The position numbers and the translations under genes are program-made. Source: an uncultured delta proteobacterium (GTDB taxonomy: Bacteria > Bdellovibrionota_C > UBA2361 > CAIXSY01). Taken from it: DNA of 50,666 bases. Positions within the stretch are counted from its first letter, which is position 1; each line of letters opens with the position of its first letter. Below, piece after piece: positions 1-50,666 of the stretch. Under the pieces are notes generated by a model, which saw only the letters and a list, made by a program, of their open reading frames with translations, was not told the origin of the DNA and ran no database searches. The stretch spans positions 1 through 50,666 of the forward strand of contig CAIXSY010000232.1 of assembly GCA_903922175.1 (NCBI GenBank). The letters run 5' to 3'.

Positions 1-464
1 ATCTCATGATGTTACCTGACTGACAAATCCCTAATCATTCAAGCGGATTACCTGCGCCTCAACACAGGCGGGATATGCGGGGTACATAATTTCATTTTTC
101 GGGCGGGGTAGTTAACTAGAATTGGTCAGATAATCCCTCAGTGACAGCGCGCAAATTAGCAAATCGTATCCAGCAGTTGCAGCGCGCCAGAGATCTGGTG
201 GCAGGTAACTCTCCGTTAATTTAAACCATTTGAAACCGAGGCTCGCAATATACGGGATTTCTTACTCTTATTTACTGAGACGGCGAAAGTTGGGCCGCTA
301 CTATTACAGCCACCCCTGAACGCTTACCACTTTCCGTTTACTCATGAATATGGTGAATAGTTACGGTACATTAATTACCCCCCAATCTCTTATTACAAAG
401 AATCTGTGCTACACAATTCAGCAGCTCTACCATAACCTAGGGTAAGGCTAGTGACGTACTAATT

Positions 465-1778
465 ATGCAGACTACAGAGCAATCAACGGATTTAGATAAT
501 CCTAACGGGCGGACTCGTGCAGCCCAATATCTGGGAAGAGAGGCCCCCCAGTCTTTCAAGCCAGTCAAGCCGACTCTCGATTCATCGCCTTCAAACTCAT
601 TAGTTGGCGCATGCCAGGATTTCCCGGAGCTTAAAAAAGCACTTGATGCGCATAACGATAGCCTTGCTCTCGTACTCCTATGGGATCTACGAAAAGGCAC
701 ACTTGACCTTGAAGAGCGAAAGCTGCCCTGGAGTCCCGATCGAGAAGCGCTGTTTAAAACATTACATGATAAACAGCGCCTAGAGCTTATCTCGGCACAG
801 TACGACTTGCTCAACCTATGGAAGGATCAGCCCGGTCGACTTGGAGAGCCTCTTCCACCTGAACTTATAAAAAAAATCACTGATCAGGAGGATCCCGGGC
901 AGCGTTTTGTAATCGCCGCTTTGGGACGATTCGCCGCAGCATCTCCAAAATTTAGGAAGATACTGGACGCCCTTGCGAAATGGGATGTTCAATTTCGAAG
1001 TTTTCCGACGGACGAAATTGCCTCGTTTGTGCCAAATGCGGTGGCATGTGTGCAAATGCGTCACCCTACAAAGGAGACGCCTCTCGAAAATCGACGTTCA
1101 GAGAGCGAAAATGAGCGCTATCAATGGGTCGCCGGACAAACTGTGCTTTTAAACCCACTCCGGATTGATACCTGGCAGACACCCACTGCCGCCGCCGAGG
1201 TAATATTCAATGAAGTCATGAATGTACTGCCAGAGCTTGCTATGGTTCGAAAGGCTAATCTTGCATACCCAGTATCAATGACAAGATACATTATCACTAC
1301 TGCCGGTCCTGTGATAAATGAGGAGCTGAATGGATTTGTTGGGGGCTCTGCAATAGGTCTACACGGCCAAAAAATTACTACTCAGTGCTTGGAAGATCGG
1401 ATGAAGCAGGTTGCCGAACAGTCAATCAAAAAACACCTTCCGTCATACGATCTCAGTAAAAGTTCAGCGCTCGAACACGCCCTGGTTTACATGGGCGTGG
1501 TGTATGGCATCACCCCACTTACCCCGCTGACACCGGCAGATACTGAAAGGAGCGTCGCCGCCGAAAAAGCGCTCAAAGCCATGACCACCAAGCATGAATA
1601 TCATTTGATAAAAGAGTCAAAGGAAAAAATACTCGCCCTGTTACCTAAAGTTCGAGAAATCTTCATCCGCCATGACGGAAGTCTGGAATCACGAGACTGC
1701 CCAGATCTTAAAGGTTTTCAGGAAGAATTACAGGAGTTGCTGGCTTCCAGAGAAGCATCGAAAAAGAGGAAGGTTTAA
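465..1778 (+). CDS. hypothetical protein, 437 aa, no domain recognised
   Basis: Long uninterrupted ORF with an ATG start. I see no signal peptide, TM segment or catalytic motif. It is preceded by 464 bp without any ORF in the track. Confidence 0.55.
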   Translation: MQTTEQSTDLDNPNGRTRAAQYLGREAPQSFKPVKPTLDSSPSNSLVGACQDFPELKKALDAHNDSLALVLLWDLRKGTLDLEERKLPWSPDREALFKTLHDKQRLELISAQYDLLNLWKDQPGRLGEPLPPELIKKITDQEDPGQRFVIAALGRFAAASPKFRKILDALAKWDVQFRSFPTDEIASFVPNAVACVQMRHPTKETPLENRRSESENERYQWVAGQTVLLNPLRIDTWQTPTAAAEVIFNEVMNVLPELAMVRKANLAYPVSMTRYIITTAGPVINEELNGFVGGSAIGLHGQKITTQCLEDRMKQVAEQSIKKHLPSYDLSKSSALEHALVYMGVVYGITPLTPLTPADTERSVAAEKALKAMTTKHEYHLIKESKEKILALLPKVREIFIRHDGSLESRDCPDLKGFQEELQELLASREASKKRKV

Positions 1779-1863
1779 TGTTGGCGTTATTTACCGCCTC
1801 CTTCCTCCTTGGCTTCCGTCCTACCTAGACAGTTTATAGTGTAAGGTCATACTATAAAGTATG

Positions 1864-2038
1864 TGTAACTGCTCGCCCCTTCATCGTCATGCGCAAAATA
1901 ACCCCAACGAAATGACCATTTCTGAGAATCGATGACGCTGACGTCTAAGGTCTAACGCCGGACGCCAGACCTCGACGCTTTACGTCCGGCGCTAGACGTT
2001 TGACGTCAGCGTTAGTCGATGAGGGGCGAGTAGTTACA
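1864..2038. repeat. nested palindromic MITE/REP-like element, copy 1
   Basis: Outer arms 1864-1886 (TGTAACTGCTCGCCCCTTCATCG) and 2017-2038 (CGATGAGGGGCGAGTAGTTACA) are reverse complements with one mismatch and one 1-nt bulge. In the inner hairpin, 1935-1945 pairs perfectly with 2002-2012 and 1950-1964 pairs with 1983-1997 (14 of 15). The element lies in an ORF-poor gap. Confidence 0.7.
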
Positions 2039-2615
2039 AGTATGTCTCGATTCTGTGAACGGTGCCACTCTTCGTTTCAATACGCGCATGGAATCTTTTG
2101 CGAAGAATGCTTTCTCGCTGGAGACTAGGTGCAGGATAGCTACCAATGCACGATGGCTTATCGGAGACTCGAGCGAAAAGTATCCCCAGATCTGCAAGAA
2201 AAGCTACCTTGTAGCAGCGTGGCTTCGGTAATGTGGAGGTTATAGTCAGCCAAAAGATTGGGCGCGAAACTGTTCAATATGTGAGCAATATATACAAATA
2301 CTTTCTCGCTTATCAGCTTGCTCAGGAGGCAGCCGCGCGACGAAAATTAGCGGTCGACGCGGCGCGACAGATGCCCTCCACGCACCGTTGACCCAAAAGA
2401 GAGGGCTGAACTTGCTTTTTTGCCCCTCTTAAGGTTTGCTCTCTTATTGGGGGGGATGCGGAGACGTAAGGCATGTTTTAACGGTGAGATCCTTTCATCA
2501 ACATCCAATCGACCAACCCTGGCAGTGTTTGTGGTCACCTCAGTGGCTTGTAACGCGTACGTTCGTTGCTGAATCTTAGCTCCATGCTTCCGTATAGCTC
2601 GCAGGTAGAGATCCT

Positions 2616-4115
2616 ATGTTTCACAGACTTTCATTCTTCTTCTTCGTATACGTTAGCCAGTATGTGCTTCCCTTCAACGCTATCGCTGAACTAAGCACAA
2701 CCTCCTTTCCTCCTCCGCTTAGCTCGTATCAAGACAGCACCGTCAGCAGTGTTCTGCAGGTCCTGCGCCAGCGCTGCGCGGCCGAGCCGCTCAATCTGGT
2801 TGTAAGCCTCATCTTTCTCCTGGCGGTGCTGCATACTTTCTGGGCGCCAAAGATACTGGCGCTCTCAAAGCGTGTGCAGAAGAGGCACGAAGCAGATCTT
2901 CTCGCCCAGGGCGAGCAGGGGCTAAAGATGCCGCGTGTCAGCGTCAAGGCTGAGTTCCTTCACCTGCTCGGAGAGGTTGAGGCCGTCTTCGGTATCTGGG
3001 CTATCCCCCTGTTACTCGTCATCGGAGTAGTAAAAGGGCGCAGCGTTGCCGAGAACTATCTTAACCATGGTGTTCATTTTGCCGAGGCGGTTTTTGTCGT
3101 TGTCGTGATGAGTATCGCCGCCACTCGCCCCGTTCTCGAGTTTGCATCCTCGTGTCTGCGTAAGGTAGCTAGCCTTGGTGAATCGACTCCGTTGGCATGG
3201 TGGTGCGCGATTGTGGTGTTAGGTCCGCTCCTCGGGTCTTTTATTACGGAGCCAGCGGCGATGACGATAAGCGCTCTGCTGCTCGGCGAGCAGTTCTATC
3301 GCTATAAACCTAAACGCAGTTTGGCCTTTGCCACCGTTGGGCTATTGTTCGTCAATGTTTCAGTCGGCGGGCTGCTAACTAATTTTGCGGCGCCGCCGGT
3401 GCTGGTCGTGGCCGGGCGTTGGGGGTGGGACACTCCCTTTATGCTGGCTACCTTCGGATGGAAGGCGGTACTCGGCATTGCGCTAAACACAATTATCTAT
3501 CTCCTCCTTTTCCGAGATGAGTTTAAAAGGCTGGCGCAGGTGCGCGCTACCGAGGGCAACGCGGATGTCGAGAGCATTCGCGATCCTGTTCCCTTTGGAA
3601 TAACAGCCGTGCATCTCCTTTTCTTGGCATGGATGGTAAGCAGCCTTGCCAGCCCGGTGATTACCATCGGCGGTTTTCTTTTTTTTATCGCTTTCACTCA
3701 AGCGACACATGAGTATCAATCACCGATTGCGATTCGCTCGCCACTTCTTGTCGGTTTTTTCCTCGGCGGCCTGGTCATTCACGGTGGGCTGCAGGGGTGG
3801 TGGATAGAGCCAATTCTCGTGCGCCTCGGCGATAGCTCGCTTATGGCAGGGGCTATGGTCTTGAGTGCTTTTAACGACAATGCGGCTATTACCTACTTAG
3901 CGGCTCTCGTACCTGGGGCAAGTGACAGCATGAAATACGCCGTTGTTGCCGGAGCAACCGCTGCAGGCGGCCTGACGTTGATCGCCAACGCTCCTAACCC
4001 AGCCGGGAACGCGGCCTTGGCCAAATATTTTGATGGCGAGATTTCATCTGCAGGCTTATTGCTTGGCGCCCTCATCCCAACGGCTGTCGTGGCAGGGCTG
4101 TTTGTATGGCTATGA
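2616..4115 (+). CDS. polytopic membrane transporter (putative Na+/H+ antiporter-family or ArsB/NhaD-like permease)
   Basis: The 499-aa ORF is almost entirely hydrophobic with at least 10 predicted TM stretches. Ion-transporter-like segments are present (NDNAAITYLAALV, LIANAPNPAGNAAL). The family assignment is from memory of similar proteins, not from a search. Confidence 0.6.
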   Translation: MFHRLSFFFFVYVSQYVLPFNAIAELSTTSFPPPLSSYQDSTVSSVLQVLRQRCAAEPLNLVVSLIFLLAVLHTFWAPKILALSKRVQKRHEADLLAQGEQGLKMPRVSVKAEFLHLLGEVEAVFGIWAIPLLLVIGVVKGRSVAENYLNHGVHFAEAVFVVVVMSIAATRPVLEFASSCLRKVASLGESTPLAWWCAIVVLGPLLGSFITEPAAMTISALLLGEQFYRYKPKRSLAFATVGLLFVNVSVGGLLTNFAAPPVLVVAGRWGWDTPFMLATFGWKAVLGIALNTIIYLLLFRDEFKRLAQVRATEGNADVESIRDPVPFGITAVHLLFLAWMVSSLASPVITIGGFLFFIAFTQATHEYQSPIAIRSPLLVGFFLGGLVIHGGLQGWWIEPILVRLGDSSLMAGAMVLSAFNDNAAITYLAALVPGASDSMKYAVVAGATAAGGLTLIANAPNPAGNAALAKYFDGEISSAGLLLGALIPTAVVAGLFVWL

Positions 4116-4202
4116 GAAGAACGAGAATGTGCTTGATCCTGTAATAACCAGCATGCTAGAAATAGTGCCATAGCAATTCCAGTTTTTTAAAGGAGATATC
4201 TT

Positions 4203-4556
4203 ATGAAAAAAGCACTTCAAGGCTTTTGTGTTCTCGGATTCTCAGTTTTGTCGTTGGGCGCATGCTCGGATAGAAAAAACCTCTCTCCGTTTCCAACTAT
4301 TTCACCGGAGACGAAGGCCGAAATTGCCTCGCCAGTCAACTGCTCCACAGCACAGAGCGATATAAAGGTACTGGAAGAGGAGAAGGCCTCGGTGGGCAAA
4401 CAGGTTTTGTCGGGGGTGCGAAGTATACTTCCGATAGCTGCCGTGGCCGGGATCCTCATGGGCGACTATCGCTCGCGTGTGCAGGTAGCAACGGGCACGT
4501 ACAACGCTGATATTGAGGATAAGATTGCCAAGATTAAAAGTACCTGCGGGCTCTAG
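4203..4556 (+). CDS. small lipoprotein, unknown function
   Basis: N-terminal signal peptide ending in the lipobox LSLGAC. An AGGAGA RBS lies just upstream of the ATG. Confidence 0.65.
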   Translation: MKKALQGFCVLGFSVLSLGACSDRKNLSPFPTISPETKAEIASPVNCSTAQSDIKVLEEEKASVGKQVLSGVRSILPIAAVAGILMGDYRSRVQVATGTYNADIEDKIAKIKSTCGL

Positions 4557-4594
4557 CTTTTGATGCACGTAGAACGGCAGGCGAGGGGACTCGT

Positions 4595-5260
4595 ATGAAA
4601 AGAACTCTATTGCAGTTTGATTGTTTCCTTGTCCTGCCCTTCTTGTTTTCTTTATTAAGCGCTCACTTTGGCTGTAGTACCTTTAGCCGCGTTACACCTT
4701 CAGACCAAACCGAACCCTCCGGCTTTCTTGGGGACGAAAAAGAGTATGCAGATCTAAAACCATCGCCTGCAGGTGCCCTGGTCAGCTTTAAGAAGCCCGG
4801 AATTCTAAAAACATACGACGCTTTTTTTGTTGAACAGATCGTCGTCTACGGACAGGACAAGGGAAGCCTTGTGCCAGCCTCGTCGAATGAGCTTGATGAG
4901 CTTGCCCATAGCCTTCGAGATAAGATTATTCGTGCCCTCGGCAGCCGCCATACGATGTTCAATCAACCGGCGCGAAATGTCGCTATTTTGAGAGTAGCGA
5001 TTACAAATGTCTGGTCCAACAACACCCTTACGAACCTTCGACCCGGATTGATTATCCCCAATGTGCTTGAGGGCGGAGCTTCAATGGAGGCACTCGTGAT
5101 TGACTCAGTCTCTGGCCAGGAAGTGGCCAAGATCGCCGATTCCAGACCCGGGAAACGACAGGGATTTATGAGTGGCCTTACCAGGTGGGGTGGAACAGAA
5201 GCTGCCTTTGATGACTGGTCTATGCTTCTCAACCGCAGCATTCGACAGGGTAGTATGTAA
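4595..5260 (+). CDS. envelope protein, DUF3313-like lipoprotein
   Basis: Signal peptide with a Cys at position 27. The pattern SGFLGD..Y..L, a later RVAITNV segment, GGASMEALVIDSVSG and a C-terminal W...EAAFDDW match my recollection of the DUF3313 family. Confidence 0.55.
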   Translation: MKRTLLQFDCFLVLPFLFSLLSAHFGCSTFSRVTPSDQTEPSGFLGDEKEYADLKPSPAGALVSFKKPGILKTYDAFFVEQIVVYGQDKGSLVPASSNELDELAHSLRDKIIRALGSRHTMFNQPARNVAILRVAITNVWSNNTLTNLRPGLIIPNVLEGGASMEALVIDSVSGQEVAKIADSRPGKRQGFMSGLTRWGGTEAAFDDWSMLLNRSIRQGSM

Positions 5261-5262
5261 GT

Positions 5263-7956
5263 ATGTCCATCGAGAAAGATCGTCTTCAGGAAGCCAAGAA
5301 CCTGCAAACTCCTTGGAGAAAATGGGGGCCATACCTCAGTGAGCGCCAGTGGGGGACGGTGCGCGAAGATTATAGCCATGATGGCAGCGCCTGGGACTAT
5401 TTTACGCACGACCAGGCTCGCTCACGGGCCTATCAGTGGGGCGAGGACGGGCTCGCAGGCGTCTCCGACGATAAGCAAAAGCTCTGCTTCGCCCTCGCGC
5501 TTTGGAATGGCAAGGATGCGATCGTTAAGGAGCGTCTGTTCGGGCTCTCGAACAGTGAGGGGAACCACGGTGAGGATGTCAAGGAGTGTTACTTCTACCT
5601 CGACAACACCCCGACCCACTCCTACATGAAGTACCTCTATAAATATCCGCAGGCGGCCTTTCCCTACGACGACCTGGTAAAGACCAACCACAAACGATCG
5701 CGTAATGAAGCCGAGTATGAGCTGATTGATACCGGTATTTTTGAGAATAGTAACTACCACGACGTCTTTGTCGAATATGCTAAAAACTCACCCGAGGATC
5801 TTTTAATCAAAATTACCGTGTGCAACCGAAGCGCACGTGCAGCGGCGATTCACCTGCTACCGACTCTCTGGTTTCGCAACACCTGGTCATGGTCAGAGGG
5901 GGCAGCCAAACCCGAGCTGAGCTGTGCTCTGAGCGCTGCAGATTCTTCAGTTGTCGCCGCTGAGCATGCCGAACTGGGGAGATACTATCTGCATTGTTCG
6001 GGCAAGACGAAGCTTCTTTTCACGGAGAATGAAACCAATCAGGAGCGCATCTTTAAGAAGCCGAACCCAACTCCTTATGTTAAAGACGGTATCGTCAATC
6101 ACGTGATAGGTGAAAAAAAAGGAGCGGTAAACCCGGCCGCGCGTGGAACCAAGGTCGCCGCACACTATACGATGATCATCCCGGCGAAAGGTGAGGTCGT
6201 TGTGCGTCTGCGCCTCAACACCAGAGCGCCAGAAGCAAAGGCGAAGAGTGTCGCATTCGGCCCCGAGTTCGAGCAGATCTTTCAGGCGCGGGTGAGCGAC
6301 GCAAATGAGTTTTACAAGGGGCTAACACCGCCGAAAGCAAGTGCTGATGAGGCTATGGTAATGCGCCAGGCGTTAGCCGGCATGCTTTGGACAAAGCAGT
6401 ATTACCACATCGATCTTGCTCTCTGGCTAAAACAGCATGGAACGGATCCCCTCCATGGAGGCGGCGTCCCCGCCAGAAATCGCGATTGGTTTCACCTGCT
6501 CAACGATCACGTTATCTCCATGCCTGACAAATGGGAGTATCCATGGTACGCGGCCTGGGATTTAGCCTTTCACATGCTGGCATTTTCCGCCGTCGACCCG
6601 GAGTTTGCTAAGGAGCAGCTCTTGCTGCTGATGAGCGAGGTGTACATGCACCCCAACGGCCAGATTCCCGCCTACGAATGGAACTTCGGCGATGTAAATC
6701 CGCCGGTGTATGCCTGGGCCACGCTCTATGTGTATCAGGCCGAGAAGAGACGTGCTGGTGCCGGGGACCTTGAGTTCCTCAAACGGACTTTTGCTAAGCT
6801 CACCATAAACTTTACGTGGTGGGTCAATCGTAAAGACCGCCTTGGGAAAAATGTCTTTGAAGGTGGCTTTTTGGGCCTCGACAATATCGGTGTTTTTGAC
6901 CGTAGTTCGCCCTTACCAACAGGCGGGTTCCTCGAACAGGCAGACGGCACAGCCTGGATGGCACTCTACTGTCAAAATATGTTGGAGATGGCGGTCGAGC
7001 TGGCCTCGTATGACAAATCCTACGAGGATATGGCGGTCAAGTTTGCCGAACATTTCTTCTGGATTGCGGCGGCGATGAATCGTTCTGGTAAAGAGACGCC
7101 GGGCTTGTGGGATGAGGAGGACGGCTTTTATTTTGATCTGCTGCGTACCCCTGATGGCCAGGCGACGCACCTCAAGGTTCGTTCACTGGTTGGGCTGCTG
7201 CCACTCTGCGCCGTCATGGTTGGCGAAAAATATCAACGCGAAGCAGTCCCCTGGGCAGCCGAGCGCGTGCGCGAACGCCTCAAGCGTGTGCCTGAGCTGA
7301 CGCACAACGTCCACGTTACCGGTCCAGGGAGCTTTGGCGTGGAGGAACGTGGATTGCTAGCGGTTGTCAACGAGGAGCGCTTGCGGCGCATGCTTACGCG
7401 CATGCTCGATCCGAAGGAGTTTTTTAGTCCCTTCGGCATTCGATCGCTTTCGCGACATCACGTCAAAAACCCCTATCGTTACATGGTTGGGGCACAGGAG
7501 TACCGGGTCGACTATGTCCCGGGTGACTCATTGACCGGCATGTTTGGCGGCAATTCGAATTGGCGCGGTCCGGTGTGGTTTCCGATGAATGCTCTGATTA
7601 TCCGAGCGCTGACGCAGTACTACCTCTACTATGGCGACTCTTTCAAAATCGAGTGTCCGACGGGATCGGGGAAGATGAAGAATCTCTACCAAGTCGCCGA
7701 GGAGATCTCGACACGCCTCACCCGACTCTTTTTGCGTAACCGCCAAGGTCGGCGGCCCTGCCATGGAACAAGTATGCTCTATCAAACCGATCCACACTGG
7801 CGCGATCTCGTGCTCTTTTACGAGTATTTCCACGGTGACAGAGGGATCGGTATTGGCGCTAATCACCAGACCGGTTGGACAGGCCTCGTAGCCGAGCTTA
7901 TACAGGCCTTCGGGATGAGTGATGCTAAATCATTTTTGGCGCGAGGACGAAAGTAG
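5263..7956 (+). CDS. GH63-like glucosidase (MGH1-like glycoside hydrolase)
   Basis: The 897-aa ORF has an N-terminus (WRKWGPYLSERQWGTVREDYS..G.AWDYF.HD.ARSRAYQWGEDG) and a central (alpha/alpha)6-type region (WEYPWYAAWDLAFH, NPPVYAWA, FEGGFLGLDNIG) typical of bacterial GH63-related glucosidases. Confidence 0.8.
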   Translation: MSIEKDRLQEAKNLQTPWRKWGPYLSERQWGTVREDYSHDGSAWDYFTHDQARSRAYQWGEDGLAGVSDDKQKLCFALALWNGKDAIVKERLFGLSNSEGNHGEDVKECYFYLDNTPTHSYMKYLYKYPQAAFPYDDLVKTNHKRSRNEAEYELIDTGIFENSNYHDVFVEYAKNSPEDLLIKITVCNRSARAAAIHLLPTLWFRNTWSWSEGAAKPELSCALSAADSSVVAAEHAELGRYYLHCSGKTKLLFTENETNQERIFKKPNPTPYVKDGIVNHVIGEKKGAVNPAARGTKVAAHYTMIIPAKGEVVVRLRLNTRAPEAKAKSVAFGPEFEQIFQARVSDANEFYKGLTPPKASADEAMVMRQALAGMLWTKQYYHIDLALWLKQHGTDPLHGGGVPARNRDWFHLLNDHVISMPDKWEYPWYAAWDLAFHMLAFSAVDPEFAKEQLLLLMSEVYMHPNGQIPAYEWNFGDVNPPVYAWATLYVYQAEKRRAGAGDLEFLKRTFAKLTINFTWWVNRKDRLGKNVFEGGFLGLDNIGVFDRSSPLPTGGFLEQADGTAWMALYCQNMLEMAVELASYDKSYEDMAVKFAEHFFWIAAAMNRSGKETPGLWDEEDGFYFDLLRTPDGQATHLKVRSLVGLLPLCAVMVGEKYQREAVPWAAERVRERLKRVPELTHNVHVTGPGSFGVEERGLLAVVNEERLRRMLTRMLDPKEFFSPFGIRSLSRHHVKNPYRYMVGAQEYRVDYVPGDSLTGMFGGNSNWRGPVWFPMNALIIRALTQYYLYYGDSFKIECPTGSGKMKNLYQVAEEISTRLTRLFLRNRQGRRPCHGTSMLYQTDPHWRDLVLFYEYFHGDRGIGIGANHQTGWTGLVAELIQAFGMSDAKSFLARGRK

Positions 7957-8000
7957 TGGCGCTATGCTCGTACTAAAGCTATCCGACCAAAGGAATATCT

Positions 8001-9014
8001 ATGCTGCTTGCCATTGATGCCGGGGGAACGAAAACCAGACTGGCGCTTTATAAGCCTGGCGCGACCTTGCCCGGGCGCATCTATCGCCGTTCTTTCGAGC
8101 GTGTGGTTGTTGAGCGCGTCGAGAGCCGCAGCGCAGCATCCCTAGAAGAGATCGTCAGCAGATTTCTCAGTACTCACCACGACTGCGGCGATGTTGAGGC
8201 AGCCTGCGTCGCCGTTCCCGGCCCCGTCCAAGACCGGGCGGCTAAAGCCACCAACTTGCCTTGGGTAATTCGCGAAGACGATCTAAGAGCCGTTACGAAA
8301 ATTGACAAGGTCGTCCTTAAAAATGATCTCGTTGCTACCATAGCAGCCGTGCCGCTGCTTTCTGCAGAGCAGGTCGCAGTTCTGCATCCCGGCAATCCGC
8401 CTATCGATGCCAATACGTATGCGGTCGTTGCCCCGGGCACCGGCCTGGGTGAGAGCTATATGTATGTCGACCCCAGCGGTCGACCACATCCGCTTCCATC
8501 GGAGGGCGGTCACGTCGAATTTGCCCCCAAGACGGAGTTGCAGTTCGACCTGCTGCGCTATCTCTCGAGCAAGCTAAAAAAGCGTGTCAGCTTTGAGCGC
8601 GTCCTGTGCGGCCCGGGCATACTCAACATATACTCTTTTTATCGTGATAGCGCTCACTGCCAGGCCCCCCAAGAACTAGAAGAGGAGATAGCAGCGGGGA
8701 GCGCTCCCGCAGTTATAACAAAGTATGCTGCCACAGGGCGTTACGAGATCTGTGTTCGCACCCTCGACCTATTCACCGACATCCTTGGTTCGCACGCTGG
8801 AGATTGCGTTCTGGCCTACCTCGCCACCGCCGGCTTATATCTCGGAGGCGGTATTCCGCCCAAAATCCTTAGCACCCTGCAAAATGGCCGAATACTGAAG
8901 AGCTACCTCGACAAGGGGCGCCTGTCCCCCCTCGTCGAAGCTACCCCCTTGGTGGTGATTAAAGATGACCACGCCGCGCTCCTTGGAGCGGCTTCAATTG
9001 CTGCACAGCTGTAG
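8001..9014 (+). CDS. glk: glucokinase
   Basis: AIDAGGTKTRLAL phosphate-1 motif. GTGLGES, PSEGGHVEFAP and ERVLCGPGILNIY align closely with E. coli Glk as I remember it. Confidence 0.85.
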   Translation: MLLAIDAGGTKTRLALYKPGATLPGRIYRRSFERVVVERVESRSAASLEEIVSRFLSTHHDCGDVEAACVAVPGPVQDRAAKATNLPWVIREDDLRAVTKIDKVVLKNDLVATIAAVPLLSAEQVAVLHPGNPPIDANTYAVVAPGTGLGESYMYVDPSGRPHPLPSEGGHVEFAPKTELQFDLLRYLSSKLKKRVSFERVLCGPGILNIYSFYRDSAHCQAPQELEEEIAAGSAPAVITKYAATGRYEICVRTLDLFTDILGSHAGDCVLAYLATAGLYLGGGIPPKILSTLQNGRILKSYLDKGRLSPLVEATPLVVIKDDHAALLGAASIAAQL

Positions 9015-9069
9015 GGGGGCTTCCCAGTGTGCACTGATGGCTTCTGTCTTGTAGATAGTGGGTCATTAC

Positions 9070-9079
9070 GGGGGGGGGG
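9070..9079. repeat. G10 homopolymer tract
   Basis: Ten consecutive G residues in the intergenic region, about 160 bp upstream of the Ank/Sel1 gene start at 9239. Confidence 0.9.
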
Positions 9080-9238
9080 CCTGAAAATTCGAGCAAGATC
9101 TCTCCCCTTAATGACGCTGTCGTGATAATAAGTGCTCGACAACGGAATCCATTCGATGAGCGCCGTGTTGGCACAAACAGAATCTTTTAAAAGCGTTGAC
9201 TTGTTTAACGTGCCATAATTTCAAGCTGAGGGAACTCG

Positions 9239-10702
9239 ATGCACCAATCTTATAAATACTTGTTCGTCCTCCTATTTTGCATGACGGCGTCACCAGCATG
9301 GTCGACGGATACGAGCTTGTCATTATCCAGAGTTTGCAGCGCTTTGAAAGCAAGGAGTGTTGAGCTTTTGCAGCGTGCCTTGAAGGAGGAAAAGGTCGAT
9401 ACGCTTTCAACCTGCGAATTTAGCAGTGGGACATTAGTTGAGATTGCGCTTCAGCAAACTGCGACCCAGCAGGGCGAAGAGAGTGGGTACGAGATGGCAG
9501 CTGCGCTATTAAATAACGGAGCACAGCTAAATATTCGTCTGAACTCAGGCTACACCCCTGCGACCGCGCTATTAGCCCAAAGACTTGGCGACCATCGTTT
9601 ACTACGATTTTTACTCGAGCATGGCGCAAACCTTAAAGAACCTGTGTTTCCACCGCCAGCAGGCGGCAGCGATCCCTTTCATGATATGAGCAAGGCAACT
9701 CTGCTCATGTTAGCGGCAAGGTCTGACAGTCTTGATCTTGCATTCCAGAAAAAAAACGTTTTGAGCGCGGATGACGCATTTTCGAACTACGCCTCCAAAA
9801 GAGCTTTTTTTACCGCTCTCATAGCGGCGTCAGACCTCGATGCCCAAGATGCATATGGACGAAGTGTGCTGCATCATTCCGTGCTGGAGAATTGTGAAGA
9901 TCTGACTGTGGTGCTAGTGCAGACGGGAGCAAAACGCGCGCAGACTGATCTTGCAGGGCAAGCCCCCTTGGACTACGCCCTAGCACTTGGGAGGCAGAGT
10001 CTCGTACATGCTCTTGAGCAGCAGGTCCTACCTCCTGAAGCAGCACCGCCAGCAGCTGCGTCAGCTTCACCAGTCGTATCTCCAGGTATTCCGCAGCAGA
10101 AGGAGGGTGCTGAAACGACTAGTACTGCAGGTGATATAATCAATAATACGGTTCCACCTCCTACTGTTCCGTCGGCCACAACAGAGACCCCGCAGCCTGC
10201 GGAAGCTACAATCGTGGAACCTGTAACAACGGAGTCTAATAGGGTAGAGGTGAAACAGGCTGCAACGGAGTCCGAGGTATCGCCCCCTACAACAGCCCCT
10301 GCCACTACCACGACCACTATTCCTGCGTTAACCCATACCAGCCCACCTGCACCAACCTACACATTCAAGGATGGCGCAGACGCGGCGAACCGTGGCAACT
10401 TTAAGGAAGCACGCCAAATTTGGGAAAACCTCGCACCGACAGGGGATAGTAACGCCATATACAGTTTAGGACGCATATACGCACGTGGAGACGGCGTGAG
10501 TCGAGACTTTTCTAAGGCGAGACACTACTTCGAAGATGCTGCCAAATTAAAGCATCCAGGGGCGCTCTACGGACTTGGATTGATGTATCTTCGAGGAGAT
10601 GGAGTAGCCAAAAATAAAACGCTCGGCACGCAGTACATTGAGAGAGCTGCAGCCATGGGGCATAAGCCAGCTCAAGATATGCTACTAAACATCAGTGAAT
10701 AA
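9239..10702 (+). CDS. secreted ankyrin-repeat / Sel1-repeat protein
   Basis: Sec-type signal peptide (LFVLLFCMTASPAWS). ANK-like repeats are present (GYTPATALL...LLEHGANL; GRSVLHHSV...LVQTGAK; GQAPLDYAL). A Pro/Thr/Ala-rich linker follows. The C-terminus carries three Sel1-like repeats (YSLGRIYARGDGVSRDFSKARHYFEDAA, LYGLGLMYLRGDGVAKNKTLGTQYIERAA). Confidence 0.8.
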   Translation: MHQSYKYLFVLLFCMTASPAWSTDTSLSLSRVCSALKARSVELLQRALKEEKVDTLSTCEFSSGTLVEIALQQTATQQGEESGYEMAAALLNNGAQLNIRLNSGYTPATALLAQRLGDHRLLRFLLEHGANLKEPVFPPPAGGSDPFHDMSKATLLMLAARSDSLDLAFQKKNVLSADDAFSNYASKRAFFTALIAASDLDAQDAYGRSVLHHSVLENCEDLTVVLVQTGAKRAQTDLAGQAPLDYALALGRQSLVHALEQQVLPPEAAPPAAASASPVVSPGIPQQKEGAETTSTAGDIINNTVPPPTVPSATTETPQPAEATIVEPVTTESNRVEVKQAATESEVSPPTTAPATTTTTIPALTHTSPPAPTYTFKDGADAANRGNFKEARQIWENLAPTGDSNAIYSLGRIYARGDGVSRDFSKARHYFEDAAKLKHPGALYGLGLMYLRGDGVAKNKTLGTQYIERAAAMGHKPAQDMLLNISE

Positions 10703-10718
10703 TGATCAATCGGCTATA

Positions 10719-11384
10719 CTACTCAGTAAGCATCGTTTTGGCATCCTTGGGGGTAACCCATCCTTTTTTCCCCTGTGCGAGCTCTAGGCTCGCCTTATCA
10801 CCATTGAGGGCAGACTCATAAGAATCTTTTATCTTCGGGTTAACCAGAAACAGCTTTTCTTTTGCCTCGATGAACCACTGCGGAACGTCTATAAGACGCT
10901 TGGTGTAGGCAACTCGCACGACATCGAAGCCGAAAGGGGTTTTCATGGGAGGCGTTTTGGCCTGCACATTTTCAGGCGTGTACGATCCAAAACAAAATTC
11001 CGTCGAATCACCCCAGCTGGCTGCATGCGAAATAGACTGGCCTCGCTCAGTAAAGTCATATCTCTTTACGGCGACCTTCAATGTACCCTGTGAACGAGCC
11101 ATGAAAGAGTCACTTTTTACATCGACATTTTCAATTACTGATTCCTCCTTGAGGAGACCAGCGTCCACCAGCGCTCGCCACCACGGCCAACGGGCAGCAA
11201 CAAGCTCGACATGAGGAATTTTTCCGCCAGCCGAGATACAGAAGTTTTCATCCTTAAGAAATCTCTCCAATGCTGTGCTAAAATTTTCGACAGTCGGCTT
11301 ACGCGGGTCGGAGCAGTGTGTAAGAAGTACAGGGATGAGAACACACAATGCCCGTAGACAACGCCGGAACTTATTTTTTTTCAC
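10719..11384 (-). CDS. hypothetical envelope protein (possible lipoprotein)
   Basis: The 221-aa ORF has a GTG start followed by an A8 run, and a signal peptide with a Cys (LLTHCSD). No domain recognised. Confidence 0.55.
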   Translation of the reverse strand: MKKNKFRRCLRALCVLIPVLLTHCSDPRKPTVENFSTALERFLKDENFCISAGGKIPHVELVAARWPWWRALVDAGLLKEESVIENVDVKSDSFMARSQGTLKVAVKRYDFTERGQSISHAASWGDSTEFCFGSYTPENVQAKTPPMKTPFGFDVVRVAYTKRLIDVPQWFIEAKEKLFLVNPKIKDSYESALNGDKASLELAQGKKGWVTPKDAKTMLTE

Positions 11385-11539
11385 ATTAGATCCATCGGTT
11401 AGTTTGCCACCGAGAAGATTCTATGTCGAAGAGCTCTGATAATTCAATACCAAGTTCTAGCGTAACTAGTTACCTGTTTTCATTAGTCCACAAAAAGGAT
11501 AGGCTTCTGCTATCCACCTGTACGACTAAGGCAAGATCT

Positions 11540-12004
11540 ATGTATAAGCAAATGGTAGGGGCTATTACTGCGATCATGCTTATCAGCGGATGTAGCGGGC
11601 TAAATTATGTTCAGCCGGAGTCATCCAATAAACCCTGCATAAAAAACTTCAAAGTGCAGGGAAGCATGCTTAGTGGACAGACTTTTCTTACTTGGAGCAC
11701 CATTCAAGGGCTAGATCGCCGTCGAACACTACCTCAGATTGCAACCCTCCTCGAATCAGATGATTTTGAAGTTATTCAAGTCGACCAATCTAAGGGTCTT
11801 ATTAGAGCATTGCACAAGCCGACCATGGCCGCCGGCAGGGAGCGGGCAGCCGTGCTTGATGCGTCGATCAAGACTCAGCAAGGTAAATCGACCATCTCTC
11901 TTAGCTTCAGAACTAACGCCGGTCAGTTCGTTTCTGATGGTGACGTGCAGTCTACCTTTTGTAAGATGCTTGAGGCTACCATCGTTGAGGGGGCAGGATA
12001 TTGA
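11540..12004 (+). CDS. hypothetical lipoprotein
   Basis: The track ORF starts at 11423. The internal ATG at 11540 gives a classical signal peptide plus lipobox (AITAIMLISGCSG), so I prefer it. Confidence 0.5.
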   Translation: MYKQMVGAITAIMLISGCSGLNYVQPESSNKPCIKNFKVQGSMLSGQTFLTWSTIQGLDRRRTLPQIATLLESDDFEVIQVDQSKGLIRALHKPTMAAGRERAAVLDASIKTQQGKSTISLSFRTNAGQFVSDGDVQSTFCKMLEATIVEGAGY

Positions 12005-12094
12005 GGTCTTCGCTGTGGTTTAAGCCACAAGCAGCCTGGGCCCCTGAGGGTGCCTTGCACTTTACAGCCATTTCTCTATACTACCCTTCAATTC

Positions 12095-12178
12095 GCCCTG
12101 GTGCTGGAATTGGTAGACAGGCATGATTCAGGGTCATGTGTCCGCAAGGGTGTGAGAGTTCAAGTCTCTCCCAGGGCA
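12095..12178 (+). tRNA. tRNA-Leu (anticodon CAG)
   Basis: Acceptor stem GCCCTGG/CCAGGGC with discriminator A. Conserved GGAATTGGTAGAC D-loop. Anticodon loop TTCAGGG (CAG). Long variable arm. T-arm GAGAG-TTCAAGT-CTCTC. No encoded CCA. Confidence 0.9.
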
Positions 12179-12273
12179 TGCACCTACGCCCGCTGGCGCG
12201 GGACTCCGGCGCACGAGCCACGTAAATGTGAGTTCGCTTGCCCGCCGGAGTCGCCGTCAGGCGCGTAGGAGGG

Positions 12274-12290
12274 AGTCTCTCCCAGGGCAT
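12274..12290 (+). repeat. 17-nt direct repeat of the tRNA-Leu 3' end (att-like scar)
   Basis: AGTCTCTCCCAGGGCAT at 12274-12290 is identical to 12163-12179 (T-arm 3' half plus acceptor 3' strand). The 94-nt spacer folds as an imperfect hairpin, 12183-12211 with 12243-12269. Confidence 0.8.
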
Positions 12291-12587
12291 TAAAATTACT
12301 AGAGAAGTTGCGTCGCCTCTAACGAGCTGTATCCGTTCACAGGCGTAACTTACTGGTAGGGCTAGGAATCCTTGCATGGGAACTGGGATTGCTGCCTGCC
12401 CCCGCTCCATACTCCAGGTCCGATTAAAGTGAGGGGAAAAACTGGAGCAGGAGCTGGAACAGGGATCGGTTCTAGTGAAAGAAATCAGGTAGTTGCCACC
12501 CGGTGAACGCATATAGAGGTCTAGAATGCTTAGGGATTTTAGTTGCTGTACTTTTTCACCTAGACTTTGCAGTCAATTTAGGAAGAT

Positions 12588-12767
12588 ATGACTATGTACA
12601 TTAGCAGGTCGCTCACCGTACTGATTGTCCTCTTGGCAATGCTTGGTTGCGATAAGATCAAGTATCCCTACGGCGATGCCAGCACGCCTAAGAATTCTCC
12701 AGCCTATACAGAGAAGGCCAATGTCGGCGGCGGCGTCTCTAAGATCGATGGGAAGGCAACTAAGTAG
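12588..12767 (+). CDS. small lipoprotein (59 aa), hypothetical
   Basis: Not in the ORF track because it is under 60 aa. AGGAAG precedes the ATG. The product is MTMYISRSLTVLIVLLAMLGCDK..., with a signal peptide and lipobox LGC. The in-frame stop is at 12765-12767. Confidence 0.45.
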   Translation: MTMYISRSLTVLIVLLAMLGCDKIKYPYGDASTPKNSPAYTEKANVGGGVSKIDGKATK

Positions 12768-12770
12768 TTC

Positions 12771-12786
12771 CTGTCCGCGAGCACAG
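12771..12786. promoter_or_regulatory. CTGT-N8-ACAG palindrome (LexA-box-like core or weak hairpin)
   Basis: CTGTCCGCGAGCACAG lies 194 nt upstream of the uvrB start. The spacer is GC-rich, unlike the gammaproteobacterial SOS box, and the site sits 4 nt after the stop of the small ORF. Confidence 0.2.
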
Positions 12787-12803
12787 GAGGTACAATAGTG
12801 CTG

Positions 12804-12960
12804 CGAGCGGAAAGTTTTACAACTTAGCCTTGAACTCCTGCTTGGCCGTGGCCTTGTTCTCTTCGACCTCGACTTTGACGTTTAAGCCTAAATCTAAGGG
12901 GAATTGACCAAGGCCAAGCGGGAGTTCAAGGCTAAGTTCAAGTGAAAAACTCTCCGCTCG
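12804..12960. repeat. 157-bp long-arm palindromic element upstream of uvrB
   Basis: 12822-12847 and 12912-12937 are 26-nt reverse complements with one mismatch. Outer arms 12804-12818 and 12945-12960 also pair with one mismatch. Confidence 0.75.
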
Positions 12961-12979
12961 AACCACTAGATCTACCACC

Positions 12980-15001
12980 GTGCCATTTCGAGACTCCCAC
13001 ACCCTCGCGGCCGCGCCCTTTACGTTGCGCTCGGAGTATCGTGCTCTCGGCGACCAACCGAACGCCATAAAAAAGCTCGACCAAAACCTACGCGACGGGG
13101 TGCGTTTCCAAACACTGCTCGGCGTTACCGGATCGGGCAAGACATTTACCATCGCCAGTGTCGTCGCCAAGCAGAACCGCCCCGTTCTCGTTGTCGCCCC
13201 GAACAAGACCTTGGCGGCGCAGCTCTACTCCGAATTTAAGGAGTTCTTCCCCGAAAATAGGGTGCGCTACTTCGTTAGCTACTACGACTACTACCAGCCC
13301 GAAGCCTACGTGCCTTCGACCGATACCTTTATCGAGAAGGACTCGGCGATTAACGAGGAGATCGATAAGATGCGCCATTCGGCGACGAAGGCGCTGCTCG
13401 AAACCAGAGACTGTATCATCATCGCCAGCGTCTCCTGTATCTATGGCTTAGGCGCACCGGAGGAGTACTTCAAGATGATGCTCTTCGTCGAAAAGGGACA
13501 GAGCATCACGCGTGAAGAGGTTTTGCGCAAGCTGGTGACGATGCAGTATCGCCGCTCCGAGGTTGAGTTTTCGCGCGGCGATTTTAGAGCGCGCGGCGAA
13601 ACGGTTGATATCTTCCCTTCTGATGCCGATGCTCGCGCTCTGCGCCTGGTGTTCTTCGGCGAAGAGATTGAGGAGATCCGCGAGATCGACTCACTCAGTG
13701 GGGCAACGCTGCGCAAGCTGGAAAGCGCGGCGATCTATCCGGTAAGTCACTTTGTGACCGACCGCGAGGCGATCGGCAAAGCCATCGTCTCAATCCGTGC
13801 TGAGCTCAAAGCACACCTCGTCAAGCTACGCGAGGCGGGCAAAGCGCTTGAAGCTGAACGCATCGAGCGGCGCACGCGTTATGACCTGGAACTTCTTGAA
13901 GAGATAGGCTTCTGTCCCGGTATCGAAAACTATAGCCGTCATATCGCCGGGCGCGCGGTGGGTGAGCCACCGGCGACGCTGATCGACTATTTCCCCAAAG
14001 ATCTTCTCCTCGTCGTCGATGAGAGCCACGTCACTATTCCACAAATTGGCGGTATGTATCGCGGAGATCGATCGCGCAAGCAGACCCTCGTCGACTTCGG
14101 TTTTCGTCTTCCCTCAGCACTCGATAACCGCCCGCTTAACTTTGACGAGTTTTGGGGACGAGTCGGACAGGCGATCTTCGTTTCGGCCACACCAGCCGAG
14201 TTCGAACTCGAAAAGAGCGGCACTAACATCATCGAGCAGGTCAATCGGCCTACCGGGTTACTCGATCCGCCGGTCTTTGTGCGTCCGGCAACACACCAAG
14301 TAGATGACCTGCTTGAAGAGATAAAGCTCACCGTCGAACGCGGCGAGCGCGTCCTCGTGACAACGCTCACCAAGAAGATGGCCGAGGACCTGGCCGAATA
14401 CCTCAAAGAGCTCGGCGTCAAGTGTCGCTACCTGCACTCCGACATTGACACTATTGAACGTGTCGAAATCTTGCGCGGACTAAGGAAGGGGGACTTTGAT
14501 GTCCTCATCGGCATTAACCTGCTGCGCGAAGGGCTTGACCTAGTCGAGGTCTCACTCGTGGCCATTCTTGACGCCGACAAGGAGGGCTTTTTACGTTCGG
14601 CGCGCTCCCTAATTCAGACCATGGGCCGTGCCGCACGAAATTTAAATGGACGGGTAGTCCTTTATGCCGATGTGATGACCGACTCGATGCGTCAGGCTAT
14701 CGCTGAGTGCGAGCGTCGACGTCAGATCCAAAGCGAATTTAACCGCCTGCACGGCATTGTCCCACAGAGCGCGCGCAGTATTATGCCGGCATCGCTGGCG
14801 ACTGTGGATGACGAGCTTTCAGCCGAGGTCCCGCTTCTCGGTTCTACCATCGAGATCCCAAAGGAGAGCGGCGCACGCGATGCTCTGATTGAGCGCCTAC
14901 GGAAAGAGATGTTTGATGCCGCTGCCAAGCGTGAGTATGAACGTGCCGCCGAGCTGCGCGATACCGTAGCTGAGATACAACGGCGAATAGTGATGAGTTA
15001 A
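12980..15001 (+). CDS. uvrB: excinuclease ABC subunit B
   Basis: GDQPNAI, Walker [27 protein letters not shown], helicase motifs and a C-terminal UVR domain ([10 protein letters not shown]). Near-colinear with E. coli UvrB. GTG start. Confidence 0.95.
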
Positions 15002-15002
15002 G

Positions 15003-16862
15003 ATGGTACTTGATGCCAAGATACAGGAGGGGATCCTCACCGAACTCGGCGAGCAGGTATCCGCTTTCCCGCGACTTCCCGGCGTCTACCTGATGAAGAA
15101 CAACGAGGGAGCCGTCATTTACGTTGGTAAAGCCAAAGATCTGCGCGCACGGGTGAAGACCTACTTTCTTGGGGGGGACGGACGACGCCAGATCCAGTTT
15201 CTAATGCAGCGAGTGCACACACTTGAGAAAATCGTCACCGCAGGAGAGCAGCAGGCCCTCGTCTTGGAACGTGACCTGATTACGAAGTATAAGCCGCGCT
15301 ACAACATCAGACTCAAAGACGACAAAGCATTCCTCAGCATCCGTGTCGACGAGAACGAAGAGTGGCCGCGGTTGGAGCTCGTGCGTAAACGCGAGGATGA
15401 CGGAGCGCGTTATTTCGGCCCCTACAGCTTTAGCTATGAGCTGCGCAGCATGCTCGAGATAATTAAACGCGTCGTGCCGCTTCGAACCTGCAGCAATACG
15501 GTTTTTTTTAATCGCCAGCGGCCGTGCCTCGAGTATCAGATAAAGCGCTGCTGCGGGCCATGCTGCTTGCCCGTGGGACGGGAGGAGTACCATAAACTTG
15601 TACGTCAAGCGATCTCATTTCTGAGCGGTAAAACCGATAGGCTCTTCGACGAACTCACCGCACAGATGGAAAAGGCCTCGGCCGACCTGCGCTTCGAAGA
15701 TGCGGCATTACTTCGCGATCGTCTCAATTTGCTGACTCAGTTCAAAGCGGGGAGTGCCCTCGTCTCCTCACGCGGCGAGGATCGCGACGTGTTTGCTCTC
15801 TACCGCGAGGAGCGTCTGGCGGCGCTATCGGTGATTAAGGTACGCGCGGGCAGGGTAGCGGAGAGTAAGAATTTCACCTTTACAGATGTGGAGGTTGCCG
15901 ACGAGGAGGTGCTTGAATCGGCACTCCTGCAGTATTACGAAAAGGGCCGCGAGATCCCCGAAGAGGTAATCTTGCCGATCGAGCTGCCCAATGCCTCTAT
16001 GCTTAAGGAAGCACTGGTCGCCAAACGCGAAGCGGCAATCGAGCTCACGGTGCCCGAACGTGGAATCAAAGCCCGCCTCCTTGATCTCGCTCTGGTCAAC
16101 GCGCGCGAGCACTTCGTCGCCACCTTCGATTCTGAAACGCGCTACAAAGAGCTCGCCCGAAAGCTTAGCCTAAAGCTAAAATTGCGCCAGATACCGCGGC
16201 GCATCGAGTGCGTCGATATCTCGAACCTGCAAGGGAGCGACATCGTCGGCGCGCTTGTTTCTTTTTTTGATGGCGTGCCGGACAAGACCTCGTATCGCAA
16301 ATACAAGATAAGTCATGAGGGTAAGCCTGACGACTTCGCCGCGATCAATGAAGTGGTAGGCCGACGGCTTGAGCGTGGTAAGGCTGAGGAGGGCCTTCCC
16401 GATCTGCTGCTTATAGACGGCGGCCCTGGCCAACTAGCGATGGCGCTTGAAGCGCGTGATGCACTCGGCGTAGAGCTTGAGATCATTTCAATAGCAAAGA
16501 TGCGCACCGAATCTGACGTGAGATCGAACGAGATTAACAAAAAGCCCGAGCGCATCTATATCGAAGGGGTCAAGGAACCGATTGAGCTTGACGAAGCCGA
16601 CGACGTGACCCAGTTTCTGCAGCGTATCAGAGACGAGGTACACCGCTTTGTGATCACCTTTCACCGAAATACTCGCGCCGGGCGAGTATTCCGCTCGCAG
16701 CTCGATGATATCCCCGGCGTTGGCCCAGAACGGCGTGCGCGGCTGCTTAAACACTTTAGTTCTACCGCGCGCATAGAACAGGCCTCAGTTGAAGAGATCG
16801 CCAAGATGGGACGAATGCCTGTCTCGTTGGCTGAGCGGATACTTGAGAGGATAAAAAAATAA
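15003..16862 (+). CDS. uvrC: excinuclease ABC subunit C
   Basis: N-terminal GIY-YIG domain (PGVYLMKN..G.VIYVGKAKDLR.RV..YF), a UVR domain (FEDAALLRD), and C-terminal Endo V-like and (HhH)2 regions. The start lies 1 nt after the uvrB stop. Confidence 0.95.
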   Translation: MVLDAKIQEGILTELGEQVSAFPRLPGVYLMKNNEGAVIYVGKAKDLRARVKTYFLGGDGRRQIQFLMQRVHTLEKIVTAGEQQALVLERDLITKYKPRYNIRLKDDKAFLSIRVDENEEWPRLELVRKREDDGARYFGPYSFSYELRSMLEIIKRVVPLRTCSNTVFFNRQRPCLEYQIKRCCGPCCLPVGREEYHKLVRQAISFLSGKTDRLFDELTAQMEKASADLRFEDAALLRDRLNLLTQFKAGSALVSSRGEDRDVFALYREERLAALSVIKVRAGRVAESKNFTFTDVEVADEEVLESALLQYYEKGREIPEEVILPIELPNASMLKEALVAKREAAIELTVPERGIKARLLDLALVNAREHFVATFDSETRYKELARKLSLKLKLRQIPRRIECVDISNLQGSDIVGALVSFFDGVPDKTSYRKYKISHEGKPDDFAAINEVVGRRLERGKAEEGLPDLLLIDGGPGQLAMALEARDALGVELEIISIAKMRTESDVRSNEINKKPERIYIEGVKEPIELDEADDVTQFLQRIRDEVHRFVITFHRNTRAGRVFRSQLDDIPGVGPERRARLLKHFSSTARIEQASVEEIAKMGRMPVSLAERILERIKK

Positions 16863-16909
16863 GCGTTGCGCTTCCTTCGACTTTGCTCAGGACAAGTCCG
16901 CGCAACGCT
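16862..16909 (+). terminator. GC-rich hairpin after uvrC (possible terminator or REP-like)
   Basis: AGCGTTGCGC (16862-16871) pairs perfectly with GCGCAACGCT (16900-16909). The loop is 28 nt and there is no U-tract, so an intrinsic terminator call is weak. Confidence 0.3.
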
Positions 16910-17004
16910 AGCCTTTACAATGACCCCGCTATTTCTCACCTGTTCTGCACGTTCTCACTAACTTCGACATGGTCTACCTGAAGCAACTATGCTATATTAA
17001 ATCT

Positions 17005-17220
17005 ATGGCAAAACCAAAAATTTCCGACTTTCTTGAACTCTCAGTTCCTGAGCGGATCCAATTAGTTCAGGACATCTGGGATACTATTGCCGAAGTACCA
17101 GAATGCCTAGAGCTCACAAAAGAGCAAAAACAGGAAATTGACCGACGAATTGAAAAATTAGATCGGCATCCTGACACCGCCATTGAATGGTCCACTCTAA
17201 AGGAAAGGATCGGTCTTTAA
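17005..17220 (+). CDS. type II antitoxin (putative addiction-module component family)
   Basis: Small acidic protein MAKPKISDFLELSVPERIQLVQDIWDTI...LTKEQKQEIDRR, matching the addiction-module antitoxin family usually paired with ParE/RelE toxins. Its stop lies 2 nt before the toxin start. I prefer the ATG at 17005 over the track start at 16969. Confidence 0.7.
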   Translation: MAKPKISDFLELSVPERIQLVQDIWDTIAEVPECLELTKEQKQEIDRRIEKLDRHPDTAIEWSTLKERIGL

Positions 17221-17222
17221 AA

Positions 17223-17516
17223 ATGAAAGTTCGCTACTCTGAAGAAGCGGCTTCTGAACTAGAAGCCGCGGCCCACTGGTATGAGGAGAGTAGGCCTGGA
17301 CTGGGATCAGAGTTCGTACTGTCTATTGAAGCCGCTCTTGCCTCGATCCTGAGAACTCCACAGCTATATGCACAAGCTCATCGTTCAGATGTTCGCCGTG
17401 CACTTATTAAGAGATTTCCTTACGGATTATTTTTTAGAGTAAAAGATGATTGGATTGAAATCGTTTCGGTATTTCATCTACGAAGAAATCCCAAAGCTTT
17501 GAAGCAAAGGCTTTAG
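17223..17516 (+). CDS. type II toxin, RelE/ParE family
   Basis: The 97-aa product (A..EL..A..WYEE..PGLG..F......A...I...P.......DVRRAL.KRFPY.LFFRV......IVSVFH.RRNP) is the typical ParE/RelE plasmid-stabilisation pattern. I prefer the ATG at 17223 over the track start at 17187. Confidence 0.75.
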   Translation: MKVRYSEEAASELEAAAHWYEESRPGLGSEFVLSIEAALASILRTPQLYAQAHRSDVRRALIKRFPYGLFFRVKDDWIEIVSVFHLRRNPKALKQRL

Positions 17517-17702
17517 CGCATTACCATGGTCTTAGAGGACACCAACCAATCTGCTGGCCTCATCAACCTCCAGTAGTTTAGACCGCATCGCGCGGAACAG
17601 TCTCTAGCTATTTGAGACTGTAATGACTGACACTATGGCATAGAGAATCCATATTTGCATTTTTTTTGCTTCTCTAATGCGCGCGCTATCTGTTTTATAA
17701 TT

Positions 17703-18152
17703 TCATCGAACGATATTGCAATCGGGGAGGGCGTCAAGCCTAGATGCGGAGGTTAAGATAGCCAGAGCCCCCGCATAAAACGCCATCCAATGCCCGGAAA
17801 ATCCTTTAACAGCGTCAAGTGGCGGCGGGCTCAGGTGACTGGAGGTCACGCCCGAGAGGAAGAATATAGAGAAATTAAATATTGCGTAAACGAAAAAGAC
17901 AGCGGTCATCGTTCTCATCCACCTCGGACACCCACGGAGTGCTGCCTTCCAGAAGTCAGCACGCTTGCTGAACTTGGTAAGTTTCATTGAATATAGGACA
18001 GCCGGTAGACCAACGATAAAGAGTCCCACATGCAATAGCCAAACGTATTCACCAAAGATGGCGACGTCGACTAAGGCACAAAGGTGAACGGCTATGCTGA
18101 GAACCAATCCAACACCGGCCAGAATTGCAAAAAGTGTAGCTACGGTTTTCAT
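17703..18152 (-). CDS. hypothetical membrane protein (4 TM)
   Basis: The 149-aa ORF has four hydrophobic helices. The local sequence is AT-richer. No domain recognised. Confidence 0.55.
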   Translation of the reverse strand: MKTVATLFAILAGVGLVLSIAVHLCALVDVAIFGEYVWLLHVGLFIVGLPAVLYSMKLTKFSKRADFWKAALRGCPRWMRTMTAVFFVYAIFNFSIFFLSGVTSSHLSPPPLDAVKGFSGHWMAFYAGALAILTSASRLDALPDCNIVR

Positions 18153-18285
18153 AGGTAGAGGGGTGGTAAAAAGGGCTTAACGTCTTTGACGCTGACCTAA
18201 GTGCCGATTCAAAATACGCAAGTCCTTCAAATTATACAACTTATCCACGCCCAAAGACCGGCTTCACCAGCTCGCCTCCACTTGT

Positions 18286-18630
18286 GTGGGAATTACTGGC
18301 GCTGACCTATATTTTGGGGGAAATTATGGCGAAGGAATAGCGCTTATTTTAATAACTAACTCACCAGCGAAAAACATTTCAGACGTGCGCTCTTTCGATG
18401 TAATGCGCACGGTGACTCGCCTATCCGCGGATGGCTTGGGAACTCGCGATGTTATAAAAGACCTTCTATTACAATGCGGGTATCAGACGGTCGAGCGCGG
18501 GAATTTACTGAGCGTAAATGACGGACGCGTTAAACCTTGGCTTATTGAATTCGATGCCGAGGGGCGCTTCCTTAAGTTTGGAGGTGAATTAGAGCTTACT
18601 CCGCCACCAGCACCCCCTCCGCGCTTTTGA
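18286..18630 (+). CDS. hypothetical protein
   Basis: The 114-aa ORF has a non-ATG start and no recognisable domain. Coding status is uncertain. Confidence 0.35.
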   Translation: MGITGADLYFGGNYGEGIALILITNSPAKNISDVRSFDVMRTVTRLSADGLGTRDVIKDLLLQCGYQTVERGNLLSVNDGRVKPWLIEFDAEGRFLKFGGELELTPPPAPPPRF

Positions 18631-18728
18631 TGATTAATTGGTCTCCATTTATTTCGATGCACTGCTCTTAGTAGGTTGGGGACGCTACTGACATATCAAC
18701 GTTCTTCCTCTACTTCCTCCAAATTACT

Positions 18729-18790
18729 CAATAAGTCGTTAGCGTCCCTACTTTCTGTTCAATAAGTCGTTAGCGTCCCTACTTTCTGTT
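18729..18790. repeat. perfect 31-bp tandem duplication
   Basis: CAATAAGTCGTTAGCGTCCCTACTTTCTGTT occurs twice back to back (18729-18759 and 18760-18790). A related inverted partial copy (AGTAGG..GGACGCTA) lies at 18670-18692. Confidence 0.9.
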
Positions 18791-19052
18791 AGAAGCGACG
18801 GAGGTCCCTCGTCGTCCTCCCCTTTTGTGTGGATTGCCGCAACGATCGAGAAGAGTTGTAGAAAAAGGGGAGAACTCCTCGGGATGACATTTGGGCGCAC
18901 TTCGGACAGGGGGCGTGAACGGTTCAATGTCCTGATGGTCTCCCGCGGCTGGAAGGTTCTCGCACCGAAGGTGGGCTAGGTCTACCCTTTCTGTGGAGTT
19001 GTCAATAGCCGTGACATGGTGCAAAGAAAGGGTAGACCGCGTACGCGCGCTG

Positions 19053-19799
19053 CTACTTCCCCCCAATCCTCTTCGCCCGATCTTCTGGATCCGGGTGCGA
19101 GGAGAGGAAGCTATGTTTGCCGCCGCTTATCTTGGCGAGCTTCATTAACGCTGATGAGGCAGCGAGTGCTGGTAGCTTATGCTTCTTTAAGAAGGCTAGG
19201 CCATAATCGTCGGACGCCTCTTCTTCGCTTTGTGAAAACTGGGAATTGATGACCTCTTCAAGGAAACCTCCGCCAAGGTCGGACGCCGCAACGACGCCAG
19301 TCATTGAATTGCTCGAGGATACACCTTTACGCAGAGCCGAAGCACCATAAGCCATCTGCATCTTGGCTTTGGAATGTCCAAGCTTGACATGTCCGATTTC
19401 GTGCCCAATGACGAAGAGAAGCTCGTCATCGTTCATCTTATCCATCAGCCCGGCATAGACGCGCACGCTACCGTTGGGAAGTGCAAAGGCGTTCACATCT
19501 TGCACAAGGTAAGCCTTAAACTCGAGTTTTAAGCCGTCCTCACGCGTATATTTTGACGTGATCTTTTGCAGGCGTGCGGCATATTTGCTGCCAGCGGGAG
19601 CAACCTGGTTGGTGCTATCGGACTGCTTTGCCGACTGCAGACCCAGGCTCTGCATCTGCTTGTCATCGAGCGTACCCGCTTTAACCACATCTCCCCCGGC
19701 ACTAATGGCAGTTCCCAAATCAAATCTGCCACCAGTAAGACTGCTACAGGCGCTTAGAGATAGCACAAGCGCGGCGCAGGCAATAAGACGAAGTTTCAT
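19053..19799 (-). CDS. M48 family metalloprotease lipoprotein (LoiP/YcaL-like)
   Basis: Signal peptide plus lipobox LSLSACS. HEIGHVKLGH zinc motif. VNAFALPNG.VRVY.GLMD, NSQFSQ..E.E.D.YG and SSHPD..DR are colinear with E. coli LoiP/YggG as I remember it. I prefer the ATG at 19799 (RBS AAGGGAGA) over the track start at 19829. Confidence 0.85.
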   Translation of the reverse strand: MKLRLIACAALVLSLSACSSLTGGRFDLGTAISAGGDVVKAGTLDDKQMQSLGLQSAKQSDSTNQVAPAGSKYAARLQKITSKYTREDGLKLEFKAYLVQDVNAFALPNGSVRVYAGLMDKMNDDELLFVIGHEIGHVKLGHSKAKMQMAYGASALRKGVSSSNSMTGVVAASDLGGGFLEEVINSQFSQSEEEASDDYGLAFLKKHKLPALAASSALMKLAKISGGKHSFLSSHPDPEDRAKRIGGK

Positions 19800-20070
19800 A
19801 GGTCTCCCTTTTATTTTAAATAGTACCACCTCTATGCACTAGGATTAGCGCGCAGATATGCGCACGGCAAGCTAGAGAATGGTACTCAAGAATGGTGTCA
19901 TGACCAACTCCCCAACGCACAATTACGTCGGCAGATGAAGTTAAAAACTTGAACGGATAGAGCGTCGGCTGTGCAGTTAGCAGAAAGCTGATCTCCGCGT
20001 ATGAAAGACAGATAGTAATCAGCAGCCACGAGGCTCTTTCACGCCGGCCAATTCAACTCCTCGGGATGAC

Positions 20071-20090
20071 AGGGGGCGCGAGCGCCCCCT
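20071..20090 (-). terminator. GC hairpin overlapping the radical SAM stop codon
   Basis: AGGGGGCGCGAGCGCCCCCT is a perfect palindrome. No U-tract follows on the minus strand, so terminator function is uncertain. Confidence 0.3.
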
Positions 20091-21177
20091 AAGCCGGATT
20101 CTGTCCCAATATCTTAACCTTCGTGCGATTTAAGCCCGCTCCGGTGTACTCTTTTTTAAATACGTAGTTGTAGCTATTCGAAGTTCTGCCATCTATCTCG
20201 ACGGTCTTAGGTACTTTTCGGCATCCATGGTGGCACTTCTGGCACACGTCGCTTAATTTCTTATAGCCCCGAGCGTGCATCTCACGTTGCTTCCCCTGCA
20301 AGACGTCCCAAGCATCCTTCAATGTCATCGTATTGGCGTTCCCCATAACCTCTTCTTTTTCGAAGTCGGAGGGGCATTTCAAATAATCGCCGTTGCTGCA
20401 GATAGCGAGCCTCTGCCAGAGACGCGGGCAAACAAAATCGTCATCGGGAACAAGCGTAATCTCCTTAAAGTTCATCTCGGCATTGTAGGCCACGCGATCC
20501 ACCCAGGGGCGCATAGTATCGATGTACTCTTGCGGATTATCCTGAATGGCTGTCCAGATAGACTGAACGTTCAAGATCATGTCGGGATGGAGCTCCGTTC
20601 GCATTCGACTCATCATCTTGAGCCGTTCTAAATTCTCATGATACTTGAGCGGCTTGCGAATACTTTCGTACATCTCACCTAAGCCGTCGAAAGAGACAGT
20701 CAGCCAGTCCAGCTTGGCTTCACAAAATCCACGTGCCATCTTCTCCGTCAGATTGCCGCCATGGGTGTTGATCCACACCTCCTTAACACCCTGCTCCTTG
20801 GCATAGGCCACCATATCCACGATCTTGGGGTGCAAGGTCGGCTCACCGCGCATACTAAACTTGAGCGTGAAGAGCTTGTTTTTGCCGCATTCCGCTACTA
20901 TCTTTTTGTAGAGCTCATAATCCATGAGCCCCTCCTTTCCCATATCCATGTACTGCCGAAAGCAGTGGTCGCACCTAAGGTTGCAGGAGCTACAGGACTC
21001 GATATCAACATTCAGCGGAAAAGGTGGAACCTGGTGCAGCTTGGGGAACGTCTCCCACTGATATTTGAACTGCTCGTAGGCGAACTCTTTGCCCTTGGCT
21101 CTCTTTCTTTCGATTAGCTGATCCTGCTCATCACTTGCGATGCTGAATTGAACCTTAGTTTCGCTCTCTTTTTTCAT
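20089..21177 (-). CDS. radical SAM protein with C-terminal Cys-rich (SPASM/twitch-like) region
   Basis: CSSCNLRCDHC is the CxxxCxxC radical SAM cluster motif. The C-terminal cysteines (CPRLWQRLAICSNGDYLKCP ... CQKCHHGC) suggest an auxiliary Fe-S domain. Confidence 0.75.
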   Translation of the reverse strand: MKKESETKVQFSIASDEQDQLIERKRAKGKEFAYEQFKYQWETFPKLHQVPPFPLNVDIESCSSCNLRCDHCFRQYMDMGKEGLMDYELYKKIVAECGKNKLFTLKFSMRGEPTLHPKIVDMVAYAKEQGVKEVWINTHGGNLTEKMARGFCEAKLDWLTVSFDGLGEMYESIRKPLKYHENLERLKMMSRMRTELHPDMILNVQSIWTAIQDNPQEYIDTMRPWVDRVAYNAEMNFKEITLVPDDDFVCPRLWQRLAICSNGDYLKCPSDFEKEEVMGNANTMTLKDAWDVLQGKQREMHARGYKKLSDVCQKCHHGCRKVPKTVEIDGRTSNSYNYVFKKEYTGAGLNRTKVKILGQNPA

Positions 21178-21233
21178 GGAGTCTCCGACGCCGTTTAATA
21201 AACAAGAAAAGCCACTTTGTAATTTAAGGCCAA

Positions 21234-21340
21234 CTAGTTCTCCCCCAAATTAATTCTCTCCAACCAAATCTTACAGCAGTTACAATATCTGGGCATGCTT
21301 GCGTAACGTAGGTAAAAGAACTTATTTGGGGGAGAACTAG
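21234..21340. repeat. 17-bp perfect inverted repeat with 73-nt spacer, upstream of the radical SAM gene
   Basis: CTAGTTCTCCCCCAAAT (21234-21250) and ATTTGGGGGAGAACTAG (21324-21340) are exact reverse complements. Confidence 0.85.
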
Positions 21341-21390
21341 GCGAATCAATCATTACAGATCGTTTTGATGCGCGAAACCCCCAAGGTCAT

Positions 21391-23547
21391 TCAGGTGCTC
21401 TTCTCCGAAAACTTCTTACCCTTTTTGGCCCGGCTCACAATGCCAGGGGCAGGGCTAAAGCGGCTGCCGTGCTCTTTCTCAAGGGCGGTAAGAAGCTGCA
21501 ATACCCGATCTGCGCCAAGCGAATCAGCATAGTGCAGCAAGCCACCACGGAATGGGGGGAAGCCGATGCCCATCACCGTGCCAAGGTCGATCTGATTGGC
21601 AGCTTCTGGACTCGGTGCTCCGGCCACGCCCTCGTCGAGGCAGCGCACGGCCTCGTTGATTAAACTCAATATCAAGCGGTCAGTAAGCGGTTTTAGGTCT
21701 GTGACACTTCGCTCCGGCTTGTCGATCTTCAATAGCGCGCGAATACGGGGGCTCGGTGTGGACTCTTTGCCCTGAAAATCATAAAAGCCTGCGCCGTTTT
21801 TCTTTCCCTTACGGCCGGCAGCCACCAGTGTCGCCGCCAAGGCGGGGCCCTGCATTCTGGCGCCGTAGCCTTTAATCATGGTCTCCGAAACATGAGATGC
21901 GATATCAAGGCCTACCTCGTCGAGAAGGCGAATTGGCCCCATTGGCATGCCGAAACTCGTTGCCGCCTTGTCGACATCGGCAATACGGTACCCATCCTGA
22001 AGCAGGTAGGCCGCCTCTCGCAAATAGGCAAAAAGGGTGCGGTTAATTAAGAAGCCGGGCACATCGCTAACGACGATCGGATACTTTCCGATCTTAGTCG
22101 TCAGCGCTGCGATCACCGCTACGGTTCTGTCGCTGGTCTGCGCACCGCGCACGATCTCAACCAGCGGCATCTTCTCAACCGGATTGAAAAAATGCATGCC
22201 GACAACGCGGTCAGGGTTTTCAATCGTCGAGGCGATCTCGGTGACCGAAAGCGATGAGGTGTTGGTAGCGATGATGACATCGGGAGCTACCTGCTTGCAG
22301 GCATCGGAAAGCACCTTCTTTTTAGCACCAAGCTCTTCAAAGACCGCTTCGATAACCAAATTAGCATTTCCGCTCGTCGATGAATCGCGTGTGGTCGCCT
22401 CAATTCGATTAATGACAAAGCTGCGCTCTGCCTCACTCAGACTCTTAACCTTAGCTAGGTTTTCACGAACCTGCTTCATCCCACGCTGAAGAGCTTCATC
22501 GGTTGTGTCTTTAAGCACGATGGAGCATTCGTTTTTGGCCAGAACTCCAGCTATACCGGCTCCCATGGCACCGGCACCGATAACGATTGCTTGTATGTGT
22601 TCTACCGCTTTACGAGCCGATTTGCCGATCGATTTAGCCTGCTCAGTCAGGAAAAAGATCTTTACTAAGCTCTTACTCTCGGAAGTTACCGCAAGTCGAC
22701 CAAGCTCTCGCGCCTCACGTCGCTGCCCCTCTTCAACCCCATGCACAAGACCATAGAGGGCACACTCAAGTGCGGCGGGCGGCGCTGGATAAAACCCCTT
22801 GGTCTCATTTTGCACCTGGGCAAGAGCATTTTTCTGCACCATGCGCCGTCCGAAGGCCGTATAGGTCAGCAGGCGATCGACTATGCCAAGTTTCTTACGT
22901 TTTAGTTTGGCTGGCTCGAGGACAATCGCCTCGGCTCGCTCGCGAAGTTTGTGTGCGGCTACTATCTCATCGACCAGTCCCACGGCGAGAGCCTGCTTCG
23001 GACGAAGCGTTTTGCCCGCTAAAATAATATCGAGAGCTTTGGGCAGTCCGATGAGGCGCGGCAAGCGCTGTGTTCCACCAAAACCGGGCAGGATGCCGAG
23101 CTTAATTTCAGGCAGCCCGATGGCGCTGCTCTTTTGATCGCTTATCAGCCGAACTTTACAGGCCAGCACCATTTCGCAACCACCGCCCATGCAGGGGCCG
23201 CTAATCGCAGCCACAGTGGGGTAGGGGAGAGCTGCGATCTGCTCGAAGAGTTTCTGACCTTCAACAGCCAGACTCTCACCAACTTGGGCGTCTTTGATGT
23301 CGCGGATAACGTTGATGTCGGCACCGGCGGTGAACATGTCTGCGCTCGGCCCCACAAAGATAAGCCCCTTGGGTACATTATCCTTGAGATAAGCGAGCAC
23401 CGTCCTAATCGAGGTCATGCGCTCAGCGGTGAGGATGATCAGCTTCTCGTCGGGGTGGCCCAGTCGAACCACGGCGACGCCGCTTTCAAGCATTTCGAGC
23501 GCGGCCGTGCCGCCCTGAGTTTGGCCTGTAGATGTTTTTGTTGCCAT
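21391..23547 (-). CDS. fatty-acid oxidation multifunctional enzyme (enoyl-CoA hydratase / 3-hydroxyacyl-CoA dehydrogenase), FadJ/FadB-like
   Basis: The 718-aa ORF has an N-terminal crotonase fold (FTAGADI, GPCMGGGCEM), a central Rossmann motif (VIGAGAMGAGIAGV) and 3HCDH C-terminal repeats. No thiolase gene is adjacent. Confidence 0.85.
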   Translation of the reverse strand: MATKTSTGQTQGGTAALEMLESGVAVVRLGHPDEKLIILTAERMTSIRTVLAYLKDNVPKGLIFVGPSADMFTAGADINVIRDIKDAQVGESLAVEGQKLFEQIAALPYPTVAAISGPCMGGGCEMVLACKVRLISDQKSSAIGLPEIKLGILPGFGGTQRLPRLIGLPKALDIILAGKTLRPKQALAVGLVDEIVAAHKLRERAEAIVLEPAKLKRKKLGIVDRLLTYTAFGRRMVQKNALAQVQNETKGFYPAPPAALECALYGLVHGVEEGQRREARELGRLAVTSESKSLVKIFFLTEQAKSIGKSARKAVEHIQAIVIGAGAMGAGIAGVLAKNECSIVLKDTTDEALQRGMKQVRENLAKVKSLSEAERSFVINRIEATTRDSSTSGNANLVIEAVFEELGAKKKVLSDACKQVAPDVIIATNTSSLSVTEIASTIENPDRVVGMHFFNPVEKMPLVEIVRGAQTSDRTVAVIAALTTKIGKYPIVVSDVPGFLINRTLFAYLREAAYLLQDGYRIADVDKAATSFGMPMGPIRLLDEVGLDIASHVSETMIKGYGARMQGPALAATLVAAGRKGKKNGAGFYDFQGKESTPSPRIRALLKIDKPERSVTDLKPLTDRLILSLINEAVRCLDEGVAGAPSPEAANQIDLGTVMGIGFPPFRGGLLHYADSLGADRVLQLLTALEKEHGSRFSPAPGIVSRAKKGKKFSEKST

Positions 23548-23557
23548 ACGTTGCCTC

Positions 23558-26500
23558 TTACACTCCTACCTTTTGAATTCCGATTGAGATCTCCTGCTGA
23601 CTAAGCGTCTCCTTGCAGACAAAGGCACCGGGCGCAGGCGCGCCGTAGCTCACCTTCTTGGCCAGTGTCTGTTCACCGAGGTAGCCCTCATGCTTCTTGA
23701 TCACCGCCATCAATTCAGGCGCAAGGGTGATATCAAGAGTAATGTAGTCGGCGATATGAAAGCCAGCCTCTTTGCGCGCCTGTTGCACCAGGCGCACAAG
23801 GTCGCGGGCCGTGCCCTCGTCCTCAAGCTCCTGGGTCATGCGCACATCAAGGACGACGATAGCATCGTTAGACGAAAGCGGCTGCGCCGCGCTGCCCTGA
23901 GCTGGAACCAGCCTCAAGGTGAAATCACCTTTTTCAAGCACGCAGCCGGCCGCCTCAATTCGCCCATCGGGCAGGGTTTTCCAGGTACCATCCTTGGTCG
24001 AACGCAGGACATCTTTCATCTTGGGGCCGAGCTTCGGACCAAGCTCTTTGGCGTTTACCTGCAGCTGAAACGATGCAAATTTTGATATATCAGAGCTAAT
24101 CTCTACTTTTTTAACATTGAGTTCGTCACGGATAAGAGCTGTATAGGCCTGCAGCTCCTCGACGTTTTTGCCGGCCACGGCGAGCGCCGCGAGCGGCAAA
24201 CGGGTGCGCAGGTTATGTCCCTCGCGGATCGAGAGCCCCAGCGAGCAGACCTCGCGCGTGCGATCCATACTAAGCACCAAGGCTGGGTCCTGTGGAAACT
24301 GAGTGACATCGGGCCAGGGTTGCAGGTGAATGCTCTCGTCGGATGTCAAACCACGATAAACCTCTTCGCTCAACATCGGCAGAAGAGGGGCCACGGTTTT
24401 ACACAGGGTGACAAGCACCGTATACAGCGTATTGTAGGCATCTGTTTTGTCTTGGTCCTTCTCATGCTTCCAGAAGCGCTCGCGGCTACGTCGAATATAC
24501 CAGTTATTAAGCGCCTCGATGAAGGCTCCAACCTCCTGACATCCACCAGCCAGATCGTAGCGGTCGAGGGCAGCCTGCACGTTCTCGACGAACTCCCTGG
24601 TCTTAGAAAGGATGTAGCGATCGAGAAGCTGCTTTGAGGTCGTTAAAAATTGGGCTTTTATACCATCGGCGTTGGCATACAAGGTAAAGAAATAATACGC
24701 ATTCCAGATCGGGTTAAGCACCGTGCGCACTACTTCGCTGATCGCCTTTCCCTCACGATCAATCTCGAGGTTAAGGCCGCGTAAGATCGGGGAGGAGACT
24801 AGAAACCAGCGCAGGGCATCCGCACCCAAGGTTTTGAAAACCTCCTCAGGGTCAGGGTAATTGCGCTTGCGCTTGCTTAGCTTCTCGCCGTTTTCATCGA
24901 GCACCACGCCGTGACAGATACAGCTCTTGAACGGCGGGCGATCAAACAGCGCCGTGCTCAACACCATTAAGGTATAGAACCAACCGCGGGTCTGAGCGAT
25001 ATACTCGACGATGAAGTCGGCGGGGAAGTGGCTTTCGAACCACTCCTTGTTCTCAAAGGGGTAGTGAATCTGAGCGAACGGCATCGCTCCCGATTCGAAC
25101 CAGCAGTCGAGCACCTCCGGCACGCGACGCATCGTTGACCTGCCACTTGGATCGTCTGGATTAGGCCGCGTTAGGGCATCAATCTGCGGCTGATGCAGGT
25201 CGGTTAGACGCACACCAAAGTCATGCGCTATCTCATCGAGACTGCCATAGACGTCAAGCCGGGGATAGCGTGGATCATCACTGCGCCACACCGGGATCGG
25301 TGCCCCCCAAAAGCGATTACGACTAATCGACCAATCGCGGGCGTTTTCAAGCCATTTGCCGAACTGCCCGTCACGGATATGCTCGGGGATCCAGTTGACC
25401 GACTTATTCAGCTCAACCATGCGATCTTTGAACTGACTGACACGTACGTACCAGGAGCTTACCGCCTTATAGATGATCGGTGTATCGGTGCGCCAGCAGT
25501 GCGGATAGTTATGCACGTAGGTTTCGTGCTTGATCAGTATTCCGCGCTCTTTAAGGTTCTTGGCGATGTTTTTGTTAGCATCGAAGACCTGCTGGCCAAC
25601 GTAGTCGGGGACCTCAGCCGTAAAGCAGCCGCGATCGTCGACGGGGCAAACCACGCTGATGCCGTTGGCCTCGCACACCCTTTGGTCGTCCTCACCGAAG
25701 CCCGGCGCCATATGGACGATGCCGGTCCCCTCGTCGGTCGTAACAAAATCACCGGCCATAACCACAAATGAGTTCTTGGAGTCTTTGAAGTAGGGGAATA
25801 TCGGCTGATAGCGCCGCCCCACGAGCTCGGACCCTTTTATGGTGCCCACCTGCACAGCCTTTTTGAGCTGCTCTTCATACTTGGCGGCCACAGAGCTGCC
25901 GAGGATGTAACGTACGTCACCCTCCTCGAAGATGGCGTATTCAATGTCTTTCCCCACAGCTGCGCCCAAGTTCGAGGGCAGGGTCCAGGGCGTGGTCGTC
26001 CACACAAGCAGTTTGGTTGTCTTTTCACCGGCCTGCGGCAGCAGCGTAAAAAGAACCGTTACCGCCGGGTCCTGACGCGGACGGGTGGCGTTATCCATGC
26101 GGATCTCAAAGTTGGAGAGGGGAGTTTCACAGGCCCAGGAGTAGGGCATAACCCTGTATCCCTCATAGACCAACCCCTTGTCCCACAAGCGCTTAAAGGC
26201 CCAGATCACGCTCTCCATGTAGGAGAGATCCATCGTCTTGTAGTCGTTCTTGAAGTCGACCCAGCGCGCCTGACGAGTAACGTAGCTCTCCCATTCGCGG
26301 GTGTAGCGCAGCACTGAGGTGCGGCACACCTGGTTAAACTTCTCTACGCCGTACTGCTGAATCTGCGCCCGGCCCGAGATCTTGAGCTCCTTTTCCGCCT
26401 CCATCTCTGCCGGAAGCCCATGACAATCCCAACCGAAGCGGCGCTCAACGCGATTACCGCGCATGGTTTGGTAACGTGGGATAATATCTTTGACATAACC

Positions 26501-26716
26501 GGTCAGGAGATGTCCGTAGTGCGGTAACCCATTGGCAAATGGAGGGCCATCATAAAAAACAAAATCAGATCCGCCATCACTAGCGCTCTTTCGCATCGAG
26601 ACGCTGCGCTCGAAGATATTCCTCTCCGCCCACATGGCCAGGATGCGTTTTTCGATCTCCGGATAGCTAGGGGAAGGGGAAACATCCGGATATGGCTTAT
26701 TAACGGCGTTGGTCAC
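23558..26716 (-). CDS. ileS: isoleucyl-tRNA synthetase, long type 2-like form
   Basis: The 1052-aa ORF carries PPFANGLPHYGHLL (the HIGH motif), KLSKRKRN (the KMSKS motif) and a CP1 editing region. Its length and N-terminus resemble Thermus/eukaryote-like type 2 IleRS. Confidence 0.9.
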   Translation of the reverse strand: MTNAVNKPYPDVSPSPSYPEIEKRILAMWAERNIFERSVSMRKSASDGGSDFVFYDGPPFANGLPHYGHLLTGYVKDIIPRYQTMRGNRVERRFGWDCHGLPAEMEAEKELKISGRAQIQQYGVEKFNQVCRTSVLRYTREWESYVTRQARWVDFKNDYKTMDLSYMESVIWAFKRLWDKGLVYEGYRVMPYSWACETPLSNFEIRMDNATRPRQDPAVTVLFTLLPQAGEKTTKLLVWTTTPWTLPSNLGAAVGKDIEYAIFEEGDVRYILGSSVAAKYEEQLKKAVQVGTIKGSELVGRRYQPIFPYFKDSKNSFVVMAGDFVTTDEGTGIVHMAPGFGEDDQRVCEANGISVVCPVDDRGCFTAEVPDYVGQQVFDANKNIAKNLKERGILIKHETYVHNYPHCWRTDTPIIYKAVSSWYVRVSQFKDRMVELNKSVNWIPEHIRDGQFGKWLENARDWSISRNRFWGAPIPVWRSDDPRYPRLDVYGSLDEIAHDFGVRLTDLHQPQIDALTRPNPDDPSGRSTMRRVPEVLDCWFESGAMPFAQIHYPFENKEWFESHFPADFIVEYIAQTRGWFYTLMVLSTALFDRPPFKSCICHGVVLDENGEKLSKRKRNYPDPEEVFKTLGADALRWFLVSSPILRGLNLEIDREGKAISEVVRTVLNPIWNAYYFFTLYANADGIKAQFLTTSKQLLDRYILSKTREFVENVQAALDRYDLAGGCQEVGAFIEALNNWYIRRSRERFWKHEKDQDKTDAYNTLYTVLVTLCKTVAPLLPMLSEEVYRGLTSDESIHLQPWPDVTQFPQDPALVLSMDRTREVCSLGLSIREGHNLRTRLPLAALAVAGKNVEELQAYTALIRDELNVKKVEISSDISKFASFQLQVNAKELGPKLGPKMKDVLRSTKDGTWKTLPDGRIEAAGCVLEKGDFTLRLVPAQGSAAQPLSSNDAIVVLDVRMTQELEDEGTARDLVRLVQQARKEAGFHIADYITLDITLAPELMAVIKKHEGYLGEQTLAKKVSYGAPAPGAFVCKETLSQQEISIGIQKVGV

Positions 26717-27105
26717 ACACTCTCCATGAGCACAGAAGTCAAAGCGTTACTCAAATAACCCCAACAACGGCAGGGGGTTATCATAATCGATGCTATCTAT
26801 TAAAAGGAATAGCGCGAATAGGTTACTACGAAATAGAAAGGGGTTTCAATAGGTTATCATAGAAACAGAGCAGTGCTCAGTTGAGCCAGGCGAGTTCACA
26901 AAGAATGCAGGGCGGGGGTCCTTCATCTGCGAGGAAATTTGTCACCTGATTGGTTGTGGAGAGAATTTCAAGTAAAGAAATAAAATAGGACCCCCAATTT
27001 TATACCCCTAATTCTCTAATCTCTTCTCACGACTAGCCTTGACTAACCCAGTAGCACTATTGTACTTCTTAAATCGCGGTTGGATTGCTTACTTTGTTTA
27101 GGTAC

Positions 27106-27795
27106 ATGCCTGAATTAAAAAAACCATCTAGCTCGTTGATGTGTCCATCAGGAAGTCATGTTGTGCGTGGACATAATCGTACTTGCGCGTCTGGTACAGT
27201 GACGTGGGTTGATGCACACATTAGTAAGAATCCTAAAAAAATGCAGGCTGGATATCTACCAGAAAATTTACTTTATCTATATTGGAGTTTGAATAAAAAG
27301 TATTCTACGCTGCCAGATATCCCGGGCTACAGAGGACGAAATGAGTTTGATGCTGTTGTCCAATTTTGGATAGAATACTGGAAAGAGCAAAAACTCATTT
27401 TCCCCGAAGATTTAGATCCTTTGATGGTTAAGGCTATGATTGCGGTTGAGTCTGGCTTTAATCAGAATGCAAAAAATAAGAAAGGCAGTGCTGGTGGTCT
27501 ATTGCAGATCCTTGATTCAGCAATTAGAACCCTTTGGGGAGTGCCCAATAGAAATGGGTGGGCAGATGTTACTAAGGAAAGAATTCACATTCTATATGGG
27601 GATAAGTTTGACCCAGTCATTAATATTGCTGTGGCTACCAGACTACTGGCCTATAAGTACAGCAAGATAAAACCTCCATTTTCAAAGAATGCCGAAGGAA
27701 TGATAGCTGGATACAATCAATTTAATCCAAAGGGGCAAAAGTACGCAGAGAAAGTTATTGCGTTGTATAAACAGGCCCGCAATGGGGTGCCGTGA
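27106..27795 (+). CDS. lytic transglycosylase (SLT domain) protein without signal peptide
   Basis: AVESGFNQNAKNKKGSAGGLLQI contains the catalytic Glu-Ser and the GLMQ-like motif of family 1 transglycosylases. The N-terminus has a Cys/His-rich stretch (CPSGSHVVRGHNRTCASG). I prefer the ATG at 27106 over the TTG at 27085. The segment is visibly AT-richer. Confidence 0.7.
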   Translation: MPELKKPSSSLMCPSGSHVVRGHNRTCASGTVTWVDAHISKNPKKMQAGYLPENLLYLYWSLNKKYSTLPDIPGYRGRNEFDAVVQFWIEYWKEQKLIFPEDLDPLMVKAMIAVESGFNQNAKNKKGSAGGLLQILDSAIRTLWGVPNRNGWADVTKERIHILYGDKFDPVINIAVATRLLAYKYSKIKPPFSKNAEGMIAGYNQFNPKGQKYAEKVIALYKQARNGVP

Positions 27796-28319
27796 TGTAT
27801 ATTCGAAAGATCATTGGAATTATAATTATCGTTTTCGTGTGCGTAAGTTCTATCCCTAACGCTATAGCGGAGCATTCGTGGGTAGATGCGCCGGTAGATC
27901 GGAACTTTATGCTTATCCCTAGATGGCTAGATACCGATAAGAGGGCTCCTGCACGATGGGTTTGGCTGCGGCATAGAGGGCGTACTGATACGGAGATAAC
28001 ACTCGGAAGGGGACGGGTGCACCCGCGCAATAAAATCTCCTCAGTTGTAAGAATCTCGGATGGTTACGACGCGTGGCACTATGCTTTTTTCGTGAGAACA
28101 ACTTCTGGGAGATTCTTTGAAAAAAGCAAGACGAATGTAATTTATTTTGCGATTGTTCCTCTAGATATTGCAAGTAATTTCGTGCGTGACGCGTTACTGT
28201 TTAAACTAGACGAAGAAAAGCTTACCCAAGTAGGACGCTACCCCGAATACGACTGTACGGCTGATATGCCATTGTTCGATAATCTAAAATTGTTTTGGAC
28301 CTGGGTCGCCGCCAACTAG
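27792..28319 (+). CDS. hypothetical secreted protein
   Basis: The 175-aa ORF has a start overlapping the stop of the SLT gene and an N-terminal signal/anchor (IIGIIIIVFVCVSSIPNAIA). No domain recognised. Confidence 0.55.
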   Translation: MMYIRKIIGIIIIVFVCVSSIPNAIAEHSWVDAPVDRNFMLIPRWLDTDKRAPARWVWLRHRGRTDTEITLGRGRVHPRNKISSVVRISDGYDAWHYAFFVRTTSGRFFEKSKTNVIYFAIVPLDIASNFVRDALLFKLDEEKLTQVGRYPEYDCTADMPLFDNLKLFWTWVAAN

Positions 28320-28544
28320 GGCGTAAGAATTCTTTTTTTATTTGCTTGGCTAGGGGCGGCCCAAAAGTGCATTTAGCCGGTGCCAAAGTGCCTTACTTGC
28401 TCATTCGAGCCCCTTTGAGCGTGAAAAAAACCTGGTACTTATCCGGCTATTTTTGCCGGGGCAAGGGAGTCGCGGATGGCGCAGCGTATCGGAAGGGACG
28501 TTCCGATCTCCGGGGCATTGTATGGTGGCCCCGAGATAGAATAA

Positions 28545-28572
28545 TTGACCGATAAGTAACGTTATCGGTCAA
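28545..28572. promoter_or_regulatory. palindrome upstream of the Phd/VapC operon (candidate operator)
   Basis: TTGACCGATAA-GTAACG-TTATCGGTCAA has 11-bp perfect arms and lies about 120 nt upstream of the antitoxin start. Type II TA operons are typically autoregulated through such palindromes. Confidence 0.35.
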
Positions 28573-28693
28573 TATACTACTCGCCTCCTTGCGCCGCAGA
28601 GGTAGGAAACCTTTGGCGAGTTTCCACCTCGGCTCTACGTCCTCAGCTATGGTATTGACAACATGGTCTCAACATGGTCATAGTATAGTCACG

Positions 28694-28954
28694 ATGAAGA
28701 AGGTTAATGTTTCCGAATTAAAGTCTAAGCTCTCGGCCTATCTGAGAGCGGTGCGCGCCGGGCATGAGGTGATTGTTCTGGATCGGAACTTGCCGGTGGC
28801 GCGAATCACCGCGATCCCCGAAGCGGAGATACTCACCTATACAGCAGCCTCGGCATCGGTGGTTGACGTTTTTTCACACCTTCCAGCCCTAAGCGGGAAT
28901 AAGAGAACACTTAATAGCTTGGCGCTGCTCATAGCCGACCGGGAGCGGCGCTAG
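28694..28954 (+). CDS. type II antitoxin, Phd/YefM family
   Basis: MKKVNVSELKSKLSAYLRAVRAGHEVIVLDRNLPVARI is the canonical Phd/YefM N-terminus. I prefer the ATG at 28694. The stop overlaps the toxin GTG start by 1 nt. Confidence 0.75.
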   Translation: MKKVNVSELKSKLSAYLRAVRAGHEVIVLDRNLPVARITAIPEAEILTYTAASASVVDVFSHLPALSGNKRTLNSLALLIADRERR

Positions 28955-29409
28955 TGTCCAATATTAAAATCTCAGATCCTATCGCGTATCTTGATAGCTC
29001 AGTTCTACTGCGCATCATTCTCGCAGAACCGCAACCACATCTTGACATCTCCCGCTACCACAAGCTTTTTTCGAGCCGATTACTCGGCATAGAGTGCCGG
29101 CGCGTAATTCACAGATTGCTGCTTGAACGTAGCATCGATGAGACCTTCGCCGCTTCAGTGCAGCAGAGGTTACGCTTTGCTCTTAACGGGGTACATCTAA
29201 TTGCGCTTAGTGAGCGATTATCCGCGGCAGCCGAAGGCGCGTTCCCACTTCCTCTAGGAACGCTTGATGCCCTACACCTGACGAGCGCTCTGGCAATTCG
29301 CGACGATCTTAAATGCAATGACTTCACCCTACTTACCCATGACATGCAGCTAGGCCGTTGTGCCCAAGCCATGGGACTAAATGTAGCCGGACTGCCGCGG
29401 CAAGAGTAA
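28954..29409 (+). CDS. vapC: type II toxin, PIN-domain VapC family
   Basis: The 151-aa product has conserved acidic positions in PIN order (YLDSSVLL ... GTLDALHLTSA ... LLTHD) and is translationally coupled to the Phd-like antitoxin. Confidence 0.7.
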   Translation: MSNIKISDPIAYLDSSVLLRIILAEPQPHLDISRYHKLFSSRLLGIECRRVIHRLLLERSIDETFAASVQQRLRFALNGVHLIALSERLSAAAEGAFPLPLGTLDALHLTSALAIRDDLKCNDFTLLTHDMQLGRCAQAMGLNVAGLPRQE

Positions 29410-29480
29410 GAACCGTTGATTTACCTTTCAATTCCATACACCACATCTTGCACAAAAACCCCCTGGGCTCAAGCCGAACT

Positions 29481-29852
29481 CTACCTGTCCTCGTCAAGTA
29501 TAAACTCATTGCCATCGGGGTCAGCAATCACCGCATTCCACCCACCCCAGAACTGCTGCACGGGGTCGACGACCACCGTCACCCCCCTTCCCCGCAAATT
29601 GCTGATAACTTCCGTGATCTCCTCTACCTCGAAGACCGCCGAGTGCCGCCCGCCAACCTTCGTATCGCGAAATCCGCTAGCCCGCTTTTCATTGGCTGTT
29701 TCGATGTAGAAAACATTGCTTCCGAGGCGCATCTGCAAGAATTCCGGAGGTCGGAACTCTTCCGTCACCATACCGAACACATCTTCGTACCACTTCTTTG
29801 CACGAAGGATGTCGGTGACAAAAATTAGATTTGCACTAAGTTTTATTCTCAT
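29481..29852 (-). CDS. VOC family protein (glyoxalase/bleomycin-resistance fold)
   Basis: The 123-aa product has the typical VOC pattern: an N-terminal beta-alpha-beta segment (LIFVTDILRAKKWYEDVFG) and a C-terminal DPDGNEF. Confidence 0.7.
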   Translation of the reverse strand: MRIKLSANLIFVTDILRAKKWYEDVFGMVTEEFRPPEFLQMRLGSNVFYIETANEKRASGFRDTKVGGRHSAVFEVEEITEVISNLRGRGVTVVVDPVQQFWGGWNAVIADPDGNEFILDEDR

Positions 29853-29935
29853 ATGATAAAATAAAAAGGGATCCTGGGTCGTCGCTTTTACGCACTAACT
29901 GCCTGCGCCTACGGCCGCGAAATTTTGCCCTCGCT

Positions 29936-30505
29936 CTATAAAACCCGTTGCCAGTTCTCTTCACACCCGGAGACACTCCTGCTCTGGTAGGTAAACATAT
30001 TGTCCGCCCTGTACGTAAGTACTTTCCCGCTTGGCTCGTACAGATGCCACAGCTCGCTCTCCTGATCGTTTGGAGTGATCACTAGACGCCCTCCTAGATC
30101 AAAGTGAAGCACCGTCTGGCGTTTCTTATGATACAGGCTAATACCAGTAAGTATTTGCCCATCCATCGCGCGGATCGCTCGTTCAATTGCCCGTTTCGAA
30201 GAGCTATCACCGGCCAACTTGCCTTTCATTCGAAACTGCCAATCGGCACAGTATACCCAAAAACACCACTCCCCTTGAGGCCTAACGAAGCGCCTCATGA
30301 GAGTCTCACGAATTCTCGCAGACACACGGCGGCGTGGAGTTGTTGGCTCTCGCACTCTTAAATGTGGCTTGCCGAATTCCATCGTGAGAAACGACCCTTG
30401 CCCCCGTTCGACTTGCCAGCATGGCAAGCCGACGAGCTTCGCAAAACGTACTTCTATAAACTTTTTTCCGCTCAGTATTTTCTTATGCGGTGTTGGATCG
30501 TTCAC
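29936..30505 (-). CDS. hypothetical protein, 189 aa
   Basis: Last gene of a co-directional three-gene set. No TM segment or motif recognised. Confidence 0.5.
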   Translation of the reverse strand: MNDPTPHKKILSGKKFIEVRFAKLVGLPCWQVERGQGSFLTMEFGKPHLRVREPTTPRRRVSARIRETLMRRFVRPQGEWCFWVYCADWQFRMKGKLAGDSSSKRAIERAIRAMDGQILTGISLYHKKRQTVLHFDLGGRLVITPNDQESELWHLYEPSGKVLTYRADNMFTYQSRSVSGCEENWQRVL

Positions 30506-30531
30506 TATGCCACCTCCTTAAGATATCGCTA

Positions 30532-31431
30532 CTAATAATTCTTATCCCAGCCAGCGCTGCGCTTGCGCAGCGCTATGACACGAACTTTTCTTGCAACTCT
30601 CAGGACTAAAACAAGCCAGCAAAATATACATGCCCCGCACGATAACCCCAGCCATAGGTAGTATCCTGTAAGCAATGTGGTCTTCGTTAGTATATCTATG
30701 CCAACAATAATAAAATCACCAAAAATAAGCCCCCCTAGGGAAAACATGGCAAGTGCTAGGAGGACTAGACTGTTGCGAACAAGCCAGCTTGACCAAAAAA
30801 TTGCGAGTATCAGCGGAACAAACATCACCAGTAACGTCAGAGACCCCGAGTCTACTCCATAAGTCAATATGAAATCTAATACGCTTTGATATAGTGGTAA
30901 TGCCGATCGAAAACCCACTATGGAAACAGCTGGAAGAAGCAGCGCGAGAAAAGATAATACTAACAACACACAAATAATGTAGGTGCGGATAGCAATAGAC
31001 TTCAGAGCGGGTACTGGCCTAAATGCGATGAGCTTCCGGTACGAACGCGCACTGTGCGTACGCAAGTACCAAACGATTTGGTGGATCCTGAAGAGTGAGA
31101 ATACCACGCAAGCGATGAGAAAAGAGTTTAAAACCTGCGGCGCATTCAGCAGCGAGAGAGCTGTTATGTTGCGCAACAGATTTTTAAAACTGGAACTAAT
31201 CGGCCAAATTGGAAATAACGAGCGTTTAAATACCCAGCACGCTGGCTCTAGGTCCAGCCGATCTTCATCAATAGACAACGGCGCATCCAATCTCTCGATC
31301 GGCTGCCTTAAGAATTGGCCCAAATTGCTGTTGACGGCTCGTGTGCAGAAATTAGCGGCTGAGTATGACACTGCGAAATGCAGCAAAAAACAGGACATCG
31401 CTATGAGGAATGTTTTTTTCGTTGATAGCAT
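30532..31431 (-). CDS. hypothetical polytopic membrane protein, 299 aa
   Basis: At least 7 hydrophobic segments in AT-richer sequence. The gene is bracketed by two GC hairpins sharing CCAGCGCTGCGC (30551-30574 and 31444-31468). Confidence 0.55.
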   Translation of the reverse strand: MLSTKKTFLIAMSCFLLHFAVSYSAANFCTRAVNSNLGQFLRQPIERLDAPLSIDEDRLDLEPACWVFKRSLFPIWPISSSFKNLLRNITALSLLNAPQVLNSFLIACVVFSLFRIHQIVWYLRTHSARSYRKLIAFRPVPALKSIAIRTYIICVLLVLSFLALLLPAVSIVGFRSALPLYQSVLDFILTYGVDSGSLTLLVMFVPLILAIFWSSWLVRNSLVLLALAMFSLGGLIFGDFIIVGIDILTKTTLLTGYYLWLGLSCGACIFCWLVLVLRVARKVRVIALRKRSAGWDKNY

Positions 31432-31467
31432 ATAGTGACAGGGCCAGCGCTGCGCGGAGCGCAGCGC

Positions 31468-31950
31468 TTAGGCGGGCAATTTCGGCGCGTGTGTCCCACG
31501 TTGGGTGGCGAACATCATCACCGAATGGCATGCGAGCTCAAGGCACATCATGTCACGAGGCCCGAGCTTTATTCTGCGGCGTTCCTCTTCGGTGCGACCG
31601 GTAACGATGCGCAGCCAACAGGTCTCTTCGCCGCTGAGTCTCCCCTGCAGCCCTCGCGGTTTGTCGCGATACAATTTGATTAGAATGTCGGAATCGCCAT
31701 CTTTGCTACTGCCTTGCAGAATAACGTTCTCGTCAAGCGATTCAACGCCGTAGAGGAAAGCCCGCGTTGTGGCCCACAAGCCACCGATGGCCTCAATCGG
31801 AACGATCATGTTCAGGAACCCGGGGGCACCGACGTTCTCGACACCGTTCAGTACGGGAACGTAGTACAGTCGCAACCCTTCAGCCTCAGGAACGAGCTGC
31901 AAATTACCGAATGATTTGTTGATTGAAAATGTGACGCCGCCTGAGTACAT
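31468..31950 (-). CDS. hypothetical protein, 160 aa
   Basis: First gene of the three-gene set. Soluble, with no motif recognised. Confidence 0.5.
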   Translation of the reverse strand: MYSGGVTFSINKSFGNLQLVPEAEGLRLYYVPVLNGVENVGAPGFLNMIVPIEAIGGLWATTRAFLYGVESLDENVILQGSSKDGDSDILIKLYRDKPRGLQGRLSGEETCWLRIVTGRTEEERRRIKLGPRDMMCLELACHSVMMFATQRGTHAPKLPA

Positions 31951-32274
31951 AAACCTCTCTGTGCTGCTATACGGAGATCTCCATTACCCCCAGCGGCAAT
32001 ACCCTTGAAGACCATCAAGGATGTCTCGCAAAAACCGGCCGGGAACTCCCGAAACTATTTTAAGGTTCGCCCTCCTGTCCAGGTTGTAGCACCCGGAAGG
32101 AACATGCATATCCTCTCTTGTACGCCATACTATGCAAGAACAAAACCGATTGCAAATACAAATGACTACAAATAAGTACTTGAATACACTTAGAATCTAG
32201 GATCAACTACGAAGAAAGTTTGCACGTACACAGCCGTCCAGGCTGATCTTTTCTCTGTGTATGGCGACACCCTC

Positions 32275-34518
32275 CTAACGTCGCTTTTTTCCCCTTCCAC
32301 GACCATGATTGTGATGCTCCTTATCTGCCTTTGGTGGCAATTTCTTTTGCAAATCTGGTGAGTTGGCAGAAAGTAGAGGGGCAGATGGCGGCGGGCTAGA
32401 AAGCAGCCGCCCTTCGTGAGCCTTGACCTCCTGTGCTTGGGCTATGTGCTCAGGATCTCGTGCTGCCGATTGGCCCCCCTCCTCAGCTGGCACCGAATCT
32501 TGGTCCTTTGCAATAGCCTTAGGCAATGTGGTTACCGTGCCGCGCGCCTTACTCGAGGAACGTGGCCCAACGGTAATCTTGAATGTCCCCGCTGGCTCAA
32601 AAGTTGGTGACGGTGCAAGCGGCGCAGCTAGGGGAGCCCCCTGCGCCTCGCCGGCGTTGACTCCGGCTGAAGGTCTTGTCTGCGGTGCAGTTTCGCGCTG
32701 CTCTTGACGCAAAATCTGCTCATCCACCCAATCAGCCAGTCCGATCTCGTCATTCTCCAGCTTCTCCGGCTGAACAATATGCTCGCGCCCCTCCCATGTA
32801 TCGGGCAGCTCAGGGTTAAACCAAAAGCTGCGCCCCTTGACGATGCGCCCATTGCCTAAATCAAACCAGGCGAGCCCCTTCTCTGCCGACATCTCATGTT
32901 TAAGCTCTTCCGCGCTAACTAGATCCTCCTCATCTTCCGAAAAATTGAGAGTTTGTGATTCGCCACCGCTGCGTCTCCCTTGCAGATCGACCGCTCCACG
33001 CATAACGTTACTACTCGTTCCTGTGGTGATGCCCGCGCCGATCGACCTCCTCGTCGTTGTCACCTTGCCGATCCACTCGGCCATATCGGTTGCCGTACGG
33101 TTATCGCCCACTCGCATCATCACCTTAAGATTGACGTTAGCCATGATCCGCTCATAAAAGGCCTCACTCAGGCCGCTCGATGCGTCAGTCAAACCACCGG
33201 CCGACTGCGCTCCGAAAAACAGGGCAAACCTGCCCTTGCGCGCCAACTCAAACAGATTGGCCCAGGTTGGCCCAAAGGTAGACGACCCTTCGTCAATGAT
33301 AACAAGGTGCGGATCCTCAAGGGTGTGCATACGAGATGAGGTGATCTCACCGATCGAGACCTCAAGATCTTCACGGAAAACCTTAACCATACGAGCCGCA
33401 CTTTCGGCCTCCTCCAAGCGTGGCAGCATGAAGTAAATTATCTTGCCTCGCAGAATCGCATCCGTAAGCACAAGATCCGTATGCTGCGTGCAGAACACCT
33501 TACCCATCTCAGAGCCGGTAATAGCATGTAGCTCGGAAGCGATGCCACGCAGGTTTTCGGTTATGCGCGCAGCGTCGATAGCACCCTTTGGTCCACGGTA
33601 GCTCGATGCCAAATGGCCTAGCTCAACCATCGCCTGGCGTGCTCCAATCTTGTGCAACATCTCACGCAGATGCGGATAGGCCAGATTGAAGGCCGAAAGT
33701 GCCACGGCGATATCGCGCATCGACCAGGCCAACCCGAGGCTCTCGAGGGCCCGCACCATGCGATAGATCGAGTCCGCCGCCAATCGATCATAGTGCTTGG
33801 TGACGCTCTGGTCAGAAGTAGGCGGCAAGCCTGCACGCAGCACTTTGCGCGCCTTAACATCAGGACGCTGCTCGGTAAGAACGAAGTTGTACGAGTGAAT
33901 GGGGTCGAAGGGATCGATCACTATCAGATCTTCAATCCGCCCGGTAACAAGCGCCATAAGTATGATATGCGCTAAGGTGCTTGAGTCGCGCTTGGCGTCG
34001 ATAAATGTGCATCCGCTGGCACGCGACCTACTCATCTGCTGAAACATGAGCGACTCAAGCCACAGTGTTTTACCGACTCCTGTTTTGGCAAAAACGCAGC
34101 CGTGGCTGCAAAGCTCATCGTCATCAATCCACAACGGCTTACCAGTATCTATCTCAAATCCGACGAGATAGCGGTCGATCATCAATTTGCCGCGTGAACG
34201 CGCATCTTCAAGCGCACGTTCGAAACAATCGCGCTGCGGCGGAACACCGAGCACTGCGCGCTCACCTCGCTTCTGGCTTTCGACCTTGCGCTCACGTTCG
34301 ATCCAGTAGTGACGCGCCAAACTATGCGCCGACCAGGCGAAAACCGATGCCGGAATCAAGCCGAGTGTAAACAGCGCAAGCGGAGCCAAGTCGCTAAGGA
34401 GTGGACTCGCCACGACACCCAAAGTGCCGACGAGCGTGAGTGCGCTAAGCATGACCGCGTGCCGCCGCTCCTCTTGATGCAGCTCATTAAAGTCGGTTCG
34501 TTTATAATCTCTTGCCAT
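32275..34518 (-). CDS. type IV coupling protein-like ATPase (TraD/VirD4/DotL superfamily)
   Basis: Two N-terminal TM helices. Walker A is FAKTGVGKT and Walker B is HLVIIDEGSS. Overall size is 747 aa. The last 170 aa or so are low-complexity Pro/Ala/Gly-rich and end in a strongly basic tail (HNHGRGRGKKRR). Confidence 0.65.
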   Translation of the reverse strand: MARDYKRTDFNELHQEERRHAVMLSALTLVGTLGVVASPLLSDLAPLALFTLGLIPASVFAWSAHSLARHYWIERERKVESQKRGERAVLGVPPQRDCFERALEDARSRGKLMIDRYLVGFEIDTGKPLWIDDDELCSHGCVFAKTGVGKTLWLESLMFQQMSRSRASGCTFIDAKRDSSTLAHIILMALVTGRIEDLIVIDPFDPIHSYNFVLTEQRPDVKARKVLRAGLPPTSDQSVTKHYDRLAADSIYRMVRALESLGLAWSMRDIAVALSAFNLAYPHLREMLHKIGARQAMVELGHLASSYRGPKGAIDAARITENLRGIASELHAITGSEMGKVFCTQHTDLVLTDAILRGKIIYFMLPRLEEAESAARMVKVFREDLEVSIGEITSSRMHTLEDPHLVIIDEGSSTFGPTWANLFELARKGRFALFFGAQSAGGLTDASSGLSEAFYERIMANVNLKVMMRVGDNRTATDMAEWIGKVTTTRRSIGAGITTGTSSNVMRGAVDLQGRRSGGESQTLNFSEDEEDLVSAEELKHEMSAEKGLAWFDLGNGRIVKGRSFWFNPELPDTWEGREHIVQPEKLENDEIGLADWVDEQILRQEQRETAPQTRPSAGVNAGEAQGAPLAAPLAPSPTFEPAGTFKITVGPRSSSKARGTVTTLPKAIAKDQDSVPAEEGGQSAARDPEHIAQAQEVKAHEGRLLSSPPPSAPLLSANSPDLQKKLPPKADKEHHNHGRGRGKKRR

Positions 34519-34551
34519 AAAACTAACGAGGCGAGGCCTCAGACTCTGTTA

Positions 34552-34925
34552 GTAACTGCTCATTAACCCCCGGGCCAAAGAACCTTGATCATAGTGCTTA
34601 GTTGATTAATTGAAGGAAATTATTTTCACCACAGAGTACGCTGAGGTACGCCGAGGAAAAATCTTTTGTCCTATCGACCGCGGGCTAAAAAACAGCATTT
34701 CCATCTGTGTGCCTCAGCGTACTCTGTGGTGAAGAATTCTCCCTGTTAAATAATCAATTAAGCACTAGTCCTGGTCGTGGTCTTAAGTCCCTGTCGTGTC
34801 CTGGGCCGAAACCATTGACCAATTGACCATGACCAGGATTTAGGGCCAGGACAGTTCGACAAACTCACTGCAGGCCAGAACCAAGACTATGGTAAAGAGT
34901 CGCCCCCGGGTTAATGAGCAATTAC
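34552..34925. mobile_element. composite nested palindromic MITE-like element, copy 2
   Basis: Terminal arms GTAACTGCTCATTAACCC.. (34552-34574) and ..GGGTTAATGAGCAATTAC (34903-34925) pair with one mismatch. The internal 176-bp hairpin 34592-34767 includes a perfect 21-bp inverted repeat (34626-34646 / 34712-34732). A second GGTCGTGG/CCATGACC-type hairpin region follows at about 34769-34860. Confidence 0.7.
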
Positions 34926-34953
34926 GCGACAAGTCCCCACAACATTACTAACC

Positions 34954-36999
34954 TCACGTCAAAGCCCCCTCCTCATCCACAATTTCCTCCTCAAATCCCT
35001 CCAATTTCTTGCCAAAATCCTGGGCATCTTCAGCCATTGTCACGCGATCGACCTGGGCAAAACGAACTTGCCAATTTTTTCCCCATTTCTGCGCCAGGCG
35101 CGTACCGCGAAAGGGCACCATTGCTGGCTTGCCAAGCATCCCCACCTCATTACTTCCAAAGAGTAGCGGTTCGACCTTAAAAACAGTGAAGATAACCGAA
35201 CACGGCGGAACGGAATAGTCCCCGACTCGGCGTGCGATCCAACCAAACGAACTCAAGACAACCCGCAGCGCAGACCATTCCCGCACCTCACTCTCCATCA
35301 AACCGTGACGCTCAGCGATCTGCTTAATCTCCAGCAAACTAAACGGCGTAACGCATCTCTCGTGCGTCATCAGCGGATGCGCACCCCCATCTTCATGGAC
35401 CTGCTCAAAGGAGAGCGTCTGCAGCTTCTGCTTTTGACTAACGTGGTTCACGAGCTCCTCAAGTCGCTGCAGGATCGGACGGCTAACGATCTTACGCATC
35501 AAGATGAGCACCGTGCGCAGCGGCATAAAAAACAGATTCCCATGAGTGGCATACATGCCCCCAATAACCTCGGGGGCGCCAGTCATAATGGCGTCGAGCA
35601 ACATCTGATTCCAGGCCTGGTGGGCATCACAGACGATGCCATACAACTCGACGTCGTCACTTACGGCGGAGAGTTCATGCGGTCCGGCCAAAAGCAACTC
35701 CGTCCACTGGCGCAGCGCTCTGGTTGAATCCGACAGATCGACGGGAAAGTGTACAGGCGCATAGACGCTACTGCGCGATGCATAGATAAGCGCACGGCGG
35801 ATACGCCCTCGCGAATCGGAATTAAACTCTTGAGCAAAAGCAGCCACCGAGTGTAACACAGCACGAGCACTCAACTGCGGAAAATTCGAACGCCGCACCC
35901 ACTTGCCGGCCTCTTTCTCAAAGGCCATAATCTTGCCTGCCTCCATCGCTAGGATGACGACAGCCAGATCCTGCACCGGAATAGCTCCTAATTCGCGACG
36001 CATAGTCGGTGTTAAGCAGCGCTGCAAGGCACGCTGCAAATAAGCACCGTACTGCTCGGTATCGAGCTTATCCACAGCGCTACCCTCGAGAGGGGCAAAT
36101 ACCGCCAGATCCTGCTCGCCGTGTATGCCGCGTCCCGCACGATACTCACGCTGCAACTCTAAAGCATTCATCAGCGCGACCGCTGCGACCTCACCGAGAG
36201 GCGCTCCTTTAAAACTTCGATCGAGGAGAGCTGTCTCATCACGTGCCGCCACATACCCCGGGACCTCTGCGTAATGAACTATCATCGAAGCCAAAGCGAG
36301 AGAGGTTTCGGTCTCGGCCCCAAAATGGTGTAGCACCTTACCCAAGTCGGTCCCCTTGGTTGTCGACAGTTCGGCACTCTGCAGGGTTGCTAAGCCGGTG
36401 ATTAATTTTTCAGGCAGCCCCTGCTCATTCACTCGATCGAGGCCCACCTTAATCCCCGAGTAAAAGAGCCTGCCGTTGCTCGTCTCGCCAAGTATGTCGT
36501 TGGCAGTATGCACGCGCAGGGAGCGTCGTGCCCAAACAACCGCGCCGAGCACAACAAAGATCCATAAGCGCAACGAAGCGAGCACAAGAAAGCTGATGCG
36601 CAGCACGGCAAACTGAAGTGAGAGATAGGCACGGCGCTGGAACGAAAACTTCCCCTCGCTTTCGAGACGAGCGACGGATGCACTATTAAGAAAAGCCGTT
36701 GTTGAGATGCTATCAAAGATGCGCAGCTCCGATGAGATCCCGTGGCGCACTACCCAATCACGATACTGTTGCTGCTGCTCGACCATCCCCGAAGCCCACG
36801 GCGCACCTGAATCGAGTAGCGTCTGGCGTGCAACCTGCAGCCGAGTGCCATGCGGACCGGCGGCCTCCCCGCCAGCGAAAATAGCAAACAAGATTAAGAG
36901 GACGAGCGCACCAAAAAAGGAGATCTTAAGTAGGCTCCTGCTCCCGCGCCGCATCCTCGCAAACTCTTGTTGGTGCTGTTGCGCGATGGAGGAAGTCAA
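34954..36999 (-). CDS. large membrane-anchored protein of unknown function, encoded upstream of the coupling protein
   Basis: The 681-aa ORF has N-terminal TM helices (residues about 24-44 and 125-160) and a roughly 500-aa cytoplasmic-looking body. No catalytic motif recognised. Its position relative to the T4CP resembles the dotM-dotL, trbA-trbC or PFL_4697-traD pairs. Confidence 0.6.
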   Translation of the reverse strand: MTSSIAQQHQQEFARMRRGSRSLLKISFFGALVLLILFAIFAGGEAAGPHGTRLQVARQTLLDSGAPWASGMVEQQQQYRDWVVRHGISSELRIFDSISTTAFLNSASVARLESEGKFSFQRRAYLSLQFAVLRISFLVLASLRLWIFVVLGAVVWARRSLRVHTANDILGETSNGRLFYSGIKVGLDRVNEQGLPEKLITGLATLQSAELSTTKGTDLGKVLHHFGAETETSLALASMIVHYAEVPGYVAARDETALLDRSFKGAPLGEVAAVALMNALELQREYRAGRGIHGEQDLAVFAPLEGSAVDKLDTEQYGAYLQRALQRCLTPTMRRELGAIPVQDLAVVILAMEAGKIMAFEKEAGKWVRRSNFPQLSARAVLHSVAAFAQEFNSDSRGRIRRALIYASRSSVYAPVHFPVDLSDSTRALRQWTELLLAGPHELSAVSDDVELYGIVCDAHQAWNQMLLDAIMTGAPEVIGGMYATHGNLFFMPLRTVLILMRKIVSRPILQRLEELVNHVSQKQKLQTLSFEQVHEDGGAHPLMTHERCVTPFSLLEIKQIAERHGLMESEVREWSALRVVLSSFGWIARRVGDYSVPPCSVIFTVFKVEPLLFGSNEVGMLGKPAMVPFRGTRLAQKWGKNWQVRFAQVDRVTMAEDAQDFGKKLEGFEEEIVDEEGALT

Positions 37000-37221
37000 G
37001 ATAGAACCTCGTTTGCGAGTCGTTGTCTACTATAGTCCATAGTTTTATAGGATAGCTAACTGATATTCTTATATATTATTTAGCCACCCAGGCCACAGCA
37101 TAGCATGGAAAATAAATAAAAGCATGGTTCTATAAGATAACTAAGACTACTGCCGACTATCCCTTCGCGGAGTGATTTAATGTATAGTGCGCGCTTTAGG
37201 CGTGGCTTTGTTGTGATGGCT

Positions 37222-37354
37222 GCAACTGCTCATTAAGTGTGGATAGGGAAACGTGGTCGTGAGCGTGGTCGATGTAACTAGTTGATTTGAGGAACATTTC
37301 GACCACGACCACGAGCGCGAATTATTAAGTTACCCAGGCTTTATGAGTAGTTGC
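37222..37354. mobile_element. nested palindromic MITE-like element, copy 3
   Basis: Arms GCAACTGCTCATTAA (37222-37236) and TTATGAGTAGTTGC (37341-37354) pair with one mismatch and one bulge. The interior shares TAGTTGATT and GGTCGTGG motifs with copy 2. It lies in the divergent intergenic region of the T4SS-like locus. Confidence 0.65.
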
Positions 37355-37408
37355 CAATTAACCATCCCAACCAGCTGTATATATTTAATAAATGTTTTAG
37401 GCATCATT

Positions 37409-37441
37409 TTGACGAGATCACTGCATAACGGTAGTTATGCA
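37409..37441 (+). promoter_or_regulatory. candidate promoter/operator of the plus-strand T4SS-like operon
   Basis: TTGACG (37409-37414) is followed by the perfect palindrome TGCATAAC-GGTA-GTTATGCA (37422-37441), about 50 nt upstream of the first gene. The -10 element is not convincing. Confidence 0.25.
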
Positions 37442-37492
37442 TAGGAGCCGATTTCGATTTTTTGAGGACTAATCTCTTTTGGAGTATCGTGT

Positions 37493-37891
37493 ATGCGATT
37501 GGCTAAGTATCTAGTATTAATTATTAATTTGATTGTTGTAACAACCGTTAATGCCGATGCCCCGGGTGCTGCCAACACCACCCCCCCGGTATCCGCCACG
37601 ATCGAGCCAAGCGCTGGCATCGGACTTGAGCGTGTCTCTGGCGAGAAGCTGGCCACGGCCGTAGGTCACTATGCACGCGCTCGCTCGCTTCTTATAGCCG
37701 CAGTTAATGAGTTTGACAGAGGATATAAGGTAGCGAATCCAGACGCTATTTTGGATTCCAAGGCATGGCGCGGTACGCTTGTAGATCGGGCCGAAGAGTT
37801 GCAAAAGGTGATCGACCCACAGCCCCGCGCTACTCGCGGAGGCATTAAATTTAATGCTGATCCTCGTCTTTTAAATGAAGCAGGGAAGTAG
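37493..37891 (+). CDS. secreted periplasmic protein, unknown function (occupies the pilin slot of tra operons)
   Basis: The 132-aa product has a signal peptide (LVLIINLIVVTTVNADA) and then a hydrophilic helical sequence. It lacks the two hydrophobic helices of F-type or P-type pilins. Confidence 0.55.
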   Translation: MRLAKYLVLIINLIVVTTVNADAPGAANTTPPVSATIEPSAGIGLERVSGEKLATAVGHYARARSLLIAAVNEFDRGYKVANPDAILDSKAWRGTLVDRAEELQKVIDPQPRATRGGIKFNADPRLLNEAGK

Positions 37892-37935
37892 AAACTTCAG
37901 ATAGATATTTTGAGAGAAGGAGCGCTCGGTTAAGC

Positions 37936-38424
37936 ATGGATAATGGAGAGGTTATACCCGGACTGAACGAAGACTGGATGCTCGCAGGCGCTAAGCTGTC
38001 TGAGTGGGTCTGCGGCTTCATGGCTTTTATTATCTGTTCGGAGGTTATCTTCACCGACAAGATGGCTCGATCGATGCCCCTTCTTCTTCTTGTTGGAGCG
38101 TTTACGGTGTTTAGCATGGCTGCACTACGCCGCACCTTCCCCGATGAAGAGCGCGGTATTCGCAACGCTGCCATGACCGCTGTCGGTGTGGAGCCCCCTG
38201 GCATCCCTACCCCGGCAGCCCTACAGCCGATCTGGAGCGGAGCTCCTGTACGACAGTTGAAAGCAACCAGTAAGTTTCGGCGGTATGGACTAGATCTGGT
38301 GTTTGATGGCACTAAGCGCGAGATGCAGGATGAAGATCTCGGAGGTTTCCAACCCGGACTGAAAAGTATAGGCACCAGGCCAGTCAAAGCGGAAGCCAAG
38401 GTTGTTAAAGAGGTTAAAGAGTAG
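37936..38424 (+). CDS. small 2-TM inner-membrane protein, TraL-like position
   Basis: The N-terminal pattern IPGLNEDWMLAGAKLSEW followed by two TM helices recalls F TraL (FPETL...RWFGLPLDEL). The C-terminal 80 aa or so are extra. Confidence 0.4.
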   Translation: MDNGEVIPGLNEDWMLAGAKLSEWVCGFMAFIICSEVIFTDKMARSMPLLLLVGAFTVFSMAALRRTFPDEERGIRNAAMTAVGVEPPGIPTPAALQPIWSGAPVRQLKATSKFRRYGLDLVFDGTKREMQDEDLGGFQPGLKSIGTRPVKAEAKVVKEVKE

Positions 38425-38436
38425 GTAAGGCGCGAT

Positions 38437-39132
38437 ATGTTCAATTCGACTCAAGCAACCCAAAGGATTAAGGAGGCCGTTAAAGATGCCTCGGTAATCG
38501 AGTCTCGTAAAGAGTCCGACACCATCCGCTTGTGGGAGAATTACAAGGATCAGGCGCTTCTGTGGCGCTCTCTGGCACTATTGCAGATTCCAACAACACT
38601 GGTTGCGGTCGTCTTCTCGATGGTTCTATGGCATACGCGTCACATTAGCCTAAACGTTCCGCGCCAGCCTCTCCCCGGCGTCTATAGTGCGAACGAGATT
38701 CCGAATGAGAAATTTATCGAGTCAGCTACGGACATTGTCAACCTGATCGCCACCTATACCTCGGGAAACGCCCGCACGCAGTTTCGTAAGGCCAAAGAGA
38801 TGCTGCTTGAGCCACTTCTCAGTAGGTTCGAAATTGAGATGCTCGGCTCCGAGATTAAGCAGATTGAGAGCACCAGCCGTTCGCAGGTGTTTTTCGCCGA
38901 TCCTAGTAAGATCTTTATCGAGCGCGCGCCCTCAGGCAGAGAGGTCAGCGTACAGATCTACGGCGAGCGTCTTAAGCTCGTCGGCGGCAAAGAGATCCCG
39001 CCATTTCCAACAAGCTTCACGATAACGATGACCACGGTACCGCGAAATGTCCTCAATCCCTACGGCATTGTCGCCACCAACATCGCCATCGAGAATATAA
39101 ATCCGAAAGATATGAAGAAAGTGGGGAGATAG
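38437..39132 (+). CDS. TraE-like (VirB8-fold class) bitopic protein
   Basis: Single N-terminal TM helix (LALLQIPTTLVAVVFSMVLW) followed by a roughly 160-aa periplasmic domain. Size, topology and position after the TraL-like gene match TraE/DotI-type components. Confidence 0.5.
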   Translation: MFNSTQATQRIKEAVKDASVIESRKESDTIRLWENYKDQALLWRSLALLQIPTTLVAVVFSMVLWHTRHISLNVPRQPLPGVYSANEIPNEKFIESATDIVNLIATYTSGNARTQFRKAKEMLLEPLLSRFEIEMLGSEIKQIESTSRSQVFFADPSKIFIERAPSGREVSVQIYGERLKLVGGKEIPPFPTSFTITMTTVPRNVLNPYGIVATNIAIENINPKDMKKVGR

Positions 39133-39134
39133 AA

Positions 39135-39962
39135 ATGGGCATAAGTTTTGAGGTTAGGAGATATCGCATGAGAAGAATTTATAACACCATTGCCTTGAGC
39201 ACCCTCCTGAGCGGGGCAGTATTGTTCTCCCCGGCAGTGAGTTCGGCCCTCGATGTCGACTACGATAAGGGCGAGGTGGTTGTGCGCGTCACCCCGGGCG
39301 AGCCGACCCAGATTCAGTTCCCCGGAGCGATCGATGGCGGCTTCATGAAGAAGGCTTCAACGCTCTCATTGCAGCCAAAGGACAACGACCTGGTTGTCTT
39401 CGCCAAAGAGAATATCAATGAAGCCGGGGAAGCAATAATCGTGCGTCTTAAAGATGGCCGGTCTTACGCCGTGCGCATTTCGCGAGCCTCCGCCGACAAA
39501 CCACGCAACGACGTGGTCAACATCAACGACGCCCGTGGATCGATCCTCGGCGGTGAAGAGGAGGAAGCACCATACAAAGAGCGAAAATTTGATTACGCGC
39601 CACCCTCCCAAGTGAGCGGCCTGATGCGCGAGATGGCCCTAGCGGCTGAGTTTGGAAAGGCCAGCATCACCGGTTACCGTATGTCTGATGCCTATCGCGG
39701 CCAGCAGGTACTTAATGACGGCACCCTTATCGCCACTATTGATCGCATCTACATCGGACCTAATTTGTGGGGCTATGTACTTGATACTGCCAACGCCATA
39801 GACCAGACTCAGAAGATAAATCCGGCGGCATTTCGAGTTGACGGTACGCGCGCGATATCGGCCAGGAATTGGGAACTCGCCCCGGTGCCGATGAACGTTG
39901 AGCAGCAGCTCGCCGCAAAACATAAGACCAAGGTTTACATTGTGACTAAGGCACGTAAGTAA
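39135..39962 (+). CDS. TraK-like (VirB9 class) periplasmic/outer-membrane core protein
   Basis: Signal peptide. The C-terminal pattern W.YVL...N....INPAAFRVDGTRAIS ... KVYIVT parallels F TraK (FWQPGTRAV ... DVYVI) as I remember it. Confidence 0.55.
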   Translation: MGISFEVRRYRMRRIYNTIALSTLLSGAVLFSPAVSSALDVDYDKGEVVVRVTPGEPTQIQFPGAIDGGFMKKASTLSLQPKDNDLVVFAKENINEAGEAIIVRLKDGRSYAVRISRASADKPRNDVVNINDARGSILGGEEEEAPYKERKFDYAPPSQVSGLMREMALAAEFGKASITGYRMSDAYRGQQVLNDGTLIATIDRIYIGPNLWGYVLDTANAIDQTQKINPAAFRVDGTRAISARNWELAPVPMNVEQQLAAKHKTKVYIVTKARK

Positions 39963-40007
39963 GAGTTTCTAGTTGATGATGTGTAGGTTCGCGAAAGCGG
40001 AGGATGT

Positions 40008-41210
40008 ATGAAACAGAGATTCCAAGATTTGATGCTGCTCCTTAAGAAGGACAGGAAATACCAGTTTATAATTCTTGTTGCCGTAATTACGATGGCATGG
40101 GCTTTGCTGCATAAGCCGAGCAGCCCAATGCCTCCAAAGCCGTTAAGGGTCAAACCCGCGCCCAAGACAGGCGCACCGAGCGCCGAAGAGGGTTTTAACG
40201 ACTTAATCACCGCCTTTAAAACTGACGTGGTCACCCTCAAGACTCAGGTTAGCGAGATGAAAAACGCACGCGAAGGTGACAAAAAAGATGCAGAAGAAGC
40301 GAGTGCACGAATGGCGGAGATCCTGAAAACAGTTCTTACTCGTATGGAGGAGAAAAACAGCGCCGACCGCGCCATGGCTGTAGCGCAATCCCAAAATTCC
40401 GGCTCTCCAGTATCGGCGGAGTCGGTGGAAGATCCCGGCGATCCTAACTCTGGGATGGCGACATACAACAATGGGGCCGACGGCGGCACGATTGAAGCAT
40501 TTAAGGCTAAGCCAGACTTTGCTCCTGCCCCTCCTCCGGCTCCAGCTCAACAAAGGACCGCTATCGTTGGGACCGGTGACCACGTGCGCGTCAAACTCAT
40601 AGGCGCCGTCCATGCATCAACCGACGGCACCCCCTATCCCGTACTCTTTAAAATAGTATCTGATGTGCGCGGTCCAAACGATTCCAACCTGCCGGTTGGA
40701 GAAGCGATCCTCGTCGCCGCTGCGCAGGGCTCGCTTACCGATTCACGGGCGCTGTTTCGGCTTACCTCACTCAACATGGCCTATCCTGATGGCCGACGTA
40801 ATGTGCTTGATATCGATGGCTGGGTCGTTGGCGAAGATGGCATCGCCGGTATGGAGGGAAAGTTAATCGATCCTATCGGCAAGGCCATCGCCGCAGCCGG
40901 TATGGGAGGAATGCTGGCGGGCATCGGTGAAGGCCTTTCAGCCAAGAACATGAGCGTCCAGTCCAACGCTTACGGCGGCCAAACGATAAGCCTAACCGGC
41001 AGTGAGCAGGAGTATGCCGCGGGCCAGGGCCTGTCTTCGGCAGCTAAGGCCTGGAGCCGTATCGTCGAGCAGCGCGTGCAAAAGCTGCAGCCGATGGTCG
41101 AGGTACTCTCGGGACGTGAGGGCACGGCGATCTTCTCACGTTCATTTAAGATTCCTGGTCTGATCGAAGCATACCAGCTGAATGAAGATAGTTACTCATC
41201 AGTAGATTAA
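40008..41210 (+). CDS. TraB-like (VirB10 class) envelope-spanning protein
   Basis: N-terminal TM helix, coiled-coil segment, Pro-rich stretch (PAPPPAPAQQ) and a Gly-rich beta C-terminal domain (GWVVGEDGIAGMEGKLIDP). This is the architecture of TraB/VirB10/TrbI. Confidence 0.6.
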   Translation: MKQRFQDLMLLLKKDRKYQFIILVAVITMAWALLHKPSSPMPPKPLRVKPAPKTGAPSAEEGFNDLITAFKTDVVTLKTQVSEMKNAREGDKKDAEEASARMAEILKTVLTRMEEKNSADRAMAVAQSQNSGSPVSAESVEDPGDPNSGMATYNNGADGGTIEAFKAKPDFAPAPPPAPAQQRTAIVGTGDHVRVKLIGAVHASTDGTPYPVLFKIVSDVRGPNDSNLPVGEAILVAAAQGSLTDSRALFRLTSLNMAYPDGRRNVLDIDGWVVGEDGIAGMEGKLIDPIGKAIAAAGMGGMLAGIGEGLSAKNMSVQSNAYGGQTISLTGSEQEYAAGQGLSSAAKAWSRIVEQRVQKLQPMVEVLSGREGTAIFSRSFKIPGLIEAYQLNEDSYSSVD

Positions 41211-41236
41211 TGAATTGATTTAGCGGAGCAACACGT

Positions 41237-41698
41237 ATGAAGTCGCTGAATAAAAATAACCCTCTTAAACTGGCGCTCCTCGGTGTCATGTGCAGCCTGT
41301 GCTCATGCAACCTGGTGGGCAATTTTATGAATCCCTTCTACGAGCCACCAACGGAACTAGCGCTCCAGGGGGAGAAGAATGACCACGCTCTCTCGGGAGC
41401 CGGCACATCGGATAAGGCCGAGAACGCGCGCAGCGCACTTCAGGCCATGGGGGATTACCAGCGCACACACGACCCCAAGCCGGAAAACCCGGTGATACGG
41501 CCCGCCATCGTGCGCTTGATGTGGGTCCCTGATCATCTGAACAAAAGCGGCGACCTTGTCCCCTCGCACTACTACTACTTGAAGGTAAAGAAAGAGGACT
41601 GGGCCGTTACCGATGCATTTGACAATGAAGCGCAGCTCAACCAGTCCGGCGGCGGGCAGGCAAGCGCTTTCCCGTTTGTGATTGAGAACAGTAAGTAG
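41237..41698 (+). CDS. TraV-like outer-membrane lipoprotein
   Basis: Lipobox (MCSLCSC). The C-terminal motif VRLMWVPDHLNKSGDLVPSHYYYLKVKKEDW resembles the conserved TraV motif (R.W.aP..D..g.l......v......W). Confidence 0.5.
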   Translation: MKSLNKNNPLKLALLGVMCSLCSCNLVGNFMNPFYEPPTELALQGEKNDHALSGAGTSDKAENARSALQAMGDYQRTHDPKPENPVIRPAIVRLMWVPDHLNKSGDLVPSHYYYLKVKKEDWAVTDAFDNEAQLNQSGGGQASAFPFVIENSK

Positions 41699-41759
41699 CT
41701 AATGCTCAGTAAATGACAATACTGAGTAACTGACACTGAGTAACTCGAGGACAGCTGTA

Positions 41760-42347
41760 ATGGATCCGCAAACGAAAATGAACCTTCACTTCAGCGCCAT
41801 GATGGCGCTTTGCTCTCTGCTGGGCGCCTGTGGCCCGACAACGCAGGAGTGGACCCCAGCAAAGAAACCGAAGGCGTATCTCGTCTCATACCGTCAGACG
41901 GCGCCTCAGCCAACGTACAATCGTCTCACCTGGGTTAATTCGCCGGACGTGCTTCCGTCGAAAGAGTTACCGCAGCGTCCCGGTGAACGAATTATGCCGA
42001 TTTTTCACCTTGAGTTAAAAAACACCCCGGTAGATGAAGCTGCGCTGGTTATCGCCGGAACGTCGCGATATACAAGTACCTGTAGCAGCTCCGACTGTAA
42101 GCATAAGGTGAGCTTGAATACGCTAGGCACGACCGATGAGCTGGCCGAAGAGCTGGCCAAGAAGAGCGGCATGCATGTCATCGTCGACCATGATAATGGC
42201 GAAATTCGTGTCAGCGGCAGAAGTCTTGTAGTCACGAAGACAACAAAACCGGGTTTTTATAAGAAAAAGGCACCATCAGCCGTAAAGAAGGAGTCGACGG
42301 ACAATATCGAAACGTCCGCCGAAGACCTTCCGGTTGAGGGATCATAG
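41760..42347 (+). CDS. lipoprotein, unknown function (possible N0/TcpQ-like domain)
   Basis: Canonical lipobox LLGAC. The central segment (FHLELKNTPVDEAALVIAG ... ELAKKSGMHVIVD) is loosely reminiscent of secretin-N0/DotD/PilL-type domains. Weak call. Confidence 0.45.
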   Translation: MDPQTKMNLHFSAMMALCSLLGACGPTTQEWTPAKKPKAYLVSYRQTAPQPTYNRLTWVNSPDVLPSKELPQRPGERIMPIFHLELKNTPVDEAALVIAGTSRYTSTCSSSDCKHKVSLNTLGTTDELAEELAKKSGMHVIVDHDNGEIRVSGRSLVVTKTTKPGFYKKKAPSAVKKESTDNIETSAEDLPVEGS

Positions 42348-42354
42348 AGGTTGC

Positions 42355-45087
42355 ATGAGCATTAACCGACTGACACGCGAACGGCTGTACCAGGATGAGG
42401 CGTTATTCAACAGCCTTCTTCCGTATGCCAAGTACGACGAGAACTACCAGCTCTTCGTACATTCAGACGCTTCGCTCTGGTCGGTTTGGGAGCTCACCCC
42501 ACTCGTGATCACGAAAGCCTCCGATACCGAGGCCTTCGAGGTGTGCGAAAACGTTCAGGAGCTGATCGATGCCATGGATCAGACGGTGAGCGTGCAGATC
42601 TCTTGGATTACCACCTTTGACACCGAAGAGCTTTTGCGTGACTCGCTTAATGGCTATCCGCGCAAGGGCCCGGCGGGATGGATGGCGCAGCGCTGGATTC
42701 GTATGATGCGCGGATCCTCGCAAGCGGGTAGCTACCACCGTCGACCGCGCAAGATGCGGCTCCTTATAGCCTTCCGCCAAGACCCGAAGTGGATGGGGTC
42801 GGGCATCTTCGACCAGATTGAGCGCGCCTTCCGCATGCTCATAAAGGGCGAAGTTGGCGTTACCGCCTCCATGCGCCGCACGGAATACAACCAGTTCGCC
42901 AGTAAGTTCAAAGTCGAAGTCGACGGCAAAGCCAACCGCCTAACCGACATCGGGCTGCGCGCCCGCCGCCTCAACGCTCAAGATTTAATCAATATCCTCT
43001 ATCCGCTCCTCAACCGCCGCAGCTCTCGTCCCGGCAAATTCCGTCATGGACGCACGGCACAGATACCGGTTCCGGTGTATGATCCTGAGGATCTGCTCTC
43101 CAATCAGATATCCGAGACCCTGGTTGAACATCCGAAGAACGGTTTAATCAAAAAGGATGGGCGTGTGTACCGCTCCCTCTCCCTGGTTAAGCCTCCGAAA
43201 CAGTGCCTTCCACTGATGATCACCCCGCTACAGTCGATGGCATACGAGAACATCCTCAGCGTGACCTTTTCACGTGATCCGCTCGAAGCACAGCTCAAAC
43301 GCCTGGACCGCCTCGACAGCATGTTGGGCATGCGCGAGCGCACCAACCTGGGTCGCTCAAACCAAAAGATTCAGCACCAGATCGGATCAATTCGCTCAGC
43401 GCGTCAGGACCTCTATGACGGCTCAGCTCAGATCGTCCGCGCCGGGTTACATCAGACGTTCATCTGCCAAACCGAGGACGAGGCCATTCGTGCCACCTCA
43501 GAAGCACTCTCCACCCTGGCCCAAATAAATGGAGCCCGTGGCATGGTCCATGAGATCTCGGATCTGGGAATGATGCTCAATTCCCTTCCGGCGGCCTACG
43601 ATCCCTCCACCGATGGCGCGGGATGGACCACCGTTCTCATGTCCTCCCGAGCGGTACGCCTGTTTCCACTTTGGGGCAACTGGAAAGGGAGTCAAAATTC
43701 ACTTTTCATCCTACCCAGCCTATGGAACCGTGAGCTTATTGGCTTCGATCTCTACGACTCCAGCGTGGCACCAAATATGCTGATCAGCGGGGTGTCTGGT
43801 GCCGGAAAGAGCTATCTCTTGTGCTATATACTGATCACCATGCAACGCGGCCATTTCGCAACATTGTCGGACGGAGCTGTGGTTGAGCGCGCCCCAATTA
43901 CCTTCGTCTTTGACAAGGGTATGGCCGGCCAGCCGTGCGGCTTCGAGAAGGTGGCCAAACTCTTTGGTGGACGGATCTATGAAGCCACCCCGTCGAAAGC
44001 ACCAGCGATGAACTTCCTCGCCCGCCTAGGCGAGACCCCAGCCGATATCAAGAACGAGGATTACAAAGATCTTCTCGACATGTGCGCCGACATTCTGATC
44101 GACATGGCTTCTGAGGGAGCGAACACACTCGAGCGCCTCGATCGCGCCGCCGTTATTGAGGCCCTCGTTGAAGCCCATCGCGTCTATCGTGGTGGCCAGA
44201 TGCGCAGGGAGATAATCTTAAGCGATATCATATCAGTAATGCGCGCGCCTAAGCGGGTTGAAGAGACCGAAGATTCGGCCATGCGCCGCCAGCGACTCGC
44301 CATCCTGATGGGTGACTACTACGGTGAGGGTACCTATGCGCGCTTCTTTGATCGACCCGGCTCACTGAAGCTCAAGGAACGTTTTATTGTATTCGATTTG
44401 AAGGCCCTCAGCCGAAACCCCGACCTACAACGGGTCTTTCTCAAGGTGGCCATGCTCTGGGCTGACACCGTCATGAACGATCCCAAGGAGCTCGATGCCC
44501 GCAAAATTCTAGTTTTTGACGAGGCCCATGACTTGATCGGCAAAACTGCTGCCGGAACTATTGAAACCGCCTTCCGACTCTATCGAAAGAGAAAGGGTAT
44601 CGTCATCGCCGCTTCGCAATCAGGTGAAGATTTTTACGTCGGCGGTGGTGGGCAAGCCATTGTGCAGAACAGCGCGCATAAGGTTTTCTTGCGCCAAGAT
44701 CCGAGCAAGTTCCATTATACGGCACAGGCATTTAACTTAACCGCGCAGCAATCGAATGTGATCCTAAAATTGCGTACGGTTAAGGGGGTAGAGTCACAGT
44801 TCTACCTGATTTCAGACATAGGAGAGGCGGCCCTGTGTCTCCCATTGGAACCAGCATTCTACTGGGCAAGTACAAATAACGGAGATGACAATCAGCTTTT
44901 TAGCGACATTCTGCTTAAAGCGGGCGGAGATTTCTTCAAAGCATTCGAGGCAATAGTCAAGATTGCTCCAGGCGGAGCTAATTCCGTACGCCGCCATGCC
45001 GAAGGCGAGCAGAAGGAAGAGGAAAAAGACGTCGTTACTCAACTTGTTTCAGGATTAATGGATAATGCGCTTAACAGTCCAACTTAA
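42355..45087 (+). CDS. VirB4/TraC-family T4SS ATPase
   Basis: The roughly 910-aa product has Walker A GVSGAGKSY and Walker B KILVFDEAHD. The N-terminal pattern (LY....F..LLPY..Y.....LF...D.SLWSVWEL.P) is typical of TraC/VirB4-type proteins. I prefer the ATG at 42355 over the TTG at 42334. Confidence 0.75.
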   Translation: MSINRLTRERLYQDEALFNSLLPYAKYDENYQLFVHSDASLWSVWELTPLVITKASDTEAFEVCENVQELIDAMDQTVSVQISWITTFDTEELLRDSLNGYPRKGPAGWMAQRWIRMMRGSSQAGSYHRRPRKMRLLIAFRQDPKWMGSGIFDQIERAFRMLIKGEVGVTASMRRTEYNQFASKFKVEVDGKANRLTDIGLRARRLNAQDLINILYPLLNRRSSRPGKFRHGRTAQIPVPVYDPEDLLSNQISETLVEHPKNGLIKKDGRVYRSLSLVKPPKQCLPLMITPLQSMAYENILSVTFSRDPLEAQLKRLDRLDSMLGMRERTNLGRSNQKIQHQIGSIRSARQDLYDGSAQIVRAGLHQTFICQTEDEAIRATSEALSTLAQINGARGMVHEISDLGMMLNSLPAAYDPSTDGAGWTTVLMSSRAVRLFPLWGNWKGSQNSLFILPSLWNRELIGFDLYDSSVAPNMLISGVSGAGKSYLLCYILITMQRGHFATLSDGAVVERAPITFVFDKGMAGQPCGFEKVAKLFGGRIYEATPSKAPAMNFLARLGETPADIKNEDYKDLLDMCADILIDMASEGANTLERLDRAAVIEALVEAHRVYRGGQMRREIILSDIISVMRAPKRVEETEDSAMRRQRLAILMGDYYGEGTYARFFDRPGSLKLKERFIVFDLKALSRNPDLQRVFLKVAMLWADTVMNDPKELDARKILVFDEAHDLIGKTAAGTIETAFRLYRKRKGIVIAASQSGEDFYVGGGGQAIVQNSAHKVFLRQDPSKFHYTAQAFNLTAQQSNVILKLRTVKGVESQFYLISDIGEAALCLPLEPAFYWASTNNGDDNQLFSDILLKAGGDFFKAFEAIVKIAPGGANSVRRHAEGEQKEEEKDVVTQLVSGLMDNALNSPT

Positions 45088-45101
45088 GATGAGGTATACT
45101 T

Positions 45102-45389
45102 ATGGCGTCTAAAAGCTTAGTTTTTATAACATCAGCACTGCTGCTAACTGTTCTTGCGGGATGCTCAAGCCAATCAAGCGGAGGGGCGGTGTCTTCTAAT
45201 GTGGTGGCGTGTCCCGGGTGCCCAGCCGTTCCACCGGGAACGGTGCAGTATGTGTGGGAGGAGCCGATGGTTGATGTCGTGGACGTTCCGCCTGGCCTCG
45301 ACCCAGATGGTATTTATTATCGTCCGGCTCATCAGGAAGTAACGGAGATACGCCAGGGACGCTGGAGATACTATAACAAGAACCGCTAG
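45102..45389 (+). CDS. small lipoprotein with a second TraV-like C-terminal motif
   Basis: Lipobox VLAGCSS. VDVPPGLDPDGIYYRPAHQEVTEIRQGRW resembles the motif in the 41237 product. Confidence 0.55.
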   Translation: MASKSLVFITSALLLTVLAGCSSQSSGGAVSSNVVACPGCPAVPPGTVQYVWEEPMVDVVDVPPGLDPDGIYYRPAHQEVTEIRQGRWRYYNKNR

Positions 45390-45411
45390 TGTTTTGATCG
45401 GAGGGTACCGT

Positions 45412-45786
45412 ATGAGCCTTATCAATGTGCAAAATTTTGTCGCGCCTCTTAAGAACACGACACACGTGATTACGTTGATTCTTGTCGCTGGCCTATTCGG
45501 CTCATATCGCTATGCCGGTGGCGCGATTTCATCGTCACCAAGAGTGAAGAGCTCGGCACCAGCCTCGGTGCGCCAGCCCATTGAGGATGAGCTGACAGGC
45601 GAGGATACAGCTGCGCCAGCGCAACCTCAGGCACGACCGGTCGCACAACCGGCCACCCCCGATACACGTAAAAAACTACTTGATGAGATGATGGGAAAAG
45701 ACAGCTCCAAAAAGGATCCTGCTGGCGGCAAGGAGGGGCTCAACAATACTTTGGCTGACATTGAAAAACAGCTAGGGCTTAGGTAG
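45412..45786 (+). CDS. bitopic membrane protein with Pro/Ala-rich periplasmic tail
   Basis: A GGAGGG RBS precedes the ATG at 45412 (the track start at 45394 is TTG). One TM helix (VITLILVAGLFGSY) is followed by low-complexity sequence. Confidence 0.5.
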   Translation: MSLINVQNFVAPLKNTTHVITLILVAGLFGSYRYAGGAISSSPRVKSSAPASVRQPIEDELTGEDTAAPAQPQARPVAQPATPDTRKKLLDEMMGKDSSKKDPAGGKEGLNNTLADIEKQLGLR

Positions 45787-45790
45787 GCGC

Positions 45791-46414
45791 ATGGTAAAGG
45801 AAAAAGTTATCATACGAAAAGTGTGGCGTTCGGAGCTTCCGCGGCTGGTATTGTTCGTGGTGCTTCTCGTGGTCGCTCCGGTGTTATCAAACATCTTCGG
45901 GGGAAGCGTCATCACGGGGGAACTCTTCTCCCTCCTGGGGGTTACCTATTATCTTTCCCTGCCTCTGTGGTGGCTTGTTCCAGCATTTATGCTACTTGAA
46001 GTGGCTTGGCGTATTTATAATGTGCGCTATGTTGTCGATGAACTTGGAATTGAATCGTGGGATGGAATTCTCTCTCTAAAGCAGCAGATAACACACGTGC
46101 GCCACGAAGATGTGCGCAGTATTGAAACCGATCAAAGTGTACTCGAACGCATCCTCGATGTTGGGGAGGTGCAGATCGCAACCGCTGCCACCGGTGGAGT
46201 GGAAATTACTTTCCAGGGGGTGCCGAGTCCAAAGAAGATGCAGAACTGGCTACAGGCCAAGCGTGACAAGGTACAGAAGCATGACAACCAAGGATCACGT
46301 AAGCGAGCCCTTGCGGGAAGCTCCTCGGCCGCATCGAGTGGAGTAAATGATGTGACTGCTTCGGGCGATACGGCGACCCAGCGTTCGTCGGCCTCATCCA
46401 GTGGAACGATATAA
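45791..46414 (+). CDS. membrane protein with bacterial PH (bPH_2, YdbS/YdbT-like) domain
   Basis: An N-terminal TM hairpin is followed by the bPH_2-like pattern (Y.V....I....G.LS....I....V.S.E..QS..ERIL.VG.V.I). The C-terminal tail is Ser-rich. Confidence 0.6.
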   Translation: MVKEKVIIRKVWRSELPRLVLFVVLLVVAPVLSNIFGGSVITGELFSLLGVTYYLSLPLWWLVPAFMLLEVAWRIYNVRYVVDELGIESWDGILSLKQQITHVRHEDVRSIETDQSVLERILDVGEVQIATAATGGVEITFQGVPSPKKMQNWLQAKRDKVQKHDNQGSRKRALAGSSSAASSGVNDVTASGDTATQRSSASSSGTI

Positions 46415-46417
46415 GTT

Positions 46418-47686
46418 GTGGAGATGTTTATGGAACAGAATCGGTTGTACAGGTCAAGTTCTCTAACAATCAAAATCGTGCTCATGACAGCGCTGGCGCC
46501 CGTAGTCTTCATGCTTGGTGCCTCATCACTCCTCGCTGAAAACGGCGTCGATGTAGAGGCAATCCGCAAAGACCTGCTGGCCGCCAAGGCATCAGGCAGT
46601 GCGGGAGGATCTCTCAGCACGCGATCGGGAGACGCCTTTAGTCTGAAGCCCGAAGATCTTGAGAAACGGCGTGCGGCACTGCTTGCCGAGGAGAACGCGC
46701 TCCTTAGCGAACTACAAAATGCTCCGGACACCAGCATGGAAACCGTTGAGCCCCCTGTGGCGACTGAAGAGGCTACGGCGGATCGGGCACTTGCCAACAA
46801 TAGCGAGATTACCTCGTTTGGGGCAGATCCTGCCTCTAAGGTAGCTCTGCCAGGAGACGACAGTTCCGCTGATGAACATGCCACAGAGGATGGTTCAACT
46901 GCGGAGGCTAATACCCTGCCAGAGGCTGCGCCGAAGGCAGAGCTCGCCTCAGCATCCGCCGACACCAAACATACTAAGAAGGTAAAGGTCGCGACAAAAA
47001 AGTCGGATCCTGACGCCAGTTCCGAGACTAAGGCTGATATTTCCCACGCCAGTCTTCGCGCGTCAGACCTCGAAAAGATGAAGGCAGTAGCAAGCTCAAT
47101 CGAGTCAACAATAACCAACCTGCAAAAAAGCAATACCGCGTTGGAAGCTCAGCTGAGAAGCGTGCGCATTCACTCAGCGGATCTACAAAAAGAGTTTGAG
47201 GAAACCAGAGATAGGCTAATGATTGCCGACGCCGAAGTAGAGCGATTGTCGGGGCAACTTAAGGCGCGCAATCAGCAGACCCTTACTCAAATGGCTGGAC
47301 CAATTGCCGTAGCTGACAGGACAGCGACTGCTCAGAGTGCGGCCCCCGTAGCCATGCGAGTCGTCAAGAAAACCGAAACAAGGGTGGCTGAAGACGTGCT
47401 GATAGGCACGGTAGTCGCCGATAAAGCAAATCTAAGAACTGGCGCAGGAAAAGACAATTCACCGTTTATGACCGTATCAAAGGGCACACGCTTGACTGTT
47501 GAGACTCGCGACGGCGACTGGTATCGTGTGATTGCACCGAATGGAACTCGCGCCTGGGTTTCATCGGAAGTGCTTGCCTTCGGGGAGAATAGTCAGGCCA
47601 GTCCGACCAATACCTTACGTATAAAGGGTTATGACGCAAGTCTCGAAGAGCAGGCGTTCAAGCTTATTAGCAACCGTCCTCACTAG
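46418..47686 (+). CDS. membrane-anchored or secreted coiled-coil protein with C-terminal SH3b domain
   Basis: N-terminal hydrophobic segment, an acidic low-complexity region, a coiled coil (about residues 230-290) and a C-terminal SH3_3-like module (ANLRTGAGKDNSPFMTVSKGTRLTVETRDGDWYRVIAPNGTRAWVSSEVL). The start codon is ambiguous (GTG 46418, ATG 46424 or ATG 46430). Confidence 0.65.
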   Translation: MEMFMEQNRLYRSSSLTIKIVLMTALAPVVFMLGASSLLAENGVDVEAIRKDLLAAKASGSAGGSLSTRSGDAFSLKPEDLEKRRAALLAEENALLSELQNAPDTSMETVEPPVATEEATADRALANNSEITSFGADPASKVALPGDDSSADEHATEDGSTAEANTLPEAAPKAELASASADTKHTKKVKVATKKSDPDASSETKADISHASLRASDLEKMKAVASSIESTITNLQKSNTALEAQLRSVRIHSADLQKEFEETRDRLMIADAEVERLSGQLKARNQQTLTQMAGPIAVADRTATAQSAAPVAMRVVKKTETRVAEDVLIGTVVADKANLRTGAGKDNSPFMTVSKGTRLTVETRDGDWYRVIAPNGTRAWVSSEVLAFGENSQASPTNTLRIKGYDASLEEQAFKLISNRPH

Positions 47687-48224
47687 TTTTATCGGTTGCT
47701 TGATAGGTTTTCCGTATCCGTTGGCGGCAGCACCGCAAAGCGGTATCGTGTTGCCGTACCCCACACCAAGCAAAACCTCCAATGCTTTGGGCATTGCCCG
47801 CGGTGCACTATCATCCTACGTACACCCCGTGCTTGCGCCACGAGTCTCCAGCCATTATGGGATGCGTCGCCACCCAGTTTTGAAGAAATTCTCGCGGCAG
47901 CATAATGGTCTCGATCTAGCCACCCCAGAAGGAGCGATGATTCGAGCCCTAAGCGCTGGGCTCGTCGTGTTCGCTGACCCATACGCTGGGTTTGGCAACC
48001 TCGTCGTCATTCAGCACAAGAATGGCGTCACGACTCATTACGGGCACTGCTCCGTCCTCAGGGTCAAACCCGGTCAGCGCGTTAACCCAGGCCAGATTAT
48101 CGCCACTGTGGGCAGTACCGGGCTCTCAACGGGGCCACATTTGCACCTTGAGGTTCGGGTCAACGGGGAGGCACTCGATCCGCTTGAGGTTATACCGTCA
48201 TTGGCGAGCGAGGCGGAGGGATGA
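47631..48224 (+). CDS. M23 family (LytM-type) peptidoglycan endopeptidase
   Basis: Signal peptide. HNGLDL (the HxxxD motif) and GPHLHLEV (the HxH motif) with the typical spacing (GNLVVIQHKNGVTTHYGH). Overlaps the preceding gene by 56 nt. Confidence 0.8.
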   Translation: MTQVSKSRRSSLLATVLTSFIGCLIGFPYPLAAAPQSGIVLPYPTPSKTSNALGIARGALSSYVHPVLAPRVSSHYGMRRHPVLKKFSRQHNGLDLATPEGAMIRALSAGLVVFADPYAGFGNLVVIQHKNGVTTHYGHCSVLRVKPGQRVNPGQIIATVGSTGLSTGPHLHLEVRVNGEALDPLEVIPSLASEAEG

Positions 48225-48290
48225 GAGCCGCGCTGGCGCGCGGCTCTGGCCCTCATAGAGGGTAGTCACTAGGTTTATCGGGAGGTTGAA

Positions 48291-48860
48291 ATGGAGAAGT
48301 GTAAAAATTCTATCTCTATGGCTGCTCTTCTTGTCGTGCTGATTTTATGCACTGCATGGCCCTACCTGAACCCAATGGATATAATTGATGAAAACCCCTG
48401 TCCCATCTCCATCCGTCCATGGGTCAGAAACGACACAGCTTTGATTTTCGTGATACCGTGGATATTGGCCGCACAGTATCTGCACTGGGTGTTCCTACCG
48501 ATACTACAGGACTTTATCTATTCGACAACCTCAAAGCGTCGGGTCCTGCCGATCCTTACTACTTTTCTTATACTTATCTGCATCTTATTTTTCGTGGTTG
48601 TTGGTGAAATTTTTCGCTTCCCCAATCTTCCAGAATGGCTAGACTGTTACGCCATAACGACAACGCCTTTACCCTTTCTTATTGTGTTTTTAGGCCCTCT
48701 CATGTTGCTCATTCTCCAGGGACTGGCTTTCAAGAATTGGCGTGGAAACTGCCTCAAAGAAAAGCTGGCGATAGCAGCTGCCTTAACTCTGTCGACGCTC
48801 GTACTCGGCGGGCTGCTCTCTGGGGGTGAATATATGGTTATTCTCGCCTCTCAGGGTTAG
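48291..48860 (+). CDS. hypothetical polytopic membrane protein
   Basis: The 189-aa product has about 5 TM helices and lies in AT-richer sequence. No motif recognised. Confidence 0.5.
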   Translation: MEKCKNSISMAALLVVLILCTAWPYLNPMDIIDENPCPISIRPWVRNDTALIFVIPWILAAQYLHWVFLPILQDFIYSTTSKRRVLPILTTFLILICILFFVVVGEIFRFPNLPEWLDCYAITTTPLPFLIVFLGPLMLLILQGLAFKNWRGNCLKEKLAIAAALTLSTLVLGGLLSGGEYMVILASQG

Positions 48861-48888
48861 TGAATCGCAAGCTTGGAGGGGGGAAGCG

Positions 48889-48908
48889 CTGGAGGGGGCC
48901 TACTCCAG
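48889..48908. repeat. REP-like hairpin carrying the 15-mer CTGGAGGGGGCCTAC
   Basis: CTGGAG-GGGGCCTA-CTCCAG forms a hairpin. Its first 15 nt are the exact reverse complement of the GTAGGCCCCCTCCAG copies at 50160, 50216 and 50261 on the other side of the Y1 transposase gene. Confidence 0.75.
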
Positions 48909-49107
48909 CCAACCCAAAACCAACCAGCTAGGGATGGACCAAAAAACCAGAGATAGAATGAATTGGAAAGCCGCTGGCGGAAAAAGAGCGCAGGGGAACG
49001 GAGACAGAGGTTCCCCCAAAACCTCCAGAGTACGAGGGATCGATATAGTACACCAAGCCACCAGCCCCAAACGACAGCAGTAGATACACTACTCCCCTAG
49101 AGCCCTA

Positions 49108-50088
49108 TTAAATTGGCTGAAAACACATTTGGGGGACCAAATTGGCAAGCTTGGGAAAGCTTGGAGGAAACATCCCCGGTGGATACTCGGCACTCCGGTC
49201 CCCCTTGCGCCATCTCCTATATGTTTCTCGAGCTTTTGCTCTCTCAGCCTTGACCCAATTAATAAAAGCTATTCGAAGGTCCTTATCATCACTAATGCAC
49301 CACTGCTTACGACCATACTTCTTTGGCGTATACTTAAGGTCAATTGGCTGCCTGCGAAGCTTCTCGGCTCCAAGACAAGGGAACTTGCGTTCCGCACGTA
49401 GCTTAGCTTCCTCTGCTCTTACCCCTCGAATAATCTCCTCCTTGATTTGAGGAATCTCGCCTTCGGGGATCCTAAAACACTTAAGCCACGCAAAGGGTGA
49501 GAGGGTAAATTCGTGAGAATCAGTACTCTTGTCTCGTAGCTGTTGACAAAGAGCTAAGTCGTCCTGCTCGCTTATGGCTTTTTTGGGCAGTTCTGTTACG
49601 AAAAAGCGCCTTATCCATGGGGCCGTAAATTTATGCTCTTCTTCCAAAAACATCTCCCAAGTCGAAAATCCGGGGTATTCATCGATGGTGTCGACTAGGT
49701 TAGCTGCCTGGGGGTTAGTGTAGAGGTAAACGAACTTAGCGATAGCGCATGAGCGGGTAATGATGGGCTCGGCGTCGTAGTCAGAGCACCAGACAGTTCG
49801 TTTGCGTCTGCCCAAAAGCTTGTTAACCGCGTGAGCTAATTCTGTTTTTACACAGTCCACGAAGCGTACGGTTGTTTCTGGGTCTTGGCTTACAAGGAGC
49901 AGGTGAAAGTGGTTTGCCATAAAGGCAACGCCGCAGACAACGACGTTAAACTGGGTTTGAGCCCTAGCGAGAACACTTTTAATAATAAGCGCCATGTAGA
50001 GAGTGCAGACGAAGGGTAAGCCTTCCTCAGTTCGGCTTGTGACGAAGGTGAGATATTCTGGTGGAAGAAATCGTGGTGGCGCTGGCAT
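49108..50088 (-). CDS. IS200/IS605-superfamily Y1 (HUH) transposase-like protein, RAYT-like
   Basis: HUH motif in MANHFHLLLV. The catalytic Tyr context FVYLYTNPQAANLV matches the Y..NP..A.LV signature of Y1 transposases and REP-associated tyrosine transposases. The 326-aa length includes a C-terminal extension. Confidence 0.7.
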   Translation of the reverse strand: MPAPPRFLPPEYLTFVTSRTEEGLPFVCTLYMALIIKSVLARAQTQFNVVVCGVAFMANHFHLLLVSQDPETTVRFVDCVKTELAHAVNKLLGRRKRTVWCSDYDAEPIITRSCAIAKFVYLYTNPQAANLVDTIDEYPGFSTWEMFLEEEHKFTAPWIRRFFVTELPKKAISEQDDLALCQQLRDKSTDSHEFTLSPFAWLKCFRIPEGEIPQIKEEIIRGVRAEEAKLRAERKFPCLGAEKLRRQPIDLKYTPKKYGRKQWCISDDKDLRIAFINWVKAERAKARETYRRWRKGDRSAEYPPGMFPPSFPKLANLVPQMCFQPI

Positions 50089-50159
50089 ATCATATGTTTC
50101 GCGCTTTTAATCGAAAAGTTTCCTATCTTCCTCGCTAACTTTGGAAAATGTCCCAAAAA

Positions 50160-50320
50160 GTAGGCCCCCTCCAGTAGTAGCTAGCTCCAGTAAGTAGCTA
50201 GTAGCCCAGTAGCAAGTAGGCCCCCTCCAGTAGTAGGTTAGGTAGAGTAGGTAGTAGGTAGTAGGCCCCCTCCAGTAGTAGGTTCTCCAGTAGTAGGTAG
50301 AGGCCCCCTCTAGTAGTAGG
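50160..50320. repeat. array of four copies of GTAGGCCCCCTCCAGTAGTAGG-type motif
   Basis: Copies lie at 50160-50180, 50216-50237 and 50261-50282, with a degenerate copy at 50298-50320. Spacers are built from related CCAGTAGTAG/GTAGGTAG sub-motifs. The array is immediately upstream of the Y1 transposase gene. Confidence 0.85.
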
Positions 50321-50512
50321 TTTAGTGGCACCAAATATAGATTAACTTGCGCGGGGAAGCTTTGTGCCCCGTTAGCAGGATTCAAGGCTTCGCATAGAGC
50401 CCCACAGCGCAGCCGTAGGGACTATCTATTTTGGTTGCGGCCGCTAGGCTGCGCTGTGTAACTCCGTGCGATCTCAGTGGATCTTCGTGTGAAACAATCA
50501 TTACGGTCAGCC

Positions 50513-50535
50513 CACACTTATTGAGCAATTACCAC
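50513..50535. repeat. partial fourth copy (right terminus) of the palindromic element family
   Basis: The reverse complement of CCCACACTTATTGAGCAATTACC is GGTAATTGCTCAATAAGTGTGGG. It closely matches the left end of copy 3 (TGCAACTGCTCATTAAGTGTGGA). I found no convincing partner arm. Confidence 0.4.
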
Positions 50536-50666
50536 CGAAACAGATAGCCACAGAAATTCATTGTGCATTTTGACCATAATTTTATGCACCATAAAGACGC
50601 AAATTGCCCATAACCCCTTACATGCACACTCCTGTCAACACAAAGACTAAGATCCTTGCTCAAGCG

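Follow-up and report, generated by a model that had tools for sequence, protein, structure and literature searches.

A divergent F-type-like type IV secretion locus conserved across Bdellovibrionota genomes

Here we show that positions 31468-48224 of the window (the whole stretch of 50,666 nucleotides analyzed) hold what, judged by sequence, is a genuine and intact type IV secretion system (T4SS) that is F-type-like and highly divergent. It is probable that this locus forms the main part of a machine that has become a fixed, vertically inherited chromosomal trait of an uncultured clade of the Bdellovibrionota, a predatory phylum, and that serves contact-dependent delivery. No description of such a system was found in the searchable literature. 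The genes are arranged in two divergent arms: a coupling protein (T4CP) and its 681-aa membrane partner are encoded on the minus strand, and an operon with TraE-, TraK-, TraB-, TraV- and TraC-like genes lies on the plus strand. The open reading frames (ORFs) of the first-pass annotation were all found at the positions given there, together with a signal-peptide gene at 37493 that it had not listed, and the GC content is not deviant across the locus. The first part of the plus-strand operon is composed as follows.

37493..37891, plus strand: p132, a periplasmic protein with a signal peptide, first gene of the tra operon
37936..38424, plus strand: p162, a small inner-membrane protein with two transmembrane (TM) helices, at the TraL/VirB3 position (by position and topology only)
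38437..39132, plus strand: TraE-like (VirB8-class) bitopic protein (Pfam TraE, 0.004 in the window copy)
39135..39962, plus strand: TraK-like core protein of the periplasm, VirB9/secretin-like (Pfam TraK_C, 1.4e-4 for the copy in the window)
40008..41210, plus strand: TraB/VirB10-like protein with a TrbI domain (Pfam TrbI, 1.9e-14, passing the cut-off; NCBIfam F-type TraB, 1.6e-13)
41237..41698, plus strand: TraV-like outer-membrane lipoprotein (Pfam TraV, 0.0035 in the window copy)
41760..42347, plus strand: lip195, a conserved lipoprotein with the lipobox LLGAC
42355..45087, plus strand: TraC/VirB4 ATPase, 910 aa from its ATG (GVSGAGKS, VFDEAHD)

Homology of six proteins to T4SS components was established with Pfam and NCBIfam models and is backed by scans of their orthologues. 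The TraE, TraK_C and TraV matches of the window copies fall below the Pfam cut-offs, and the best E values among orthologues range from 6e-7 to 1e-4: TraE matches 15 of 24 orthologues (best E = 5.9e-7), TraK_C 17 of 23 (best E = 4.8e-7, with TraK_N also matching two), and TraV 21 of 24. A phmmer query with TraB of the F plasmid matches 52 loci. TraC, for which an alternative TTG start at 42334 would give 917 aa, matches TraC_F_IV (2.3e-17) and P-loop_TraG (1.5e-9) of Pfam, as well as TIGR02746 (6.5e-58) with 196 bits, which is under the equivalog cut-off of 567. In the NCBIfam scan of the window proteins the F-type models outscored the MPF_G models by far, which speaks against the GI/ICEHin1056-type affinity proposed earlier. 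Of the previously proposed order traL-E-K-B-V-C, the part traE-K-B-V-C with a divergent T4CP was confirmed by these models; traL was not, since p162, which is present in 60/60 loci with its two TM helices, is not detectably similar to F TraL or a Pfam family. Likewise, p132 (56/56 loci with sufficient flank) has no match in Pfam or NCBIfam. The lipoprotein lip195 is found in 73 of 76 loci; a mixed scan that included it returned only single-member matches to STN (0.0076) and DotD (0.03), and its C-terminal domain is possibly N0/STN-like.

The genes following traC had been regarded as unrelated envelope proteins. However, these genes are syntenic in 39 to 72 relatives, and because synteny is kept in most of them we assign all five to the T4SS.

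45102..45389, plus strand: p95, a small lipoprotein whose C-terminal motif resembles TraV
45394..45786, plus strand: p130, a small protein of low conservation that has a single hydrophobic segment at its N-terminus
45791..46414, plus strand: membrane protein carrying a bacterial PH domain (Pfam bPH_2, 2e-8)
46418..47686, plus strand: coiled-coil protein, secreted or anchored, with a C-terminal SH3b domain of the peptidoglycan-binding type (Pfam SH3_3, 9e-12)
47631..48224, plus strand: peptidoglycan endopeptidase of the M23 (LytM) type, carrying a signal peptide (Pfam Peptidase_M23, 2.7e-34)

The gene for p95 is present in 72/72 loci, and its product aligns with the TraV orthologue profile (hhalign probability 87%, E = 4e-6); together with the core from p132 to TraC it is found in about 100% of the loci with sufficient flank. 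By clustering, a family occupies the position of p130 in 53 loci, and p130 itself has no family match. The bPH gene is syntenic in 39/66 loci, the coiled-coil/SH3 gene in 57/63 and the M23 gene in 53/63.

The minus-strand arm consists of three genes.

31468..31950, minus strand: p160, a cytoplasmic protein of 160 aa whose gene follows that of the T4CP; Whirly/PUR-like in fold and predicted to bind single-stranded nucleic acids
32275..34518, minus strand: T4CP, 747 aa, with two TM helices at the N-terminus (Walker A KTGVGKT, Walker B VIIDEGSS)
34954..36999, minus strand: p681, 681 aa, membrane partner of the T4CP, upstream of it in the same operon

The T4CP passes the cut-off of Pfam TraG-D_C (E = 7e-8), matches NCBIfam SXT_TraD (3e-16) and IncI TrbC (7e-14), and has DotL (6sz9, E = 4e-10) as its closest solved structure among PDB sequences. 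It ends in a disordered, basic tail, and its identity is 57-75% across 39 related loci and 50% in one truncated match. Its neighbor p681 has two to three N-terminal TM helices and a cytoplasmic domain of about 520 aa with a novel fold and conserved Arg/Trp residues. The 66 clusters of p681 homologues have no Pfam match, and the few named ones carry the same labels as the TraC clade. A Foldseek search of the AF2 model (pLDDT 81) against the PDB gave nothing significant (best E = 0.04, TM 0.1; DotM was not among the matches listed), and profile searches against PDB sequences were empty. Since p681 is without a structural relative, its role as T4CP partner is proposed from adjacency, which is kept in 39/51 loci.

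The missing T4SS relative of p681, the separation of this arm from the tra operon in 13/47 loci, and the use of Whirly-type and TrwB-like P-loop domains for sensing by antiphage systems (PMC12065111) might indicate that p681, T4CP and p160 are a separate module, for instance a membrane-associated nucleic-acid-sensing or defence ATPase that is a frequent neighbor of tra genes. We consider this very unlikely. In the other 34 of these 47 loci, spread over the whole clade, the arm adjoins the tra operon in divergent orientation, its conservation equals that of TraC, the ATPase matches genuine coupling proteins and has their usual 2-TM N-terminus, and no other T4CP that could serve the machine was seen in any locus.

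TraC of this type is carried by 112 species-representative genomes, all Bdellovibrionota MAGs. We retrieved 80 loci, MAGs throughout; about two thirds bear the labels Bdellovibrionota, Bdellovibrionales or Oligoflexia, the others broader or older ones such as Deltaproteobacteria. Within the clade TraC shares 59-80% identity, and the order and orientation of 15-16 genes are kept across relatives. Related genomes hold the same gene set, and this favors an exapted, non-conjugative system, one of the options of the first-pass annotation, over an ordinary ICE. The flanking genes are housekeeping genes (ispG, M16 peptidases, ftsK, ileS and an accA-like gene). Compared with the closest relative, TraC (80%), T4CP (78%) and p160 (81%) diverge slower than IleRS (73%), with FadB at 68%. 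Thus, given its presence in 112 species, its housekeeping flanks and this slow divergence, we regard the locus as belonging to the core of the lineage and not, as had been thought, to an accessory region. The clade is also isolated: its TraC proteins form a single cluster at 50% identity, and among 15 billion proteins the nearest full-length relative outside it shares 30% identity and 210 bits, versus 1543 bits inside. No plasmid TraC exceeds 25% identity.

An ordinary ICE or plasmid-derived island, intact or decaying, with its relaxase and mating-pair genes outside the window, would account for the F-type-like backbone with a T4CP, and also for the variable left side and the transposase on the right side of the locus. 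Nevertheless, we regard it as extremely unlikely. The chromosomal context is conserved in the 112 species, with identities that track and exceed those of housekeeping proteins, and intermediate relatives were not found in other lineages or plasmids. Neither an integrase, nor a tRNA attachment site, nor direct repeats were found bounding the locus, the only tRNA being 19 kb away, and the adjoining accessory genes are not conserved together with it. Decay, which the first-pass annotation had considered, is not supported: the ORFs are all uninterrupted and as long as their orthologues, and TraC, T4CP and p160 show the slow divergence described above. Retention in the chromosome across more than 100 species argues for a domesticated machine rather than a decaying mobile element.

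A further question is whether this machine handles nucleic acids, and here p160 is of interest. We assign it, with its conservation of 73-85%, to the T4SS: 18 relatives and locus L088 have it next to either the T4CP or the tra operon, and in L042 and L082 it is still linked to the system though the T4CP is not adjacent. Its homologues (611 clusters; 73-99% identity among the 120 listed) have no Pfam match and no informative cluster name. The AF2 model (pLDDT 85.7, pTM 0.80) has the topology β4-α-β4-α, and its best Foldseek matches are PBF-2/p24, PURA, Pur-alpha, WHY1 and MRP1/2 (probability 0.97-1.0, TM up to 0.59). The Whirly assignment is one of fold alone (TM 0.5-0.6, RMSD about 7 Å), with no sequence-level signal for Whirly found. 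The Whirly/PUR superfamily has been described as binding single-stranded nucleic acids (PMC12065111), and p160 is conserved as strongly as both ATPases.

On the one hand, these data, together with the F-like backbone, the Arg-rich conserved residues of the p681 cytoplasmic domain, and the pilin, TraX and TraU genes of relatives, which resemble those of conjugative machines, would fit a chromosomally fixed machine for transfer, release or uptake of DNA (or RNA), in which T4CP and p160 handle single strands. Such a machine would be similar to the gonococcal F-like DNA-secretion system or to conjugation, its processing enzymes being encoded elsewhere or of a new type. On the other hand, among 88 neighborhoods there is no conserved relaxase, primase, ParA/B, oriT-like feature or integrase family, and queries with F TraI and TraD had no match in 1.52 Mb (the window and the fetched clade loci). 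In addition, p681 lacks an invariant His, Tyr or Asp pattern pointing to a nuclease or relaxase, and the inference from the p160 fold is moderate, the fold not being exclusive to binders: SsgB, not a nucleic-acid binder, is also among the matches. We therefore view this reading as possible but doubtful.

As initially reported, genes for DNA processing and pili are lacking: neither Pfam nor phmmer with 23 Tra proteins of the F plasmid detected a relaxase, integrase, pilin, TraG/VirB6, VirB11 or F-specific pilus-assembly homologue in the window, and the 8.2 kb past its right end showed no DNA-processing gene, pilus gene or extra T4SS module either. The interpretation as a minimal, pilus-less system does not hold for the clade, whose system, by its gene content, appears not to be pilus-less. 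VirB2-type pilin genes lie 3' of M23 in 40/60 loci of relatives, sometimes in two or three copies, L082 has TraX, and L048 and L038 have an upstream block with TraU-like, x478 and TraG_N (VirB6)-like genes, which possibly also holds a TraF-like gene. In view of these modules, the window copy more likely belongs to a split system than represents a machine that is truly minimal.

Loss of pilin, TraU and TraG_N in a sub-lineage, leaving a core in which p132, lip195, p95 and p681 fill in, would agree with the absence of pilin, TraG_N-like and TraU-like genes from the window, the 8.2 kb beyond it and the loci of its nearest relatives L001, L002 and L003, with the intact, highly conserved core genes, and with the conserved orphan proteins that could stand in for absent parts. 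However, the visible part of this genome is only about 59 kb, modules are unlinked in relatives (in the closest one, about 40 kb of a shared contig lie between the T4CP module and the tra operon), and the pilin gene is kept in most clade loci. Moreover, to our knowledge every T4SS characterized so far has a VirB6-class subunit. Thus, most likely the missing blocks are encoded elsewhere in this genome; loss is less likely, and a truly minimal core is unlikely.

With regard to the contact-dependent delivery machine that we favor, TraK, TraB and TraV would form the outer-membrane core by homology to F-type machines, probably joined by lip195 and the TraV-like p95; the inner-membrane complex would consist of TraE, p162 and the TraC ATPase. 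Substrates would be selected and energized by the T4CP, probably together with p681 and the Whirly-fold p160, and the co-transcribed bPH, coiled-coil/SH3 and M23 proteins may replace a VirB1-type transglycosylase in local peptidoglycan remodelling. The pilin block (in one case with TraX) and the TraU-like/TraG_N-like block would be separable parts of a modular system. The data establish homology, gene content, synteny, conservation and the lack of DNA-processing genes nearby; the assembly roles of the orphan proteins, the cargo and the target are inferred from there on. The system is probably not a conjugative element, and prey or host cells would receive its cargo through cell contact. This cargo would consist of proteins, possibly, in view of p160, as complexes of single-stranded nucleic acid and protein; no candidate effector was identified.

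Finally, a 374-bp inverted-repeat element, which might influence expression, lies between p681 and the T4CP in this genome. The left side, with a GC dip at 26-29 kb, has as variable accessory genes Phd/PIN toxin-antitoxin genes and an SLT transglycosylase (27085-27795); the latter, and the IS200-like transposase on the right side (49108-50088), had not been mentioned previously.

All ORFs reported in the first-pass annotation are present at the locus, together with p132, which it had not listed. The genes up to traC are given below; orphan proteins are named by their length in amino acids.

32275-34518, minus strand: coupling ATPase (T4CP), 747 aa, with two N-terminal TM helices and the motifs KTGVGKT and VIIDEGSS
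34954-36999, minus strand: p681, a 681-aa membrane protein encoded upstream of the T4CP gene
37493, plus strand: p132, a signal-peptide protein transcribed divergently from T4CP and p681
37936, plus strand: p162, a 2-TM protein
38437, plus strand: TraE-like protein (Pfam TraE, 0.004, below cut-off)
39135, plus strand: TraK-like protein (Pfam TraK_C, 1.4e-4, below cut-off)
40008, plus strand: TraB/TrbI (Pfam TrbI, 1.9e-14; 54.4 bits against a cut-off of 35)
41237, plus strand: TraV-like lipoprotein (Pfam TraV, 0.0035, below cut-off)
41760, plus strand: lip195, a second lipoprotein
42355-45087, plus strand: TraC, with GVSGAGKS and VFDEAHD (TraC_F_IV, 2.3e-17)

The claim that these proteins are homologues of T4SS components was borne out by three matches above the Pfam cut-offs, namely TrbI, TraC_F_IV (63.5 bits against a cut-off of 28.1) and, for the T4CP, TraG-D_C (7e-8), and by NCBIfam, in which the F-type model is the VirB4 subtype that scores best for TraC. 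The TraE, TraK_C and TraV families recur across orthologues: among 71 orthologues scanned singly, TraV was matched by 21 of 24, TraK_C by 17 of 23 and TraE by 15 of 24, with best E-values of 1e-4 to 5e-7 across the three families. Based on this recurrence, we consider the three assignments sound. The proposed traE-K-B-V-C order also stood, the TraE/TraK/TraB/TraV core being arranged exactly as in F, and the closest known kind of system is the F-type. An affinity to ICEHin1056/PFGI-type systems had been suggested as well. However, only two MPF_G models gave matches, both weak (TIGR03744, 61 bits against a cut-off of 520; TIGR03752, 23.6 against 241), no other protein of the locus matched any, and the F-type model scored much higher; MPF_G identity (ICEHin1056/PFGI-1) was therefore rejected.

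Like the F-type systems of F and pED208, the locus has the order (traL position)-traE-traK-traB-traV-traC, with homologous TraE, TraK, TraB, TraV and TraC proteins and a T4CP, and its relatives hold TraU-like, TraG_N-like, TraX and faint TraF-like genes. On the other hand, the best plasmid TraC is only 22-25% identical to the TraC of the window, which scores far below the cut-off of the equivalog TIGR02746 (196 bits against 567). F-type TraL and TraA, a relaxase and, in this genome, the F-specific assembly genes are missing from the locus, and the relatives have a VirB2/TrbC-type instead of a TraA-type pilin. Furthermore, p132, lip195, p95, p681, p160 and the bPH, SH3 and M23 genes are additional to the F-type set, and the system is chromosomal, apparently vertically inherited, and modular or split.

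Several identities were considered for the orphan proteins. The position and 2-TM topology of p162 do fit TraL, but identity with TraL was rejected because hhalign against the F protein found no similarity (probability 2%) and no Pfam family matched. A DotD-like identity for lip195 had single weak matches only, and its PDB profile match was limited to the lipobox. The C-terminal motif of p95 resembles TraV (hhalign probability 87%, E = 4e-6). Pfam searches of 135 orthologues yielded no consistent family for any of the seven orphan families, and an NCBIfam scan added none. As to gene boundaries, TraC may start at TTG 42334 or ATG 42355, the homologues favouring the ATG (910 aa). The M23 ORF shares its first 56 nt with the end of the SH3 gene (47631-47686), and in other assemblies of the same genome gene callers start it much later, resulting in a 95-aa product.

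The reported absence of a relaxase, pilin, TraG/VirB6, VirB11 and integrase from the window was confirmed. Pfam detected none of these, nor F-specific assembly proteins, and phmmer searches with 23 F-plasmid Tra proteins agreed. About 59 kb of this MAG was read; TraF, TraH, TraN, TraU, TraW, TrbC and TraG are absent both from the window and from the 8.2 kb beyond its right end, which encode a 659-aa unknown protein, CoA-binding and FliB_C-like proteins, and an acetyl-CoA carboxylase carboxyltransferase. Across the window and the clade loci, phmmer did not detect TraL, TraN, TraH, TraW, TrbC, TraI, TraM or TraY, and F TraI had no match in 1.52 Mb of clade loci. None of the 88 fetched clade neighbourhoods contains a linked DNA-processing gene, and no conserved unknown cytoplasmic enzyme was found in them. 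Every genome in the comparison is a MAG.

To establish synteny, 82 loci were compared by tblastn and clustering, and presence was counted where the flank sufficed. The conserved order is p160, T4CP and p681 on the minus strand, followed on the plus strand by p132, p162, TraE, TraK, TraB, TraV, lip195 and TraC and then, in the same orientation, by p95, p130, bPH, a coiled-coil SH3 protein and an M23 peptidase. The genes p132 through TraV, and also p95, are present in 100% of the loci (56 to 73 loci), lip195 in 73 of 76, and the T4CP gene adjoins the tra operon in 34 of 47. Thus, the core gene set is kept in related genomes across the clade. The genes downstream of traC had been described as unrelated, but they are syntenic in the relatives (SH3 in 57 of 63 loci, M23 in 53 of 63 and bPH in 39 of 66); since SH3, M23, bPH and p95 are conserved in this position, they are members of the system. 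The genes for an SLT-domain transglycosylase, a Phd/PIN toxin-antitoxin pair, a glyoxalase-fold protein, p299 and p189b are not conserved with the locus in relatives and are local accessory genes. The stretch from ileS to the T4SS (26800-31450) is a variable islet, in which the GC content dips to 0.46. It contains the transglycosylase (27085-27795; VirB1-like in principle), a secreted 175-aa protein, the Phd/PIN pair, the glyoxalase-fold protein and an 8-TM protein (30532-31431), and none of its genes is conserved beside the T4SS in relatives.

The relatives also carry parts that the window lacks. A VirB2/TrbC-type pilin gene of 130-145 aa follows M23 in 40 of the 60 loci whose downstream flank is long enough (L006:15789-16187 and 39 more). 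It is present in two to three copies in five loci, with tandem copies in L037, L038, L042 and L043. Its product begins with a long leader, at the end of which is an Ala-rich cleavage-type site, and continues with two hydrophobic helices that GQY[RK] connects; 14 of 28 members match the Pfam TrbC/VirB2 pilin family (best E = 2.9e-5); identity with TraA was rejected because hhalign against the F protein was negative. In L082, a bona fide TraX acetylase gene (L082:15627-16379; 4.8e-31) is located between M23 and the pilin gene. Finally, two loci have a four-gene block directly upstream of p132 and on the same strand (L048:215-5361; L038:3-5235), which encodes a TraU-like protein (Pfam 1.4e-6; 28.4 bits, cut-off 26.5), a protein with faint similarity to TraF/thioredoxin, an unknown protein of 478 aa and a polytopic TraG_N-like protein of 705 aa (5e-6 in both loci; 26 bits, cut-off 36.1). 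The last of these is the counterpart of VirB6. A metagenome scan for the TraG_N-like module in other genomes found at least one 1.4-kb contig.

None of the pilin, TraX, TraU-like and TraG_N-like families occurs in the window, in its 8.2-kb extension or in the loci of its three nearest relatives, L001, L002 and L003. The view of the locus as a minimal gene set therefore holds for the window and the 8.2 kb beyond it, but not for the relatives, which carry these genes; nor is the lack of a pilus a trait of the system, as a VirB2-type pilin is present in 40 of the 60 relatives. In the closest relative, the module of p681, T4CP and p160 is located beside ileS, and some 40 kb of the contig that they share separates it from the tra operon. 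From the distribution across relatives it follows that the system consists of four separable modules: the T4CP module, the core, the cell-wall/pilin module, and the module from TraU to TraG_N. In the window genome, the first two and most of the third are contiguous, and the pilin and the TraU-TraG_N module are either elsewhere or lost. The system offers a natural experiment on how T4SS modules can become separated in a genome. The position of the pilin gene is occupied in the window by a gene for a 189-aa 5-TM protein (48291-48860, plus strand), which has no homologue in the 88 related loci.

How widespread is this system? Among 5.8 billion protein clusters there are at least 300 TraC homologues with a length near 910 aa; the 120 listed share 67-80% identity with the copy in the window. 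Moreover, 112 GTDB species representatives (one genome per species) carry a relative. The 80 retrieved loci, all from MAGs, have TraC identities of 59-78%; about two-thirds carry the names Bdellovibrionota, Bdellovibrionales or Oligoflexia, and the others broader or older ones such as Deltaproteobacteria, Proteobacteria or "bacterium", with one Dadabacteria. In a library of 1.84 billion representatives the entire clade forms one 50%-identity cluster (1543 bits), and the next full-length TraC relatives score at most 210 bits with at most 30% identity, the named ones being generic "TraC family" proteins of Planctomycetota or Nitrospirota MAGs. The system is restricted to a widespread uncultured clade of freshwater and wastewater. 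The placement of the locus in a chromosomal accessory region had to be revised, because with 112 species carrying it and housekeeping genes flanking it in the relatives (ispG, M16 peptidases, ftsK, ileS/fadB, tgt) it is a lineage trait. The GC content over the locus is unremarkable.

The locus might also have been a decaying ICE, as had been suggested. However, all window ORFs have lengths typical of their orthologues, and the TraC (80%), T4CP (78%) and p160 (81%) proteins are more similar to those of the closest available relative than are the housekeeping proteins IleRS (73%) and FadB (68%); decay was rejected on this ORF integrity and conservation. Identities are lower for the periplasmic parts (57-71%), p681 (52%), the M23 peptidase (47%) and the SH3 protein (45%). 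Together, the conservation and the intact lengths point to vertical inheritance under strong purifying selection. Because conservation exceeds that of the housekeeping enzymes, the system is probably central to the lifestyle of the clade, and it provides a concrete genetic handle for asking what its members attack or associate with.

By sequence, the best relative of the T4CP among solved structures is DotL (E = 4e-10; P-loop region only), and it also matches the model of the DotL-like IncI TrbC. Its gene adjoins that of a membrane partner, as DotL is encoded beside DotM, and like the Dot/Icm systems of Legionella and Coxiella this one occupies several chromosomal loci and spans its lineage, a pattern known from effector translocators. 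However, p681 is not DotM-like in fold, and the core matches F-type, not I-type models. Membership of type IVB (Dot/Icm, MPF_I) was rejected: the DotL match covers the P-loop only, DotM is not among the Foldseek matches listed for p681, no ORF for a DotB/VirB11-type ATPase is present in the locus, and DotD gave one match (E = 0.03).

The p681 family comprises 66 clusters, the few named ones labelled Deltaproteobacteria, Oligoflexia or Bdellovibrionota. None matched Pfam, and sequence and profile searches against the PDB were empty. The AF2 model is confident (pLDDT 81), and Foldseek found no significant match for it in the PDB, with DotM absent among the matches listed; identity with DotM was rejected on this basis, and the model points to a new fold. 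The protein has two to three predicted N-terminal TM helices, separated by a presumably periplasmic helical stretch of some 80 residues, and a cytoplasmic domain of about 520 aa in which the invariant residues are mainly Arg, Trp, Gly and Ser. Homologues of p160, whose gene is downstream of T4CP, form 611 clusters (identity 73-99% among the 120 listed, none of them named), and the gene remains beside the tra operon in L042 and L082, though T4CP is elsewhere. Pfam and PDB sequences gave no signal for p160. Its AF2 model (pLDDT 85.7, pTM 0.80) has two β4-α repeats (β4-α-β4-α), the Whirly-like arrangement, and its best Foldseek matches, PBF-2, PURA, WHY1 and MRP1/2 (probability 0.97-1.0, TM 0.4-0.59), all bind single-stranded nucleic acid and belong to the Whirly/PUR (sPC4-like) superfamily. 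We predict, from this model, that p160 is a single-strand nucleic-acid binder of Whirly/PUR fold.

Between p681 and T4CP lies a 374-bp element (34552-34925) with three nested inverted repeats, whose arms are 24 nt (88% complementary), 20 nt (90%) and 43 nt (81%) long; its core 20-mer occurs once in the window. As a gap of 14 nt separates the two genes in the closest relative (L088), the element looks to be either a MITE-like insertion or an RNA with much structure, located inside the operon.

The machine is an F-type homologue: its outer-membrane core (TraK, TraB, TraV) is intact, TraE and TraC make up its inner-membrane set, and it has a T4CP. Judging from position, conservation and predicted folds, p162 would fill the TraL/VirB3 slot, p95 and lip195 may be extra core lipoproteins, and p681 and p160 may act with the T4CP in substrate recruitment. 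The Sec-exported M23, together with the coiled-coil SH3b protein and the bPH membrane protein, would open the peptidoglycan to let the machine through; a conserved VirB1-type enzyme is lacking. The presence of a T4CP, the lack of linked DNA-processing genes and the chromosomally fixed, scattered modules, which recall Dot/Icm or rvh, argue for a non-conjugative, contact-dependent delivery role. Prey bacteria are a possible target because the phylum is predatory, and a eukaryote is another because of a 487-aa protein with ankyrin and Sel1 repeats (9239-10702, plus strand), eukaryote-like types that effectors of host-associated bacteria often contain. Given the Whirly fold of p160, the cargo may be nucleic acid or nucleoprotein. 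We think it improbable that the system moves p160-bound single-stranded nucleic acid into or out of prey or host cells without a canonical relaxase, via the T4CP and its new-fold partner; if true, this would be a new mode of T4SS substrate recruitment and a new mechanism of predation or parasitism.

Few T4SSs are known to have departed from mobile elements and to be fixed as organismal machines (for example Dot/Icm, rvh, Cag and X-T4SS), and each has revealed new biology. In function, the locus may resemble such domesticated chromosomal systems. The gonococcal genetic island of Neisseria gonorrhoeae likewise is a chromosomal F-like T4SS with a T4CP used beyond plasmid mating, and p160 may provide a similar link to single-stranded nucleic acid. 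The island secretes ssDNA, carries a relaxase (TraI) and ParA/ParB-like genes, was horizontally acquired and varies between strains, whereas the present system has no linked relaxase and is a fixed trait of the entire clade. Shared with the rvh system of Rickettsiales are vertical inheritance across a lineage, scattering over several chromosomal sites, missing or duplicated canonical parts and the lack of a conjugation function. However, rvh is P-type (VirB/VirD4), the present system is F-like and from a different phylum, and eukaryotic-host association belongs to rvh. Vampirovibrio chlorellavorus uses a chromosomal T4SS with a T4CP to attack other cells. The same applies to the T4SSs of Xanthomonas (the X-T4SS of Xanthomonadales) and Lysobacter, in papers that PMC12428579 cites. 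The phylum here is also known for predation, and the locus includes a peptidoglycan hydrolase. Nevertheless, those three systems are P-type (VirB/VirD4) with recognisable effector/immunity pairs, none of which was identified here, and the Sec signal peptide of M23 makes it more likely a machine accessory than an effector. Literature searches on Bdellovibrionota or Oligoflexia with T4SS, TraC or VirB4, and on candidate clade names, yielded no description of the system. It would be a further organismal T4SS, in a different phylum known for predation and with an F-type backbone, and it includes several conserved proteins without known relatives: a new-fold candidate partner of the T4CP, a predicted Whirly-fold protein, extra core lipoproteins and an SH3/M23 cell-wall module.

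Some further observations concern the surroundings of the locus. No RNA family was found in the window with Rfam, and a promoter/terminator scan of it was not above chance. A 326-aa protein (49108-50088, minus strand) has a weak match to IS200-like Y1 transposases (E = 1.5e-4, just below cut-off) and is possibly REP-associated; several other assemblies of the population break near it, and in L045 and L047 the M23 gene has a weak tblastn match to it (22-26% identity) as its neighbour. An 833-aa protein encoded upstream in L002, at the end of that locus (L002:1-2139), has a faint Pkinase match only. Just downstream of the locus, 20 relatives conserve another, separate protein of about 760-800 aa (L006:16292-18679, minus strand, and 19 other loci) that belongs to no Pfam family and has a kinase-like N-terminal half and one central TM helix.
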